Part shown: positions 1 to 64,000 of the stretch, piece after piece | Layout of the letters: each line of letters opens with the position of its first letter | Position numbering within the stretch: the first letter of the stretch is position 1 | Assembly: GCF_963506605.1 (NCBI RefSeq) | Contig: NC_083276.1 | Span: 79,050,001 to 79,114,000, forward strand | Length of the DNA stretch: 64,000 nucleotides | Origin: Zootoca vivipara | Taxonomy: Eukaryota | Reading direction: 5' to 3' | Program-made: the position numbers and the translations under genes | Notes under the pieces: model-generated | What the model was told of the DNA's origin: nothing | Database searches by the model: none | What the model saw: only the letters and a program-made list of their open reading frames with translations

Positions 1-502
1 AGAAGGAGGAGGATTAAGTCAATATGATAAGAATAAGATTTTGAATTAGAAAAGAAAACCCGCCATAATTAATTGAAGAAGTTAGGAATTCCAGGAGGAA
101 GAGAACCGGGGAAGCCACAAGCAAACTGTTAAGAGAATAAGACTTGGAATTTATATTTTTTTCTTTTTTCTTTTTCTTTTTTCCTGTTTTTTCCTGTTTT
201 TCTTTTTTTTTCTTGTTGTCAATTAAAGTGTTATATTGGAGAATTAGCTGGGGGACAAACCAAACCCCAGAGATCCTCCGCCCCTGTCCTCTCAGTGGCA
301 GGGGGGGGATGAGGGGGGATGAGGGAGGGGGGAGGTCAAACCCAGCTTAAAAATGGACCCCTTTGTTTCCCAGTGCCCATGGGTATCACTGGTGGCAGAA
401 GTGGTCTTGTGGGTGGAAGGCAAATGAAGGGACTGAGCTTATTTTGTATGTTTTGTATGTTTTGTTTCTTTAAAAATCAATAAAAATTATAATAAAAAAA
501 AA
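1..502 (+). mobile_element. LINE (L1-like) 3' UTR remnant
   Basis: T-rich and G-rich 3' UTR, AATAAA at ~479 followed by an A tail. Confidence 0.45.
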
Positions 503-749
503 GAGAGTGTTGTTTTCTCAGGACTATCCAGTGAATAAATGGCCACGTAGGCATAGCCAAAGAAGAGAAAATGCATCAGAAGGACAAAGTAAGACACACA
601 AAATGTGCACATCCTCATTTATATGTGTAGATATACATTTAGAAATAAATGCAATTATTTAATGGGAAATATAATGCACTCCACCTTAGGGGTAAGACAC
701 TAACCAGGTGATTGGTGTGCTTGCTGTACAAGTGCTGTGTGCTAACAGT

Positions 750-1080
750 GTGCTCTAGTGGTTAAAGTGTTGGATTAGAACAGGCACCCCCCAACTCAGC
801 CTTCCAGATGTTTGGGGACTACAATTCCCATCATCCCTGACCACTGGTCCTGTTAGCTAGGGATGATGGGAGTTGGAGTCCCAAAACAGTTGGAGGGCCG
901 AGTTTGGGGATGCCTGGACTAGAACCTGGGGGAGCTGGGTCAAAAACCCCCACTGAGCTATAAAGCTCACTGGGCCAGTCACTGTTTCTTGGCTTAACCT
1001 ACCTCACAGGGTTGTTGTGAGAATAAATGCAGATGGGGAGAAGCATGTGTGCTGTCTTGAGCTCCTTGGAGGAAAAGGGG
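750..1080 (+). mobile_element. Old tRNA-derived SINE
   Basis: CTAGTGGTTAAAGTGTTGGA head and CCTACCTCACAGGGTTGTTGTGAG core; interrupted by the MITE at 781. Confidence 0.5.
781..916. mobile_element. 136-bp hAT MITE (same family), nested in a tRNA-derived SINE
   Basis: Same TIRs; TSD GATTAGAA / GACTAGAA. Confidence 0.85.
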
Positions 1081-1901
1081 GCTTTCCCAGCTGGATAAAT
1101 GGCTCCTTACCATGAGTGTCCACTATGTTAAGATTTTAGTTTTGTTTTAAATGTATTTGCTTTTGTGCTTTTAACTGGGTTTTTTAATGTGTAAATTGCC
1201 TTGAGATGGAGGTCTAGAAGGTGATTCATAAATCTATTGTAACAGCAGCAACAGCAGCAGCAACATAAAATAAATGGATAACTGTTGACAGGTGCTTCAA
1301 AACCCCTGCTTTCTCTTCTATGGCTTCCGTGGGAAACCCTTCAAAGAACAGAATGTCCTCTGGCACTCTTTCAAATAGAAACATGGCTGCGCTACCAGAG
1401 AGCTCCATTTGTGAGCAGGGATTTTTCCACATTCAGATTAAACACTTCATAACACCATGTTTGCCCTCTTGCATTTTAAAACTCCATTTTCATTCTGCAC
1501 CTGAGTCCCTAGGGAGATGCACTTGCCTTGGACTTGGGGGGGGGAATCTGTCCTTATTTTGCAAGGAAATGCCCTACAGGGCATGCCACAATGACCTATA
1601 CGTTGTCTATTAATTTTACAATGTTTGAAGCAGCCCCCCCCTGTCTCCTTCAGATTTCATCCCCCCCCTCCCTCAAGAGACATCAGATTGCCCATCTATT
1701 CTCCCCCTCAGGAAATAAGGAGAAGAACAAGGTGAATAAGGTCACGTTTCCTCATTTGTCATGTTGTGGGTGGAGCAGGTCTTGCTGCCAGGTGTATGTA
1801 TGTGTGTGTGTATATATATATATATACCTGAGCTGTGCAGTTCAGGATCCCAAACAGCTTGCTGCTTATTGTAACCCATATTCAGAGCGTTCTTTGCCAC
1901 C

Positions 1902-4325
1902 ATGAAGCCAGCGCTTGTCCTTCTGCTCATCACCCTGGCATGTTGCTCCTCCTCTGGTAAGCATTACTAATGGCCTTCATTTCCTCAACAAACTGAAGGA
2001 GCAAAAATAGAACAATTCAGTGTAGTGTCTTCAGAAGGAACATTAGTAAACAAAGTGCCAGAGAGCCTCTGTGAAATGAACTCCAAAACCAGGACCCTTC
2101 AGGCATCGGGATCTTCCGGCAAACGGTACCACCTGCCCTCAGGTAGGTACACATGTGGCCAAATGCAAAGAGTTGTATTCAGCTGAGTTCTACGCACACC
2201 CATTGAAATTCAGGAACCTAAATTCATCCTATCCATTAACTTCAATGGGTCTACTTTGAGTAGAACTAGCACTGAAAACCACCTGATATGTGGAAAGGGG
2301 TCAGTTATGGATACCACTAGTAGCAAGTTTATGAGTCTGGATGGTTAGAGTGTGGGACAGCTGCATATTCCTGCACTGCAGGGGGTTGGACTTGATGATC
2401 CTCAGGTTCCCTTCCAATTCTCTGATTCTATAAAATTACTGGCTCTGACTGTTTTGATGCGAATTAGCAAGGATTGCTTGTGCATCTGGGAGAACAGTTG
2501 GGTTCAGAGGTTGTGACAGCAGAAGGAGCGTGAATAAAAGAAGTGTATGGGTTCAGGGAGAAGAAAGAATAGCTTTCAAAAAGGCTGGTAGTAGTATTCT
2601 GGAATCATGACCCACCTACTTACTTCAGGGAAATGGGGTGGTCCTCTCAGTGCCCAGAACAAGGAGACAAGGAGTTCTCCTGGACTAACTCCCAAGGGCC
2701 CTGCACTCAAGCACAGCCCAACCCAACCCAAGTTCTCTCAGGTGCAGATCCAATTGTGCTTCAAGGGGCTTAAAGGTAAAGGTGAAGGGACCCCTGACCA
2801 TTAGGTCCAGTCGTGACTGACTCTGGGGTTGCGGTGCTCATCTCGCGTTATTGGCCGAGGGAGCCGGTGTACAGCTTCCAGGTCATGTGGCCAGCATAAC
2901 TAAGCCGCTTCTGGTGAACCAGAGCAGCGCACGGAAACGCCGTTTACCTTCCCGCTGTAGCGCTACCTATTTATCTACTTGCACTTTGACGTGCTTTCGA
3001 ACTGCTAGGTTGGCAGGGGCAGGGACCGAACAACGGGAGCTCATCCCGTCGCAAGGATTCGAACCGCCGACCTTCTGATCGGCAAGCCCTAGGCTCTGTG
3101 GTTTAACCCACAGCACCACCTGACCCACGTCCTTACTCCCTTACTCATGAGGCTTACTCCCTAGTACCAGTAATTGTGTTTAGTTGCTTTTGTGCTCCTG
3201 CCTGGCAGCTCACAGGACTGAGCTCAGAAAGATCCAGTTTATGTTGGCTCTAGTAGTGACATCTGCATTCTGTGGTGAGCTCCAGTGTCATACTCAATGG
3301 CATCCAATTTAGAAGTTACTCAGTTCACAGGAAAGCTGGGCCAAAGTGGCTTTTGTGTTTTCTGGGGGGAGGCAGTGCTATGTGGAGGAAGCTTAATGTT
3401 TGAACGTTCCTTCCTGAATACACCACCTCCAGTGAGTGTGCCACCCTTTCATCATGGCTTCATGTCCCTGGCATGCAAACATAGCAATGAGCGAGTAAGC
3501 ATTACAGTCTTCCCTCATGTAGTGTCAGCAGAAGGAGGAGTGCTTCTCCCACCACAACTCTACAGAGTTGTAATTGGTATGCACACCATATAAGAGGTAG
3601 TGCATTCTCAGGTGAGTCACTACAACGGGTTTAAATAAAGCATGGATTTTTTAAAGAAATCTGGTTTTTATTTTTATTTTCTTCCTAGCTTCTTCTCATC
3701 AGTGTGCAGCTGTTCAAAATATTATGTCTCTAATGCTTCATGGATCACAGTCCGATGTGAAGAGTGCTCTTGAAAAACACTCTGCTTCATTGCTTGCAAT
3801 AACTGCTATAGCCACGTTGAAAAATAGTGTCGACAAATTGTCACAGGAGGAAAAAAATGGCTGGAAGACACTGGTGGTAATTCTGTCATTTTTTCTTGCT
3901 TGTTTTTTCCCAGGTTGAAGATTACAAACAGGTTCAGAATTTTCAAACTTTATCTACAGTCTGTTTGTAAAAAAATATATTACAGTACAGATCAAAAGTC
4001 AAACAGCCCTCTCTGTACACAAATCTATGCATAATCTCTCAATTTACACAGTATGCCTGTAAAATTATGAGGAAAGCCCAGGTCTGCCCACACTAAAGCT
4101 GGTCAACTGTTCCAATAGTCCAAGTCACAAAAAGAAGGCAAAGATATTCATTATTTCCACTTATCTGCCATGACGCAATTTCATACGCTTGGGGAAGCTG
4201 GAAGCTTATTAATACTTTTGTTCATCAAAAAGTACTCTGTGCTTTTGTCTCCTGCTTCTTTTACACTTCAACACCCTGTACTGACCTACATTTCATTTCA
4301 GGAAAAAGTGATGGAAAAATGCTAA
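1902..4325 (+). CDS. Secretoglobin-like protein, cluster gene 1 (88 aa); exons 1902-1956, 3689-3876, 4302-4325
   Basis: Kozak GCCACCATG, (TA)n TATA at ~1811-1826, GT-AG introns, coding exons 55/188/24 nt (the 55/188 split is the uteroglobin-family layout). Translation: MKPALVLLLITLACCSSS-ASSHQCAAVQNIMSLMLHGSQSDVKSALEKHSASLLAITAIATLKNSVDKLSQEEKNGWKTLV-EKVMEKC*. Confidence 0.88.
2772..3132 (-). mobile_element. Sauria SINE (Podarcis-type) in intron 1 of gene 1
   Basis: Reverse complement gives a tRNA-like head (GTGGGTTAAACCACAGAGCCTAGGGCTTGCCGATCAGAAGGTCGGCGGTTCGAATCC) and an (ACCTTT)n tail. Confidence 0.88.
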
Positions 4326-4861
4326 GTCTTCTAGGAATTATGTTCTTTGGATGAAGCCCAGATAACTCTACATCCTGACTGCCAGCATCAGTTGCGGAGA
4401 AATACTGCTCATCAACCTATTTTTTCCCCTTCCTTCTCTCTTGTATTGTCATTGATGAAGAAGCTTCATTTCCCCTGTGAGGCAATCATCATTATGCTGC
4501 AGAAAAACTTGAGAATTTTTATGCCATGTTCTTGAATCTTTCATGCTTGAATCACTGCCTTGCATTCCTGTGCTCAGGATTCATTTCTAAATTTGTATGA
4601 TGAATACCTTTTGTCACAGACAGTGCCAGATTTACGTATAAGCTAAACAAGCTATAGCTTAGGGCCCCACTCTCTTGCCCCCCCCAATATACTTCTTCTT
4701 AATTGTATTTCACTATTTATATACTTCTTAGTTGTATTTCAGTTCAACATTTGCTTTGATAAAATACACATTTTGTTATGTGCAAATGGCTTTAGATACC
4801 TATGAGGTCCATAAATTGCCATAAATTAACACCTGCCCTGTGGAACGCCCCCCCCCACCAG

Positions 4862-4951
4862 CATAGCTGCCAAGTTATCCCTTTTTTAAAGGGATTTTCC
4901 ATTATGCTGAATAGGCTTCCTCGCGAGAAAAGGGAAAACTTGGCAGCTATG
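4862..4951. mobile_element. 90-bp MITE
   Basis: CATAGCTGCCAAGTT...AACTTGGCAGCTATG TIRs; TSD CCCACCAG. Confidence 0.82.
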
Positions 4952-5551
4952 CCCACCAGAGGTCAAAGAGAACAACAATTACCAGACCTTTAGAAGGCAT
5001 CTTAAGGCAGCCCTGTTTAGGGAAGCTTCAACACAAAAAACAGTGACAATTTGTTGTTGACAAAGGAGAGCTGGACATATAAAGGGCCCCTTTACCTTCA
5101 GTAGCTTAGGGCCTCATCAAACCTAAATCCGCCCCTGGAGACATCTGAAGTAGTTCATGTGCTCATCGAAAGGGGGTGCTGTCAGACCACTAAGTCAAAA
5201 GCCTAACATTACTTAACTGTACCACTTTGCCACTCCGAGAAAACAACTCTGCCTTTGCATAATCTACTTCATAGGGTTATGGTGAGAATGGAACGCTTAG
5301 AAACTCCTGTGAGTTTCTTAATGTATAAACCAAGCTATAACTGTCAGAAAAGCATCTATATCTACCTGACATGTTTTCATTTTTCATGTACATGGTTTTC
5401 AAATGCTGAATTAGTTTCACATGCCCTCAGGCTTGCACGCCATATCTCTGATTTCCTCCAAAACTCTGTATAAAGAAAATAACCATCTGAATATGTCTTT
5501 GATGGCATACAAACAAAATCTGAGGACAATAGAAAATTAGCAATGAATGAA

Positions 5552-5879
5552 GAACTTGGGTTTAAAACGAATATTTTGTAGAATTCCCAGGAGGAAAGTA
5601 AATGGATGCAGTGGGAAAGTTTAAAACTTTGAAGCCAGGAAGGAAGAGAAGGGGAAGTCAATCGGGATAAGATGACATGAATATGGATATTGAAATGAAG
5701 ATATAGAAGCTAGACCGATAAATATGGCAGAAGATAGGACAAGTTTTATTTGAATGTTTATGATTGTTTATTTGTATATTTTTTGGTTGTTGTGTATTTT
5801 CTGTTGGAATTTTAATTGACTGTTTTGTTTTATAATTATTTTAAATTCAATAAAGGTCATTTTAAAATTAAAAAAAGAA
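5552..5879 (+). mobile_element. 5'-truncated LINE (L1-like) 3' end with poly(A)
   Basis: 21-bp TSD AGAAAATTAGCAATGAATGAA (5531-5551, 5880-5900); AATAAA and A-rich tail. Confidence 0.75.
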
Positions 5880-6279
5880 AGAAAATTAGCAATGAATGAA
5901 ATTAAGTTAGTGCTGCTGGAAAGGTAGTGAGATCAGGAAAAGTTAGTGCTCATTAACAACTGCAGAATAGGATGGTAGATTTTGCAAGGATCAATAGCCA
6001 TAAGGTTTTCATGGTTATGATGTGGCAGTGGTGGTGGTGGTGGGGAACAGAAAAGAGCAGGGGCCAGGCAAGCTAGAGCCTACCAGCAACTTACCTTCTG
6101 TGTTGGAGGTGACCAAGGGTGAGTGAAAAGCCTAAGGTGGACAGGGGCAGAGGAAGGGCTAATCTGGACCCTCCAATATTTTATTCAAGTTGGCACCCCT
6201 GCCAAAATAACTAATGGGTATAAATAGCAAGGAAGCATTTGTGTTAAGAACTGGTGAATAGGATCATGAGGTTTACAAA

Positions 6280-6585
6280 GATCAGTGGCTGTAAGATTTT
6301 CACGGTTACAAGGAGCAAATGGTTGGGGACTGAGCAGGAGAAGAGGCAAAGGCAGATTATTCCGTAGCAAGGTAAATAGAAAATGATCATCACAGCCCTA
6401 GGCATTGTAAACCGTCAAAAATGTCTCGACTTTGGCAAGAATCGATAGCACAAATGCTGCTTCTAAATTATTCAGGTCATTAAGCGATTACAGTACCTAA
6501 ATTAAAGGATTAGTTTGTGTACATGGACTTTTCTTCTTTGGGAATTGATTTGGACCGAGGCATGTGTGCTTTCACTCATTTATGC
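6280..6585. promoter_or_regulatory. Cluster-specific conserved non-coding block, copy A
   Basis: Alignable by eye to copies B-D; core TTCTAAATTATTCAGGTCATTAAGCGATTA. Confidence 0.6.
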
Positions 6586-6626
6586 TTTGGTGACCTCCTC
6601 AGAAAATTAAACTGGTACTAGCTGCC

Positions 6627-6629
<3 letters not shown>

Positions 6630-6700
<71 letters not shown>

Positions 6701-6807
6701 AGATTAAGGGCTTCAGATTGCGCACTTTAATGATGGAGTAGCATTTGAAGGAGGAGGGGAATTAAGAGACAAAGCTTCTCCATCAGCCATCTACCAACAG
6801 GACAGAT

Positions 6808-6863
<56 letters not shown>

Positions 6864-6987
6864 GGTGATCCTTCTGATGGGTGAGTCCAGCAACACTCTA
6901 CACATCTTTTCCTGTAGCAGGCAGGTAGCTGACAAGGTGGAGATGGAAAGAAATTTCTTTTCATGTTGGTGGAAATGCTGGAGAGAA

Positions 6988-7058
<71 letters not shown>
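6630..7058. repeat. Microsatellite cluster (TG)n(AG)n, (CA)n, (CT)n(GT)n
   Basis: Read directly at 6630-6697, 6811-6862 and 6990-7058. Confidence 0.95.
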
Positions 7059-7061
<3 letters not shown>

Positions 7062-8674
7062 AGGCCATGAGAACACAATTACACCTATTTGCATGTAGGA
7101 TGTTGTTCACCTTTATATCTCCCAATGCAAACTTTTCTTTGAAATACTTAGAAATAAAAGCATGCTTGGAAAGCACTTTAACTTAAAACACACCCCAAGC
7201 ACCCAGGGTGAATAGCACACGGCTCCTTTGCAGGAAGGGTGGAATAAAACAGCCAGTCAGTAAATAAATAAATAAATAACTAGTGATGTGGTAGTTAGGC
7301 ACAATTAACATCTGAATTTCAAAGTGTGCCAAAACCAGGAATAAAAGTAAAGCGTGCCTGTGGCCAAATTAACTGCTCCTTCAGAAAACAAACCGCATGC
7401 CAATATCAAGAGAAGAAATGTCAATAGCTAAGGAAATCCCTTAATGATAGAAACAAATCCCAAACGAAATCTGTATTAGGGGGTCTTTCCATAGGTGTAT
7501 TTTATTCCCTTAAGAATATTGATAACATCTTAGGTAGTAGTGAGGTCCACCGGAGTCGTGGAACCATTTTATTTAAAGGGACACTAATGTTTAAAAGCCT
7601 TGAGAGTGCTTTCTCTGTTCACATTAGACAAGCTGCTACTGTGATTGTATTTTATAACAAAAATTGGCACCGAAAAAGCCCAGGTCTGAAAAATAATAGG
7701 AGACCCCCACAAAAAAAAAAAAACAAGAACACAACTGTCTGGCAACCGCTTTGTATGAATCCCCATAGAAAGTGAGTAAACAAATGATGGCAGTTCCAGG
7801 AAAAAGAAGACAGAGGTGACAACTGTGTGCCTGTCACAACAATGTAATGTCCTCAAACTTTATTTAAGATCTGAAGAGGAGCCTTGCTTTGGTTAGTTTT
7901 CCAAAGCTTCATCTGTCTCCCCATCAACTATAATGGAGAGATCAGCAAATGGGTTTAATGTGTCAAAACTGGATGAAATTTGCAGGCATAGTAGTCTTCT
8001 GAGTGGATGAAGCCTACTAAGTATCAGATGAATGTGTGTAAGGTTTCGTATTGTCCTAGGTGCCTTAAAGATGATATTGGGTAAGAGTGCTGATTTCTTC
8101 ACCTCTGCCATTACTTTCCCAAGAAATTGTTTGAAATAGAACACTATCCTTTCAATGCTCCTGCTTTATTGTTGATGGGGTTAGTGGGTGACATTTTATT
8201 GAAATATATCAGATACAAGGATTCCAGAGAAAACCCAACTCAGCAGATCTTGGTGTTGTTATTTCCCTTGGGGGATTTGAAACAGCTCTCGTTGTTAAAA
8301 TGGGCTTAGAAAATTCCAACTCGTTCTATGCTGTGTACAACTACGTCTGGTCATGGCTGTTGCCAGTGCGGATGGCAGTCCTTGTGGCTGCTAGGTTTCC
8401 TCGGACTCTTCAACATGTCATAGCTTCATAGAACGGAACAGAGGCTCACATATTTGAAACTGGCTGGAGGGCTTGTTTCCCTGTGTGTCCTTGCTAAGGG
8501 AATATGCAAGGAAGGCAAGTGCGAAGGAAGTCTGGTGACCTGCCATGCTCTGTTGAGGGAGGAGTCAGTCTTGTAGCCTCTTATATATATCTCCCTCTTT
8601 CTCGGTTGTGCGCTTTAGGTTCCAAAGGAAGTCACAAAGCATTCGACTATTCCTAGGAAGCGGTCCTTGCAGCT

Positions 8675-11621
8675 ATGAAGCCAACCCTTCTCTTTCTGCT
8701 CCTCATCCTGGCATGTAACTGCAACTCTGGTAAGCATCCGTAATGCCATGCAAGACTCTCTGCCTGAAAACACTGTAGAGTAGGGTTTCTCAAGCCTTCT
8801 ACCCCTCAAGTCCCACCTGACACGGCTGAAAATTACTGTCACAAAGTGGTGGTGCAGGGACAGAACCAGCCGCAAAACGATAGCAGGGAGACGCAGAGCT
8901 TAGCATAACCGACTGGCAATCATGGACGCCATTCTCTACTGATATCTTATTGATCTTTGGACGTTGCTACATTTGCGTTATACACAGAAGGTCCCAGTTT
9001 CAGCCTCCAGCACCTCTAGGCAGGGCTGGCAAAGACTCCTTGTCTGAAATCCTGCAGAGTTACGGCCGGTCAGGGTAGACACTACTAAGTTAGTTAGTGG
9101 CTTGATTTGGTGTAACGCAGCTGCCTGCGTTCCTACTGTTTTGCTCTGGAGATATTGCAACTCAGCCTCTGCATTTTTGGCAGAATTTGCTGATTAGGAA
9201 GCTATAAGCAGAAAAGGCTTTTTCTTTTATATTTTTCTCTTCTCGCTCCCCGTATTCTATAGCCTTTTAAATGTGTTTGTGGGAGGTTTTGTTGTTTCTG
9301 TGTTAACTATTTATTTGTGCTTTTATCTAGTGTTTTTATTTTGTGAACTGCCTTGAGATCTTTTGAAGGATGGTATATAAATCTAATAAGGAATAAATAA
9401 TAATAATAATCAAGCCATACACTGTTTACAGTAACTATTTTCATTGTACATTTAAAACTCCAAAAATCTGAAATAAAATGTATGTGAAAAATTATTTCTT
9501 AAATCGCTAGCTATTTAGTGTTTTTGTTTTGTTTTGTTTGTTTTGCTTTAATGCAGCTTTCTCCATCTGTGAACCTGTCAAGTCTTTCGTAAAAGCGGTG
9601 CTTTTTAAATCGGATGATGAAGTTGAGAAAGAAGTTTCTAAGCACACAGAAGACAGTGATGCCAAGAATTCTGTATTTAAATTGAAAGCGTGTGTCGGCG
9701 AATTAAGCCTTTGGCAAAAAGCAACTCTCCTTCCTGTGGTGGTAATTACATTTTGCTACAACTATCTAGAAAATTAAGCTAAGTCATTTGTGGGAAGTCG
9801 GGGAGAAGGAGAAATAGTTTTGTTCCCACTCTCTACCATGGGAAGCTGAGGTGGGGAGGGAGACAGATGGACAGGTGGTGGTGGAGGAAGTCACTGGCGG
9901 GGGGGTGGGGTGAAAGGCAACAAAAAGCAAAGCTTTCGAGTTCATGGTTCATTTTCTCTCCTGGCTTCAGAGTTGCTGATGCATCTCCTTGCCCAAAGGT
10001 GGAAGGGATTCTGTGGCGGGGATGGGGAATCACTGATTCAGCACCTTGCCACGGGTGCATGGAAGTCTAGGTACACCTTTGCACGCATGCATGCAATCCT
10101 TTAACTTTTAAAATCACATTTCTACCTTCATATTTCAGGTGGTGGACTACTTGTACAGCATAATTGTGTTTCTATGAGATAACTGGCTAAGCCAGTGGTT
10201 CCACTGTTGAATTAGTTCAACTAAAATAGTTTTAACTGGATAATAATAATAATAATATTTTTTAAAATTTATATCCTACTCATCTGGCTGTGTTTCCCCA
10301 GCCACTCTGGCTGGCTTACAACATATAAAACACAGCAAAATATCAAACATTAAAAAAAGATATCCTATACAAACCAATAAATCAATAAAAGCAGTAACAA
10401 CAACAACAACAACAATAATAAACAGTTTATAGTTATACCCAGATTAAAGTAACCACCAACCCCAACTAAACATTATTTTAACCAACACCAACCCAACAAA
10501 AAAGAAGCAGAGCAACCAAAATTAGAACCATTTAAAACATTTTAGCCAATTACCCCAACCCAAGAGTTGTTTCAGCAGTGTTCCAGTGGCCTCCTGGGAG
10601 CCTCTTTTAGCTGTTCAGGGTGAGTGTGGGCCCCACCCCCTGGGCCAGGTGGAAATGGGCCTTTCAGCAGGGAGTGGTCTATTTTGAATAATTGTGCAAT
10701 TAATTGTCACTGTTTTGAGTTTTATTTCATTCTTATCTTCCTTAGTGGGTCGTGCAAACCACTATTCTGAATGATGCTGTTTATAGGGCAGGGGATGCTG
10801 GGAATGAGTTCATGGGACTGGTGTGTGTGTGTGACCCAAAAGTTTGATAACCACTGAGCTAAAGAAAGATACATATATTGAATTAATTATGACTGAAGGT
10901 CCTACCTTTGTTTAATTCAATGGACAAAGTGGTGCTCATGAGGTGTAACTAGGGTGGCCACCAGGTGAAAAAGCAGGAGAGTGGCTCCTGCTCCTGCAAT
11001 AATTGTTTAGATGAAGGAATTCCAGCAGTTGTCACTTGCTACACCTGCAGAAATTCTACTACACAACTGTTAAAGGTACAGGAGTCCCACCCTCTTTCCC
11101 AACTGACCAGCCTACTGACTCTCTTGCTTGGTAGAACGCCAGTGAATACCCATGAGTCTTTGGGTCGTATCTAAGCTGCTGTTCAGCCCATGCAGAAGAC
11201 TTCCACTTGTGAAACTTCCCTCTTATCCCCTGTAGTCCACCACGCAGGTGCCTTCAAAAACTGCTCCAGAGGGTTGGAGGATCCTTCAGAAGAGATTTTG
11301 AGAGTGGGCTGGGAGGGGAAAGGGAAGCCCTGCTGCATAAACAGAATTCCATTGAAAAGTAACAGGTAGATATCAGTGTGAGTAGTATTCTGGTTTCTAG
11401 TATATGAAGAAGAGGCACGGTGCTCCTATAGCTCTCAGATCAAGGCTAGCACCAGTATAGTAAGGGTGTAAAAACTTTTTTTAAAAAAACTTAATCATCT
11501 TTCCAGACAATATATAGCCCATTTTGTTAGGTTGGGATGACACCGGCACTTTATCCTGAGCTTTCACCTGTTCTTTCAATTTCAGAGGAATGTGATGGAG
11601 AACTGCGACTCAATCCAGTAG
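8675..11621 (+). CDS. Secretoglobin-like protein, cluster gene 2 (91 aa); exons 8675-8729, 9557-9741, 11586-11621
   Basis: TATA ~8582-8590; exons 55/185/36 nt with canonical splice sites; ATTAAA at 11811. Translation: MKPTLLFLLLILACNCNS-AFSICEPVKSFVKAVLFKSDDEVEKEVSKHTEDSDAKNSVFKLKACVGELSLWQKATLLPVV-RNVMENCDSIQ*. Confidence 0.87.
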
Positions 11622-11978
11622 CTTCAGTTTCCAAAGGAAATCTACAGCAACACTACAGGTCAACAGCCAGATAAAGCCAATTGCAAGTTGCTTCCGTTCC
11701 TTCTCGCTGATCAAGAAGCCCCATCTTTCCTTTAGAGTGCATTCATCATGATCTACAAAACTTGAAGAAGCCTCCTATAATATTTCTAAATCACTCAAAC
11801 TTCCTGTTTCATTAAACTCATTGCCTTGCATTCAAACTCTGCTTTGTGTATTCTTGATGACAAGTGCTCTTTGCTCGCCCAGTGAACTGCTGGGAAGGAA
11901 CACAAACATTTTGGTTGCAAAGCTGACTTCATAGCAGTCACTTGGGTGTCCGTAATATGCCATGCTACATGGCTGGTA

Positions 11979-12300
11979 GAATAGAATAGAATAGAATTAA
12001 TTTATTGGTCAAGTACCAACCACACTTGGAATTTTGCTTCAACTACATTGCAATGTAAGAAAAATGTACCTCATACAAACACTATTCCCCTCACAATACA
12101 ACAGCACAGCGAAAAAACCACATACCACCAACTGACCTCCCTTTCGCCCACAACTACAGATTCAACCATTTGATGGCACAAGGATAAAAGCTATTCCTGT
12201 GCCTAGACGTTTTTGTATATAGAGTCCTGTACCGACGTCCGGATGGGAGTAAATCAAACAGGTGATAGCCAGGAAGCGAAGGGTCTACAGCAATACTTGT
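11979..12300 (-). mobile_element. LINE 3' fragment (Rex1/Babar-like)
   Basis: (AGAAT)n tail; the minus strand reads as a degenerate RT C-terminus (...FDLLPSGRRYR...). Confidence 0.5.
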
Positions 12301-12595
12301 AAGAGTTTCATCTTCAGTCTGAAATAATTCTGCAGATCATTGGCCCAATGCAAGGGGTTATACTAACTAACCCAATACAAAGAAGTCAAAATAGAACAGA
12401 ATTGTTGCTGGACTGCCCTAATTTCAGGGACAAGATAAATTGTGAGCTAAGCCTTCCATCCACTTACCACCTGGTCTTGCAATATGTGAAACAGCTTCAC
12501 TTCACGTGTTGTAGAATGTAGGAGATGTAGAAACACGTGGAGATTACAATTTGTGATATGCTATAGTACAGAGTCTATATAGTATAGTACAGAGT

Positions 12596-12864
12596 AGTGA
12601 TGTATGGAAGTGAGAGCTGGACCATAAAGAAGGCTGACTCCCTGGAAAAGACCCTGATGTTGGGAAAGATTGAGGGCACTAGGAGAAGGGGACGACAGAG
12701 GATGAGATAGTTGGACAGTGTTCTCGAAGCTACCAACATGAGTTTGACCAAATTGCGGGAGGCAGTGGAAGACAGGAGTGCCTGGTGTGCTATGGTCCAT
12801 GGGGTCACGAAGAGTCGGATACGACTAAACGACTAAACAACAACAGCAAAACAACAACAACAAC
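12596..12864 (+). mobile_element. BovB (RTE) LINE 3' fragment, internally deleted
   Basis: GACTCCCTGGAAAAGACCCTGATG...ACGACTAAACAACAAC tail; flanking repeat ATAGTACAGAGT. Confidence 0.85.
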
Positions 12865-15016
12865 ATAGTACAGAGTCAGAGGTGTCCTCGGGTTTCCGGT
12901 AAGAACAGACAGTATTGCTAATGGAACTTGGCGACCTTATTTTGATATAAAATACTTTTACACACTACCTCAATCTCCACAGATTCCGGGGTTCCAGGCA
13001 CTTACCCAGGGTTGTGTTTGCAGTGGGCAGATCAAGGCACAGAGAAGGCTAGTGTCTTTAAGAAATATGGCTTAATAACACATATTTACAACCTGAGCCT
13101 AGGATGGAGGAGTACACAACATTACATCTCCAGAGTGTCTCTCCTTGCTTCTCTCATAGCTTCAGCCACCTTGAGTCCAGAGCAGCCAGCCATCTTCCTC
13201 AGCCTCTGGGTTGCAGCCTCTCCAGCCAGCAGCCAAGATACGGTAGTTCTGCCTTTCAGCTCCTACATGAAGTTCTGACCCCTCCTTTCTCACCCCCCCC
13301 AAGTCCCTGGAAAACGCGGCCCCTCCCCTTCAGCCTCAGGGATTCCAAGCCCAGTTTTTAAAACCTGCCAATTCTCCTGTCTCTGTCCACTTCTCAGAGC
13401 CACATGGTTCCCCAGGTAATTCCTGGCCAGGAAGCTGGTTTAGCCTGCATTTTTACACTGCATTTATACTATTATTAAAAACCTTAAAATAAATCAGAAT
13501 GTAAAAAAAGCCCAATAAAAGACAACTAACTTCAGCTTAAAACACAACAACTAAAGAAATTAAACCCAGCATAAAACGTGGCAAATCAGGAGTCGCCAGC
13601 ATGGTGCCCTCCAGATGTGCCCTCCAAGACAATTTGCTACCTGAGGTGAAGCAGAAAATAGCAGCTCCTGGGAACTGTATTTTGTTAAGGGTGCTGGGTT
13701 ACAGCATAGATAGGGAATATTGGGCTCTGGGGGCCAGATGCAGTCGTCCAAGCCTCTCTGTCGGGGCTCAGATCACCCACCTCCAGTCCTGCTTTGCAGC
13801 CTCCTTGAGGGTTTTTTTTTTAACTGACTCAATGTGTCTTTGGGTGGTGAGAAGGTAGGGTGATGGTGGGAGAGTGTGCATCTTCCCTCCTTCCTCCACC
13901 CCCCCCCAAAAAACCCATGCTTCATCTTTCCATTCCACAGAGTTTGCTATGCTCCCGCTTGCTGTGCCAACCATGAGCTGCACTGTAGAGGGTGGTGTTG
14001 CTTCTGTAAGCAAACCTGGATGAATTCTTGATAAGCAGGTCATTTGCAGGATGCATAAGTTTGAATATTGTTATAAACTGTATTAGAGTTGTGCACCGCA
14101 TTCAGATAGAATCCTTTGATATAGCAATGCTGGCCCTTTGCCATTGTTTTTATTGCATTTTATCCTGTGAGGTCTCAGGAAAAGCCACAGAGGCCTGTTC
14201 TGGTCCTGTTTTTTTGGTTAGCCTAACTGATGCCATTTTGCTTCTGTAAAGAAACTGCCTGCTTTAGAATTTAGGAGGGTGAGCCACAAATATGTGAAGA
14301 CCAGATAATGTTGCTAGGTGATTTTCAGGAAAAACCTCCCTCTGCCAGGCACCTCTCTCCCCTTCAAGGTCTCCAGGCAGGGTGTCCTGTTTCAATCAGT
14401 GCAAGGAACCTCGAAAGGGGGAAGGAGAGGGGGGATGCCTATATAAAGTATGAACAAAGGCTATTTGGCATGGCTGCACTTTCACACTGGTGAGTGTGGC
14501 TCGCCCGCTCTGTTTCATTCAGCTGAATAAACGAGTAATTATGGGAATCTCCTCTGTCTATGGCATTTATTGGCCTTTCAGTGACCAATTAGCGGACTCC
14601 AACAATCCTTTAGTGTCCTTGTATCTTTTGTTCTACCCTGCCTTGAGTTGGCGGTATATAAATATTTTTATAAATAAATATTGACAAAAATTAAATTCCC
14701 TTTCCAGAATTGTTCTCTAGATCCTTCAAGTAGTCTCTGGATTAATTGACATTTATCATACACCCTGAAAAATGAATCTACAGCACAGAAATGCAAAGCA
14801 CGGGTTTTTAATAATGATTCAAGTAGGAATGATTGAAGAACATGGCAGGAGATTTCTCTAGCTTTTCTGCAGCATATGACTATTGCTTCAAAGGGAGGAG
14901 GGAGCTCCTACATCAATGACAGGATGGAAGAAATAGAAGAATGGATCGATATTTCCCAGCAAGCAATATCAGTAGTCAGCATGTGGAATTTGATTGACTC
15001 CTTCCATAGATCAGAA

Positions 15017-17807
15017 TTACTCGTCGCTGCTGCATTTGTCAATCATCTTTTTCTGAAATGAAATGAAACAAATGTAAGTACAGGCTGCTAAAGGAAATGA
15101 GGAAGGTTGGGACTAGCTGGTTCTTGGCGAGCATTACTCAGCAGCCTGCTTCCTGAACAGTAGAAGATCATGCCATGGTGAAAATGGCTGAAAGTCAATA
15201 AAAGGCAACTTTGCCTTCTATCTGTGCCTTGATTCACTTGGCTCAGCCATCAGAATAATTGGGCAGCTTTAGGGTTGGAAAAGATGGGTCTTCCTTACGA
15301 TGACACAGGCCTGCTGCATGCATATTAAACTAGAGTTATTACTGTGTGACCTGAATTAGTCTCTGATATATGGAGAAGGCTTTGGTAATATAGACGGCAA
15401 GACAAAGAATTTAGATCCTTTTTAGATCATCAGATATTAACTTGTGGCCTTTGATAGGCATAGTAAAATAATGTTTTTAAATAGCAGACTGCAAATAAAG
15501 TTTGGTGGGATGAAAGACAAGGTATAATAAATACCCAAACACAGGCAAGAAAAAAAACGGCAAAATAGATACTTACCACAAGATCATATAACCCTTCTTT
15601 TTCCTCTTCTGTAAATTTGTCCTGGGTGCAACTTTGCACCTGCTGTGCATTGTCTATCCCATACTTTGCACGAGGTATATATTTTTTAAGCTCCTCTTTT
15701 AAGTCATCCGGTGTTCCAGAAAGGAATGCAGTCACTGAATTCTGGACAGAAGGACACAGCTCAGAATAAACTGGGGGGGGGGGGACAAAATAAAAACAAA
15801 AACAAAAAGTGAATTCATACATGTTTTATTTAAACTCTTTATTGTCATCTTCGAAAAAAGAAATAATCACCTGATAACTGGATGGAAATCATATGACTCA
15901 GCTGAGAGAGCCCAGCTCAGATCCAGCTTGGATGCCCATTTCTCTGCAAGAAAGCTCCATGGGAGAAGAACTTTCTTGTGCTGACACCACATGAGGATGG
16001 TTTAAATGTTCTTTCATTACCATGTTTGTACGTCAGGGACACACAGCCCTGACCAGAGGATGCTATGTTTCCTGGGCTCTGTAGATGCAGGGAAAAAAAT
16101 ACTATACTTCCTCTGTGTAGCACTAACCAAAACTGGCCTTTCCACAGCTGAGTAATTTCTAAATTGGAGGCCATAAATATGACATCTTAACTTACCATAA
16201 AATGCACATGTCACTATGTAGTGAGATTGGGGTACCCCCGTGTGTCCAAACTCAGGCTCATGGAACGCAAAGCATTGTGGGATAAGTAAAACTGTAGCCT
16301 CCTAGGCAAAAGGGTTTTGTTTTTTTTAAAGTGAATTCTTTTCTACACCTCTACACCTAACTGCTTTCTGATTCTGCAGGCAGGGAGATGCTTATCTGAT
16401 TTACAATACAAAAGTGTGAACCCGGAGCAGCTGTGATTTAAGATGTGTATTGGGGCTGCTCCCAAGGTTATCAAGGGCTTTGTGTAGCCTGAGAATTTTG
16501 GGGAGTATTTTGCCTCAAGGTTCTTTGAGTATAAACAGAGTTTCAGCTGTGTCAGTTTTGACAATCATACGATATATGTTTGACATCTGCTATTGGTAAT
16601 TTTGTAATTAGGATCTAACTCTGATAGGCTTAATAATGGAACCCCTCCTAAAGAAAAACGGTCTGGGGAGTGAGATGCAAATCGCTCTCAGCCAGGGGTC
16701 CCCAAACTAAGGCCCGGGGGCTGGATGCGGCCCAATCGCCTTCTAAATCCGGCCCACGGACGGTCCGGGAATGAGCATGTTTTTACATGAGTAGAATGTA
16801 TCCTTTTATTTAAAATGCATCTCTGGGTTATTTGTGGGGCATAGGAATTCGTTCTTTTTTTAAAAGAAAATAAAAAATACAGTCCAGCCCACCCCGACAA
16901 GGTCTGAGAGACAGTGGACCGGCTCCCTGCTGAAAAAGTTTGCTGACCCCTGCTCTCAGCCATTGTGCTATTAGCCATCCTGTTTCAGTCATGTTGCTTA
17001 GAGAATCCTGTTGTAGCCCACTTAAACTCACTGACTATCATCTTCAGTGATTTTTAGGGTGCCCAGGTATAAAAACAGGACAGGGCTCCTGCACCTTTTA
17101 ACAGCTGTGTAAAAAGAGATTTCTGCAGCTGCACCTCCCATGCCAAACTATACAGTATATGGCATCTGGTTGCCATAACATTTTTTTAGAGCTCAGTACT
17201 ATCACTAAGGATGTAAGAAAGCACCGTTTCTGTCAGAAACTATATTACTTGTCTCACTGTCCAATGTGACAAATTTTACATAATTATGTAATTACATTGC
17301 CAATGCACTATTCCACCTCATTCGTTTCCAGACTGAAAGTGACAACGGCTAATACCGATTGCATTCAATCAACTGATTTTCATTCCAAACGTGGAACGAA
17401 TAAGTGAACAGTGGCGATTTCTGCTTCCATTTCCGTCAGAATTCTCCAATATCCCTAACTGTGGCCTGTGCAATCTTAAAGAAAGCATACTGGGAAGAAA
17501 GCCCCATTGGGCACAACAGGACTTACTTTTGAGTAAGCCTGCTTTGTATTGTGCTTTATTTGAGTGGAGGCCATGCAGAGCTGGTCCAGGAAGTCTCATT
17601 GCCTAAAATGCCCAGCTCTTGGAGTTCATTTCACTGAGATTCTACTGTATTTCATTTACAAACATTATCTCTGGTAATGTTATGCTGTACTACTTAATGT
17701 TTGCTTCTTGAGTCTATTGAAACCAAGAGCCAGATGTCTCAGTAGTGATGCTTACCTGAAGAGCAGTAGCATACTAGGGCGATGAGCAGGATGAGTGTCA
17801 GCTTCAT
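15017..17807 (-). CDS. Secretoglobin-like protein, cluster gene 3 (93 aa); exons 17807-17756, 15770-15577, 15052-15017
   Basis: TATA ~17885-17894; exons 52/194/36 nt; ATTAAA ~14807-14812 on -. Translation: MKLTLILLIALVCYCSS-VYSELCPSVQNSVTAFLSGTPDDLKEELKKYIPRAKYGIDNAQQVQSCTQDKFTEEEKEGLYDLV-KKMIDKCSSDE*. Confidence 0.89.
16693..16952. mobile_element. hAT MITE in intron 1 of gene 3
   Basis: CAGGGGTCCCCAAACT...AGTTTGCTGACCCCTG; TSD CTCTCAGC. Confidence 0.88.
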
Positions 17808-18069
17808 GATGGAGAAAAATTCTCAGATGGGTTGCAGCACACAGCAAAACTATCTGGGATCCTGAGCTGCGCAGCTCAGGCATCTATATATATAGCTCTA
17901 TGTGCCCACGAGCTGCTCCGCCTACAACACAACACATGCCCTTATTCACATTGTTCTCCTCCTCATTTCTGATCAAATGCAAAGGAGATGGAGAGTGTGC
18001 ACTGGGTGGGTTACTGTGGTGTGCCCTGTTAGAGAGTTCCTTGAGGGGACAAAATCAGTTTTTTGACTA

Positions 18070-18406
18070 CAGTGGTACCTCGGTTTATGAACACAATTGG
18101 TTCCGGAAGTCTGTTCATAAACCAAAGCGTTCATAAACTGAAGCGAACTTTTCCATTGAAAGTAATAGAAAGTGGATTAATCCGTTCCAGACGGGTCCGC
18201 GAAGTACTTAAACTGAAGCGTTCATAAACTGAAACATGGGTGTAATTGGTTCCGGAAGTCTGTTCATAAACTGAAGCGTTCATAAACTGAAGCGAACTTT
18301 CCCATTAAAAGTAATGGAAAGTGAATTAATCCGTTCCAGATGGGTCCGCGGCATTCATAAACCAAAAATTCATAAACCGAGGTGTTCATAAACCGAGGTT
18401 CCACTG
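18070..18406. mobile_element. Tc1/mariner (Tigger-like) MITE upstream of gene 3
   Basis: TA|CAGTGGTACCTCGGTTTATGAAC...GTTCATAAACCGAGGTTCCACTG|TA, with an internal ~100-bp tandem duplication. Confidence 0.85.
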
Positions 18407-18830
18407 TATTTGTATGCACTGCAGATGGGGGAGAGAGCCAGTCTGTCAGCAAACTGATACAGAATATCATCTACCTGAATTTTTGTGCCAGCTTTTAAAA
18501 GAAAAAAAGAAAAATGCTGGGGAAATGGGGTGAACTAAACAAGGTTGGCAAGATGAAGAGACCAAGATCAATTCCTACAGCACAAGGAGGGTCAGGTGTG
18601 GCTTCCTATTGACCTACATGCGGAGTGTACGTAGGATTTAAGAAGACAAGAGAGCCAAGAGAGCGTTATGGCTGTACTCTTGAGTTTCGAAGCATCAAAT
18701 CCCTGCTCACATATGAAGCTTGCTGGGTAGCCCTGGGGAAATCACTCTTTCTTGGTATAGCGTACTTTAAAGGGGTATTGTGAGGCTCGAGTGCCACACT
18801 GAGTTTCTGGGGAAGAGAATGTATCAAAAC

Positions 18831-18836
<6 letters not shown>

Positions 18837-18908
<72 letters not shown>
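18837..18908. repeat. (CT)n microsatellite
   Basis: Read directly. Confidence 0.95.
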
Positions 18909-18910
<2 letters not shown>

Positions 18911-19049
18911 GTGTTATACTTAATAGACCCTGTGTGCAGTTGCTAAATCAATTACAAATACCCTCAGGTTTTCATTCTGTGTCTTTGATTTGATTCCCGC
19001 ACCCCAACCACTTTATAAATATACAGTATAGTTACCTTCCAAATCTGCA

Positions 19050-19370
19050 TTCAATTATATGCAAATGAAATTTCAGGACAAAAGATCAGAGGTTGTAAGA
19101 TTTTCAAGGTTATAGAGAGCAAATGGTTGATGGAGGCAAAAAGGAAAGGGCAGGTTGTTCCATGGTAAGCTAAATGCAAATGATCAGTATAGCCTGAGGT
19201 TTTATAAACAGTCCAAACTATCTTGACTTTGCCAAGTATTGCTAATATGGACGTTGCTTTTAAATTCTTTAGGTCATTAAGGGATTACCTAAATTAAAGG
19301 ATGTGTATATATTGACATTTCTCCTTTGCGTATTGACTTGTGCCCAGGCCTGCATGTTTTATTCATGCGC
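19050..19370. promoter_or_regulatory. Conserved non-coding block, copy B (upstream of gene 3)
   Basis: Core TTTAGGTCATTAAGGGATTACCTAAATTAAAGGAT; two ATGCAAAT octamers. Confidence 0.6.
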
Positions 19371-19888
19371 TAATGGAATGGATTTAGGGGAGTGGCAACA
19401 CTGGGGACACCCCATCTATGATTTATAATGGAGCACAAAAGGTGGAGGGTGCTGAATTTTGAAGTTGCACAGGGCTCCACTGAAATTTGAGACCCAAGCT
19501 CCCCCACTGATGGGACTACTTCATTGGATACCACCTATTACCTTTGGGCAAGGCTAACTATGAATTCTGCTTTGAATTCTATTCACTCCCCCAAATTTTC
19601 CAGATCATCTTCATTCATTCATTTCATAAGCAGACAGTATAGACAATATTATCTTTACTAATCAGCTAGGTTTCTTCTGATTTCCTTCTCCTTTTCTTTC
19701 CTTGTTATCTTTTCCTTGTGTGGAGGAGGAATGTACTATAACTTTCTGTGGGCAAGAGGTCTGACATGGGCAGAAAGATTCCTTAGTTAAAAACAAAGTG
19801 AAAGGGGCCAAAGAGTAAAAATAAATAAATCACGGGACTTACAATGAGAAGAAATCTGACCCATTTTTAAAATGCTGTATACTATTAC

Positions 19889-19977
19889 CATAGCTGCCAA
19901 GTTTTCCCTTTTCTCACGAGGAAGCCTATTCAGCATAATGGAAAATCCCTTTAAAAAGGGATAACTTGGCAGCTATG
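19889..19977. mobile_element. 89-bp MITE (same family as 4862, opposite orientation)
   Basis: Same TIRs; TSD ACTATTAC / ACTATTAT. Confidence 0.8.
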
Positions 19978-20641
19978 ACTATTATGAGAGATCAAGAACA
20001 GCTCACCTGGTTGGGTGGAGCTGCAACAACATTTGACAGAGGCAGCATCAATTCCATGTACTGGAAGGGGAAGGTGGTGGTGAGGTCAGGGCTGTGCAGA
20101 GCCAATCTAGTGCTTACGCTAATACGTCTGTGTGGCCTAGACGGAAAATGGTCTGAGCCTGTGCAAGGCAGCTTTGTGTGTTTGGTATTAAGCGTCTGAG
20201 GCAAATTTTGCACCTTCGTAGGCTGTAGAAGAGGAGCGCTCACAAGCATGCTATCTGGTGGATCAATGGATTGATCAACCCTTAAAACCTTTTCAGGAGA
20301 TCTTGTCAAGGATAAGGAACTTATGGCCCTCCAGATGTTTCTGGAATACAACATTCCTATGCCCTGTCTGTTGGTCATGCTTACTGAGTAGATCAGTAAT
20401 ATACGAGGAGGCTACAGCCACTTTACCCCAATGCTGCTGCTTGGAGGGTATTCCGCCTCTCTGGAGATAGGTACAGTACTGCCTTTTTCATGTACTCTTA
20501 TGAGAGATAGGCAGGCTGTTTGTACATCAAGAAGCAGAGCCAGCATGGCTTCTGCATGGACAAGCCCTTTCCGACGAAGCTATTAGATTTATTTTGGAGT
20601 GTCAACATGCATATAGATTGAACTGACCCAGTGATGTAGTG

Positions 20642-21137
20642 CAGCGTTTCTCAACCGCTGTTCCGCTGTTCCGCGGCACACACTGTTCCGCGGCACACAC
20701 GCTGGCTAGTGTGCCGCGACGTGCGGCGACGAGAAGGGCGATTTGCATTGTCACGTGCCTGGCGGCCGCCAATAACCAACACTGACCCGCCAGAAAGGAA
20801 GCCGGCCGGGTCACGACGCGGGGCGAGTGCAGCTCTCAACAGCCACCACCACGGGAGGGTGGTTTTAGACAAACTTAAAGAAGCTGGCTGGATGAGCTCA
20901 ACCTGAAACTTGCTGAGCAAAGGATTGTGCTGGCAGAGAAATCAGCGGCTTGTGAAGCCTTATTACAGGAGATTGCAACCAACACAGCAATTGGCAAGTG
21001 TTTCTTACAGTCATAATTATATAGTCAATATAGGGCGGCACAGAGTTAAATTTTTTAACTTTTTTAATGGTGGTGTGCCTCGTGATTTTTTTCATGGAAC
21101 AAGTGTGCCTTGGCCCAAAAAAGGTTGAGAAACACTG
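20642..21137. mobile_element. Non-autonomous hAT element
   Basis: CAGCGTTTCTCAACC...GGTTGAGAAACACTG; TSD ATGTAGTG; CpG-rich interior. Confidence 0.88.
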
Positions 21138-21169
21138 ATGTAGTGTACCTGGGCTTTAGCAGGGTACCT

Positions 21170-22440
21170 CAGGAAAGTTTAGTAAGGTTAGCAGTCATGG
21201 AATAAGAGGAGAAGTCTTCTTGTGGGTCAGATATTGGTTAAGAAAACAGAGAACAGGAATCAATGGACAGTCCTCCAAATGGAGACATGTAGAAAGTGGA
21301 GTCTCACAAGGATTTGTATTGGGACTTGTGATATTTGGGCGTGTTTGAAAGTGATCTAGAGTTATGGGTAAGCAGTGAGGTGGCCAAGTTTGTGGAAGAT
21401 AATAGATTGTTCAGGGTCATTAGCATGAAAAGATTTTGCAAAGGGCTCCAAAAAGGCCTCTCCAAATTGAGGGAATGGGCAGTAAATGACAAATGCAATT
21501 CAGGGTAAACAAGTGTAAAATGATGCATATTGTGGTGAAAAAAAATCTTAATTTCACATATATACTCTTAAGGTCTGAACTGGCAGTGACTGATCTGGAA
21601 TGAGACCTTGGGGTAGTAGCTGAAGGAATATTTGACCAGGGTGTAGCAGCTGTGGAAAGGGCAAATCCCATGCTGAAGATGTAAGAAAAACACTAGGGCC
21701 TAATTTGAATAGTAGAGTGCTAGGTATCTGGTGGGAGGGGCTTGTGTGTTCTGCTCCAGAATCAGCCCCTCCCTTCAGTGTGTTCCGTTAAGTTTCAGTT
21801 AGGAGGGACCAGCTGTCTCTTCTTGTTTCTTGCCTCAGACTTGCCTCATGTCGTCGTATTTAGTTTCTTTCCTTATGTTATTTTGTTACAGTTTTCTTTA
21901 TTATTAAAGCTAAGTTTACATATACTGGAGCTTTATTTTTCTCAGTAAAAAAGAAACTCTGCTGAGGAAAGGTGTGGAATGTCCTAAACTGCATGAGTGA
22001 GGGGATATTGCCAGATATTGCCAGGAGGATTGATTTACAGATAATCACCCCCCACCTCCACAACAGAAGATCCGTAAAAAAGGAATTAAAAGTAAAACTG
22101 CTGGTATCATAACACCATTATACAAATCTATCAAGAAGATGGAGTAATTTCTCTGTGCGGGAAGGCTGCAGCATTTTTGACTTTTTAGTTCAGAGAAAAA
22201 AAGGTGATGTGACAGAAATTATGCATGACATGGAGAAAGTGTTTTTCTGCTTCTTTCATAACATAAGACTCATGGGCATCCAATGAAGTGGAATGCTGGA
22301 AGATTCAGGGCAGAAAGTTAAACTATGGAACTTGCTCCCTCAAGAGGCTGTGATGGCCACCAACTTGAATGGCTTTCCAAAAGGATTAGACGAATTCATG
22401 GGGGAACAAGACCATCAGTGGCTACTAGCAATGATGGCCT
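21170..22440 (+). mobile_element. Degenerate CR1 LINE RT/3' fragments (interrupted ~21680-22090)
   Basis: CR1-type RT region (GTGGCCAAGTTTG...GATAATAGATTGTTCAGG; AAGTGTAAAATGATGCAT) and 3' end (GGATTAGACGAATTCATGG). Confidence 0.65.
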
Positions 22441-24025
22441 TGTCCTACCTCCAGAGGCAACATACATCTGAATCCCAGTTGCTGGGAGTTTTAGGTGAAC
22501 AGAGTGCTGTTGTCCAGCTCAAGTCCAACTTGCAGGCTTCTCATAGGCATCTGGTTGGCCCCTGTGAGAACAGCAAGCTGGACTAGATGGGCCATTGGTC
22601 TGATCCAGCAGGATCATCATATTATATATTCTTATGTTATGTTAAGAGTCCTACCAGGTTCAGAGAAGTGCAATATGCTGCAGTAAGAGTTCTTAAACAA
22701 GAGTGCAAGCCTTGTGGGACTAAACTGAATCCATTTCCCTGCAATATCCAATTACAGTGATTTGGCAAGAAAGAAGGTATAGAGATGGGGAGCTGCTTGG
22801 AGGAAGGAGTGCCCAGGTTAAAGATGCAACAAGGACAGATTGCATTTGAGCCTCCCAGCTGAGATTAGACAGGCTCTCTCCTTGCTGAACTTCAGGCACA
22901 TGACAAAAACTCCTTTATTTTAGCAGGCATTTTAAGGTAGTGTTTGGGTTCTGTTTGGTTTCATGCCAATTTCCTTAGAAACGGGTTGAATGTTAAATCA
23001 CTCTGAGAATCATAGCTATGGGAATAGGAGTCTCCTAAGAACTCTCAGAACCTTAATAAAGTATATTTCCCAGAATTCTTTGGGAGAAGCCACAACAGTT
23101 AAAGTGTTATTGATAGTGTTATAACTGTATTGTGCAGATGAGGCCACTGACTAGAGTCACATAATGCATTTGGCATTCTTTGTTCCTTATCAATTGCCAC
23201 AGACACAGTGTCCATATTGAAATGTTCGTCCTTTTGTTCATCATCCCTGGGCTAATCATATTGCCTGCAGAAAGGTCTTGTCTATTTTGAAAAAGTGGGC
23301 AAATGAACGGTGTTCTCTAGCTTATCGTTGCTCCCTTCCTTTAACCTTGTAATATAAGCTCCTGACTGTCTAGCACATGTCAGTATCATGAGCGTGCGAG
23401 GGCATTTACTCACATTTGTGGGGTGTGGGTGTGTGAGCATATCAATTCTATCAGCTGCATTCCTGTTCCTGGGATCAGAGCTGGGACCCATAAACTCTAC
23501 CATCTGCTTCCATGACTTTCTGGAATCAATGTATCTGACTGATCATTATGGCACTTTGTCCCTAGTACTAGCCACTCCCCCCCCCCACAAAAAAAGTTTG
23601 GAAGTTGGGGAAGCACAACTGCCTCTCTCTCAAGCTAGCAGCACAAGGGCCCTCTCTAAATTGTAGAGAAGGGCTGGGCCAGCAACTCTCTATTCAGAAT
23701 ATTCCTTCTTCTGCTCTAACACAGTCTCTGGCTGGCTCTAGGAAATCTCAAAGAGATCAGTGCAAAAGGCACACATTTAACAGCCTACAGGAATGAAACT
23801 TGAGCAAAGGAATGTAAGGCAGTAAATTTAATAATGATTTGGATATGACTGATTGCAGAACAGCACATGAGATTTCTCTAGGTTTTCTGTAGCATAATGA
23901 TTATTGCCCCACAGGGAGCTTCTTTGAACAATGACAGTGCAAGGGAAATAGAAGAATGGATCAATAATATGATATTTCAGGAATTGGTAGTCAGCTTGTG
24001 GAATCAGCGCAGCAACATCCGAAGA

Positions 24026-25623
24026 TCAGTTCTTCCAGTCTTTTTTGCAGCTGTGCATTAAGTTTTTCTGAAATTAAATGAAATCCGGGTGAGTACAGAA
24101 TGTTGAAGGAGAAAGAAGAAAGAAACCACAGGCATGCAGTGTAGCTCCAGTGAGTTTATGTACTGTACGTATTTTCATATACTCTTGCTCACCACTTAGA
24201 TANNNNNNNNNNNNNNNNNNNNNNNNNNNNNNNNNNNNNNNNNNNNNNNNNNNNNNNNNNNNNNNNNNNNNNNNNNNNNNNNNNNNNNNNNNNNNNNNNN
24301 NNNNNNNNNNNNNNNNNNNNNNNNNNNNNNNNNNNNNNNNNNNNNNNNNNNNGGGTTAATCTGAAGGGCCACCAAGGGCTGTACCAGGGCCTGCTGGTGA
24401 AGAATGGCTGGGAGATTAGAAAGGTAATGAACAGCTGGGAGAGGCACATCTATTGGCCATGAGGCTTCAGGGGTCCTTATGAATGAGGAGGAGGGGAAGG
24501 GGTGAGGTAGACAGGGCTTGAGGGAGTTCTAGTCGAGCCAACGCAAGGGTGTTGGACGAAAAAGTATTTGTGTCTTGGATTTAATCATCAGCCTGCTTCT
24601 CAAACAGTAGAAGATTGCCTCATGGGGTGGTATATTTGCCTCCTCTCTGTCAGTGGTGGAGCTTCAAGCTCTGGCGGGGTGGGGGGGTGGAGAGCAGGCA
24701 GGGGCATGGCTGGTGCGCATCCTGGGGGCATGGCATGCCGCCAGCGGGGGTGTGGCACCCAGTGAAGGGGGGGAGCTGTGATAGCACCCCACTGGGATCG
24801 TTCCTCCACCAGTACTCTCTGTACCTCAGTTTGCATGTATGGCATAGGGCATAGGCAACCTGCGTAATGACCGCTCTCCCATCAACCGGAGGGTGCCCTT
24901 TGCATGGCCACGCACAGTACCCTGATCCCTGAGACAATGGCAGAAGTTCCTGGTCCACCTCCCCACGTCACAGCCCTTTTTTGAGGTTCCTGCCAAACCT
25001 CAGTTTTAATAAACCTAGGTGGGGGGGGGAGTTTTTTTCCCCCAGTTCTGTATTTTGTACTCTAATAAATTCATAAATAAAAATGAAATAAAAAATTAGA
25101 TTGGAGGGAAAAACATATACATCCTGGGTTGGATTCAATTAACCCAGTTTGCTAGCAGAAGTCAGTGCACAGGCTCCCACTAGTGTAATATGACTCCGCT
25201 TCTACTCCCCCCCCCCATCCCTTCTGGGGGAGGTCAGGAGAACCCCCAGAACAGCATGCAGCAGGAGGAAAGAGGAGATCATTCTGTTTGGCAAGCACAA
25301 TATCATATTCCTCCCCCTGTCTCTTGTTATGCGTTAGAAGCACAAAAAGCCAGCCAGAAAAAGGACAATGCTTAAAATTACCAGAAGTTTCAAGTATTCC
25401 GAACGTTTCTCATCTGAAAATGTGTCAATAAGATCTTTTACGTCCTTTGCAGCTTGGATGCCATCTTCATTGTCTGAATAACGTTCAAGTTCTTCCAAAT
25501 ACTCAGAATCTGTTCCAGAAAACTTGGCACCCAGAAACTTCTCCATAGGTTTGCATGTTTTGTGGGAATCTAGGAAGAAGGAAAATAAAAACCCAAACAG
25601 GCTGTAAAAAACGCTTTAAACCT

Positions 25624-25673
<50 letters not shown>

Positions 25674-27148
25674 AAAAACTCTTCTTTAGGATGGTCATTA
25701 AAAAGTAAATAAAAACTAAGTGATAACTGGCTGGAAACATGATGGCTCACTTCAGACTGCCCTGCCCAGGATCCGGCTGGGATGCCAGAGAAGAAAACTG
25801 CGAGACAGAGGCATTTACGCCAGCAGATGCTACGACCTTGTCCACACTGGAGCAAAACATGGATTTGCACTTGCCTGTCTCTTCATTATTGCAAGGTTTT
25901 TCAATCCTGGCCTCTTCAGGCTTTCCAATTATTATTATTTTTTAAAAAAACCACATTAAAAGGAGGAAAGGTGTGGGACAACACTGAAATGGAGAGGGTG
26001 TAATGTGGACACTCCTACATTTTTGGGCGGGCAGGCAGGCGCAAATCTACGAAATGAGAGACAGAAGGAAGTGTTTCCATCATCTCCCTCCAGCCTAGCT
26101 AGGGACAGTGGAGAGGCATGCTGGTTTTCTCAGCCTCTGCACCTACCAGATGAATAGAGAAGGCAGGATGGAAGTGAGCATGTGCCTTCAGGCAGTGGCG
26201 CCCAATGCTCATGTCCACCCAGGTCTTTCTTGGGGAGAATACTGAGTGGCCGCCATATGAAATTCAGCTATGGGCTGGATCCGACCTATGGACAGGGGTT
26301 CCTTATACCTCCCTCACCCCCTCTGATAAAGGAGCACCCAAGATCTACCAAGGGGCAAGATAGGCTTGACCTCTATCTTATGCTCTCAGAAAAAAGTAAG
26401 CTAGTTAGGCAAATCTCTTTTGAGAAATTTATTTCACCAAACTAGAAGCAGGGTAAAAGTAATCTGACTTGGCTACTTGTTTAAGAATCAGATGTCTTAT
26501 TAATTCTTGCAATAAATGATGTTTTGCTTGAATTATAAGAATATGTTATCATTTCTGCTCTTAATTTTAATGACTGTAAAAATGTACAGCTATTCTGATG
26601 ATTCGTAATTTCCTAGATTGGAAGGTAATCTTTCTAAGCTCTGTTAAAGTAGGCTAGATAGATACATTCACGGATACCCAGGAACGTCACTAGGCTAGTG
26701 AGTCAATATTCATGGTTATTTTTTATTTTATTATTAATGATCAGGATTAAATACAACATCTTAAAGTTCACAATGCACATATTGTGCTTATATTCCATTT
26801 ACCCAAATATACTATGTTCACCGCAGACAGCATTAGGAGAGGTTGTCGCATTGGTGGGGGGGGGGAAAGACCACCTTTTATCCTGGGCCCCTGGTTGCTA
26901 CTGCAGCTACCTCAGGAGTGTATGCCTGAAGTGTCAGGTTCATGATTTTGCTGAAGTTCTCCTGCATCTCATTTGTAGATGCCATATCTGAAGACATTAG
27001 ACTGGATTATTTTAATATTTCTTCTTGAGGCAAAGAGCCATTAAGTGTCAAAGTGACAGATACCAGAGGAGTGATGCTTACCATGGTGATGTGCATCCAA
27101 GGAGCAGCATGCCAGGGCGAGGAGCAGAAGGACGAGTGTCAGCTTCAT
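24026..27148 (-). CDS. Secretoglobin-like protein, cluster gene 4 (98 aa, His-rich N-terminus); exons 27148-27082, 25569-25382, 24067-24026
   Basis: TATAAAT ~27211-27217 on -; exons 67/188/42 nt; intron 2 contains a 150-N gap. Translation: MKLTLVLLLLALACCSLDAHHH-DSHKTCKPMEKFLGAKFSGTDSEYLEELERYSDNEDGIQAAKDVKDLIDTFSDEKRSEYLKLL-KNLMHSCKKDWKN*. Confidence 0.85.
24203..24352. other. Assembly gap (150 N)
   Basis: Run of N inside intron 2 of gene 4. Confidence 0.99.
25629..25670. repeat. (TA)n microsatellite
   Basis: Read directly. Confidence 0.95.
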
Positions 27149-27366
27149 GGTGGAGAAGAAATCCCAGGATGGGTTCCAATACGCAGCAAAACTGTCTGGG
27201 GTGTGTGTTTATTTATACACACAGAGGAGGTAGCAAGAACCACTCCGCTCTCAACATGACACAGGAGCACACATGACCTTATTTACATTTCTCCTGGTAT
27301 TTACTTACTTAATGTATTTAACGGCAGGGCAACCTAACCGTGTCCTCTCAGAAGTAAGTCCTACTG

Positions 27367-27503
27367 CAGGCATCCCCAAACTAAGGCCCTCCAGATGTTT
27401 TGGCCTACAACTCCCATGATTCCTAGCTAACAGGACCAGTGGTCAAGGATGATGGGAAATTGTAGTCCAAAACATCTGGAGGGCCGCAGTTTGGGAATGC
27501 CTG
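27367..27503. mobile_element. 137-bp hAT MITE (same family) upstream of gene 4
   Basis: Same TIRs; perfect TSD TCCTACTG. Confidence 0.9.
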
Positions 27504-28448
27504 TCCTACTGAATTCAGTGGTGCTTACTCCCAAGTCCCAGGTAAGTGGAGTTAGTAGTGCAGCCATCCTTGCACATTTCTATACTGCCCAATAACCAAA
27601 GTTCTCCGAGCATTTTACATTAAAAATTATCTTCCCGTGGGAGAGAAAATATAGACGAGAGAGGAATTCTCTTACTGATTTGTGTCTCTTGGAACATTTC
27701 AGTCCTAGAATCTGATCTGAAGGAGATGGAGAGTGGCTTCACATATTGCAAAATCAGTGGCCATAGTATGGGCTGCTGTGATGTGCCCTATAAGGGGCTT
27801 CCTTGCAAGAGAGAAGCAGGTTTTTGACCACTTCTGTGAACTGCAGGGGCCTAGCCCAGGTCAGCTCCTATTTGTACACTGTATACAGACCCTCCAAGTG
27901 TCCCTATTTTCCAGGGACGTCCCTGATTTAGAGAAGCCAACCTGGTTTCTGATTTGATCCCAGAATGTCCCACTTTTCCTTAGGATGTCCTTATTTTCAC
28001 TGGAGAAATGGAGGGTATGAGGTTATTTGACTATCGAGTCATCTGAAGGCAATCCTGTTTAGGGAGTTAAATTTTTTTAATGTTTTATTATGTTTTTATA
28101 TATGTTGGAAGCTGCCCAGAGTGGCTGGGGCAACCCAGTAAGATGTATGGGGTATAAATAGTAAAATTATCATTATGGAATGGGACATCCTTATTTTCAT
28201 TAGATAAACGTTGGAGGGTATGCTATACATAAGAATTTTGAAAAAATAAGGCAGCTGGAATACTGAGTTTGGATGTGCAAAATAGCTATTGACAAATGAA
28301 GCTCACAGGACAGTCCTGGGGCAATCAAGCTTTTGGCATAGCTAACCTATTGTGAAGCTAGAATGTGGCTCTGAGTTACGTGAGTAAAGGACAGGAGGCA
28401 AATGTAAAAAACCTCCTCACAACAGATACCTTTCTACTATCTTACATA

Positions 28449-28887
28449 CAATGGTACCTTGGGTTGCGGACCTGATCTGTTCCGGGGTGCCCTTCGCACT
28501 CTTAAAAGTCCGCAACCCAAACGGCGCTTTTGCGCATGTGCGAAAGCGCAATACAGTCGTACCTCGGGTTACGACCACCTCGGTTTGCGAACAGTTCGGG
28601 TTACGAACTGCGCAACCCCGGAAGTGTTTTCGCCGCGCGTGCGCGCAAAATGGCGGCGCCCATCGCGTTCGGTTTACGAACTATTCGGGTTACGAACTGC
28701 GATCCGGAACGGATCGCGTTCGTAACCCGAGGTATTACTGTAGAGCACTTCTGTGCATGCGCAAAGCACGCAGAATGCTTCTGCACATGCGCGCGTGGCA
28801 AAACTCGGAAGTAAACACTTCCAGGTCCGCCGCGTTCATAACCTGGAAAAACGCAACCCGCAGCGGATGCAACATGAGGTATGACTG
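28449..28887. mobile_element. Tigger-like MITE with a second Tigger-like MITE nested at 28554-28740
   Basis: Outer TA|CAATGGTACCT...AGGTATGACTG|TA; inner TA|CAGTCGTACCTCGGGTTACG...CGTAACCCGAGGTATTACTG|TA. Confidence 0.8.
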
Positions 28888-29689
28888 TACAAGGTGTGTA
28901 GCTGCTACCTCTATTTCAGATGCTCTGAGACTTGCACTCATTGCCTTGCAGAATATGTATTTATTTAAGGGACAAAATATAACATATTTCATTTTCCAGG
29001 AACCATAAATTGTATACAGTACAGTACTTTAGTCATCAGGAATCATATGTATCCATTCCAAAGTGTTCCATGTTGAAATAAGTGTTCCATGTTGAAACTT
29101 TCCACTATTTTATAGCATGTTGGTATTATGATTATTCATTAAATTTCTATACCACCCTTCATCCTAAGATCACAGGGCAGTTTACAATATAAAAACACAA
29201 AAATGCATACCAGAACAACAGCAACAAAATAATTATCCTCGCATACACTGATTGTTTAATTAGCCAATGGCCTGGGAAAAGAGGAATGTTTTTGCCTGGT
29301 GCCTAAAGATATGTAACAATATGTAACAGTTGAGTCTCCCTGAGGAGAGCATTCCACAAACGGGGAGCCAACACAGAAAAGGCCCGTTCTTGTGTTGCCC
29401 CTTTCTGGGCCACTCATGGAGGAGGCATGCGAAGGGCCTCAGATAATGACTGCAGGGTCTGGGTCAGTTCATATGTGGAGAGGAGGTCCTGGAGGTGGCA
29501 CTACATCTATGAAATTTCTTTTAAAAATAGCTATGAGATTCAGATTGAAATTGGGCTTTGAAGTTTCATCAAGGTTTCTTTTAATATCAATCCAGAACAC
29601 CCGTAATTTTCTCCCACTCTCCCATCCTCTCTTGGATTAAATTTTCTCCAAAACTGTCTCTAAAGATAGCAATGTTCCAAATGTATAAC

Positions 29690-30125
29690 GGGTGATATTG
29701 CAAATGAAATCTGAAGGCAATGGACATGCTTGAACATAAACAAGTGGTGCAAAAAATCCTGCTGGATCAGGGAGCATTTTTTGTTAAGAATAGCAGGACA
29801 CAATCGTGAAATCTGCAAATATTAGTGACCAAAATATTTTCAAGGCATCCAAGCAGCAAATGGTTTTTGTGCGGCAAGGAGGGATGTAGGAAGGGAAAAG
29901 CAGGCTATTCCATAGCAGGCTAAATTCCAAATGACCAGTATAGCCTTGGGCTTTATTAACGGTCAAAAATGTCTTTGGCAGGGATCACTAATATAAATGC
30001 TACTTCTAAATAATTTAGGTCATTAAGGGATTACCTACCATTTGGGATCTCTTTGTATCTATTGACTTTTCTTATTTTGGGATTAATTTGGATTCAGGCA
30101 TGTTTCCCCTTCTTCATGTTTGGAT
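29690..30125. promoter_or_regulatory. Conserved non-coding block, copy C (upstream of gene 4)
   Basis: Core TTCTAAATAATTTAGGTCATTAAGGGATTACCTA. Confidence 0.6.
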
Positions 30126-30498
30126 GGCATGATATGAAAACTAGTTGGCGATATCTCTGTGTTATTAAGGTTGTCAGTTGAATGAAGCACCTGTATTAGG
30201 AGTGGGGGGAGATAAAGGGTTATATCCAACACTGCATGCATGGAGTTCTACTAGGGCTGACATATGTCCGGATTTTCCCAGACATTACTGGGATTTCAAA
30301 GGCGGAATTGACATCCGAATGGTGGCACTTTGTCCTGGATCTTAGGCAAGTCAATTGAAAATTCGCATTTTTTCACTGTTTATGTAAAAAAAAAAAAGTT
30401 CCTGGTTTTTTCCTTTTGAAATATGGCAACCCAGGTTCTACTCACAGAGCAGGACTTCCCTTACATTAACCTGTGCACAGGTTAATATCAAATCCAAA

Positions 30499-30558
30499 CT
30501 CTTCTTCTTCTTCTTCTTCTTCTTCTTCTTCTTCTTCTTCTTCTTCTTCTTCTTCTTC
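30499..30558. repeat. (CTT)n microsatellite
   Basis: Read directly. Confidence 0.95.
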
Positions 30559-31490
30559 ATCTGCTCCAGAGGGTCTTCCAACCTCTGGAGCAGCTTATGA
30601 TGGTGGTGGCCTGCAGGGGAGAGGAGAGGAAAGCTCTGCTGTGCTAGTGGAACAGCAGCGTTGGATAGGGACCAAAGCTCCTTCCTCAGCCATCTAACAA
30701 TATGGCACCCTCAAGTGACCATCCAGCGCCCTTTCTGCTTCTGAAGAGGCCTGTTGCCCAGAGATGGCATTTTCTACCAAGTGACACACCATTGTCCCCA
30801 AGTCCGGCATCTTTGCTATACACGCAAAGGTTCTGCTATCCAAACACTTGTTATGCAAAAATTCACTTATTCAAACATGAGTTATTAGTACCCAAACCTG
30901 GCTATAACACCACAGATTCAGATATCCCAACAGCCGGACCCTTGCGTAGTATTCTAAACAGCTTTAAAGAAGTCTTAACGGTTTATTTGTATGTCACAAC
31001 CGTTTCGCCATAAACCATGGAAGGAAGGGCGGAGATTGGACAAAAAAGAGAGCATGTTTTCTTTCCTTGTTTGCCTTTTGCAAGGTTCCATAGGGTTTTC
31101 TTGTGCCCCCCCCCCCCCGCCATCATTTTGGGGTCAAAATTCTATCGTCACAAATGCATTAGAAATTCCTGTGTAAGAATAATTGGAAATCATTGACTTT
31201 TTATGTGAAAGCTCACATAACAAAGAAAACTTTGTGTTGGGATAGTGGGACCTGCACGTACAATTTTTGGTGAATGCTGACAACACATCTCTTTACCCTT
31301 CCTTTTGACACTTGATGTGTATGTTTTCTGCGCTTACCCTATTCCTGCGACTATGGTTTGATTTTAACTGTTTTTAATTATGAATTCTCAATTGTTGTGA
31401 TTTTCTTCCTGCAGATATGTGCGTAACACCTTTGTTGCATAGTTTCAGTCATATGCTGAAGACACATCAGTTTTCCTGACTTTGATACCA

Positions 31491-31528
<38 letters not shown>

Positions 31529-32619
31529 TTTTTTTTGGTTCTCACCAATTTTTTTGCTGTTCATGGCAGCCATTTTGTACTGCCACCCAGAGCATCTCAT
31601 TTGTTACAACACACACACACAAATTTATTTATTTCACATGATTTAAATACAACTTAATTGTCATAAAACCAGAAAGTGTTTTTACCCACCCTACTGAAGC
31701 GAGATGAGCACCACACCTCATAGTCACCTTTGACTGGACTTAATCATCCAGGGATTTTTTACTTTTACTTTTATTCTTGTGATTATTTTTTTAAAAACTG
31801 TGTTTAACATTATGTTTTTAAATTATATCCTGGGACATTGTGTTGAAGGGCAGGTAAGAAATCAAATAAATATGAATAACTACTACTACTACCACCACCA
31901 CAAGAATTTCAAATCTAATACAGATACAGATTGGGATAAAAAAAATCTGCTTCAGAGATTTAGGCTGGATCTACACTGATTTGTAAAAACGCTTTTAAAA
32001 AACCTCATAATAAAGCTCTCAATGCAATTTTACATTGACAACAGATCAGTGCTCTATGGTGCCCTCTGATGTCTCATTTATATAATGCATTTTTAATGTT
32101 TTAACTGACCGGTGTATATTGGTCCTTATTAGAAAAGGAGGATCTTCAATTGTTGCCAAAAAGACAGTAACTTAAATCTAGATTGTGGTGGGGTGGTGGT
32201 TTTTTTTTGTAATATTGAATTTATTCTGTGTTTGTTAAATGGTTGGCTTCTGCCATTTTTTAATTTATGGACACACTTGTACTTTAATGTCTGTGTGGCT
32301 TGCTGAAACGGCCTCATGGTTCAAATATGGAGACCTGGTGGGCATGCAGAAGCATATTGCCTCTGGCACAGGAGGTTGTGTTCAGCGAACATTAGTCACT
32401 ATTGATAGCCTGCTGTCTAAATTAGTAACCGTCTCTGCTTCATTTTCATCAATGAATTCCATTCTGTGAAGCAGTAGTTCTTCTTGTCTTTTCTGAATCT
32501 TCTACCATTCTGCTTCATTGGATGACCCTAGTTCCAAAGGTGAGGGCTCCTCTTGCAAAAAACCAAGCCAGAGTTTGGAGTAGAGTTTTCAGGGCTGTGG
32601 TGTGAGCAATGCAGCAAGG

Positions 32620-32634
32620 GGAGAGAGAGAGAGA

Positions 32635-32691
<57 letters not shown>
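32620..32691. repeat. (GA)n microsatellite
   Basis: Read directly. Confidence 0.95.
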
Positions 32692-32693
<2 letters not shown>

Positions 32694-33601
32694 ATGCCAG
32701 ATCTCTGCTTGGATCCAAGGCTGTCGCTATGGGAGAAACAAGTCCCTTTGGGGGTATTGATGCTGTGAATGCCTCCATCATAGGATCAGGCTGCATGTAT
32801 GTGTAAATAAACCTTATAGCCTAAAGACACCACAGTCTCCACTGTGCCTCAGTCCAAAAGGAAACATGAACCCTGGGTAAGTGCTTGGAACCCCTGGAAT
32901 CTCATACCGCTCGGAGATTGGGGCAGTGTGCAACAGTAGTCTCCTTTAATTCCAGTTCCCTGAACTGGACACAGTATTCCAGGCTGAGGTCTGACTGAAG
33001 CAAAATACAATGGTACCATGATTTCTTGCAATTGGACACTATACTTCTGCCCAGAAATTTTATTAGCTTTTTTTAGCTGCCATATCACACAGCTGACTCT
33101 TGTGGTCTGTTAAAACCCCAAAGTCCTTTTCATATGTACCTGAATGTTGCAGCAGACTGACTATTCAGAGTCTGCTCTGAATATTCAGAGAGGTATAATA
33201 CAATTCCCCCACCTCTACCCAACATGGTGCTCTTTAATATAGCAATGTTGAACTTTTAATGACCCTTTATCGACAAAAGTTATGTCACCCTTCTAGAATT
33301 CTAGATCCCCAATGAAGTCTCTGGATTAACTGTGACAAAAGTTAATACACACTCAAAAATTAATCTTGAACACAGAAATGCAAGACAGAGTGTTTATTGA
33401 TTATGAATGATTCAAGAACAACAGGGGAGATTTCTCTAGGTTTTCAATAGTATTTGTTGAATACTATCCAGATGGAGAGAGACGTCTCAGGACGGAATAG
33501 TGACAGTACAGAAGAAGACGACGAATGGATAAATGAGTGTTGCTTTGCAGCAACTGATGCTAGTAGTCAGCCTGTGGAATCAGCTTGGATTCATCCATGG
33601 A

Positions 33602-35398
33602 TCAATCCTCCTGCCAGCTTTTCTTGCATGCGGCCATTACATTTTTCTGAAATGAAATGAAATCCAGGTCAATCCAGAGTATTGCGGGACAAAGAAGCAG
33701 GGGATTGTGGGTACACAGTGCAGGTCTGGTTGCTTTTGGGTGATTCAGGTGTGCTGGGAGCAGATGGCCCAATGGCATGTAAGCAAATGAACGGGAGAAA
33801 ACTGGCTCATAGTTTAATTTAGGTCAGCTGGCCTTGCCTGACTGGCTTGCTTGCTTCAAATTTTATTTATATTGTAACCATATTCAGGTACAACACCACA
33901 ACAATTGAGATACAGTTCTCTATGGGGAAGAAGGCAGGACAAGGAATATCAGTGCTTTTTGGATGAGGATATTATATCTTGTGACCTTTGATCTGTATGT
34001 TAATATAACATTTTTAAACAGAGAGGAAAACAAAGATTGATTGCAAATCCCAAATCTGTTTGTTGGCTTGTGGCTGAAAAAAAACAAGAAAAGAAAATGG
34101 CAAAACTGATAATTACCGCCAGTTCAAAGTAAGCTGAATTTTGCTCGCTTGTCAGTTTATCTGCACACTTTTTAAATTTCATTGAGGCATCTACCCCATC
34201 TTGGTCATTTGCATACTTTTCAGCTATCTCCTTAAATTCTTCCTTTGATTTCTTCAGCAATGCTCGCAGAAATTCATCAACAGGATCACACATATCAGAA
34301 GAAACTAGAAAGAAGCAAAAAAAAAAAATCAAAATGGATTTTTCAATAAATTAAATGAATGTTTAAAAACTCTTTACATAAGAAACCCTGTGTGATAGCT
34401 GGCTAGAAGGAAAAGGACTCGCCTGAGAATGCACTAGCTCTGATCTAAACTGGATGCCATTTACTCAGACTATATAATCCTAAACATTTACAAGGCAGCA
34501 GGCCCCACTTAACACAACTGGGCTTCCCAGCTGTGTGGAACTACCACCCCATGAGTTGGTCAGTTGTTGTTCATAATGCAAAATATGAATAGTAACAATT
34601 TTGAAAGTTCTTCCCATGATATATTGTTGGGTTGTGGGTTTTTTTTTAACCTGGTTTGGAGGGGTGTGAAGGATGGATATTACTCAAGATTTGTTACATT
34701 ATTTTGACCCTTGAAGCAGGAAATCCCACAAGCACCTCTCCAGTGCTTCCTTGGGGCCTAACTGCTCTTCCAGGCAGCTAGCAAATGCTGAGCAACCTTG
34801 GCAAGCTGTTGGGCACCAGCACTTTGACTTATTGAGACTTGGTCAACAAAGTGGTGAGTTTGCATTTCTGAGGACCAGTTTTCACCAAACATTTCCTTCA
34901 ATACAGAAGCAATCCCTCACATTGACACAGTAAGTCAAGCCTACCTGAGGCTGGCAATGAGGGAGCCTGGAATTACCACTGTCATAGTGGCTGGAAAATG
35001 TTCCACTGCAGTCACATTAACACCTGCCAGCTGTATCCACAATTATCCCCTTTCCTCATATTACATTCAGCAACACAAATACACACCTAAGTCAGACGCC
35101 TAAAGCCCAGATTTTTTTGGTTATTTCCCCCTCTTGTACTTCATTTGCAAATGCCATCTCTGAAAACACTGTGCTCAATGAGGCCATTAGTGCTTCTTCA
35201 GTGTGTTGAGGAAAAAAGGGCATAATTGTATGTTTGTTGGTTTAAAAGCTTTTCATACCGCTTTTCATTTAAAAACAAATCCCAAATCAGTTAACAACAC
35301 TAAAAGTGCAACAATAGCAATGCTAATCAGGAGTGATGCTTACCAGAGGAGCAGCAACATGCCAGGGCAATGAGGAGAACGACAAATGCCAACCTCAT
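33602..35398 (-). CDS. Secretoglobin-like protein, cluster gene 5 (95 aa); exons 35398-35344, 34304-34117, 33646-33602
   Basis: TATA ~35481-35488; exons 55/188/45 nt; AATAAA 33393-33398 on -. Translation: MRLAFVVLLIALACCCSS-VSSDMCDPVDEFLRALLKKSKEEFKEIAEKYANDQDGVDASMKFKKCADKLTSEQNSAYFELA-KNVMAACKKSWQED*. Has the family FKxC motif. Confidence 0.9.
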
Positions 35399-37759
35399 GA
35401 TGACGGAGATCACTCTGTGTATGGATTACAATATGCAGGGAAATCGTCTGTGATTGTGAGCTGCACAGCACAGGTGTATGTATATATACCAGGAGGTAGC
35501 AAGATTAACACCACCCACAACAGGACAAAGGAGGACACTTGGCCCTCGTCATATTTGTTCTCTTCATTATACCCTGAGGGAGGAATTAGATGGATGAGAG
35601 AGGAATTGTCCCGTTGGTTTGTTTCTCTTCAAAAATTGAATCTGAGGGAGACAAAGAGATGCTTCAGACATTCTCAAATTAGTTGGCACCAAGTGGGTCA
35701 CTTTGGTTTGCTCTGTTAGTGATAAGCTTGAGTGAAAAATGCACTTTTAAAACCAATTTTATTCAGTGGTGACCGGCTGATGCCTACCCATTAGAGCTGG
35801 TGAGGCAGAATAATGGACACTTTGGTGGATGGGTGAGATCTGCCCCACCCCACCAGCTATTTCTGAGGGTGCAGATTTTCTCCCCTCTTCCCCATGCAAG
35901 TTAATGTAGTCTGCCACTTTGCCCCACAAAGGCAGAGAAGGCGGGCAGAGCCCTGTTCTCTCTCCTTCCACTACCACCTTTGCCTGCAATGTGACTTGGG
36001 CCCATGGCTGCTGCCATTGGTCACCCACCTCCACAGCATCCTCACCAGAGGTGATGTCCTTCCTCATGGTGCCTAGCAGGCAGCAGGATTGGTACCAGCT
36101 ACATAGCTACTCTACAGAATGTGAAAGTTTACAATTGCTCCTGTAGAAGGAACCTATGTTCTCAAAAACATGTAGCTGCGATCAATATAAATTAGCTGGC
36201 ACGTTTGAGGGGATGTTTTTAATTTCTGCATTCTCTGTGGTGTCTGTTCTTCTCACTTGGTTTTGGTTTTTTGGTTTTGCATGGCAAGAAATCTTTATTT
36301 CTCCATCTAAATCTATAACGGAGGACCTATCTCCTCAGCCTCAAAGCACCTTGTGTGCATTCACCCACAGAGTCCCATGCTGGCTCCCAGTCTCTTCAGA
36401 CTCATCTCCTGCAACCCCTTCTCTCACCAGATCAGGCTAACATCATTTCCCCCCCCCCAGCTGCTGCTCCCTTGTGTGCATATCACACTCTGTGCATGAA
36501 GAAGCTGCGGCTAGCAGAGTGACTGATTGTGTGCAGCCTTACCCGTCGGTGCACAGGCAGAGGGGGTGCCAGCTGGAAGCTGCTGCATCAGGATTACTTG
36601 GAGGGTGTCTAGGGATGGAAGGTTAGAATGTGCATTAAAATGCATATTGCAAAAAATAACATTAAAAATGCTCCACAACCATTTACTGGGATGGGGGGGA
36701 GGGGAAACCACGCTATAAATAAGTCAGAAATTGAATCGTTATAACAAAAAGTGGGGAGGAAGCTATGTAAAAACCACATAGATTTTTTCTTGCTCTCTGG
36801 CGCCACCTGATGTTGCATATTTATAATGCATTCAAAACGTGGTTTTTTTGACTAATGTAGCTGAGTCCCCTGGACACATATTTTAAACAATTCCAAGGAA
36901 AAACAGGGAGAACCTGAGCGTTCACAAGAATACGCTCACTAGAGGCAATTTCTATATGATTCACATGGTGCGTGTGTGGCTCTGAAGGAGGATGAACCGC
37001 AAGAAATTGCAGCAGCCATGTTCTGTGCTGGCCAGAACCCACCCAGGAAAAGCAAATGAAGTAACTAGCTGAGTATGTATACAGGTTGGGGGGGGGTTGG
37101 TTGGTGAGAGAGCAGGGCATAGCTGTGACAGTGTTTGGTAGTGGAAAACCCTGAGCTAGAAGGAGTGTAGCACCCCCCTTGCCCAAAGGAATAAGGCTCT
37201 ACCATTTGTGCACACTGCAGGGGTTTAAGGACAAACCTGGCTCCCCATGGGCTTGTATGGACAATGCATGTGGATTTTTGCTTAAAGGTAAGAGAACAGG
37301 TGGAACGCCATGGCTTGAGGACTGAGTTTGGACATGTAGAATGAATCCCTGGTTCTGCCCATATTAAGCTCACTAGGTATCTCTGGAGAAATTGCACTCA
37401 GCATAGACCATCTCACACGATTATTGTGAGGCTAGAATGTCACTTTCTGTTTCTTGGGGAAGTGAAAGACAGGATACAAAACGTACAAAAAATAACAATG
37501 AAATATATCCATGTCATATGTTGTACACAGTGCTTTCTTTCGGGGGGGGGGGATGCGGGGGTATGCATACCCCTAAACATTTTGTGAATCTTTGTACTTT
37601 TGTCTATTTACTGTATTTATTTTTCCCAATTTGTTCTATAAAATGGTGGTTTTCTTGAGTCAAAATGAGAGTACCCCTAAACATTTTTTAAAGGAAAAAA
37701 AACCACTGGTTATACTTAATGCACTTGATTTGTAGCTGATAAATCTACTACAGAATTGT

Positions 37760-38180
37760 ATTTGCAATGACCACTGGCCATAAGTTTTTCAAGGCTACAA
37801 AGAGGAACTAGGTGAAAAAAGAAGAAATGGCAGGTAATTCTAGTTACAGGTAGGTAGCTGTGTTGGTCTGACACAGTCAAAATAAAAATAAAAATTCCTT
37901 CCAGTAGCACCTTAGAGACCAACTAAGTTTGTCATAGGTATGAGCTTTCGTGTGCATGCACACTTCTTCAGGTAATTCTAGGACAGGCTAAATTGTCTTT
38001 GTATCCAAATGATCAGTATGGCCGCAAGGTTTTCTAAACAGACAAAAATATCTGGCAAGAATAACCAATATGAATTCTGTTTCTAAGCCATTGAGGTTAT
38101 TAAGGAATTGCCTAAATGAGGGGACTTGTTTTGTATATATTGAATTTTCTACTTTGGGTACTGATTTGGGCTCAGGCATG
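37760..38180. promoter_or_regulatory. Conserved non-coding block, copy D (upstream of gene 5), split by the Penelope fragment
   Basis: Core TTCTAAGCCATTGAGGTTATTAAGGAATTGCCTAAAT. Confidence 0.55.
37845..37968 (-). mobile_element. Penelope-like terminal fragment; a second copy lies at ~53980-54220 on +
   Basis: AGTAGCACCTTAGAGACCAACTAAG...AGCTTTCGTGTGCATGCACACTTCTTCAG; flanked by duplicated CAGGTAATTCTAG. Confidence 0.6.
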
Positions 38181-40461
38181 ATCTCTGTTTGATGGCGTGC
38201 TTTGAAAACTAGTTAGTAATGTTTTATGCACACACTGCATGTTATTAAAGGATCAAATTCCAGTGCTTTAAAACAAATATTTGCTTTTCAGCACTTTGAT
38301 GAAGGGCTTGCATCTGAAGTGGTGGAAAGAAAATGGAGACAAAGTATTTTCCTCAGGCATTCTCTGGGGCACTATCCTGCCGAGGCAAACTCTCTGTGCT
38401 CTTCTGAGGACCATTGCCCTGAGCTGCTATTTCCTATGAAGTGATGCCATGGTCAGTGGGTCCAGCAGCACTTTGCCATTGGCATGGCGGTGGGCATGCT
38501 GTCCAATAACATCTTTGCATCTTAATGTATTTGTGTTCGGGTTTTGCTAAATTAGTAGCATGAGAAACCATCAGATTGCTTCTTCACACAATCAACTCTA
38601 GGACAAGCAATTAACACTGGGCAGAAAGCCAAGGTCTACTTCTGCCTTAGTAACTGAGCTCTCATTGGTTGATATCAGCACTGAGACCTGTTATCAGAGA
38701 AAGCTAGCACAGTACGTGTGTGTGGTGAGTGTGGTCAGTGTAGGAGGAGAGGTGCTGTATCGGTTGAGAGAGAGACAGAGAGGAAAGGATTTATTTTACT
38801 TTGTTCTGAGTTCTAAAGCTGTACATATAAACTATGGATTTTCTTTATTTTAATAAATCCTGTATATAGTTTTACTCTGCGTCCAGACGTCTAGTCATTT
38901 AAGTTACCGCCAGAAGCTTCCGGAAAAACCTGCGCAAACTCTGCTGTGTTCAGGCTGAAGTTACACCTGACACTTAAAAACACTAAGAATTTGTTTCTAC
39001 AAATAGGTCCCAATCAATCTCCCATCAATACACTGAAAATTCCAAACCAAGTGCTTACTCATTACTCTTTTGTTTTCTGAAGCCTAGCCTAGAACTACCT
39101 CTGCTGTGGCTAAGGTGAATATGCAATAGTTTGCTCAACTATGAAGGCATCAGGGGAGAGCCACAGTTCATCTACATTGCATGAAGAAGGTTCCAGCTTC
39201 AATTCCTGGTGGTGTCTCTGGGTACGACTGGCAAAAACTCCTGCCTAAAACCATGGAGAGCAGCTTCATATAGTCATTGCCCCATCCCTCATGCTGCCAC
39301 CTGAGGCAGGCCATCTGGCTACGAGGCAAGGCCAACCTGCTTAGCTTCAGCCAAGCGCTGTCTCTGATTTAAACCATAGCTAAAATGAGAACTTTTCTGT
39401 CGTTCCTATGGTTATACTCCTGCTTGCTTTTGCTGCTTGTCTCATAAAATATCACATAATGTATATATTTTAGCTATATTTTTGAAGGAAAGTAGAAAGA
39501 AAGGTGCTACTATTTCAGTTGTTCCATCAGGGTGATCCTTAGGCTCTGTCACACACAAAAAAGCAAGTAAGCTGTTGGGCCAGGCAGTGTGGTGTTTTTG
39601 AATTATCTGCCTAAGTTTTACTCCAATTAATCATTTTACTTTCTGTTATCGTTTTGGCAGTTTCGCTCTAGTGTCCCCTTTTACCTAACCCTCTGATAGC
39701 ATTTTGGTGTTTTGTAACAACAGACCAATTCAGCAATGCACTGGTGACTGCCCTGTGGCATATTACAACTCCGGGCCCGTGATCTTGAAAATAACATGCA
39801 TCCATTGTAATAAAGGTTTAATGTGCCTGTAAAGTTCATGTGTGACTAATGCCTGATCTGGGCCATGTGTTGTCTTGGTAACAATGGCTTGCAGGGATTG
39901 GCTGCACTTTGAAAGCGTGAGAGGGGAGGATGGGTAGACATGGCAGGTTGCTGAATGAAAGGAAGGTGGATGGGGAGTGGGGTTGGCCAAAGACAAGTTG
40001 GGGGGGGGGGGAATTCACAAAATGATTTTCTGGCGAGAAAGGCTTTGTCTAATTGGGGGGGGGGGGGGACAACACAAAGCACAACCTATGAACCTAAACC
40101 ATAAATTAGAAAATCACAGTTATTAAACTTAATTATTGCTAGCGTGCACTATGGATACAGACTGGGGTGGAAACCCTGGAAGAGATGAGCTGTTATCAGT
40201 TGTTTCTTTAAAAAAAAAAAAACCAAACTACACCACTGGTATGCTTTTCGTTTATTAAGGAAAGAAGTGACTAGAAAGAAGCCTGTGAAGATGCCCGATC
40301 TTGAAGAGCGGGATCGTTTGAGAAAAGAACGGCTCTTGAAGCAAATATACGTTTCAGCAGGATGAAGATCGGCAAAAGGGAATCACAATCATCAGCGAGC
40401 ATGATCATCATGGGTTCCTGTCCTGGCTGGGGCTGGTGGACCAGGATAGTTCCTCAAAGCT

Positions 40462-43400
40462 TCAGTTTTGCAGGAGTTGCGGCTTTTCACATTCATGCAG
40501 GATATTTAACTGGAACAAAGATTGCCAATAGAAAGGTATGCTGTAATTCACATGGAGAATAGGGTAAAATCTATGGAGAATAGGGTATAATCATATCTAT
40601 CACTGATATGAAGACAGGAGTGCTTGGCGTGCTCTGGTCCACGGGGTCACAAAGAGTTGGACACGACTAAACGACTAAACAACAACAAATCTCTGATATG
40701 GTATGTCGTATCTAGGCTGTCCTAATCCAGCCACTGTTAGCCAACAGGTTAGCCACTGTGGTGCCTGTAAAAGGTCTCAGTAAATATCCCCTCAAAAATC
40801 TATATTGCACGAGAAAATGTTAGCTTTCCCTGCACAGTTCCTGTTTGCATTCACTCAGCCTCTCCAAGATGGACCATGCATGTCCCTTTAAACATGCTAC
40901 ATTTCAGGATTAGACACACACCCTCCCATCTGTGCTGAACAGGGGAGAGGTGCAAAGAGCTTCTCTCTGTGAGTGAGTGCAGCAGGGGCGAATATAGGTG
41001 AACCCCCCCCCGGCCTCCACTGAAGGAGATGGCTGATGGGGAGGAGGTCTGCACCATTTTGTGTCCTGTCTCTTTTTCTGCTCTTCTACATGTGGCAGCC
41101 ATTTTATAAGTAGAACCCTGTGCTTTCTCAAAATTCTGAATGTGTCCTCTAGCCCAGAAAGGTTGATAACTCCTGCCTTAATCTCAGAGATGGAATGTGC
41201 TTCTTTAATGTGGGAGCTTTAGCCCTTCACTACCAATCCTCATGGAGTGCCATGGAGTGCAAGAAGATCAAACCTATCCATTCTGAAGGAAATCAGCCCT
41301 GAGTGCTCACTGGAAGGACAGATCCTGAAGCTGAGGCTCCAATACTTTGGCCACCTCATGAGAAGAGAAGACTCCCTGGAAAAGACCCTGATGTTGGGAA
41401 AGATGGAGGGCACAAGGAGAAGGGGACGACAGAGGACAAGATGGTTGGACAGTGTTCTCGAAGCTACGAACATGAGTCTGACCAAACTGCGGGAGACAGT
41501 GGAAGACAGGAGTGCCTGGCGTGCTCTGGTCCATGGGGTCATGAAGAGTCGGACATGACTAAACGACTAAACAGCAAGAACCAATCCCCAGGAGCTGGAA
41601 ACCCTCATTGGTTGTAAAATATTCTTTCCTAGCAGAGATACACTTATGGTGCCAATTCTCTAATTTTTAGGCAACAGATGAAGACAGAACTTTTAATGGG
41701 TTGCTTTAATTCTTGGTGTTTCTCTGCTTTTATTACAACCTCTTTGCTATCTAATTAAACTTTCTCTGTGTGGTTCTTTTTTATTATCTGACTTTAGTAT
41801 TTATTATTGAATGAAAAATAAACAATACAATTAACTCATACAGGCACCCAGCCAGCTTATGCTGGAGTCATGATGTGATAAACAGCCATATCTGAACAAG
41901 GCCTCAGAGCCTACCGTACTTCCACTGAAACATATTGTGTCTGTGGTGATGTGAGGCGATGTGTCATAGCAGCTTTAGACCTTCAAGTCCTCAAATGATG
42001 AATATGCATTTGTGAATTTGCCCCAAACTGTGATTTAAGTGTTGGGTATATGTGTGTGAAAATAATTACCAGCACTTGGCTTTTTGCCATTCGAACGGAT
42101 TCCGGAAGCCCGACTGCGCATTGTTTAAGCACAGAAGCAGCTTCCTTCATTTCTTCGGTGGTGGCAAAGCGATCGATTGCTTTCATGTAGTCATCATGCG
42201 AGGCGAAAAGGTAGTTTGTGAGGGTATCAACCAGAAGAGGGCACGTTTTGATAGCAGTAGCTGGAAAGGAATGGAAAATGCTTGAAAATTAGATTTTGAG
42301 TGAGGAAATCTGAATTGTGATAAAAGTTAGCAGGCTTTGAACCAGTTAAGCATCACATGGCAAAACGCAGGTAGTGTAGCTTTGACTAGGGTATTCAAAT
42401 TAAGCAGGAACTATGAGTGCATGATTATATATCAAAAACCAAATATATAATAGATAAAAATATTTTTTAATTAATCTGTTACTTTTGTGAATCTGTCAGC
42501 TTTCCACTTTCTCACCTGCTAACTGACTCCCTAGGGTAGTTGCTATGTACTGAGCTGAATCCTAGAACAATAGGATTCAGAATCAGCGGGAGCTACCCAA
42601 TCCAACTCCAGGTGGAAGTGAATCCGCAACCTGATTGGCCTGCTGGAGCAGCCAATCAGGCGGCTGGCAGAAGTGAATCTGCTACCTGATTGGCCTGTAG
42701 GAGCAGCCAATCAGGCTGCAGGCAGAAGTCAATCCACAATATAATTGGCCCACAGGTGTAGCCCTGAAGTAGCCAATCACGCAAGGCCCATTGTGTAAAT
42801 AATGTATATAAGCAGATGGTTTTGGGAAAAGAGCCATTCGTCTTCTCTTCTTCTCCTTGATGAATATGAGCTGAATAAAGAGCATGAAATTCACTCTCGA
42901 CTCCGAGTATATTTCACTGGCGACGAAGGTGGGATCCTGCTGAGCTGACCGCCACCACGCACTGCACCGCAGCACCGCCACCTGCTGCACCGCTGCATCG
43001 CACCGTGCATCCAGGCTTCAGCTCCAGGACCCAAGGAACCCAGAATGGCAACCGACAGCAGCTTCTCGCCATTCAAACCAGCATCAGGAGACTGGGAAGG
43101 GTACGCCGCCCGTTTCAACTTCCTCCTGCAAGCGAAAGAAGTCACCAACGATGCCATGAAGAGGGCGACATTCTTCAGCGTCTGTGGAGAGGAGACGTTT
43201 GAAATTGCCCGGGCTCTCCTTGCACCTAGAGATGTCGCTACCGTCTCTTACAAAACAATAATGGAACGGCTGAAGGAGCACTTTTCACCACAGCCCTCGG
43301 TGGTAGCTTGCCGAAATGCCTTCTACGCAAAGCGGCAAGCCCCGGGGGAAACCATAACTGGGTTTGTGACCTCCCTCCGCCAAGCCGCCCGGTTATGCAA

Positions 43401-46400
43401 CTTCTCAGAGTTGGAGAACATGCTTCGTGACCGCCTCGTCGGTGGCCTGAGGGACGAGATGTTGCAACGACGCCTCTACGCCAAAAAAGACCTCACGTTC
43501 CAGATTGCTCTGGAGGAAGCCCTGGCAACCGAAGCCGCCGAGAGGTCAACGCAAGAGGCACGACCGGCCCCGCCATCCCAACCGAGGGTCTACCACGAAG
43601 ACCTCACCGACGAATCCGAATCTGACAGGGAGGAAGTACACCGTGTACAGCGGCGCACTCAAGCAGCACACACACCACAGCAGCCTCGACGAGAAGGAGG
43701 GAACTGTGCAAGCTGCGGGGAGAACCACGAGAGGAGGACCTGTCGTTTCCGCAACGCAGAGTGCAGGCAGTGCAGAAAATTGGGACACATCGCCCGGGTG
43801 TGTCGGGCTCGACTCACCCGTCGACAAGCATCAGATGACCGACCCAGGAGCCCCAGGGCACACGGCACCATGCACCAAGGCAACTCGACGGAGATCACGG
43901 GCTACCAGGTATTCCAGTTGCCCCATCCCAGCACAGAGAAAATTTATATAGAGGTACAGATAGAGGGAGCCCCATGCCGCATGGAGCTGGACACGGGTTC
44001 AACTCTATCCATAATCTCGGCCCGAACATTAAGGGAACTGTGCCCTAATGGGGGTCCCAAACTAAGGCCGGCCCCATTCACCCTCCGGGACTTCCAGAAA
44101 CGTAAGGTCCCTACAATGGGGGTGGGGACCTTCAGGGTGCAATATCGAGGGCGAAAGCAACAATTGGACTTGCTGGTAGTTAAGGGCCCCTACGTTAGCT
44201 TACTGGGACTGGCATGGTTTGGACCTCTGGGGCTAGCCGTTACCGGGGTGAACCGCACTAGCTTACAAGTGGACGTGGACGCCATATGCAAAGAGTTTCC
44301 AGGGGTTTTCGATGGGGCATTGGGACGATATACAGGACCCCCCATTGCCCTACAGCTAGACCCCGTTGTACGACCCATCAGGCACAAGGCCCGCCGGGTC
44401 CCGTTCGCCCTGAAACCCCGCATAGACGAGGAATTGGACCGGCTCGTGGAGCAAGGAGTGCTGGAGCCGGTGCCCAACGCCCCCTGGGAAACTCCAATTG
44501 TCACACCCGTCAAGCCTAACGGTTCGGTCCGCATCTGTGCAGACTACAAATGCACCATAAACAAGGCTCTCACGGCCCATGCATACCCAGTGCCAGTGGT
44601 CAGCCATGTCCTCGCCACCCTGGCTGGGTCAAAAATCTTTGGCAAACTGGACTTGGCCCAAGCGTATCAACAGTTGCCTGTGGACGAAGCCACAGCAGAG
44701 GCTCAGACGATTGTGACGCACAGAGGGGCATTCAGAGTAAAGCGGCTGCAATTTGGCGTTAGCGTGGCACCAGGCATATTCCAGAATCTAATGGACTCTC
44801 TCCTTAAAGGGATTCCTGGCGTCACCCCCTTCTTCGATGATGTACTGATCGCCGGGCCCACACCAGAGGAATTTGAGGACCGCCTCCGCTCCGTCCTGCA
44901 CCGTTTCCAGACGGCGGGCCTCAAGGTGAAGCGGGAAAAGTGTTTACTGGGAGTGCCGCAGGTGGACTTTCTGGGATTTAAGGTGGACGCAGAAGGGGTC
45001 CATCCAACTGGTGACAAGGTACGGGCCATTTGTGAGGCCCCAGCGCCCAAGAGCAAGCCCGAACTTCAGTCATTCTTGGGACTATTGAACTTTTACCATG
45101 CCTTCCTTCCCCATAAGGCAGCGGTAGCGGAGCCCCTACACAGACTCCTAGATAAAAGGGCCCCTTGGGTGTGGGGCCAGCGACAAAGGGCCGCATTCCA
45201 GGCAGTCAAGGACTTGCTCGTCTCGAACTCGGTCTTGGCACACTTCGACGAGAGGCTGCCAGTGGTGCTGGCATGCGACGCCTCTCCCTATGGCATCGGC
45301 GCTGTCCTGGGACACCAACTCCCGGATGGAAGAGAGGTGCCGGTGGCATACTTCTCCCAGACGCTTGCTGCAGCCGAACGAAACTACTCACAGATTGACA
45401 AGGAGGGTCTGGCAATCGTGAAGGGCGTAAAAAAATTCCATGATTTCTTGTACGGGCGGCCCTTTACCATAGTGACTGACCACAAGCCGTTGCTTGGCCT
45501 GTTTGCCCCCGAGAAGCAGACCCCCCAAGTGTTGTCTCCACGTGTCCTCAGGTGGTCAATTTTCCTTGCCGGCTACCAGTATGCACTAATCCACCGCCCT
45601 GGGAAGGCGATGGGCCACGCAGACGCACTCAGCAGGCTACCACTACCAGAAACAGGCCCCGACCCAGCGCCTGCGCAAGAGGTTATGACCCTGGAGCTGC
45701 TTCCCGACCGACCCATTCAGGCACAAGAAGTTGCGCACCATTCCACAAAAGATAGGGTCATCTCCCGGGTCCTGGACTGGGTGTGGCGAGGATGGCCCAG
45801 CAGCAGCCCCGGGCCAGAATTCGCTGGCTACACAAACCGCAAACATGAACTGTCGGCCCACAAGGGGTGCCTGTTATGGGGAAGCAGGGTTGTTGTTCCC
45901 CAGCCCCTCCGCAAAAGGGTCCTCACAGCCCTACACGAGACACACCCAGGGGTAGTGAGGATGAAGGCCCTTGCCAGGAGTTATGTGTGGTGGCCGGGGA
46001 TTGACAGAGAGATAGAGGCCTGGGTCCAACACTGCCAGACCTGCCAAGAATCCCGCCCGGATCCCCCAAGGGCCCCAGTCCAGCCCTGGGAGTCCGCCCG
46101 ACATCCATGGTCACGCTTGCACGTGGACTTCGCTGGCCCCTTCCAGGGAAAAACATTCTTCATAGTGGTGGATTCCTACACCAAATGGCTGGAGGTCGCA
46201 CTGGTACCGTCCACTTCTACGGCGGCAGCCATCCGGGTACTACGTAAGCTGTTTGCAACCCACGGGCTCCCTGACACCCTCGTCTCGGACAATGGAACCG
46301 CATTCACGTCAGAGGAGTTCCAGACCTTCACAGCGCAGAACGCCATCCGCCACATCCGCTCAGCACCATTCCACCCTGCCACCAATGGCCAAGCGGAGCG

Positions 46401-49305
46401 CATGGTGCGGACCACCAAGGACAGCCTCCGCCGCATAACACAAGGGGACTGGGAATACCGCCTTGCCGCATTTCTTCTAGCACAGCACAGCACCCCAAGC
46501 ACAACGACGGGCCGGAGCCCAGCTGAACTACTCATGGGCCGGCGCCTTGCAACTAGACTGGACCGACTTCACCCCGACAGAGCTCAGGATGAGGTAGTGG
46601 TGGGGAATGGCAGGAACCCCCGGACATTTGTGGCCCAGGACCCAGTGTATGCAAAGAATTTTGGGGCAGGCCCAGCATGGGTACCCGCCACAGTCACCAA
46701 GGTGACCGGTCCCGTGTCGTACGAGGTACTAACGGAAGGGGGGCAATGTTGGCGCCGCCACTGCGACCAGCTACGGCGACGATTCCCAGGAGGAACCCGG
46801 GAGGAGAGCGGGACAGAGGGGTCCCAAGGGGACAGCAGGGCAGTGAGGCCTGTAGAGCGAGAGGGGTGGGCAGGGGAAGCAGAAGCAGTAGGCACAGAGG
46901 GGCACCCTGAGGCTGGAAGGACACCGGAACCAGAGTCACAACCTAGTGGTTCAGTGGCGCCAGACCAGACAGCCCCGGCACAGCCAGCAGCCTTGGAACA
47001 CGAGCCAGAACCAGAACCCCTGACCAAGGAACACCCCAGGCCACAACGCACACGGAGGCGGCCAGCAGACCTTGGGGACTACGAATGCAACTTCCCGGGC
47101 AGGACTGGAACTTAGAGGGGAGGGGTGCTATGTACTGAGCTGAATCCTAGAACAATAGGATTCAGAATCAGCGGGAGCTACCCAATCCAACTCCAGGTGG
47201 AAGTGAATCCGCAACCTGATTGGCCTGCTGGAGCAGCCAATCAGGCGGCTGGCAGAAGTGAATCTGCTACCTGATTGGCCTGTAGGAGCAGCCAATCAGG
47301 CTGCAGGCAGAAGTCAATCCACAATATAATTGGCCCACAGGTGTAGCCCTGAAGTAGCCAATCACGCAAGGCCCATTGTGTAAATAATGTATATAAGCAG
47401 ATGGTTTTGGGAAAAGAGCCATTCGTCTTCTCTTCTTCTCCTTGATGAATATGAGCTGAATAAAGAGCATGAAATTCACTCTCGACTCCGAGTATATTTC
47501 AGTAGTATATGAAGCAGCAGGCCAGATTCCATGACCTTGAATGACAAGGATTTTAGTATTTCAGTTATGTCCATAAATTGGAACTTGGGGTGGGAGGCCG
47601 GGTGGCCAGGGGGCACATTTGATCTTCTACTCCAGAAATGGATCCAGAAATAGATCCAGGCACCAATCTTCTTAACCTCCTCACCATACCACCAAAATCC
47701 TCTTGAGACTCTCACACAGAATTCACCTACTCTTTTTAGGGTGTGCAAACACGGCATGATTATGTACATTCAGTGCTGGATACAGTTGCTAACAGGTGCC
47801 ATGTCATCCCTGTCCCAAATTATTTGTTGATCTAAAACACATTCTGCTGGAACAGTTATAATCTGTTCTGCACCGATAATGCACTTCTTAAGTGCTTGCT
47901 GCCTATGTGCGCCTATGGACATTGCAGGGCTGTGCCACTTGCCCTCATCATATTTAACTTGTCTTTGAATGAAACAGGCAAATTAAGAAGCAGTGCAGTC
48001 ATTTAGCCTCCTCTGTATACTAGAATATATCCACAGCATATCAACACCCCGGTTTCCATCCCCTCTTTTGAAAGGCTATTATGTGTATATATGGTCTGTA
48101 GTGATGTATGGAAGTGAGAGCTGGACCATAAAGAAGGCTGATCGCCGAAGAATTGATGCTTTTGAATTATGGTGCTGGAGGAGACTCTTGAGAGTCCCAT
48201 GGACTGCAAGAACATCAAACCTATCCATTCTGAAGGAAATCAGCCCTGAGTGCTCACTGGAAGGATAGATCGTGAAGCTGAGGCTACAATACTTTGGCCA
48301 CCTCATGAGAAGAGAAGACTCCCTGGAAAAGACCCTGATGCTGGGAAAGATGGAGGGCACAAGGAGAAGGGGACGGCAGAGGATGAGATGGTTGGACAGT
48401 GTTCTCGAAGCTACGAACATGAGTTTGACCAAACTGCGGGAGGCAGTGGAAGACAGGAGTGCCTGGCGTGCTCTGGTCCATGGGGTTATGAAGAGTCGGA
48501 CACGACTAAACGACTAAACAACAACAAATGGTCTGTTCCAACACTTGAGTGAAATAGAGAATGTGAAATAGAGCAATGGCACACAAGTTTGAAAACAAGC
48601 CCACCTGTGTGTACAGACAACAGGGGTAGTAGCTGCAGCTTTATATGATGTTATTGCATCAAGGCATGTACAATTGCAAACTGCTGTGTACAAAAAACCC
48701 AACCCCTGTGTGGTTTCAAAGACTACATGTGTACGCATCCTTATTCTTTCCCAACCCTATATTTTGGGGTCACCCTTGGGATAGGCGACTTCTAGCTTTC
48801 TCTCTCTCAGGTAGAATCACTGTAATAATAACAAAAGACTGGAGCTATTTACACCTCTGCAAGACACTCCCTCTGTTTTGACCAAGTTGTCTTCTAAATA
48901 ACTCCAGCACTAAGCAGCTGGTGCAGGGTAGCCTTTGCGTATAAACATAACAGTCTTACCCAGAATACCTATGGGGTGAAATTCCCCCCCCAACACGTCC
49001 AGAGAAAACTGTATGAGCAAAAATGAGCACATAAGCCCAGATCCATTTACTCACAACACCGGGTGCTAATAAGCAGTTGTGAATTGTGAGTGGGGCAGAG
49101 CCATCCTCCTAACATTGGTGTCACTGCATCCTAGCTGGGCAAGGCTAGGATGAGGTAGAGTAGGGAGCGTCAAGGTCAGAGCCGCATGGGTATGCCAATG
49201 GAAACTCTGGATTGGCTGTGCTGGTGCACCCATCCTGCCACAGAGGTATCAGGGCAAGGTGCAACAATGCTGACTTTGGAGGGTGGCTCCATCCAACCAC
49301 ATGAG

Positions 49306-49357
<52 letters not shown>

Positions 49358-50081
49358 GCCCATGAAATGCATTTGGGGTAGTGTCAGGGACTGGACCAAG
49401 AAGAGGAGGACAGTATAGATTTAGAACAGTGGTTTGCAGAAGGTCATAGTTCAGAGGCTACAGAGGGGAAAAGCTGGGAAATATTGGGAGAGGAGCAGGA
49501 AGAAGAAGCACCAGGGGAGAGACAGCCGACAGACTCAGTGTCTTTAGACAGCATTCCTGACCCCTCCTTTCCCAGGACCCAGTGTGCATTGAGAGTAGGA
49601 GACCAGAAAGCACAGAGGCAGAAAGCACAGATCAGCCGTCGCAGGGATGACATAGAATAGGAGAGGGGATGGGACTTTACTCGGAGCAATGCCATTATCT
49701 GAGAGGCGTCATCCTCTCTCTGTGTGTGTGTGACTATTGAATAAAATACCATGGTAAGAACTTCTTGTTTTCCCATTTCTGACTGCCAGCCGGGAGGGTG
49801 GGGGATCGGATTCACCTGAAGCCTGACAGGTAGGCAACTTTATACTGCTACTGAAAACTAATTTGAGCAGCAGGATAACAATGACTTACACATTTTATGT
49901 ATTTAAGGAAAACTGATTAGTATGAAATTGTCCAGTATGAAACTCTTTCCTATGGAGGCATCCATACTTACCCCAAAAGGCCCATTGAGATGAAAATGTC
50001 TTGTTATAATGGGCTAAGCAACTCACCTGAATAACAGCAAACCAACAGAGTGCCCAGGAGAAATACAGTTGTCAGCTTCAT
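40462..50081 (-). CDS. Secretoglobin-like protein, cluster gene 6 (97 aa, most mammal-like); exons 50081-50027, 42260-42070, 40509-40462
   Basis: TATA ~50158-50168; exons 55/191/48 nt; AATAAA 40251-40256 on -. Translation: MKLTTVFLLGTLLVCCYS-ATAIKTCPLLVDTLTNYLFASHDDYMKAIDRFATTEEMKEAASVLKQCAVGLPESVRMAKSQVL-LNILHECEKPQLLQN*. The CP...L...Y...F...LKQC pattern matches SCGB1-type chains. Confidence 0.88.
41249..41572 (+). mobile_element. BovB LINE 3' fragment in intron 2 of gene 6
   Basis: Encodes ...LQYFGHLMRREDSLEKTLMLGKMEG...; a smaller fragment lies at ~40608-40688. Confidence 0.88.
42541..42916 (+). repeat. 5' LTR
   Basis: TG...CA ends; repeated CTGATTGG/CCAATCAG CCAAT modules, TATATAA, AATAAA. 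Confidence 0.95.
43045..47115 (+). CDS. Gypsy gag-pol polyprotein (1356 aa)
   Basis: Two zinc knuckles (CASCGENHERRTC, CRQCRKLGHIARVC), protease LDTGS, RT (DLAQAYQQL...FFDD), RNase H (CDAS...TDHKPL), integrase HHCC plus DFAGP/SDNG/NGQAER, in PR-RT-RH-IN order with no frameshift. Confidence 0.97.
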   Translation: MATDSSFSPFKPASGDWEGYAARFNFLLQAKEVTNDAMKRATFFSVCGEETFEIARALLAPRDVATVSYKTIMERLKEHFSPQPSVVACRNAFYAKRQAPGETITGFVTSLRQAARLCNFSELENMLRDRLVGGLRDEMLQRRLYAKKDLTFQIALEEALATEAAERSTQEARPAPPSQPRVYHEDLTDESESDREEVHRVQRRTQAAHTPQQPRREGGNCASCGENHERRTCRFRNAECRQCRKLGHIARVCRARLTRRQASDDRPRSPRAHGTMHQGNSTEITGYQVFQLPHPSTEKIYIEVQIEGAPCRMELDTGSTLSIISARTLRELCPNGGPKLRPAPFTLRDFQKRKVPTMGVGTFRVQYRGRKQQLDLLVVKGPYVSLLGLAWFGPLGLAVTGVNRTSLQVDVDAICKEFPGVFDGALGRYTGPPIALQLDPVVRPIRHKARRVPFALKPRIDEELDRLVEQGVLEPVPNAPWETPIVTPVKPNGSVRICADYKCTINKALTAHAYPVPVVSHVLATLAGSKIFGKLDLAQAYQQLPVDEATAEAQTIVTHRGAFRVKRLQFGVSVAPGIFQNLMDSLLKGIPGVTPFFDDVLIAGPTPEEFEDRLRSVLHRFQTAGLKVKREKCLLGVPQVDFLGFKVDAEGVHPTGDKVRAICEAPAPKSKPELQSFLGLLNFYHAFLPHKAAVAEPLHRLLDKRAPWVWGQRQRAAFQAVKDLLVSNSVLAHFDERLPVVLACDASPYGIGAVLGHQLPDGREVPVAYFSQTLAAAERNYSQIDKEGLAIVKGVKKFHDFLYGRPFTIVTDHKPLLGLFAPEKQTPQVLSPRVLRWSIFLAGYQYALIHRPGKAMGHADALSRLPLPETGPDPAPAQEVMTLELLPDRPIQAQEVAHHSTKDRVISRVLDWVWRGWPSSSPGPEFAGYTNRKHELSAHKGCLLWGSRVVVPQPLRKRVLTALHETHPGVVRMKALARSYVWWPGIDREIEAWVQHCQTCQESRPDPPRAPVQPWESARHPWSRLHVDFAGPFQGKTFFIVVDSYTKWLEVALVPSTSTAAAIRVLRKLFATHGLPDTLVSDNGTAFTSEEFQTFTAQNAIRHIRSAPFHPATNGQAERMVRTTKDSLRRITQGDWEYRLAAFLLAQHSTPSTTTGRSPAELLMGRRLATRLDRLHPDRAQDEVVVGNGRNPRTFVAQDPVYAKNFGAGPAWVPATVTKVTGPVSYEVLTEGGQCWRRHCDQLRRRFPGGTREESGTEGSQGDSRAVRPVEREGWAGEAEAVGTEGHPEAGRTPEPESQPSGSVAPDQTAPAQPAALEHEPEPEPLTKEHPRPQRTRRRPADLGDYECNFPGRTGT
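47126..47501 (+). repeat. 3' LTR
   Basis: Same sequence as the 5' LTR; preceded by the polypurine tract. Confidence 0.95.
48097..48527 (+). mobile_element. BovB LINE 3' fragment in intron 1 of gene 6
   Basis: VVMYGSESWTIKKADRRRIDAFELWCWRRLLRVPWT...; (CAA)n tail. Confidence 0.9.
49308..49354. repeat. (GA)n microsatellite
   Basis: Read directly. Confidence 0.95.
49382..49828 (+). mobile_element. Solo LTR of a second LTR family, in intron 1 of gene 6
   Basis: TGTCAGG...CCTGACA termini, 5-bp TSD GGTAG on both sides, AATAAA at ~49740. Confidence 0.75.
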
Positions 50082-50567
50082 GGTGGAGATGGTTGTCTAT
50101 TGCGTACCAGATGGCAACAGGCAATGGACTTCCTTTGGAAAGTTAAGGACCAAGCTTAAATATATATAGGGGACTGCTGGTTTTCAACCCAGCTGAATTT
50201 GTGCCAAATTACAGAAATAAATTCTTCAGAAATGTAATTCAAGTCATCTTTGCTTATGAAGTAGGTTTCCCGAGCAGGGGTGAGGGGAAAGTACAACTAT
50301 CGCTCTTTGATCTTGTTCCCGTGAGAAGGAAGTGGCTCATAGAAACCACTTGTTCCTGCTATGCACAAATGCAAAACAATAAAGGATATTTTGCAAACTG
50401 GAGAAGTGAAGCGTGTTGTTTCAAGAAGAATGAATTATGTAAGATCACATTAAAATGTAAAAGGAACTGAAAAGATTATTAGTGCCAAAGACGTTCATGC
50501 CCAGTTCAGGTATGACCAATAACACAGAAACAAGCCTTAGTCTCTGTTTTAGATAAAATTTGTCAGT

Positions 50568-50825
50568 TGTTGTTTAGTCGTTTAGTCGTTTAGTCGTGTC
50601 CGACTCTTCGTGACCCCATGGACCATAGCACGCCAGGCACTCCTGTTTTCCACTGCAGCTCCAGGCACTCCTGTTTTCCTCCCGCAGTTTGGTCAAACTC
50701 ATGTTCATAGCTTTGAGAACACTGTCCAACCATCTTGTCCTCTGTCGTCCCCTTCTCCTAGTGCCCTCAATCTTTCCCAACATCAGGGTCTTTTCCAGGG
50801 AGTCTTCTCTTCTCATGAGGTGACC
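50568..50825 (-). mobile_element. BovB LINE 3' fragment upstream of gene 6
   Basis: Reverse-complement BovB tail; TSD AAATTTGTCAGT (50556-50567, 50826-50837). Confidence 0.87.
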
Positions 50826-53800
50826 AAATTTGTCAGTAGTAACAGCTAAAACAACAAAACTGGTTTGGGCAATTTTGGAGATGCAGGTGACTTTCTATTA
50901 AATATATAAAAACCTTAAATTGTGGTTTTATCCATTAAAAGAATAACCCGGGGACAGACTCCAGCACTCACTTTTGAATCAGCCCAAATGGTGAGCATTG
51001 CAGGATACAATGATCACAGCTGTTAGGTCAAGCGAATCTGTCAATAAAGCTTTGGGTTATAAATTGACATTTCTGGTTTTGTCAAACTCAAATTTCTTCA
51101 TTTGAAAGGTTATGTTGTTCTTAACAGGAATTTGACCAGTTCATTTCTAACCAATAATTCATGCTTTCAGTAATTATGAAATTAATAGTGTTCTAGTGGA
51201 CCACTGCCCACCATTAAAGGGAAACTAAGATGACTTGAAACAAATAATTTATTGGCACTTGTTCAGTGCTAATTCCTAATGGTATAAGCGCTTAGCACTT
51301 AGTGACGGTGTTGGCAGCAAAATGACCTGCCCTTTTAACATTTGGTTTTGACTTCCCGCCAAATCGTAAACAGTCTTTGTTCAGTAACTTTCTGCAACAT
51401 TTATCTTCTTATTTTAACAAATATTGACAGGGAAATCTACTGAAATGAACAGTGGAGTAAACTTTCCCCTCTATAATGCAACAGTATCCACCTGTGAATT
51501 ACCAGTAGGAAGTATGCAGAAAAGATTTTATGGTCTGGTTCATGTGCTTACCCAGCCCACTCTTCCCTCAAGCAAAGAGGACTGATGGGCTGAGTAAATA
51601 TATGAACTGGCCTCAAATGAACTGACAGGAGTCACCCAATGCTGTGCTCATGGGTAACTGGGGACCCACAAAGGCCTTCATTGGTGGCCCCAAGCAGGGG
51701 CCTCAGACTCAGAGCTTTCAGTAAAAGTGTGTGGGGCAGTTTTACTTTTGCTGATAAGGTGCCAGAAGAGAACCAGCTGTTCTGGGCTGAAAATAACTGG
51801 CATGCCTCCCATCCTTCTAGGAGGCTTGCAATATTCCTCTGATTTCAGGCAAAACTGCAGGCATGTCTGAATGGAAGAGGGAAATCCTGTTGCGGGGCTG
51901 TGCTATTCCGCTCACTTCAGAGTTGTGAAATCTGAGAGGTCCCCTCTGCCCATTTTCTATAAATTTCTTTCTTTGCTGTTATTTAGGAGAGGAAAAGGAG
52001 TCATCAGTGGCTAGCCCAGGATGCTGCCTTGCCTTGGGTTTGCCATCAACCTCCCGTGTGTGTGGAGGAGCTGAAATCGAGACCACCCACCTGCAGAATA
52101 CAGTTCTCTGTGTCCATACTTGAGTGGCATGTGGTTTTACACACATGGCAGTCTAAAGTGGATTTGATGCGTTTTGTGTGTGCATGTTTTACATGTTGTA
52201 AACACAACATCCAGGTGGAAACCTGAAGTTTCAGCCTAATTCATTTGGATTTTCCCAATCCATTGATTGGGGGGGGGAATCCCTGTGCTGCACACATGGA
52301 GAGTGGAAAAAGAATCTTTCCATTTCTTTAGCCCCCCCCCCCCAGCTCCTTTTTTGCCTAGGAAAGCTCTCCTGGCACCAGCAGCAGGACTTGCCTGATG
52401 ATGTAAAGAGTGAAGCAGTTAACAGCCAGAAAATAACAGAGCTGGAAGAATTTAGTGGCTCTTGAAACTTACTTTTTTATGCAAAAGTGGTAAATAAAGA
52501 AGCAATTATTATTATTTAATGAACAGTTGGCTCTCTGTGGGACATTTTTGAAAGGTTTGCTTTGGTAAGATGTGTTGCTGTGCAACTTCACAGACAAAAC
52601 ACATGCATCTGTGCGCATGCCCACAGTTCCTGGAACTTTCAGAAGGCAAGAGAGTAATAATTGAGGAGACAACAGGCACAGTGGGAACACATTCCATTAA
52701 ACAATTGCTAAGTCGAAGAAGTAATATTCACCAAATAGAGAAGTATTTTCTTTTTACTGAAACTGAGCACACACTGAAACAATGCTAAACAAGATACCCA
52801 TTCCCTTTTATATCAGTCAGACAGCATTTAGGGCAGTTCATAAAACAGGAAAGATTTGGGTTTAACTGTTTTGCAACAATCAAGTATGATGTAAATGTTC
52901 CCGAGTTCCTCTTCTAAGGTAGGAATCTCATCTGAACACTCAGAACAGACAAAAGTGAATCCAAGGCATAGCCAGATTTCTTACTCACAGCATTATCCTT
53001 GCTGACTAATGGTAAGTACATAATTTTCTTTATTTTCTTCCAGTATTCGTCAGTTTTAATCGTAGTGTTGATGAAAGGCCCCAACTGTGATCTATGAAGT
53101 TTGCTATTCGGAAACTTCTTCATAAGCTCCTTAAGAATGAGCTGGACCTATAGCTTAATTCCCATATATTTCAATGGGGCTTTTGCATATGAAGTCCTAA
53201 CTCTGGTGAAAAGTTTTGCTGTTGTTTTGTTTTTAAATGGAACATTCAATCCTGAATGGGATTGAACACTGAACACTGATAAATGCCTATAGATTTAGAT
53301 TTACAGATGCTCAAGGTTAAGTATTAGAGTTAAGTATCAATAAATATTCTATTGCCTCACATTGTCATTAGTTTTTGTCTAGGTGAGACATTTTCTGGAA
53401 AAGTAAAGAACACAGATATAGTAGGCAAAATGGAAACTTGGTGGAAGGAAGAGTATCATTGGGACATGGTTATCTCTCTAAAGATAAACTCCACAGGAGG
53501 GACTGGAAAGGGCGTACTGGGAGTGGTTTCACAATGTAGGTCAAAGACAACATAGAATCCACCATGTTAGAAATCCCAAAAGGGGCAGATTCCCCCATGG
53601 AATCCTTGTGGGTGTTGATAACAGGCCACAAGAGTAATTTAGGACTGGGGGTCTACTATTGTCTGCCTGTCCAAAATCCCAAGGGTGATTGTGAGATAGA
53701 GAATGAAATTAGGGAGGCATCTAAAGGAGCAAGTGCTGTAGGCAGTGCTTTTTCTGGGGGTACGCAGGGGTATGCACACCGCTAAACATTTTGTGAATCT

Positions 53801-55419
53801 AAGTTTGGCCTCACTGAGGGGCAGTATTTCAATATGAGTAGGAAAATGAGAGTACCCCTAAACATTTTTTTCGGGGGGGGGAAGCACTGGCTGTAGGAAT
53901 GGAACCACCTGGCATGAACAAAGACATTGGATTCTTATCTCTTTATGCATGATCAAGCTTTCTTTAGCCTCAGCCCTTGCTTTCCCCCCGCAGGACCTAT
54001 TGCAGTCATCAGCAGTCGTTAACAGCCATCAACAGGTTTACCACTCCTACAGCCCATCACCCATTCCCATCACCCCCACCCCACCCTCTCACTGTATATA
54101 AGAGTCTGGTTGCTTCTGTTTCAAGTGTATCTGACGAAGTGTGCATGCACATGAAAGCTCATACCAAAATAAAAACTTAGTTGGTCTTTAAGGTGCTACT
54201 GAAGGAATTTTTTTATTTTGTAGGAATGGGTTACTTCAGTTACTCTCACACAGACTGGGCAGGTGTGGGTTCCAGTAATGAGAAAGATATAACATTTCTA
54301 GATATCCTAAATGACCAGTGGTTCCCAATTAGCTAAGTTCTGCCCCCCCCTGCATTTTTCAAAAGCCAAACCATGGACCCCTTTTGAGAATTTTGATATC
54401 TCTGTGGTAGCTTTTGTTATGTGGATGGTGCCACAGACCCCTTGGGTGGGTTACGCAATTGGGAACCACTGCCCTAGACAATGGGCCATGAAACTGGCCA
54501 GAGGGGCAATGACTCTGGGCCCCAGTGGGGTAGTACCCAGGACCTGATGCAAGACGTAAGTGTAACTGAACCAATTACTGGACAATTGCTGAGGAAGTTG
54601 AAAGGCAAAGTGGGTCAAATCTCTCCAGAATACTTGGGAGCAGTGCTTTTCTTCTAGAAGAAAAGTTGCAGGTACTCATCATGTACAGGTAGTTGTTAGA
54701 GTAAGTCCCACACTTTTAAACAGGCCCTGGACCTCTGTGCTGCCCTGACAGTACCACTGTCAGATGCCCCATCTTGAGTGAGTGGGACTTACAGATATGG
54801 TGCAGATACGGTGAAAGTAGGCACTGAGCACCTCAGTCATCTTAATGTTATTTATAGTACCTAGCTCACTTTCCCATTGAGTTATGAGCCGCCCTACAGT
54901 GTTCTACAATGTTCTCATTATGTTTCGTATACTTAACAGACATGGCTCTTTATTTTAATGTTTCCATTGTTTAATTATACTTTGGTTTCAGCAGGGGGTT
55001 GTTGCTTGTCTGGTTTTTGTCTCTGTGTTGCGGACTTGTGGGCAGCAGGTTGGAGGCCACTGGGGAGTGAGGAAGGGGGTGGGTGGGAAGTATAAATGCA
55101 GTAAAGAAAGAAAGAAAGAAAATTAGGATTGAAATGGGCAGTCCAGGAGCACCTCTTGATTAATGCCAATTGTCCAAATTATAGAGGAACCAACCGCAAG
55201 CCATGCCAGAGAGGGAGGTTCATCCATGGCAGGGACACACTCCCAGGTCGCACCCGCTCTGCCTTTCAAGTTGGCAGACACGGGCCTGTGCAGCACAGCA
55301 GGATGCAGCGAGCTCCCCAGACCCCACTGGGGAACATTGCCAGGACTTTTACCTCATAAATCCTGGCTTTCCCCTGCCTGAACCTCTTCACAGCCCATGG
55401 AAGGCTACGAGGAGCGACC

Positions 55420-55534
55420 ACCATTGACTCGTGACGTGAACTGAAACCGCTGAGGCCATTACTGACGTCAGCTGGCTGTGTCCTCAGCTCCCTGGCTCTC
55501 TGGTGGCCACAACCACCGCTACTGCTTGAAGACT
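55420..55534 (+). promoter_or_regulatory. Putative NLRP promoter and non-coding first exon
   Basis: Perfect CRE TGACGTCA at 55463-55470, TGACGTGA, IRF-like GAACTGAAAC ~55438, local CpG enrichment, donor CT|GTAAGC at 55535. Confidence 0.45.
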
Positions 55535-56080
55535 GTAAGCAGTTTTTCTTGCATCACTGTCCTGCTGATGTTCTTAGTTAAAATATCTTTCTTTAAATTT
55601 CCTGTTTCTATTCTATTTTTAAACATTTTTTAAAAACCACAGTGTGTCAGAGTTGGGTAGAGCCTTCAGAGTAGCCCCTTTCACTTCCTTGCAGTGTTTA
55701 ATGCATTTTCAAACACCATAATCCTCATTAGTTGTAGTAGTACCGGTAGTAGCGTTCAAGGCATAGGTATGCAACTTTGGAGCAGTTTGTGAGCACTGCA
55801 TTTTATAAACGAATTCATATTAAAATAAACATTCAAAAATAAAAACTCTGATGTATACAAGTATACATGCACACATTAGTATAGAGTGAGTTCCCCCAAC
55901 CTGAGAGTGCAGCACTATTGCCATAGTCAAGCGGCCTGGATATGCAGCCATTTATTTTCCTTTCTGTAGGCAACTAATCCCATCCACCATGTTTATTTTA
56001 GATTTCCTTTTTAAATTATGTTAGTAAAGTGGTACTTTGCTCCTTCTTTATATTTCACTTTAGTTCTTTGATGCTTAACG

Positions 56081-56366
56081 ATGGGAAACAAAAGCAGCCG
56101 AATCAGTGACCTGCTCTTACTTGTGCTCGGTGATCTTTCTCAGGAAGACTTCAAAAGATTTAAAGACAAGCTCTCCTATTCAGACCTTGAAGGAAAGCGT
56201 TCCATAATTCCCCGAAGTCGGCTAGAGAACGCGGACAGGGTAGATACCAAGAATCTCCTGCTCAAGTGTTATGGTGGAGATGATGCAATAGATGTAACCA
56301 TACAAGTGCTCTCGGAGATTAATCAAAAACAGTCTGCTGCTAAACTCAGAAAAGAGAAAGAGAAAG
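56081..56366 (+). CDS. NLRP pyrin (PYD) domain exon
   Basis: MGNKSSRISDLLLLVLGDLSQEDFKRFKDKL...IPRSRLENADRVDTKNLLLKCYGGDDAIDVTIQVLSEINQKQSAAKL is a pyrin-domain signature; acceptor at 56063, phase-1 donor AG|GTAAG at 56367. Confidence 0.92.
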
Positions 56367-56857
56367 GTAAGGGACTCTGAGAAAACATGCGACTCATTTC
56401 CCTCCATGCATCTCCAGCTGGAACAAAAAGCAGCCGTGAACAAGCTGTACTTAACACAGGCGATCCAACTAGCTCCACTTACCACTTCTGTCCAGGGTGT
56501 AAGTGTCTTCTAGAAAAGAGTTATGAAATGATTATGTACAAAGAGTTTGCACTTAGAGTCTGGCAAACTTGCTCAGAATTATCTACTACTGCACATGGTT
56601 GCAACATTGAATTTATATGTGGGAAACTCAGTTGGACTCAACTATTACATTTACCAGATAGCTTTGGAGAAGTTATCATCTTTTAGCCTAAGCTGGTTCC
56701 AGATGCTTGAAGAAAGATTGATTTCAAGCTCAATGCATTTTAGAATAATCCTTCTTTGGGCCACCAAAGAAGTATATGTATATGTAAATAATATACATGT
56801 GTCAAATGACGCCAAACTAAACAGGTATTCTAAGAACAATTTCAATTCTCCTTTCAG

Positions 56858-56899
56858 GTTTGGAGTCTGGTCAGAAAGCACTGGAGATATCATCAAAAG
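56858..56899 (+). CDS. Possible 42-nt NLRP linker exon (GLESGQKALEISSK)
   Basis: Pyrimidine tract plus CAG acceptor, AAG|GTAC donor, symmetrical phase 1, no stop. Confidence 0.5.
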
Positions 56900-57958
56900 G
56901 TACATAAAACCCACAGCAGTCCATTCTTCTTATTAAAGCCTTAGAAGTCTGGGTTTAACACCTTAGCAAATCTGATTCACTTGAAAGTATTTTGAGAGCG
57001 CTGCTGAATGCACATTATTTTGGGTGTTGGATCTGGGTGGTTGCTACTCCATTAAAGTGGTGAACATGGTCTTGTACTATATATATATACACAGGACAGC
57101 AGCACTCCTTTCTATGGAAATAATCTAGAGTCCTGTTTGCATATGGAGGGTAGAGTGCTGAGGCCTTCCTCCTGTGTACAAGCGGACCATAGAAATATAA
57201 GGGCAGGGCAGGCCTTCTCTGGACCAAATCAAAAGCCCACCTAGTCCAGCAGCCTATTTCAATAATGGGTCACACCCTGGCCACACCTACATGCAGCCTC
57301 TCAGGACTTGCCTAGCTGCCACTGCAATCCAGGTGAACAGGGCATCTAACCCCCCCAGCCCCCCTCTAGCCCCGTACAGAGACTCCAGCCACAGTGAGGT
57401 ATTAGGGCTAGAGTGGGGAATCTGTGGCCCTCCAGATGATGGATCACAATTCCCATCATCCCTGACAATTAGCTGTGCTGGCAACAGCATCAGGAAGGTA
57501 ATATGTTGGCAATTCCTTTGTTAGGGCTTGAGTGCTCAAATGTCTTGGATCTGAGTCCAGGATCTAGCCCAGCATCCATGGGCCTCAGTAGGGTCCCAAT
57601 TTGTTTTCTACCTGCCCCACACCTGACATCATACGTGATGTCAGGTGTGGGGCAGGCACAGATGCAGCTACAAAGGAATAATCAAGAACTTAATGTTCCC
57701 GAGTAGCTGACGTTATTCCTGAGTAGCTGATCAGTGATTACAGGGAGGCTCCTTGAAATCTGTTTTAATTCAAACCACTTAATCCAAAAGGAGCATTTTA
57801 CCTCTGTGGATGTCTGTGTCTGCAGAGGAGGGGGGAAAACTCCATTTGCAGGAAGCCCAAACCAAGATCAAAAGTCTACTCCTGGGAACTATATCATTAA
57901 ATGTCTCGTTTGCATTGTTTCATGTACTCTCCCCCAGTGCTTTCTTTCTTGTTATTAG

Positions 57959-59601
57959 ATTACAGGATTAAATACAGAGAATATGTATGGGAAGAATATC
58001 AAGTAATTCAAGACAAAAATGCCCTCCTTGGTCAATGGGTGAACCTAAACAGAAGGTACACCCATCTCTTGATCATTCAGAAACATTGCCTGCTGGAAGA
58101 GAAGCAGCATGAAATCATGTCCACAGGAAGGAAACATGCCAACATGATGGGCAAGCAAGCCAGTCCAGGTAGTGTTGCAGCTTTATTTGATGCTGATGAA
58201 AACAGAGTGAACCCTAGAACTGTTGTGCTCCAAGGGCCTGCTGGGATTGGAAAAACAATGACCGCGAGGAAGATTATGTTGGACTGGGCAGTTGGCAAAC
58301 TCTACCAAGGCAAGTTTGATTATGCATTCTACATAAACTGCAGAGAAATTAACTTGATGACTGAGCAGCATAGTCTGATAGATTTAATCTTTTGGAACTG
58401 TCCTGAGAGAAATGCTCCCCTGGAAGATATTTTTTCAAATCCAGAGAGGCTTCTGTTCATAATCGACGGTCTTGATGAACTGAAATTTCCCTTAGAATCC
58501 AATGGGGAACACCTGTGTTTTGATCCTAGTCAAAAGAAGCCGGTGAAAGTTGTACTGAGAAGTTTAGTCAAGAAAAGCATTCTTCCCAAATCATATTTAA
58601 TCATCACTACAAGGCCAATTGCTCTGGAGCAACTGCAGAAGTATCTGAAGTATCCCCGCCACATAGAGATCCTGGGGTTTTCTGAGAAGGACAGGGAAGA
58701 GTATTTCCACAAGTATTTTGGGAACGAGAGGCAAGGGGTACAAGCTTTTGGGGTTGTGAAAGCAAATGAGATGCTCTTCACCATGTGCTTTGTCGCCATT
58801 GTGTGTTGGATCATCTGCACTGTGATGAAGCAACAGATGGATAGAGGAGAAGATCTTGTGCAGACTTCAAAAACAACTACCTGTGTATACATGTTTTATT
58901 TAACTAGCTTACTCGGAGATCACAGTCCAGTGTTGGAAAGAGGTAAACAGAAACATTTCCAAAACCTTTGTCTCTTAGCCAGAGAAGGAGTCTTGACAAG
59001 GAAAATACTCTTTGAGGATGATGACCTCCAAAAACATGGCTTAAATGAGGCTGACATCCGGTCACTCTTCCTTCACAAGCAACTTTTCCAGCAAGATATT
59101 GATTGCCAATCTGCCTACAGCTTCATCCACTTAAGTTTCCAAGAGTTTTTTGCAGCCTTGTCCTACGTGCTAGAGGAAATACCAGAAATTGTCAATAAAT
59201 CAGATTGTTGTTATGAAGACGTGAGAAAGTTGCTAAAAGATTTTGGAGAGGGTGGAAATGAGTACTTAGTGTTGACAGTCCGCTTTCTGTTTGGTCTTTT
59301 AAATGAAAAAATGAGGAAAACCATAGAGAAAAGTTTAGGCTGTAAAATTTGTTCAGAAATAAAACAAGTGCTTTTGGACTGGATCGAAGCTGAGGTGGCA
59401 TCAAAGAGCTGTCAAAAGAAATCTGAGATATTCTGTTGCTTATATGAGATTCAAGAAGAAGAGTTTGTGGGAAGAGCAATGGATTGTATCCCCGAGATTA
59501 AGCTGTATGATAACTGCCTAGGGAACGCATTCAACTCTCTGGTTATTTCATTTTGCCTGAGACACTGTCGTAAAGGACAGTCCTTTCATCTAGGACAGTG
59601 A
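57959..59601 (+). CDS. NLRP FISNA-NACHT-HD1/WHD/HD2 exon, ending at a transposon-supplied TGA
   Basis: DYRIKYREYV (FISNA), Walker A GPAGIGKT, Walker B LLFIIDGLDEL, sensor ITTR, VCWIIC, FIHLSFQEFFAAL, FLFGLLN, CLYE; phase-1 acceptor TTAG ending 57958. Confidence 0.93.
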
Positions 59602-60327
59602 TTCCCAACAGGTGGTCCGGGGACCCCCAGGGGTCCGCGAGCTATGCCAGAGGGGTCCGCAAGATGCTATTAGAATAAAAAATATATTAAATATATTTCG
59701 TATGATAACAGATTTTTTGTTTTGGTCGCTTCCTGCATGAGCAGAGTCTAGCGCAAAACTAGAATTAGATAGAGGCAGTAGTTCTGCTGTACGCCGTTAG
59801 GTGGCGCTTTACAAACACTACTGTTTTGCAAAGAGGCAGCGCGCGCATTCTACTAACGCTCACCTCCCCAACATGCTTTGCGTGCGTCGGCTTCATTTGT
59901 GCGCTACTGCGCAGGTACCCTGTCTTCTCCATTCCCCTCCCTCCTCCCTGGCGCCCGCTGCCTCTTTGCAAAACAGTAGTGTTTGTAAACAAAGCGTTGT
60001 TTTCCGCGGAAGCTACAGTTCGCGTAGTTAAAAATGGACCGTTGGTTAAAAAGTGGTTCGTTACAACGACAAAGGCCTACAGATGAAGAGGAAGATAATG
60101 CATTTGATGTTCAAGCAAGTAAGTCAGTGACTCTCGAACCGATCTTGTCAGTGTCCATTGAACCTAAATTGTCGGCGTCCCTTGAACCTAACCCTTCCAA
60201 GATCAGTGTTAAGCTTACTGGAAAAATTAGATTAGGAATTAGATTTTGGATTAGGAATTAATGGGGGTCCTTGTCACAATAGCGGCTCGATGAGGGGTCC
60301 TCGAGAAAATTTTGTTGGGAACCCCTG
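59596..60327 (+). mobile_element. Non-autonomous hAT (Charlie-like) DNA transposon inside the NACHT exon
   Basis: TIRs CAGTGATTCCCAACA / TGTTGGGAACCCCTG; 8-bp TSD ATCTAGGA (59588-59595, 60328-60335); transposase-like start MDRWLKSGS at 60034. Confidence 0.92.
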
Positions 60328-61615
60328 ATCTAGGATATCTACTTTTTTTGTCAAGGTATGTAGACCCATCAGCAGACACTGTTCAGATCAGTTCAGGGTT
60401 TTTGTTTTTAGCTAATGTGCAAACCAAAACTTTGGTCCATTTAATTTTGCCCTTTCCTGGGATATTCTGACCGCTATGGCCCATGCAACAGCAACCTCAT
60501 AGTTAGATTACTATAATGTGCTTTATATGGGGATACCTTTGGGCTTGGTTTTAAGGCTGCAACTAGTGCAGAAGGCAATGGTTAGGGTACTGAGCGGGAT
60601 ATATATCTATACACACATAGCGCCCATGTCAAAGGAACTGCACTAGCTTCCTTTTAGGTGCTAAGCCATGTTCAAAGTTCTGTTATAAACAAATATAGCC
60701 CTGAACAACTTGAGACCAGGTTGTCATGCCATGTCTTTCCTGCAGTGGCACCAGTCCTCTGGCATACACTCCCCAGTGCAATCTCAGAGGCATCAACTGA
60801 GATACATTTTTAAGAGGCATCTAAAACAAATGTGTTTGTTCAGGAATTTCCTGAGTGTTCATTTTTAGATTGATTCTGGGTTTTTATTGACAAAATGTAT
60901 TTTAATTTTATTTATATTCTAGGTCTCACAATTGGTTGGGTTTTGTTTTGTATACCAAGTAGTCTATAAAATGATTAAATATATAGGTGTGGTGTTATAT
61001 AAAAAAGAAAAGGTGTAATTCTCTGAAAGCCAAACAATGTTCCAGATTTAAGATTCTATGTTGTATGTTCAAGGGTACTAGAGCATGGGTAGCAGTGAAT
61101 CTAGGGCATAGATTTTCCAAAGAGCCCATTTTGTTAAGCCAGGGCACATAAATTTTAGTTGCTAAAGCTCAAACTGAATGCAATAAACACGTTTTTGCAA
61201 ACATGTATATTGTACATGTTAATTCATGGCCATCGCCCCCTTTTGAGCATATACTTGGTGGCAAACCTAGCTTTGCTGGTGCATACTTCATGAAAGAGCC
61301 CTAGTTTTGGTTATCAAGGGGAAGTTTTGTTCAAGGTGATATTCACTTTTCATATTCTAAAATGTGCCTTTCTGTTGCTTGCGGCTATGCCAACCTCTTT
61401 CAGAAGTGATTTCACCCAGAATGAGCACATCATATGTCAACATTTATCCTCTAGGGCTAAAAATAACTCTTGATCAACAATCTTCTCTCTGCGCCCTGGG
61501 GGCGTTATGTAAAACACATCCCACAACTTCACAGGTCATGATGCAATGTTGTCTACTGCAGCTGTATGGTCCAATTGCATAGCATATCCAACACACGTTT
61601 TTCTATTTTGTTCAG

Positions 61616-61846
61616 CTTATATTTTAATGGAAGAGTGGATGAAAACCTCCCTCTCCTATTTGAAGGACTGAAGGATCCAAGGTGTAATGCAGGCATCCCC
61701 AAACTTCGGCCCTCCAGATGTTTTGGACTACAATTCCCATCTTCCCCGACCACTGGTCCTGTTAGCTAGGGATCATGGGAGTTGTAGGCCAAAACATCTG
61801 GAGGGCCGCAGTTTGGGGATGCCTGGTGTAATGTAAGAGAGATCTG
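61616..61846 (+). pseudogene. NLRP LRR exon (87 nt natively) interrupted by a MITE
   Basis: SLYFNGRVDENLPLLFEGLKDPRCN[MITE]VREI; phase-2 acceptor and donor (TG|GTATGT at 61847); in-frame TAG at 61767-61769 inside the MITE. Confidence 0.8.
61690..61825. mobile_element. 136-bp palindromic hAT MITE inside the LRR exon
   Basis: CAGGCATCCCCAAACT...AGTTTGGGGATGCCTG; TSD GTGTAATG on both sides. Confidence 0.93.
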
Positions 61847-62986
61847 GTATGTAGCTGGCAATGATACTTTTGTTCTTTCATGTCCTGTGCAACTCAGCCT
61901 TAGTTCATCTCACCCAGCTTCCAATTGGCATGCCCAGGGCCCAGATGCCCTCAGCCCTGTCTGGGGTTCAGCCAAACGCCCATGGGCACGAAATGGGTAG
62001 GGGTTGGGAGGGCTGTGCACACTCCTCCCACCCCAGCATCTCTTCACATGACTGTATGGAGATTCATAGCCTGTTCAGCTGGAAGCCTCCTCGGGATCTG
62101 GAAGCTTGTATTACTAGGGTTCCCACTCCCAGGAAGGCCTTTCAGTATGTTCTGCTGAATACAATTGGTATGTCCATTCATCTTCAACAGACAAAGTTTG
62201 AGAGTGGAGGGAGGCATTGAAGGTGGTGTACATGGCTCTCTATTTTACACCATTTGTTTAAGTATTTTAAAATTGCAAACTGCCTAGGGTGCCTTGACAG
62301 AAGGGCAGGAAATAAACGCAATTTTAAAAATAATATATATGAGACCATATAGAAGTCTAGAGTTGCTGTAGGCAACTTTTACCTTGGATGTGAATAGTTT
62401 TTCTTAGGTTTGCAGCTTTAGGTTATTTAAAAGTAGCATCCATTATGAAGGCCTTTTTATTGTTTGGAGATAGCAGCAAGCAGCCAACTTTTTGGACAAA
62501 TGGGCAGTTGGAGTACAATAGTCTTTTGAGGAGGGGGAAAGCCAGCTCCCTGCAGCTGCTCCCTCTCCGGCCAATGGATCGGACTATGCAGCCTGGCCAT
62601 TTCCCTTGATGTACAAGGAGATTCTGTTGATGATCACATGAATAGTTAAAGTAACTACTGAAGGGAGTAGACTGCATTTCCAACACTGATTTTAAAAAGG
62701 AGAAATCTGTTATCAGGGACTGCCAATCCATGTCAATATAGTTAAAAGTCAAAGGTATAGACGTGGGCCTTAGTATGATTCACTTCCTGTTGGCACCCAT
62801 CTGTCTCGGGAGACAATGGAGGAGTGCGCCTTTGGGGGTGAGGTCAAGCTGCTGGATGGGTGCAGTTCCTGCTGTGGCGGTAGAGGCCAATGCAGGAGAC
62901 ATACTTCGTTGCAGCAGATGAAGGCACCTGGTTGTCCTGTTGCAGATGCATCATGGTGTTTCTTCTCTTTGGCTCCTAGTCTGAAA

Positions 62987-63122
62987 CAGGCATCCCCAAA
63001 CTCGGCCCTCCAGATGTTTTGGGACTACAACTCCCATCATCCCTAGCCAACAGGACCAGTGGTCAGGGATGATGGGAATTGTAGTCCCAAAACATCTGGA
63101 GGGCCGAGCTTGGGGATGCCTG
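62987..63122. mobile_element. 136-bp hAT MITE (same family) in an NLRP intron
   Basis: Same TIRs; TSD GTCTGAAA / GTCTAAAA. Confidence 0.88.
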
Positions 63123-63191
63123 GTCTAAAAGCTTATCCCAAAGTTGCAAAGAGCTGGGAAAGGGAAGACTGACTCCCTATTTCTTCCTCAG

Positions 63192-63362
63192 TTTTAAGCG
63201 ATGTAATCTCAGAGCCGCTTCCTTTGAGATTCTTACCTCTGTCCTCACCACGAATCAACACATCAGAGAATTCAACTTACAGCAAAGTGACCTAGGAGAA
63301 GTGGGAGTGATCAAACTCTGTCAAGCACTCAAGCATCCCAACTGCAAACTGCAGATACTGAG
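63192..63362 (+). CDS. NLRP LRR exon (171 nt)
   Basis: FKRCNLRAASFEILTSVLTTNQHIREFNLQQSDLGEVGVIKLCQALKHPNCKLQIL; canonical 171-nt phase-2 RI-type LRR exon. Confidence 0.92.
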
Positions 63363-63880
63363 GTAAGTACTCATAGGTGCCTTTTATCAAAATCGTAAGG
63401 GCAGAACCTGGGTTACACTTGCCAGGGTTGCTATCCAAAATGGCCTTCTTGTGCCAAACGATACCCAGCCTGGATGGAAGACATAGTTGTAGTCTGTGAT
63501 GCTCTGCCCCGAGTCCTGACACTGCAAATCTCCATGCCACTGATCTATATTTCTGAGTCACTGGAGGGTAAGTGGATAGTCAATGTGATGGCAAACTCAG
63601 TGGTTGGAATAAGAAATAAATTAAAACACATTAGTAAATATCTATACTGTTATATAAGTATTTGGGCATAGCAACCACATTTAGAATATTGTTCACTGTG
63701 CTAGTCAACCCATCTCTAATGCACTTTCTGAGGACGAAGGAAACAAAGCACTACAAATAAGGAAAATGCCAAAGATAATGGGGCTTCTACTTTGGTTTTT
63801 TTAAAATGTGACCTTCTTTTGAAACAGTTAACTTACTGAACACATCATCATAATTCCTCTTGAACACTTAACCCTTTCAG

Positions 63881-64000
63881 ATTACGTTGCTGTAACCTCA
63901 GCCCCAAGTCATGTGAGAAACTAGCCTCTATCGTTCCTAAAAACCAGAACCTGAGAATGCTTTATTTGGACTTTAACAATATAGGGGATGCTGGACTAAT
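63881..64000 (+). CDS. NLRP LRR exon (partial, runs off window)
   Basis: LRCCNLSPKSCEKLASIVPKNQNLRMLYLDFNNIGDAGL after a TTTCAG acceptor. Confidence 0.9.

What the first reader, a model, noticed from the sequence alone, without database searches (positions are those of the whole stretch)
1902..50081. Hidden six-gene cluster of divergent lizard secretoglobins: candidate scent/ligand-carrier system
Seen: six complete three-exon genes with matched architecture (signal exon ending G|GT in phase 1, 185-194 nt exon 2 ending in phase 0, short exon 3 with a Cys). All are open-frame, have TATA boxes, and most have a visible polyA signal. None appears as an ORF in the six-frame track. Known: this exon layout and the N-Cys / K-x-C / C-Cys spacing define secretoglobins (uteroglobin, lipophilins, mouse ABP, Fel d 1), which are disulfide-linked dimers with a hydrophobic pocket; large expansions are best known in mammals and tied to chemical signalling. 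Secretoglobin genes have been reported in reptiles, so the family itself is not new. Inference: this is a lineage-specific squamate expansion that could supply lipid or steroid carrier proteins to femoral-gland or other exocrine secretions.
Basis: partly seen in the sequence, partly recalled or inferred. Interest (0 to 1): 0.9.

Follow-up and report, generated by a model that had tools for sequence, protein, structure and literature searches.

The report
Six-gene lizard secretoglobin cluster
The window holds six intact small secreted-protein genes of the uteroglobin (secretoglobin) family in a row; their counterparts are already auto-annotated in wall lizards, and nothing yet ties them to scent glands.

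Summary
Six three-exon genes lie between 1902 and 50081. All splice sites are GT-AG, intron 1 is phase 1 and intron 2 is phase 0. Exon 2 is 185-194 nt and exon 3 is short and carries a Cys.

All six exon-2 peptides pass Pfam's Uteroglobin cut-off (32-41 bits against 24.8). Each spliced model is as long as an annotated Podarcis protein and aligns with it end to end (73-94% identity). The assembly gap lies in intron 2 of gene 4 and touches no reading frame.

In a tree, genes 1-5 fall in a squamate-only clade (support 98/98) that also holds gecko and iguanian proteins. Gene 6 belongs to an older amniote lineage next to the mammalian uteroglobins.

The cluster is not truly hidden. NCBI and UniProt call the orthologues "uteroglobin-like", and a 2025 survey reports lizard secretoglobins, though only two per wall lizard.

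The scent or femoral-gland idea has no support. Three RNA runs of the same species gave no exon reads for gene 4, and a sand-lizard femoral-gland proteome names no such protein. This is a new member of a known kind, of modest interest.

The parts
1902..1956 (+). G1 exon 1 (signal peptide, 55 nt, phase 1 donor)
   Evidence: orthologues P0003/P0004 align end to end
3689..3876 (+). G1 exon 2 (188 nt)
   Evidence: Pfam PF01099 34.3 bits
4302..4325 (+). G1 exon 3 (24 nt, ends Cys-stop)
8675..8729 (+). G2 exon 1 (55 nt)
9557..9741 (+). G2 exon 2 (185 nt)
   Evidence: Pfam PF01099 32.1 bits; 91% to P0006 over 91 aa
11586..11621 (+). G2 exon 3 (36 nt); ATTAAA at 11811-11816
17756..17807 (-). G3 exon 1 (52 nt)
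15577..15770 (-). G3 exon 2 (194 nt)
   Evidence: Pfam PF01099 37.6 bits; 87% to P0007 over 93 aa
15017..15052 (-). G3 exon 3 (36 nt); ATTAAA at 14807-14812
27082..27148 (-). G4 exon 1 (67 nt, 12 nt longer than in the paralogues, adds a His-rich stretch)
   Evidence: identical stretch in P0002
25382..25569 (-). G4 exon 2 (188 nt)
   Evidence: Pfam PF01099 40.6 bits
24203..24352 (.). Assembly gap, inside intron 2 of G4, 135 nt upstream of the exon 3 acceptor
24026..24067 (-). G4 exon 3 (42 nt); ATTAAA at 23827-23832
   Evidence: 94% to P0002 over 98 aa
35344..35398 (-). G5 exon 1 (55 nt)
34117..34304 (-). G5 exon 2 (188 nt)
   Evidence: Pfam PF01099 40.8 bits; 71% to P. muralis 'uteroglobin' P0001
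33602..33646 (-). G5 exon 3 (45 nt); AATAAA at 33393-33398
50027..50081 (-). G6 exon 1 (55 nt)
42070..42260 (-). G6 exon 2 (191 nt)
   Evidence: Pfam PF01099 37.8 bits; PDB uteroglobin sequence hits
40462..40509 (-). G6 exon 3 (48 nt); AATAAA at 40251-40256
   Evidence: 15/15 identical to the C-terminus of P0008

Best explanation
This is a conserved tandem cluster of six intact secretoglobin (SCGB, Pfam Uteroglobin) genes in a lacertid lizard. Each gene encodes a roughly 19-residue signal peptide followed by a 69-80-residue four-helix protein.

By family analogy, and in a prediction made on a 94%-identical orthologue, the mature chains pair antiparallel. The N-terminal Cys of one chain faces the C-terminal Cys of the other, and the dimer encloses a mostly hydrophobic pocket able to hold a small lipophilic ligand. 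G1 and G4 have two Cys, as uteroglobin does. G2, G3, G5 and G6 have a third Cys at position 44, as lipophilins, mammaglobins, ABP and Fel d 1 do.

G1-G5 come from duplications early in squamate evolution, and their mature parts evolve fast. G6 is the older, slower, amniote-wide member next to the mammalian uteroglobins.

Shown: gene structure, family membership, orthology, and clade placement. Inferred: secretion, disulfide-linked dimers, and ligand binding. Unknown: tissue and ligand. My default expectation is mucosal or exocrine secretions.
For: - Gene models have canonical splice sites and phases.
- PF01099 scores 32.1-40.8 bits against a 24.8 cut-off for all six exon-2 peptides.
- PDB sequence hits for G6 exon 2 are uteroglobin, CC10 and Fel d 1.
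- All six have end-to-end, same-length Podarcis orthologues at 73-94% identity.
- P. lilfordi accessions CAI5763087-090 run in the same order as G6, G4, G3, G2.
- AlphaFold models of the orthologues P0008 and P0002 (pLDDT 63.5 and 78.1) show four helices after the signal peptide. Their ten best PDB matches are all secretoglobins, with TM 0.72-0.82 by target length and rmsd 1.2-1.6 A for the uteroglobin and CC10 chains.
- Homodimer test on P0002 residues 20-98: score 0.83 against a best control of 0.01. The runs agree in at least 98% of contacts and partner pLDDT is at least 86. The mark was reached by 21 of 30 solved one-chain pairs and 0 of 23 single chains (microbes). On eukaryotes it was reached by 17 of 29 pairs (animals 7 of 16) and 0 of 30 single chains, but by only 1 of the 7 with no older solved relative. 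The pass may therefore come from memory of solved uteroglobin dimers.
- Cys sit at uteroglobin positions 3, (44) and 67, Lys42 is kept in 5 of 6, and pocket positions are mostly hydrophobic or aromatic.
- Tree: G1-G5 clade 98/98; G6 clade 100/95, joined to the uteroglobins at 96/85.
- Paralogue dN/dS in the mature part is 0.46-1.17, and the signal peptide is better conserved.
Against: - There is no expression evidence in this species. Three RNA runs of the same species label, each about 6% sampled and of unknown tissue, gave no exon reads for G4.
- Structure and dimer predictions were made on Podarcis orthologues, not on the window's own spliced proteins.
- G1 lacks a canonical poly(A) hexamer within 400 nt of its stop.
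- G1 and G2 have His at pocket position 28 and Val at 21, so ligand binding may differ or be weak.
- dS between paralogues is near saturation, so the dN/dS values are rough.
Confidence: 0.85

Rival explanations
1. One reading: the squamate-specific copies (G1-G5) are carriers of lipid or steroid semiochemicals in femoral-gland, cloacal or other scent secretions. They would be analogous to mouse ABP, Fel d 1, loris brachial-gland protein or the platypus crural-gland secretoglobins.
For: - The family is tandemly arrayed, lineage-restricted and fast-evolving in its mature part, with dN/dS up to about 1. G5 is only 72-78% identical to its Podarcis orthologues in the mature part.
- Mammals offer analogies. 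A species-specific uteroglobin-like cluster is specific to the platypus crural gland (PMC12709850).
- Femoral secretions are protein-lipid blends whose carrier proteins are poorly identified (abstracts).
Against: - No tissue data exist for these genes.
- Three same-species RNA runs gave no G4 reads.
- The terms uteroglobin, secretoglobin and allergen occur nowhere in the held supplements of the L. agilis femoral proteome, which was searched against Lacertidae TrEMBL. Those files were cut when stored, and divergent orthologues would be hard to match.
- No paper links femoral glands with uteroglobin.
- The paralogue lineages are old (shared with gecko and iguanian species), which does not look like a recent bloom.
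Confidence: 0.1
2. The genes are uteroglobin-like mucosal proteins of airway, oviduct, lacrimal or nasal epithelia, with an immunomodulatory or protective role, and with no part in communication. This applies above all to G6.
For: - G6 sits in a clade with archosaur and platypus proteins next to the mammalian uteroglobins (96/85).
- G6 is the slowest-evolving copy, 92-94% identical to its Podarcis orthologues in the mature part.
- Its nearest solved relatives by sequence and fold are uteroglobin and CC10.
- Karn and Laukaitis propose a basic function shared by all amniotes (PMC11884772).
Against: - There are no expression data.
- G1-G5 evolve much faster than expected for a housekeeping mucosal role.
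- The tree is unrooted and rests on 95 columns.
Confidence: 0.3
3. Some of the six are unexpressed or decaying duplicates that merely keep an open frame.
For: G1 has no canonical poly(A) signal. G4 gave no RNA reads.
Against: - All six keep intact frames, canonical splice sites, both dimer Cys and TATA elements.
- Each has a full-length orthologue of identical length in species that differ by 6-28% in protein sequence. That is not expected of pseudogenes.
Confidence: 0.05

Closest known systems
NCBI/UniProt-annotated 'uteroglobin-like' genes of Podarcis muralis, P. raffonei and P. lilfordi (XP_028563307.1, XP_028592436.1, XP_053252458.1, XP_053252434.1, CAI5763087.1, CAI5763088.1, CAI5763090.1)
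   Same: They are one-to-one orthologues of all six genes, with identical protein lengths (88, 91, 93, 98, 95, 97 aa). They lie on a single chromosome-sized contig in each species. The P. lilfordi accession order matches the gene order in the window.
   Different: Protein identity is 73-94%, so the window comes from another lacertid species. Source names are inconsistent: uteroglobin, SCGB1A1, SCGB1D2-like, Fel d 1 chain 1-like, hypothetical. P. lilfordi has a seventh member (CAI5763092.1) that is not found in this window.
Lizard secretoglobins of Karn and Laukaitis 2025 (PMC11884772), including the 'wall lizard NOVEL clade'
   Same: Same family and same validation criteria: three exons, intron phases 1 and 0, the uteroglobin fold, proximal and distal Cys, and pocket residues. 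The same host genus was sampled.
   Different: Their table lists only two genes per wall lizard (plus one SCGB2A in P. lilfordi) and describes no cluster. Here six genes lie in 48 kb. Five of them form a squamate-only clade that also holds gecko and iguanian members.
Mammalian uteroglobin / CC10 (SCGB1A1; PDB 1utg, 1utr, 1ccd)
   Same: Shared features are the four-helix fold, the antiparallel homodimer geometry (predicted), Cys3, Lys42, a hydrophobic pocket, and the exon layout. G6's clade joins the uteroglobins at 96/85.
   Different: The distal Cys is at position 67, not 69. Four of the six have an extra Cys44. Identity to uteroglobin is about 20-26%. Orthology of G6 to SCGB1A1 is not established.
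Lineage-specific SCGB expansions used in exocrine signalling or venom: mouse ABP (SCGB1B/2B), cat Fel d 1, platypus crural-gland uteroglobin-like cluster (PMC12709850)
   Same: Tandem duplication, fast evolution of the mature peptide, and a three-Cys pattern in several members.
   Different: There are no head-to-head alpha/beta-gamma gene pairs; the orientation is + + - - - -. The duplications are ancient rather than recent. No gland or sex-specific expression is known.

Membership tests
Secretoglobin (SCGB) superfamily, criteria of Karn and Laukaitis 2025 (PMC11884772, section 6) | [quoted passage not shown] | tested here: met
   All six genes.
Secretoglobin (SCGB) superfamily | Exon and cDNA sizes in the family range (exon 1 about 55-61 nt, exon 2 about 188 nt) | tested here: met
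   Exon 1 is 52-67 nt, exon 2 is 185-194 nt, and the CDS is 267-297 nt.
Secretoglobin (SCGB) superfamily | Sequence match to Pfam PF01099 Uteroglobin above the gathering score | tested here: met
   32.1-40.8 bits against 24.8, on exon 2 alone, for all six.
Secretoglobin (SCGB) superfamily | Four-helix uteroglobin fold | tested here: met
   Tested on the 94%-identical orthologues P0008 (of G6) and P0002 (of G4), not on the window's joined proteins. Both models show four helices. The top ten PDB matches are all secretoglobins, with TM 0.72-0.82 and rmsd 1.2-1.6 A for the uteroglobin and CC10 chains.
Secretoglobin (SCGB) superfamily | Proximal and distal half-Cys for antiparallel disulfide-linked dimers | tested here: met
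   Cys at uteroglobin positions 3 and 67 (69 in G3) in all six. The predicted homodimer interface includes both Cys regions: score 0.83 against a best control of 0.01, which may come from memory. The disulfides themselves cannot be tested here.
Secretoglobin (SCGB) superfamily | Conserved pocket residues (positions 6, 13, 21, 28, 41) and Lys42 | tested here: inconclusive
   Lys42 is kept in 5 of 6 (G3 is shifted by one inserted residue). G4, G5 and G6 keep aromatic residues at 21 and 28. G1 and G2 have Val21 and His28. Position 63 was not mapped.
Uteroglobin proper (SCGB1A1) | Orthology to mammalian SCGB1A1 | tested here: inconclusive
   G6's clade (100/95) is joined to the mammalian uteroglobins at 96/85 in an unrooted tree of 95 columns. 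G1-G5 lie outside that group. Synteny with the mammalian locus was not testable.
ABP / Fel d 1-type heterodimer modules | Head-to-head pairs of an SCGB1-type and an SCGB2-type gene that encode the two chains | tested here: not met
   The orientation is + + - - - -, with no divergent pair. Heterodimer formation itself was not tested.

The most novel reading that the evidence does not exclude
G1-G5, together with a seventh Podarcis member, would define an undescribed squamate-specific secretoglobin subfamily. Its fast-evolving members would be secreted by femoral, cloacal or other scent glands and would carry the lipid semiochemicals of lizard chemical signals. That would be a reptilian counterpart of mouse ABP or the platypus crural-gland secretoglobins.
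Probability: 0.1. Interest if true: 0.65.

Novelty: new member of a known kind. Interest (0 to 1): 0.3.

Why it matters
Secretoglobins were long thought to be mammalian. The only survey of reptiles (2025) lists two genes per wall lizard and calls their clade questionable.

This window shows that a lacertid carries at least six intact genes in 48 kb. Five belong to a well-supported squamate-only clade with gecko and iguanian members. One belongs to an amniote-wide lineage next to uteroglobin.

That gives a cleaner picture of how the family diversified outside mammals. It also supplies exact exon coordinates for expression and proteomic tests. The protein fraction of lizard scent secretions is poorly understood, so these small lipid-pocket proteins are reasonable candidates to look for, but at present they are only candidates.

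Tried and rejected
- RNA test. No indexed RNA run holds the G1 stretch. Three raw-read RNA runs of the same species label (X21-X23, about 6% of each read, tissue unknown) were laid on 23700-27300 (G4). They gave one partly fitting intronic read in each of two runs, no exon reads and no joints. So there is no support for expression and no RNA test of continuity across the gap. The single read-laying run was then spent, so G1-G3, G5 and G6 were not tested.
- Femoral-gland proteomes. The terms uteroglobin, secretoglobin, allergen, lipophilin and mammaglobin are absent from the held (cut) supplements of PMC9000839, and the first three from the supplement of PMC10465503. No supplements are held for PMC11884772, so the exact Podarcis accessions in that survey could not be compared.
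- Seventh gene. tblastn with P0018 and P0014 at E up to 5 found no further locus or remnant in the window. All 138 fetched family proteins hit only the six loci.
- The tRNA scan of the window found nothing.
- The regional identity table for introns against exons is noisy, because end gaps were free. Only its general trend is used.
- Joined step left out. The spliced proteins have no reference, so they were never sent to any search, structure or complex tool. Pfam, PDB and homologue searches used exon 2 by reference. Structures and the dimer used Podarcis orthologues. Joined translations were made only inside local scripts, for comparison with fetched proteins and for the tree.


Full report
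**1. Observation.**

A mechanical scan looked for AG|exon|GT segments of 170-211 nt that are open in the frame expected after a phase 1 intron, with a Cys near the start. It returned six exon-2 candidates with GTAATT or GTAAGT donors. Matching signal-peptide exons, each ending G|GT in phase 1, and short Cys-bearing last exons were found for each candidate. The six models translate without stops to 88, 91, 93, 98, 95 and 97 aa.

G1 and G2 are on the + strand and G3-G6 on the - strand. Intron 1 is 827-1985 nt in G1-G5 and 7766 nt in G6; intron 2 is 425-1844 nt. Each gene has a TATA-like heptamer 69-93 nt before the ATG. Five have AATAAA or ATTAAA 190-206 nt after the stop; G1 has none within 400 nt.

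Three small corrections apply:
- The middle Cys is present in four of the six genes.
- Exon 1 is 52 nt in G3 and 67 nt in G4.
- G3 exon 2 does appear inside a 130-aa ORF of the six-frame list.

**2. The assembly gap.**

The only N run (24203-24352) lies in intron 2 of G4. There are 1029 nt of intron on the exon 2 side and 135 nt on the exon 3 side. No reading frame crosses it.

The last 50 nt or so of the intron, beyond the gap, align with the intron-2 ends of G5, G3 and G1 (73-80% identity). The model that joins exon 2 to the exon 3 beyond the gap is 94% identical over all 98 residues to a P. lilfordi protein. Order and orientation across the gap are thus those of one gene. A missing stretch of intron, or even an extra copy hidden in the gap, cannot be excluded. 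I did not try to read or fill the gap.

**3. What the genes are.**

The spliced proteins have no reference, so I searched exon by exon. All six exon-2 peptides match Pfam PF01099 (Uteroglobin) at 32.1-40.8 bits, against a curated cut-off of 24.8. G6 exon 2 finds human, rabbit and rat uteroglobin/CC10 and Fel d 1 among solved structures.

A homologue search with G5 exon 2 found 'uteroglobin [Podarcis muralis]' at 71% identity. A profile of all six exon-2 peptides found eight Podarcis proteins of 88-98 aa.

In a local comparison, each joined model matched one Podarcis protein of exactly its own length, end to end:

| Gene | Best Podarcis orthologue(s) | Identity |
|---|---|---|
| G1 | P. raffonei / P. 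muralis 'uteroglobin-like X2' | 84% / 83% |
| G2 | P. lilfordi CAI5763090.1 | 91% |
| G3 | P. raffonei 'major allergen I chain 1-like' | 87% |
| G4 | P. lilfordi CAI5763088.1 | 94% |
| G5 | P. muralis XP_028563307.1; P. raffonei XP_053252420.1 | 73%; about 78% |
| G6 | P. lilfordi CAI5763087.1 'SCGB 1D member 2-like' | 94% |

This independently confirms all eighteen exons. It also shows that automated annotation has already found these genes in related species. The three Podarcis species differ from each other by only 1-5% in these proteins, so the window comes from a more distant lacertid.

The P. lilfordi accessions CAI5763087 to CAI5763090 follow the order G6, G4, G3, G2. All lie on one chromosome-sized contig.

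**4. Fold and dimer.**

- P0008 (94% identical to G6), with a 7-row alignment, gave pLDDT 63.5.
- P0002 (94% identical to G4), with a 48-row alignment, gave pLDDT 78.1, with the core at 86-92.

Both models show a signal helix followed by four helices. For both, the ten best Foldseek matches in the PDB are exclusively secretoglobins: uteroglobin 1utg and 1utr, CC10 1ccd, a uteroglobin fusion, and Fel d 1. For the uteroglobin and CC10 chains the TM-score is 0.72-0.82 by target length and the rmsd is 1.2-1.6 A over 61-65 columns. The E-values are only 0.02-0.1, as expected for 70-residue helical proteins.

A two-copy prediction of P0002 residues 20-98 scored 0.83 against a best control of 0.01.
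- The three runs agree in at least 98% of contacts, and partner pLDDT is at least 86.
- The interface is symmetric and includes both Cys regions (residues 27-31 and 91-97).
- The mark was reached by 21 of 30 solved one-chain pairs and by 0 of 23 single chains (microbes).
- On eukaryotes it was reached by 17 of 29 pairs (animals 7 of 16) and 0 of 30 single chains, but by only 1 of the 7 with no older solved relative.

Uteroglobin dimers are solved, so this pass shows likeness to the family and may come from memory.

**5. Family criteria.**

Karn and Laukaitis (PMC11884772) define membership by five features: three exons with introns in phases 1 and 0; typical exon sizes; the uteroglobin fold; proximal and distal half-Cys; and conserved pocket residues with Lys42. 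The first four are met (the fold on orthologues only).

For the fifth, I counted positions from the proximal Cys taken as position 3:
- Lys42 is kept in five of the six genes.
- G4, G5 and G6 have aromatic residues at positions 21 and 28.
- G1 and G2 have Val21 and His28.

Cys lie at positions 3 and 67 in G1 and G4, which is uteroglobin-like. G2, G3, G5 and G6 have an added Cys at position 44 (45 in G3), the pattern of lipophilins, mammaglobins, ABP and Fel d 1. No head-to-head gene pair like the Abpa-Abpbg or Fel d 1 modules is present.

**6. Evolution.**

A profile search of 1.84 billion representatives found 134 family members at E up to 0.001. Each of the six Podarcis types is its own 50% cluster.

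The nearest named non-lacertid proteins are from Anolis sagrei, Elgaria, Sceloporus and Sphaerodactylus, then bats and other mammals.

A careful maximum-likelihood tree of 71 proteins (95 columns, unrooted) gave the following:
- G1-G5 fall with their Podarcis orthologues, the seventh P. lilfordi protein, and the Sceloporus, Sphaerodactylus and one unnamed protein in one clade (98/98).
- Within that clade, G2 groups with the seventh Podarcis protein and Sceloporus (99/97).
- G5 groups with the gecko protein (94/74).
- G6 groups with Elgaria and Anolis (94/90), inside a clade with ostrich, alligator and platypus proteins (100/95).
- That clade joins the mammalian uteroglobins (96/85).

So five genes are products of a squamate-restricted radiation that had begun before lacertids arose. 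G6 is an old amniote gene.

Between paralogues, mature-peptide identity is 14-35% and dN/dS is 0.46-1.17 (with dS near saturation). Signal peptides are much better conserved. Non-coding flanks of G1, G3, G4 and G5 are about as similar to each other as exon 2 is (a rough measure). Against Podarcis, G5 (72-78% in the mature part) and G1 (81-83%) are the fastest; G4 and G6 (92-94%) are the slowest.

**7. Function.**

Nothing here shows where the genes are expressed. No indexed RNA run holds the G1 stretch. Three same-species RNA runs gave no exon reads for G4, but the tissues are unknown, only 6% of each run was read, and only one gene was tested.

Published femoral-gland proteomics of lacertids does not mention the family. 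That is weak evidence, because the held supplements were cut and divergent orthologues are hard to match.

The scent-carrier idea remains an analogy with mouse ABP, Fel d 1 and the platypus crural-gland cluster. I put it at about 10%. A mucosal, uteroglobin-like role is more likely for G6.

**8. Novelty.**

The family in lizards is published (PMC11884772), and the orthologues are annotated. Not described, as far as the searched library shows, are three things: the six-gene tandem arrangement, the well-supported squamate-only clade of five or six paralogue lineages, and the placement of the sixth gene beside uteroglobin. This is a new member of a known kind, and of modest interest.

Noticed in passing
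window 43045-47115 (+), within intron 1 of G6: An intact 1356-aa ORF with reverse transcriptase, RNase H and integrase domains. It is a Ty3/gypsy-like LTR retroelement on the strand opposite to G6. It accounts for the GC-rich block at 42-48 kb and for the 7.8-kb intron.
   Followed up: partly
window 57901-59601 (+): A 566-aa ORF with FISNA, NACHT, winged-helix and HD2 domains of an NLR protein. It lies next to the secretoglobin cluster.
   Followed up: partly
window 2077-2152 (+), in intron 1 of G1: An alternative first exon that matches the N-terminus of 'isoform X1' of the G1 orthologue in P. raffonei and P. muralis (P0005, P0146). That isoform lacks a signal peptide.
   Followed up: partly
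window 27082-27148 (-), G4 exon 1: This exon is 12 nt longer than in the paralogues and adds a His-rich stretch just before the mature domain. The stretch is identical in the P. lilfordi orthologue P0002. Whether it survives signal cleavage or binds metal was not tested.
   Followed up: partly
outside the window (P. lilfordi CAI5763092.1, P0018): P. lilfordi has a seventh secretoglobin, annotated right after the G2 orthologue, that groups with G2 and a Sceloporus protein. It has no counterpart or remnant in this window. It may lie beyond the left edge of the window or be lost in this species.
   Followed up: partly
window 40462-50081 (G6) and tree: G6 and its Anolis, Elgaria, ostrich, alligator and platypus relatives join the mammalian uteroglobins at 96/85. 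This sits uneasily with the published statement that SCGB1A is uniquely mammalian. The tree is unrooted and short, so this is only a lead.
   Followed up: partly
window 15430-15822 (-): This 130-aa six-frame ORF is G3 exon 2 read through into both flanking introns. Logan-derived proteins P0009-P0011 are read-through ORFs of the same kind from genomic contigs of related lizards.
   Followed up: yes

Follow-up and report, generated by a model that had tools for sequence, protein, structure and literature searches.

The functions of the secretoglobins are largely unknown, and a member with a candidate Cu/Zn site would provide a cheap experimental handle on them. The closest described structure to the protein studied here is uteroglobin (CC10, SCGB1A1; PDB entries 1utg, 1utr and 1ccd), which has the same fold, the same two terminal cysteines and no central cysteine, but no histidine arm. 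SCGB1A is treated as restricted to mammals in the family survey of Karn and Laukaitis (2025; PMC11884772), where only two genes are listed per Podarcis species and the origin of a novel wall lizard clade is left as a question; the string "synten" is absent from its text.

The closest analogues of the N-terminus are serum albumin, the histatins and a MUC7 fragment, HHHQSPK, which carry the ATCUN motif, that is, a free amine and a histidine at position 3 (PMC11962837). HHHQSPK was the best Cu(II) binder of three MUC7 fragments and formed an albumin-like 4N complex at pH 7.5-10.3 (PMC11200262). Free N-termini and metal complexes have been measured for these analogues, whereas those of the protein described here are predictions. 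No metal-binding secretoglobin with a histidine arm was found in the published literature searched.

Gene structure and fold of a lacertid secretoglobin

In the genomic model, gene 4 is an intact three-exon secretoglobin gene on the minus strand of the window, the stretch of 64,000 nt that was analyzed (Table 1). The introns are in phase 1 and then phase 0 with canonical splice sites, as is the criterion for secretoglobins in PMC11884772, and the coding exons (67, 188 and 42 nt) and the 98-aa product are close to family sizes. The original prediction located the gene at positions 25540..27148, an interval that does fall on it but leaves out exon 3 entirely and the greater part of exon 2. The cluster comprises nine gene models, seven of which have an exon 1 of 55 nt and one an exon 1 of 52 nt, as against 67 nt in gene 4. 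The predicted length of 67 nt was thus correct, whereas the 55 nt with which it had been compared is a local norm only; the usual length in the family is 61 nt (Karn and Laukaitis, 2025; PMC11884772), to which gene 4 adds 6 nt. The splice that had been proposed from exon 1 was recovered in the genomic model, in which residues 18-28 read DAHHHDSHKTC. A stretch of N at positions 24203-24352 lies inside intron 2.

Table 1. Features of gene 4, with positions counted from the first letter of the window.
Feature	Position	Strand	Description	Basis
Exon 1	27082..27148	-	67 nt, from ATG to phase-1 GTAAG donor; signal peptide and Asp-Ala-His-His-His	
Exon 2	25382..25569	-	188 nt; encodes D-S-H-K-T-C28 and all four uteroglobin helices; without central Cys	
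Exon 3, coding part	24026..24067	-	42 nt; 13 aa and stop; His90 and distal Cys92	
TATAAA box	27212..27217	-	69 nt upstream of the ATG	Sequence
ATTAAA, candidate polyadenylation signal	23827..23832	-		Sequence
Acidic 17-mer, residues 43-59	25460..25510	-	Net charge -7; trait common to paralogs	Sequence
Codons 18-22 (D-A-H-H-H)	27083..27097	-	8/15 match to the 15 nt from the last base of the exon, with a 6-nt run	
Candidate in-frame alternative donor, GT after nt 85	27056..27066	-	7/11 consensus matches, compared with 8/11 for the main donor	

Exon 2 matches the Pfam Uteroglobin family (PF01099) with an E-value of 3.4e-10, and the ortholog from Podarcis lilfordi, CAI5763088.1, matches it with an E-value of 8.8e-16. 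An AlphaFold model of this ortholog, based on an alignment of 10 rows, has four helices and a mean pLDDT of 71, with the low-confidence residues 17-24 placed before the helices. The top Foldseek match of the model was 1utg (probability 1.0, rmsd 1.3, E = 0.04), and the best nine of nine fold matches in PDB were uteroglobin or Fel d 1 chains, none of which had an E-value below 0.001. Uteroglobin was the best PDB match to gene 4 both in sequence (E = 4.6e-7) and in fold. The terminal cysteine pair is present (Cys28 proximal, Cys92 distal) and the central cysteine is absent, and the protein is likely to form a disulfide-linked dimer. Family, exon and phase pattern, fold and cysteine pair thus agree with the description of gene 4 as a secretoglobin with a histidine-rich N-terminal extension.

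At the uteroglobin pocket positions that serve as criteria in PMC11884772 (F6, L13, Y21, F28, M41, I63 and K42), residues M31, Y46, Y53, V66, L88 and K67 of gene 4 fit, which accounts for five of the six pocket positions and for K42, while L13 of uteroglobin corresponds to Lys38. This lysine (window 25523-25525) is retained in both other gene-4 records, and the position is hydrophobic in the five other paralogs of the window. Lys38 may suit an anionic ligand.

The histidine run, its conservation and its origin

Four histidines precede the first mature cysteine in gene 4, as compared to one in gene 1 and none in the other seven paralogs, and the run is therefore distinctive of gene 4. The very acidic core that was originally pointed out as following it is present, just below the coordinates given at the time, but it is not special to this gene: the acidic 17-mer of P. 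muralis XP_028563307 has the same net charge of -7, those of two local paralogs have -6, and genes 3 and 5 are more acidic than the mature chain of gene 4 (pI 5.7-5.9). The acidic core was rejected as a special feature since the paralogs carry a comparable net charge.

Word-index and full HMMER searches gave Podarcis records, four Logan proteins and one unrelated repeat protein, with CAI5763088.1 as the only full-length ortholog found. This protein is identical to gene 4 at 92 of 98 residues, including the first 28, contains the same splice in an independent gene model, with the same 22 residues encoded by exon 1, and is the sister of gene 4 in the tree (support 96/90). The histidine run, the presence of which in other lacertids had been suggested as a check, thus occurs unchanged in P. 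lilfordi. The supplement of Karn and Laukaitis (2025; PMC11884772) labels CAI5763088.1 as SCGB1D, within the wall lizard clade; no function is given for it there, and the words "histidine" and "metal" are absent from the main text. The gene 4 type has accordingly been catalogued already, while its histidine arm appears to have gone unremarked. The neighboring protein CAI5763087.1 is named "1D member 2-like" at NCBI and SCGB2A in the same supplement, and the labels of the two proteins may have been crossed.

We compared the divergence of this genome from the Podarcis records with that of the Podarcis records among themselves, which was 5/73 (0/73) for gene 6, 9-10/76 (1/76) for gene 3, 10-11/66 (1/66) for gene 1 and 16-20/74 (4/74) for gene 5. 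For gene 4 there were 4-6 changes, compared with 1/55 among the other records, one of them a Logan protein. In all five genes the first divergence was several times the second, and the distance of P. lilfordi from this genome is 5-10 times that between Podarcis species (e.g., genes 6 and 3). Since we infer that the genome is that of a lacertid outside the Podarcis group, and the arm is present in both, the arm would predate their split. Genes 5 (window 35398-33600) and 1 (window 1902-4325) diverge far more strongly than genes 4 and 6 from the nearest Podarcis records; two additional copies of gene 5 are present locally, and the orthology of gene 5 to Podarcis is uncertain. The divergence of these two genes suggests birth-and-death evolution or positive selection, as in mouse Abp.

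The identity of the first 28 residues in two lineages argues against the reading that the arm is a neutral passenger, in which a 15-nt copy of the splice donor was exonized and tolerated as an appendage of an ordinary, lipid-carrying secretoglobin, and binding of metals in vitro would be incidental. The comparison has little power, however: the changes relative to P. lilfordi number 0/28 in the N-terminal residues and 6/70 elsewhere (Fisher p = 0.18), and zero changes in eight residues have a probability of 0.6 at the average rate of gene 4. The N-termini of other genes are nearly as constant (gene 6, 0-1/25; gene 2, 1/23), and gene 4 is overall no more conserved than gene 6 (92/98 and 91/97 identical residues, respectively). 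The excess conservation of the histidine tail is thus not significant, and the tail lies in the low-confidence part of the AlphaFold model, both of which are consistent with a neutral tail. The N-terminus that had been described as "gained" stands as a lineage-specific variant that may or may not be adaptive.

Behind the 67-nt donor, the start of the intron resembles that of the corresponding introns in genes 3 and 5, which indicates that this donor is the homologous, ancestral one, with the additional bases located on its upstream side. In-frame translation of the donor region yields G-K-H-H in genes 3, 4 and 5. The self-match of codons 18-22 at a lag of 15 nt (Table 1) has a p-value of 0.017 for that lag and of about 0.08 over the five in-frame lags, and in the same test at the donors of eight paralogs the best p-value was at least 0.13. 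It is plausible, although the signal is weak, that the histidine codons arose as a tandem duplicate of the donor region, which was exonized after loss of its GT and has since decayed. If so, the arm would be a modest case of intron sequence giving rise to a binding motif. That no such match is seen at the paralog donors favors the neutral reading, which on the other hand requires seven later substitutions after the duplication and leaves out the fourth histidine, which is contributed by exon 2, outside the insert. In view of all of these data, we regard a neutral tail as a real but doubtful possibility.

A possible precedent for a donor duplication, the alternative exon 1 of gene 1 in RefSeq isoform X1, was rejected, as it resembles donor read-through only at the protein level. 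The Podarcis annotation corresponding to window 2076-2140 contains an odd alternative first exon for gene 1 that lacks a signal peptide, and that at window 20007-20249 contains a 175-aa model for gene 3, CAI5763089.1, which apparently starts in intergenic DNA.

Use of the in-frame GT at nt 85 in place of the nt-67 donor would add six residues, two of which are histidines, and produce a six-His arm. A product that differs from the model in this manner, or a silent gene, is hardly to be expected, since the nt-67 donor is both the homologous one and the better match to the consensus, neither the frame nor the TATA box nor the splice sites are disrupted, and P. lilfordi retains the frame. No RNA cover was found on the exons of gene 4 in three raw runs (X7-X9, about 6% of each read) or in two contig runs (X10 and X13), as might be expected of a silent gene, but because the tissues of these runs are unknown this is not evidence of silence. 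No secretoglobin term occurred in the supplementary data of a proteome of Lacerta agilis femoral glands or of a pregnancy transcriptome of a viviparous lizard.

An orphan copy of the 5' part of gene 4 is located at C1:79032736-79032802. It consists of the promoter, an exon 1 that differs from that of gene 4 at a single, synonymous position (66 of 67 nt identical) and a portion of intron 1, and the next gene begins without an intervening exon 2. In principle, splicing from the phase-1 donor of this copy to the exon 2 of the downstream paralog would give that protein a histidine arm. Among the changes listed for the DNA runs X1, X5 and X6, none falls in the histidine codons; one is synonymous and matches the orphan copy.

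Signal-peptide cleavage and candidate metal binding

Candidate cut sites of the signal peptidase were scored with a von Heijne weight matrix. In this matrix, the four best-scoring cuts were those after Cys15 (12.1), Leu17 (10.4), Ala19 (10.0) and Ser16 (8.6), while cuts after residues 18 or 20-26 had strongly negative scores. An Xaa-Xaa-His terminus is exposed by two of the four, and the top-scoring cut after Cys15 gives no ATCUN motif, but these scores cannot decide the site, since near ties were obtained for most paralogs too. Mature chains that start at residue 18, 19, 20 or 23 would all begin with Xaa-Xaa-His, so that the likeness to the ATCUN proteins and peptides, with the histidine at position 3, applies to cuts after residues 17, 18, 19 and 22. 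In rat uteroglobin, the difference between a precursor of 96 aa and a mature protein of 77 aa places the cut at an alanine three residues past the CC motif; Ala19 of gene 4 lies four residues after CC. A His-His-His start is favored over Asp-Ala-His for this reason, and a cut after Ala19, with an ATCUN-type terminus, is our best guess, with about an even chance of being correct. Trimming of Asp-Ala by a dipeptidyl peptidase would be a conceivable second route to the same start.

D-A-H is the classic ATCUN motif, with which serum albumin begins, and the cut after Leu17 that would expose it in gene 4 has the second-best score. Leucine at position -1 is rare, however, with a count of 1/161 in the matrix, and the score of this cut derives from the hydrophobic core rather than from the cut site itself, which makes an albumin-like start improbable. 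Of the two cuts originally proposed, before Asp18 and after Ala19, both would indeed yield Xaa-Xaa-His, but the former depends on this disfavored leucine. A cut after either Cys15 or Ser16 is, taken together, a possibility of some weight; after Ser16 the ATCUN site would be lost, whereas a cluster of four histidines would be left and metal binding could still occur. Overall, an ATCUN-type start of the mature protein is plausible. In gene 1 (window 3689-3705), a cut after Ala19 would give a Ser-Ser-His start, an incidental ATCUN-type terminus without counterpart in the Podarcis orthologs; motifs of this type therefore arise by chance.

The His-His-His start that a cut after Ala19 would produce is also that of the MUC7 fragment HHHQSPK, and because this fragment binds copper, a chain starting at His20 would very likely do so chemically as well. 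Irrespective of the cut site, Zn or Ni could be bound by the cluster of four histidines. In the mechanism that we propose, the lengthened exon 1 would place a flexible histidine-rich arm in front of the uteroglobin fold, cleavage by the signal peptidase, probably after Ala19, would free the His-His-His end, and this end would take up a single Cu(II) or Ni(II) ion as an ATCUN site or, by way of its imidazoles, Zn(II). The setting would probably be a disulfide-linked dimer in a mucosal secretion, and the likeliest role would be the scavenging or buffering of metal in mucus, with the core carrying lipid, rather than the killing of microbes. That the arm of gene 4 binds metal in a way that matters is, in our judgment, not far from an even proposition.

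An antimicrobial ATCUN protein, or the precursor of a released histidine-rich peptide like the histatins and the MUC7 fragment, would accord with the occurrence of ATCUN motifs in antimicrobial peptides (PMC11962837) and with the weak inhibition of one species, S. sanguinis, by HHHQSPK and its Zn complex (MIC 125-500 ug/mL; PMC11200262). Activity was tied to positive charge in that study, while the mature chain of gene 4 would have a charge of -2.8 to -4.1 at pH 7 (pI 5.7-5.9), and its tail contains two aspartates and one lysine. The histatins are cationic peptides, unlike the anionic, folded protein predicted here, which is for this reason a poor candidate. The antimicrobial function suggested in the original prediction is thus poorly supported, and we regard it as highly improbable.

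A more far-reaching version of the metal-binding reading, which we consider unlikely, is that a donor duplication in lacertids gave rise to a copper-binding arm that was then selected, in what would be the first metallo-secretoglobin. Its product would be a dimer that carries a lipid or odorant in a lysine-modified pocket and bears one ATCUN site at either end, close to His90 of the partner; it would have been born in a bloom of genes at the SCGB1C1/RYD5 locus and would serve to supply or scavenge copper in nasal, vomeronasal or skin secretions.

The gene cluster and the SCGB1C1 neighborhood

A genome-wide search with PF01099 produced 10 matches, and the nine exons above the cut-off were all located within C1:79.02-79.09 Mb. 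The cluster is flanked on one side by a sperm-tail-repeat gene similar to ODF3 (SHIPPO repeat, E = 0.004, below the cut-off) and a Ric8 gene (E = 1.8e-38), and on the other side by a PYRIN-NACHT gene. Beside the ODF3-like and Ric8 genes lies an exon without a Pfam match that we take to be BET1L-like. The whole block covers C1:78985889-79109598, that is, to position 59598 of the window. In cattle, a single row of a GWAS table contains SCGB1C1, ODF3, BET1L, RIC8A, SIRT3, PSMD13, COX8B and NLRP6 (PMC10804543), and in a human GWAS, the ODF3/BET1L/RIC8A/SIRT3 locus has effects on SCGB1C1 and NLRP6 (PMC12644194). The match of the ODF3-, BET1L- and RIC8-like flanks to the cattle and human loci places the lacertid cluster in the neighborhood of mammalian SCGB1C1.

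Synteny thus assigns the whole lacertid repertoire, with its database labels SCGB1D and SCGB2A, to the SCGB1C1 locus, a result that is relevant to the ancestry of the wall lizard clade and that may outweigh the histidine arm for specialists. The top ESM Atlas cluster for gene 4 was likewise SCGB1C1 (0.93), nearly tied with SCGB1D4-like and mammaglobin-B-like clusters. Gene 4 shares its surroundings with SCGB1C1/RYD5 but differs from it in having the terminal cysteine pair, which SCGB1C is described as lacking (PMC11884772), and because both of these cysteines are present we did not classify it as SCGB1C.

The outermost paralog of the cluster (C1:79020277-79021088) has an exon 1 similar to that of its neighbor and an exon 2 closest to that of gene 2, without a central cysteine; no convincing exon 3 was found for it, and the paralog may be chimeric or in decay. 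The first intron of gene 6, which is 7.8 kb long, contains an LTR-retroelement open reading frame of 1388 aa (window 42949-47112) with protease, reverse transcriptase, RNase H and integrase domains.

Follow-up and report, generated by a model that had tools for sequence, protein, structure and literature searches.

Engineered and natural receptors that lack leucine-rich repeats (LRRs) have been described. For human NLRP3, the available part of the source reports that a protein consisting of residues 1-688 is fully active and that one consisting of residues 1-667 is inactive, and that part mentions no construct ending between 667 and 688 (PMC6281599). Mammalian NLRP10 comprises a pyrin domain (PYD) and a NACHT module without LRRs and, according to the accessible text, has a lysine-rich tail of 72-112 aa that oligomerisation requires (PMC13458767). 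In IL18R1-Short, as outlined in the accessible section of PMC13232192, an intronic, ancient element supplies a polyA signal able to truncate an immune receptor, and the full-length form remains. In reptiles, the number of NLRP3-like copies is variable, according to the accessible part of PMC11258412. Here we describe an NLRP gene of Zootoca vivipara that is interrupted by two transposable elements and has probably become a young, lineage-specific pseudogene through MITE insertion. No report of this locus was found among the papers listed in searches of the non-subscription literature.

The gene is located on the + strand of the window, by which we refer to the entire 64-kb stretch of DNA analyzed. 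Its PYD exon is followed by a linker exon of 42 nt, a large exon for FISNA-NACHT-WH-HD2, one exon of 87 nt and four that encode LRRs, the last two of which lie beyond the window end. Coding exon 1 (56081..56366, ATG at 56081) encodes the pyrin domain (Pfam PYRIN, E 1.9e-21; 92% in tblastn with the orthologue P0001) and ends in a GT donor, and exon 2 (56858..56899) has AG/GT ends and a frame that agrees with the orthologues. The 5' part of exon 3 (57959..59595), delimited by Pfam and homologue alignment, contains FISNA, NACHT, WH, a complete HD2 according to Pfam, and the start of the transition LRR. Its last 20 nt (60336..60355), identified by orthologue match and frame, are stranded behind a 732-bp element. 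Exon 4 (phase 2-2) is likewise divided, into a 5' part at 61616..61689 (93% in tblastn with P0001) and a 3' part at 61834..61846, for which splice-site and frame reading place a GT donor at the end. LRR exon 5 (63192..63362; open, AG/GT intact) and exon 6 (63881..64000, reaching 64051 past the window end) were recognized by orthologue match and splice sites, and two more open LRR exons follow on the same strand at G000:C1:79115423-79115596 and 79117466-79117652 (orthologue match). The architecture PYD-FISNA-NACHT-WH-HD2-LRR was confirmed by Pfam on the window exons and on the orthologue P0121. Outside the two insertions, the 924-codon host frame contains neither stops nor frameshifts and every splice site is GT-AG; this preservation speaks against a pseudogene.

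By its sequence, the host gene is an NLRP3/NLRP12-like NLRP, and its NACHT exon shares approximately 47% identity with human NLRP3. A tree built from 33 NACHT regions placed the gene within a squamate-only clade (support 100/100) separate from the pair formed by mammalian NLRP3 and NLRP12, which argues against one-to-one orthology with mammalian NLRP3. The tree contained no NLRP10 sequence, and none of the best 120 homologue matches was named NLRP10. The closest other matches in the same genome are at most 44% identical to the gene. Further NLRP genes were observed in this genome. A paralogue with an open NACHT exon and several LRR exons begins at L027 (G000:C1 near 78.92 Mb), approximately 190 kb upstream of the window gene, and another of the same description is found at L033-L034 (G000:C11 near 61.36 Mb). 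At L030:3379-10165 (G000:C2 near 56.03 Mb) there is a natural short-LRR NLRP of about 787 aa, with PYD-NACHT and two short LRR-like exons, which is conserved across lizards, snakes and tuatara and, as an example of an NLRP with few LRRs, would be more convincing than the window gene. Within the window, an exon match to the uteroglobin/secretoglobin family (15430-15825, - strand; Pfam E 9.5e-10) was noted, as was an LTR retroelement (42541-47425, + strand) situated approximately 9 kb before the start of the NLRP gene. The latter has a pair of identical direct repeats of 300 nt and a single open frame of 1388 codons, in which RT, RNase H and integrase domains were recognized, and is likely a very recent insertion.

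The element in exon 3 (59596..60327) measures 732 bp, is bounded by imperfect inverted repeats and lies between a left (59588..59595) and a right (60328..60335) copy of the target-site duplication (TSD) ATCTAGGA, an 8-mer with 3 occurrences within the 64-kb window. A search of the animal's own genome (1.44 Gb) returned 1,664 first-look candidates, and the 40 that were scored, the window copy among them, were near-full-length at 96-100%. Of 19 other copies retrieved, 18 had a perfect 8-bp TSD. Compared with the majority of these 19 copies, the window copy shows 10 differences, of which 8 are private (8/732, 1.1%). Its longest stop-free frame spans only 105 codons, and the element is therefore non-autonomous. 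We take it to be of the hAT type, an assignment that rests on the TSD length, the ends and a TCTAG-like target preference; it combines an 8-bp TSD and short terminal inverted repeats with dispersed near-identical copies and the absence of a transposase frame. An assembly artefact or a chance repeat was ruled out by the orderly ends, the duplication and the family copies. The insertion point is situated 20 nt before the native donor of exon 3. When the element is removed, the exon continues for these 20 nt to AAG|GTATGT in phase 2, in agreement with the orthologues' ...SFHLGYLLFLS. The sequence-only reading had proposed both a hAT insertion with TSD just before the native donor and the restoration of that donor in phase 2 upon its removal, and our data bear out the two proposals. 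A short element (approximately 156 bp) whose terminal repeats are those of the 732-bp family is found at 54316-54471, where it precedes the start codon by 1.6 kb.

A premature TGA (59599..59601, + strand) in the left terminal repeat limits the predicted product to 656 aa. This stop had been ascribed to the terminal repeat, and it does lie in the NACHT frame; however, it results from a private G>A change, since base 59601 is G in all 19 other copies, which read TGG. With the family-type end, the frame would run 25 codons further to a TAG, and the insertion is thus predicted to truncate the protein with or without the private change. The AATAAA reported inside the element was also found, at 59674..59679 (+ strand), where it forms a putative polyA hexamer followed by a T-rich stretch. 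It is present in 19/19 other copies and is therefore an inherited feature of the element family, not one selected at this locus. A strong donor-like site, CAA|GTAAGT, occurs inside the element at 60119, but it is downstream of the stop and so could not restore the frame. Stops located far before an exon junction usually lead to nonsense-mediated decay. The TGA is 754 nt upstream of the native junction, so that decay would be expected unless the mRNA ends inside the element.

Exon 4 contains a second insertion, a MITE of 136 bp (61690..61825) with an in-frame TAG, recognized by its TSD, GTGTAATG (61682-61689 and 61826-61833), and by family matches. The sequence-only reading had missed this element, as well as the private nature of the TGA and the Pro389Ala change considered below. 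On its own, the 136-bp MITE would limit the protein to 712 aa, but exon 4 could be skipped in frame, so that this insertion alone need not kill the gene, a point against a pseudogene. A pattern search found 15,694 exact-end matches of the family in the genome, equivalent to approximately 1 copy per 92 kb, and a neutral coding sequence of 2.8 kb would thus have a chance of only ~3% of receiving an insertion. This low figure and the presence of two independent insertions in consecutive coding exons both favor a pseudogene. The 136-bp copy shows no private change with respect to 15 copies and may therefore be very young; the difference in private changes between the two elements (0/136 versus 8/732) has P=0.23 and does not decide their age order. 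Two further elements with ends resembling those of the 136-bp MITE are located at 27367 and 62987, the latter in the intron that immediately precedes LRR exon 5.

In related lacertids the 732-bp insertion site is empty: four orthologues (924-935 aa), which share 95-96% identity with the host frame, continue into the LRRs, and the model of Podarcis muralis (P0005) crosses the empty site into the same intron. On this comparison, the empty site is the ancestral state. Overall, the orthologues measure 878-935 aa and have LRRs. In run X19, which comes from a related species, a contig (RNA type guessed) joins 59035-59595 to 63191-63362 with 106 letters in between, which corresponds to 20 + 87 host bases minus a shared G; this length, by which alone the fit was judged, is consistent with both sites being empty and with the predicted splicing. 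Orthologue-grade matches of the host gene were found in lacertids, two geckos and skinks only (6 clusters), versus 31 clusters across lepidosaurs, from snakes to tuatara, for a control paralogue on chromosome 2. This narrow distribution suggests that the gene is dispensable, in line with a pseudogene. The clade of the gene may have been lost repeatedly outside lacertids, geckos and skinks, and annotation gaps are an alternative cause of the pattern.

The PYD and NACHT frames had been described as otherwise intact. Both are indeed open in the window (Pfam, frame reading), but the NACHT module carries an alanine at codon 389, an invariant proline of the nucleotide site that is conserved in 120/120 homologues. 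Residue 389 aligns to P412 of NLRP3, and the P412A variant of NLRP3 has a five-fold lower ATP turnover according to the available part of PMC9633759, so that Pro389Ala supports the pseudogene. The second database record of the gene, P0002, differs at 2 NACHT sites and retains Pro389, which indicates that Pro389Ala is not in every allele and counts against gene loss; 16 of the 18 lineage-specific NACHT changes are common to both records. Such changes were defined at the protein level as sites where only this lineage departs from the four lacertid orthologues, and amounted to 24, namely, 18/545 in NACHT, 3/110 in PYD and linker, and 3/269 in the LRRs. The four other lacertid orthologues have 1-4 NACHT changes each (2 in the sister orthologue), and 11 of the 18 changed sites are also conserved in the skink and gecko outgroups. 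The relative-rate test against the closest orthologue gave p=0.0005-0.007 with the three other lacertids as outgroups, but was not significant with a skink or gecko outgroup (p=0.23 and 0.40), which weighs against a pseudogene. The chromosome-2 paralogue served as rate control, as the chromosome-1 paralogue had no homologues at E<=1e-200. In NACHT, the contrast between the host gene (18 v 2) and the control over a comparable pair (14 v 10) was significant (Fisher p=0.039) and supports the pseudogene, whereas that for the whole gene (24 v 6 versus 21 v 14) was not (p=0.11) and stands on the opposite side. In these comparisons, P0121 and P0177 were assigned to the same sister lineage by their tree position. 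This lineage is thus somewhat faster in general, with a modest gene-specific excess on top. From the 8 private changes in 732 bp, a neutral gene would be expected to have accumulated ~23 (10-45) amino-acid changes, and the 24 observed agree with a pseudogene; the 3 changes in the LRR exons, below the neutral expectation of ~6.6 (2.9-13), do not.

A sample of ~6% of three raw RNA runs from the same species was compared with the locus; gene coverage was very low and most reads were MITE reads from other loci. At base 59601, 143/143 reads had the family G, and they therefore derive from other element copies. Two runs had almost nothing on the gene. In the third, a few sense-strand reads were seen on the PYD and NACHT exons (NACHT depth 0.4-2.7), which argue against a pseudogene; depth was similar on intron stretches and nil in the bins over exons 5-6. 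No gene-derived splice joint was seen in this ~6% sample, whose depth is too low to test splicing or polyadenylation. Word shares in the same-species runs were 0.55-0.90, a measure that does not separate filled from empty sites.

A hAT-type MITE interrupts the NACHT exon within its last codons, and we consider it probable, on the evidence above, that the gene is a lineage-specific pseudogene that has been decaying since. The early stop would be present in any transcript that uses the native donor, and such transcripts would be subject to nonsense-mediated decay, whereas any escape through the AATAAA of the element would yield a PYD-NACHT protein of 656 aa whose nucleotide site is predicted to be weakened. 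Relaxed selection may then have permitted the second MITE and the excess of amino-acid changes, in whichever order the two insertions occurred. The sequence-only reading had left the choice between a null allele and a short receptor: the former gives the best fit, and the latter fares poorly in view of the NACHT changes and the P412A equivalent.

A working sensor without LRRs, in which the mRNA ends at the AATAAA of the element, escapes decay and encodes a 656-aa protein that functions in the manner of miniNLRP3 or as a decoy, seems improbable to us. The cut aligns to residue 682 of human NLRP3, between the inactive 1-667 and the active 1-688 (PMC6281599, available part), and close to the end of the solved NACHT construct 7alv (550 residues); since 7alv covers nearly the same span, folding of the short protein is plausible. 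HD2 is complete, the hexamer looks canonical with its T-rich stretch downstream, the private G>A shortens the 25-codon element-derived tail to one residue, and the second insertion lies beyond the stop, as it should if the LRR part alone had been released. On the other hand, the hexamer is shared with 19/19 family copies, Pro389Ala is present, a basic tail of the NLRP10 type is absent, and, at very low gene coverage, 0/143 RNA reads at 59601 had the window base. Furthermore, for a selected receptor without LRRs a conserved NACHT and a decaying LRR part would be predicted, and the reverse was observed (18/545 versus 3/269; small numbers, at the protein level only). In its boldest form, this account has a DNA transposon creating a natural miniNLRP, with a point change in the terminal repeat as a clean stop, the AATAAA ending the mRNA, a 656-aa protein that still nucleates ASC or serves as a decoy with dominant-negative effect, and the fast NACHT change reflecting re-tuning instead of decay; we judge this unlikely. 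Should the short form prove to be expressed and functional, it would constitute a natural experiment on the minimal NLRP C-terminus, between NLRP3 1-667 and 1-688.

Similarly doubtful is a splice bypass, in which a donor at 59505 would be joined in frame to exon 5, resulting in a PYD-NACHT-LRR protein minus ~66 residues with its LRR exons kept under selection. Both database models of the gene (P0125 and P0002) skirt the two insertions through this donor, the phases agree (phase 2), and the LRR exons and splice sites are well preserved. However, the donor, GCT|GTATGA, fits only 4/9 consensus positions, and the models use different acceptors and have odd, differing, non-homologous ends, so that they probably represent prediction workarounds; their avoidance of the insertions by such means is itself in line with a pseudogene. 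In addition, the part lost would overlap the stretch needed for NLRP3 assembly (665-686 in mouse; PMC6281599, accessible text), and no such joint was present among the RNA reads, at a depth too low to test it. Least probable is that the assembled animal carries the insertions as rare or haplotype-specific alleles and that the species mostly keeps the full-length gene: the 136-bp copy without private change, possibly very young, would fit, but the 8 private changes (1.1%) of the 732-bp copy point to an old insertion, and P0002 also skips the region and has 16/18 NACHT changes in common.

If the gene is a pseudogene, Zootoca vivipara has recently lost one of its few NLRP sensors, and this loss is masked by database models whose splicing circumvents the two insertions and which are catalogued as protein. 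Such a result is useful for reptile immunogenomics and ordinary in kind. With respect to the described systems, the predicted product resembles mammalian NLRP10 in having PYD and NACHT and no LRR (PMC13458767, available text). It differs in that only 43 residues with 2 lysines follow HD2, that the gene keeps five LRR-region exons, and that its orthologues are full-length. The open downstream LRR exons, the full-length orthologues and the absence of a basic tail rule out membership of NLRP10, and the NLRP10-like character that had been proposed was not confirmed. The product is similar to the engineered miniNLRP3 (mouse 1-686, human 1-688), with which it shares PYD-FISNA-NACHT-HD2, the start of the transition LRR and the lack of an LRR domain; it is ~6 residues shorter, natural, from a different paralogue and contains the P412A equivalent (PMC6281599, available part). 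IL18R1-Short, as described in the accessible section of PMC13232192, is the nearest functional precedent for a short receptor made by a transposable element; like that element, the one in the lizard could supply a polyA signal, but it is exonic, young, blocks the full-length form and offers a candidate signal only. The closest match in kind is a unitary pseudogene made by a DNA transposon, a familiar type with which the locus shares an exonic MITE with TSD, a premature stop, further lesions and intact orthologues in relatives. Here there are two disabling insertions, intact orthologues and no close intact paralogue (<=44% identity). Unlike typical unitary pseudogenes, the gene is free of frameshifts and nonsense changes apart from the two insertions, and its LRR exons are little decayed.
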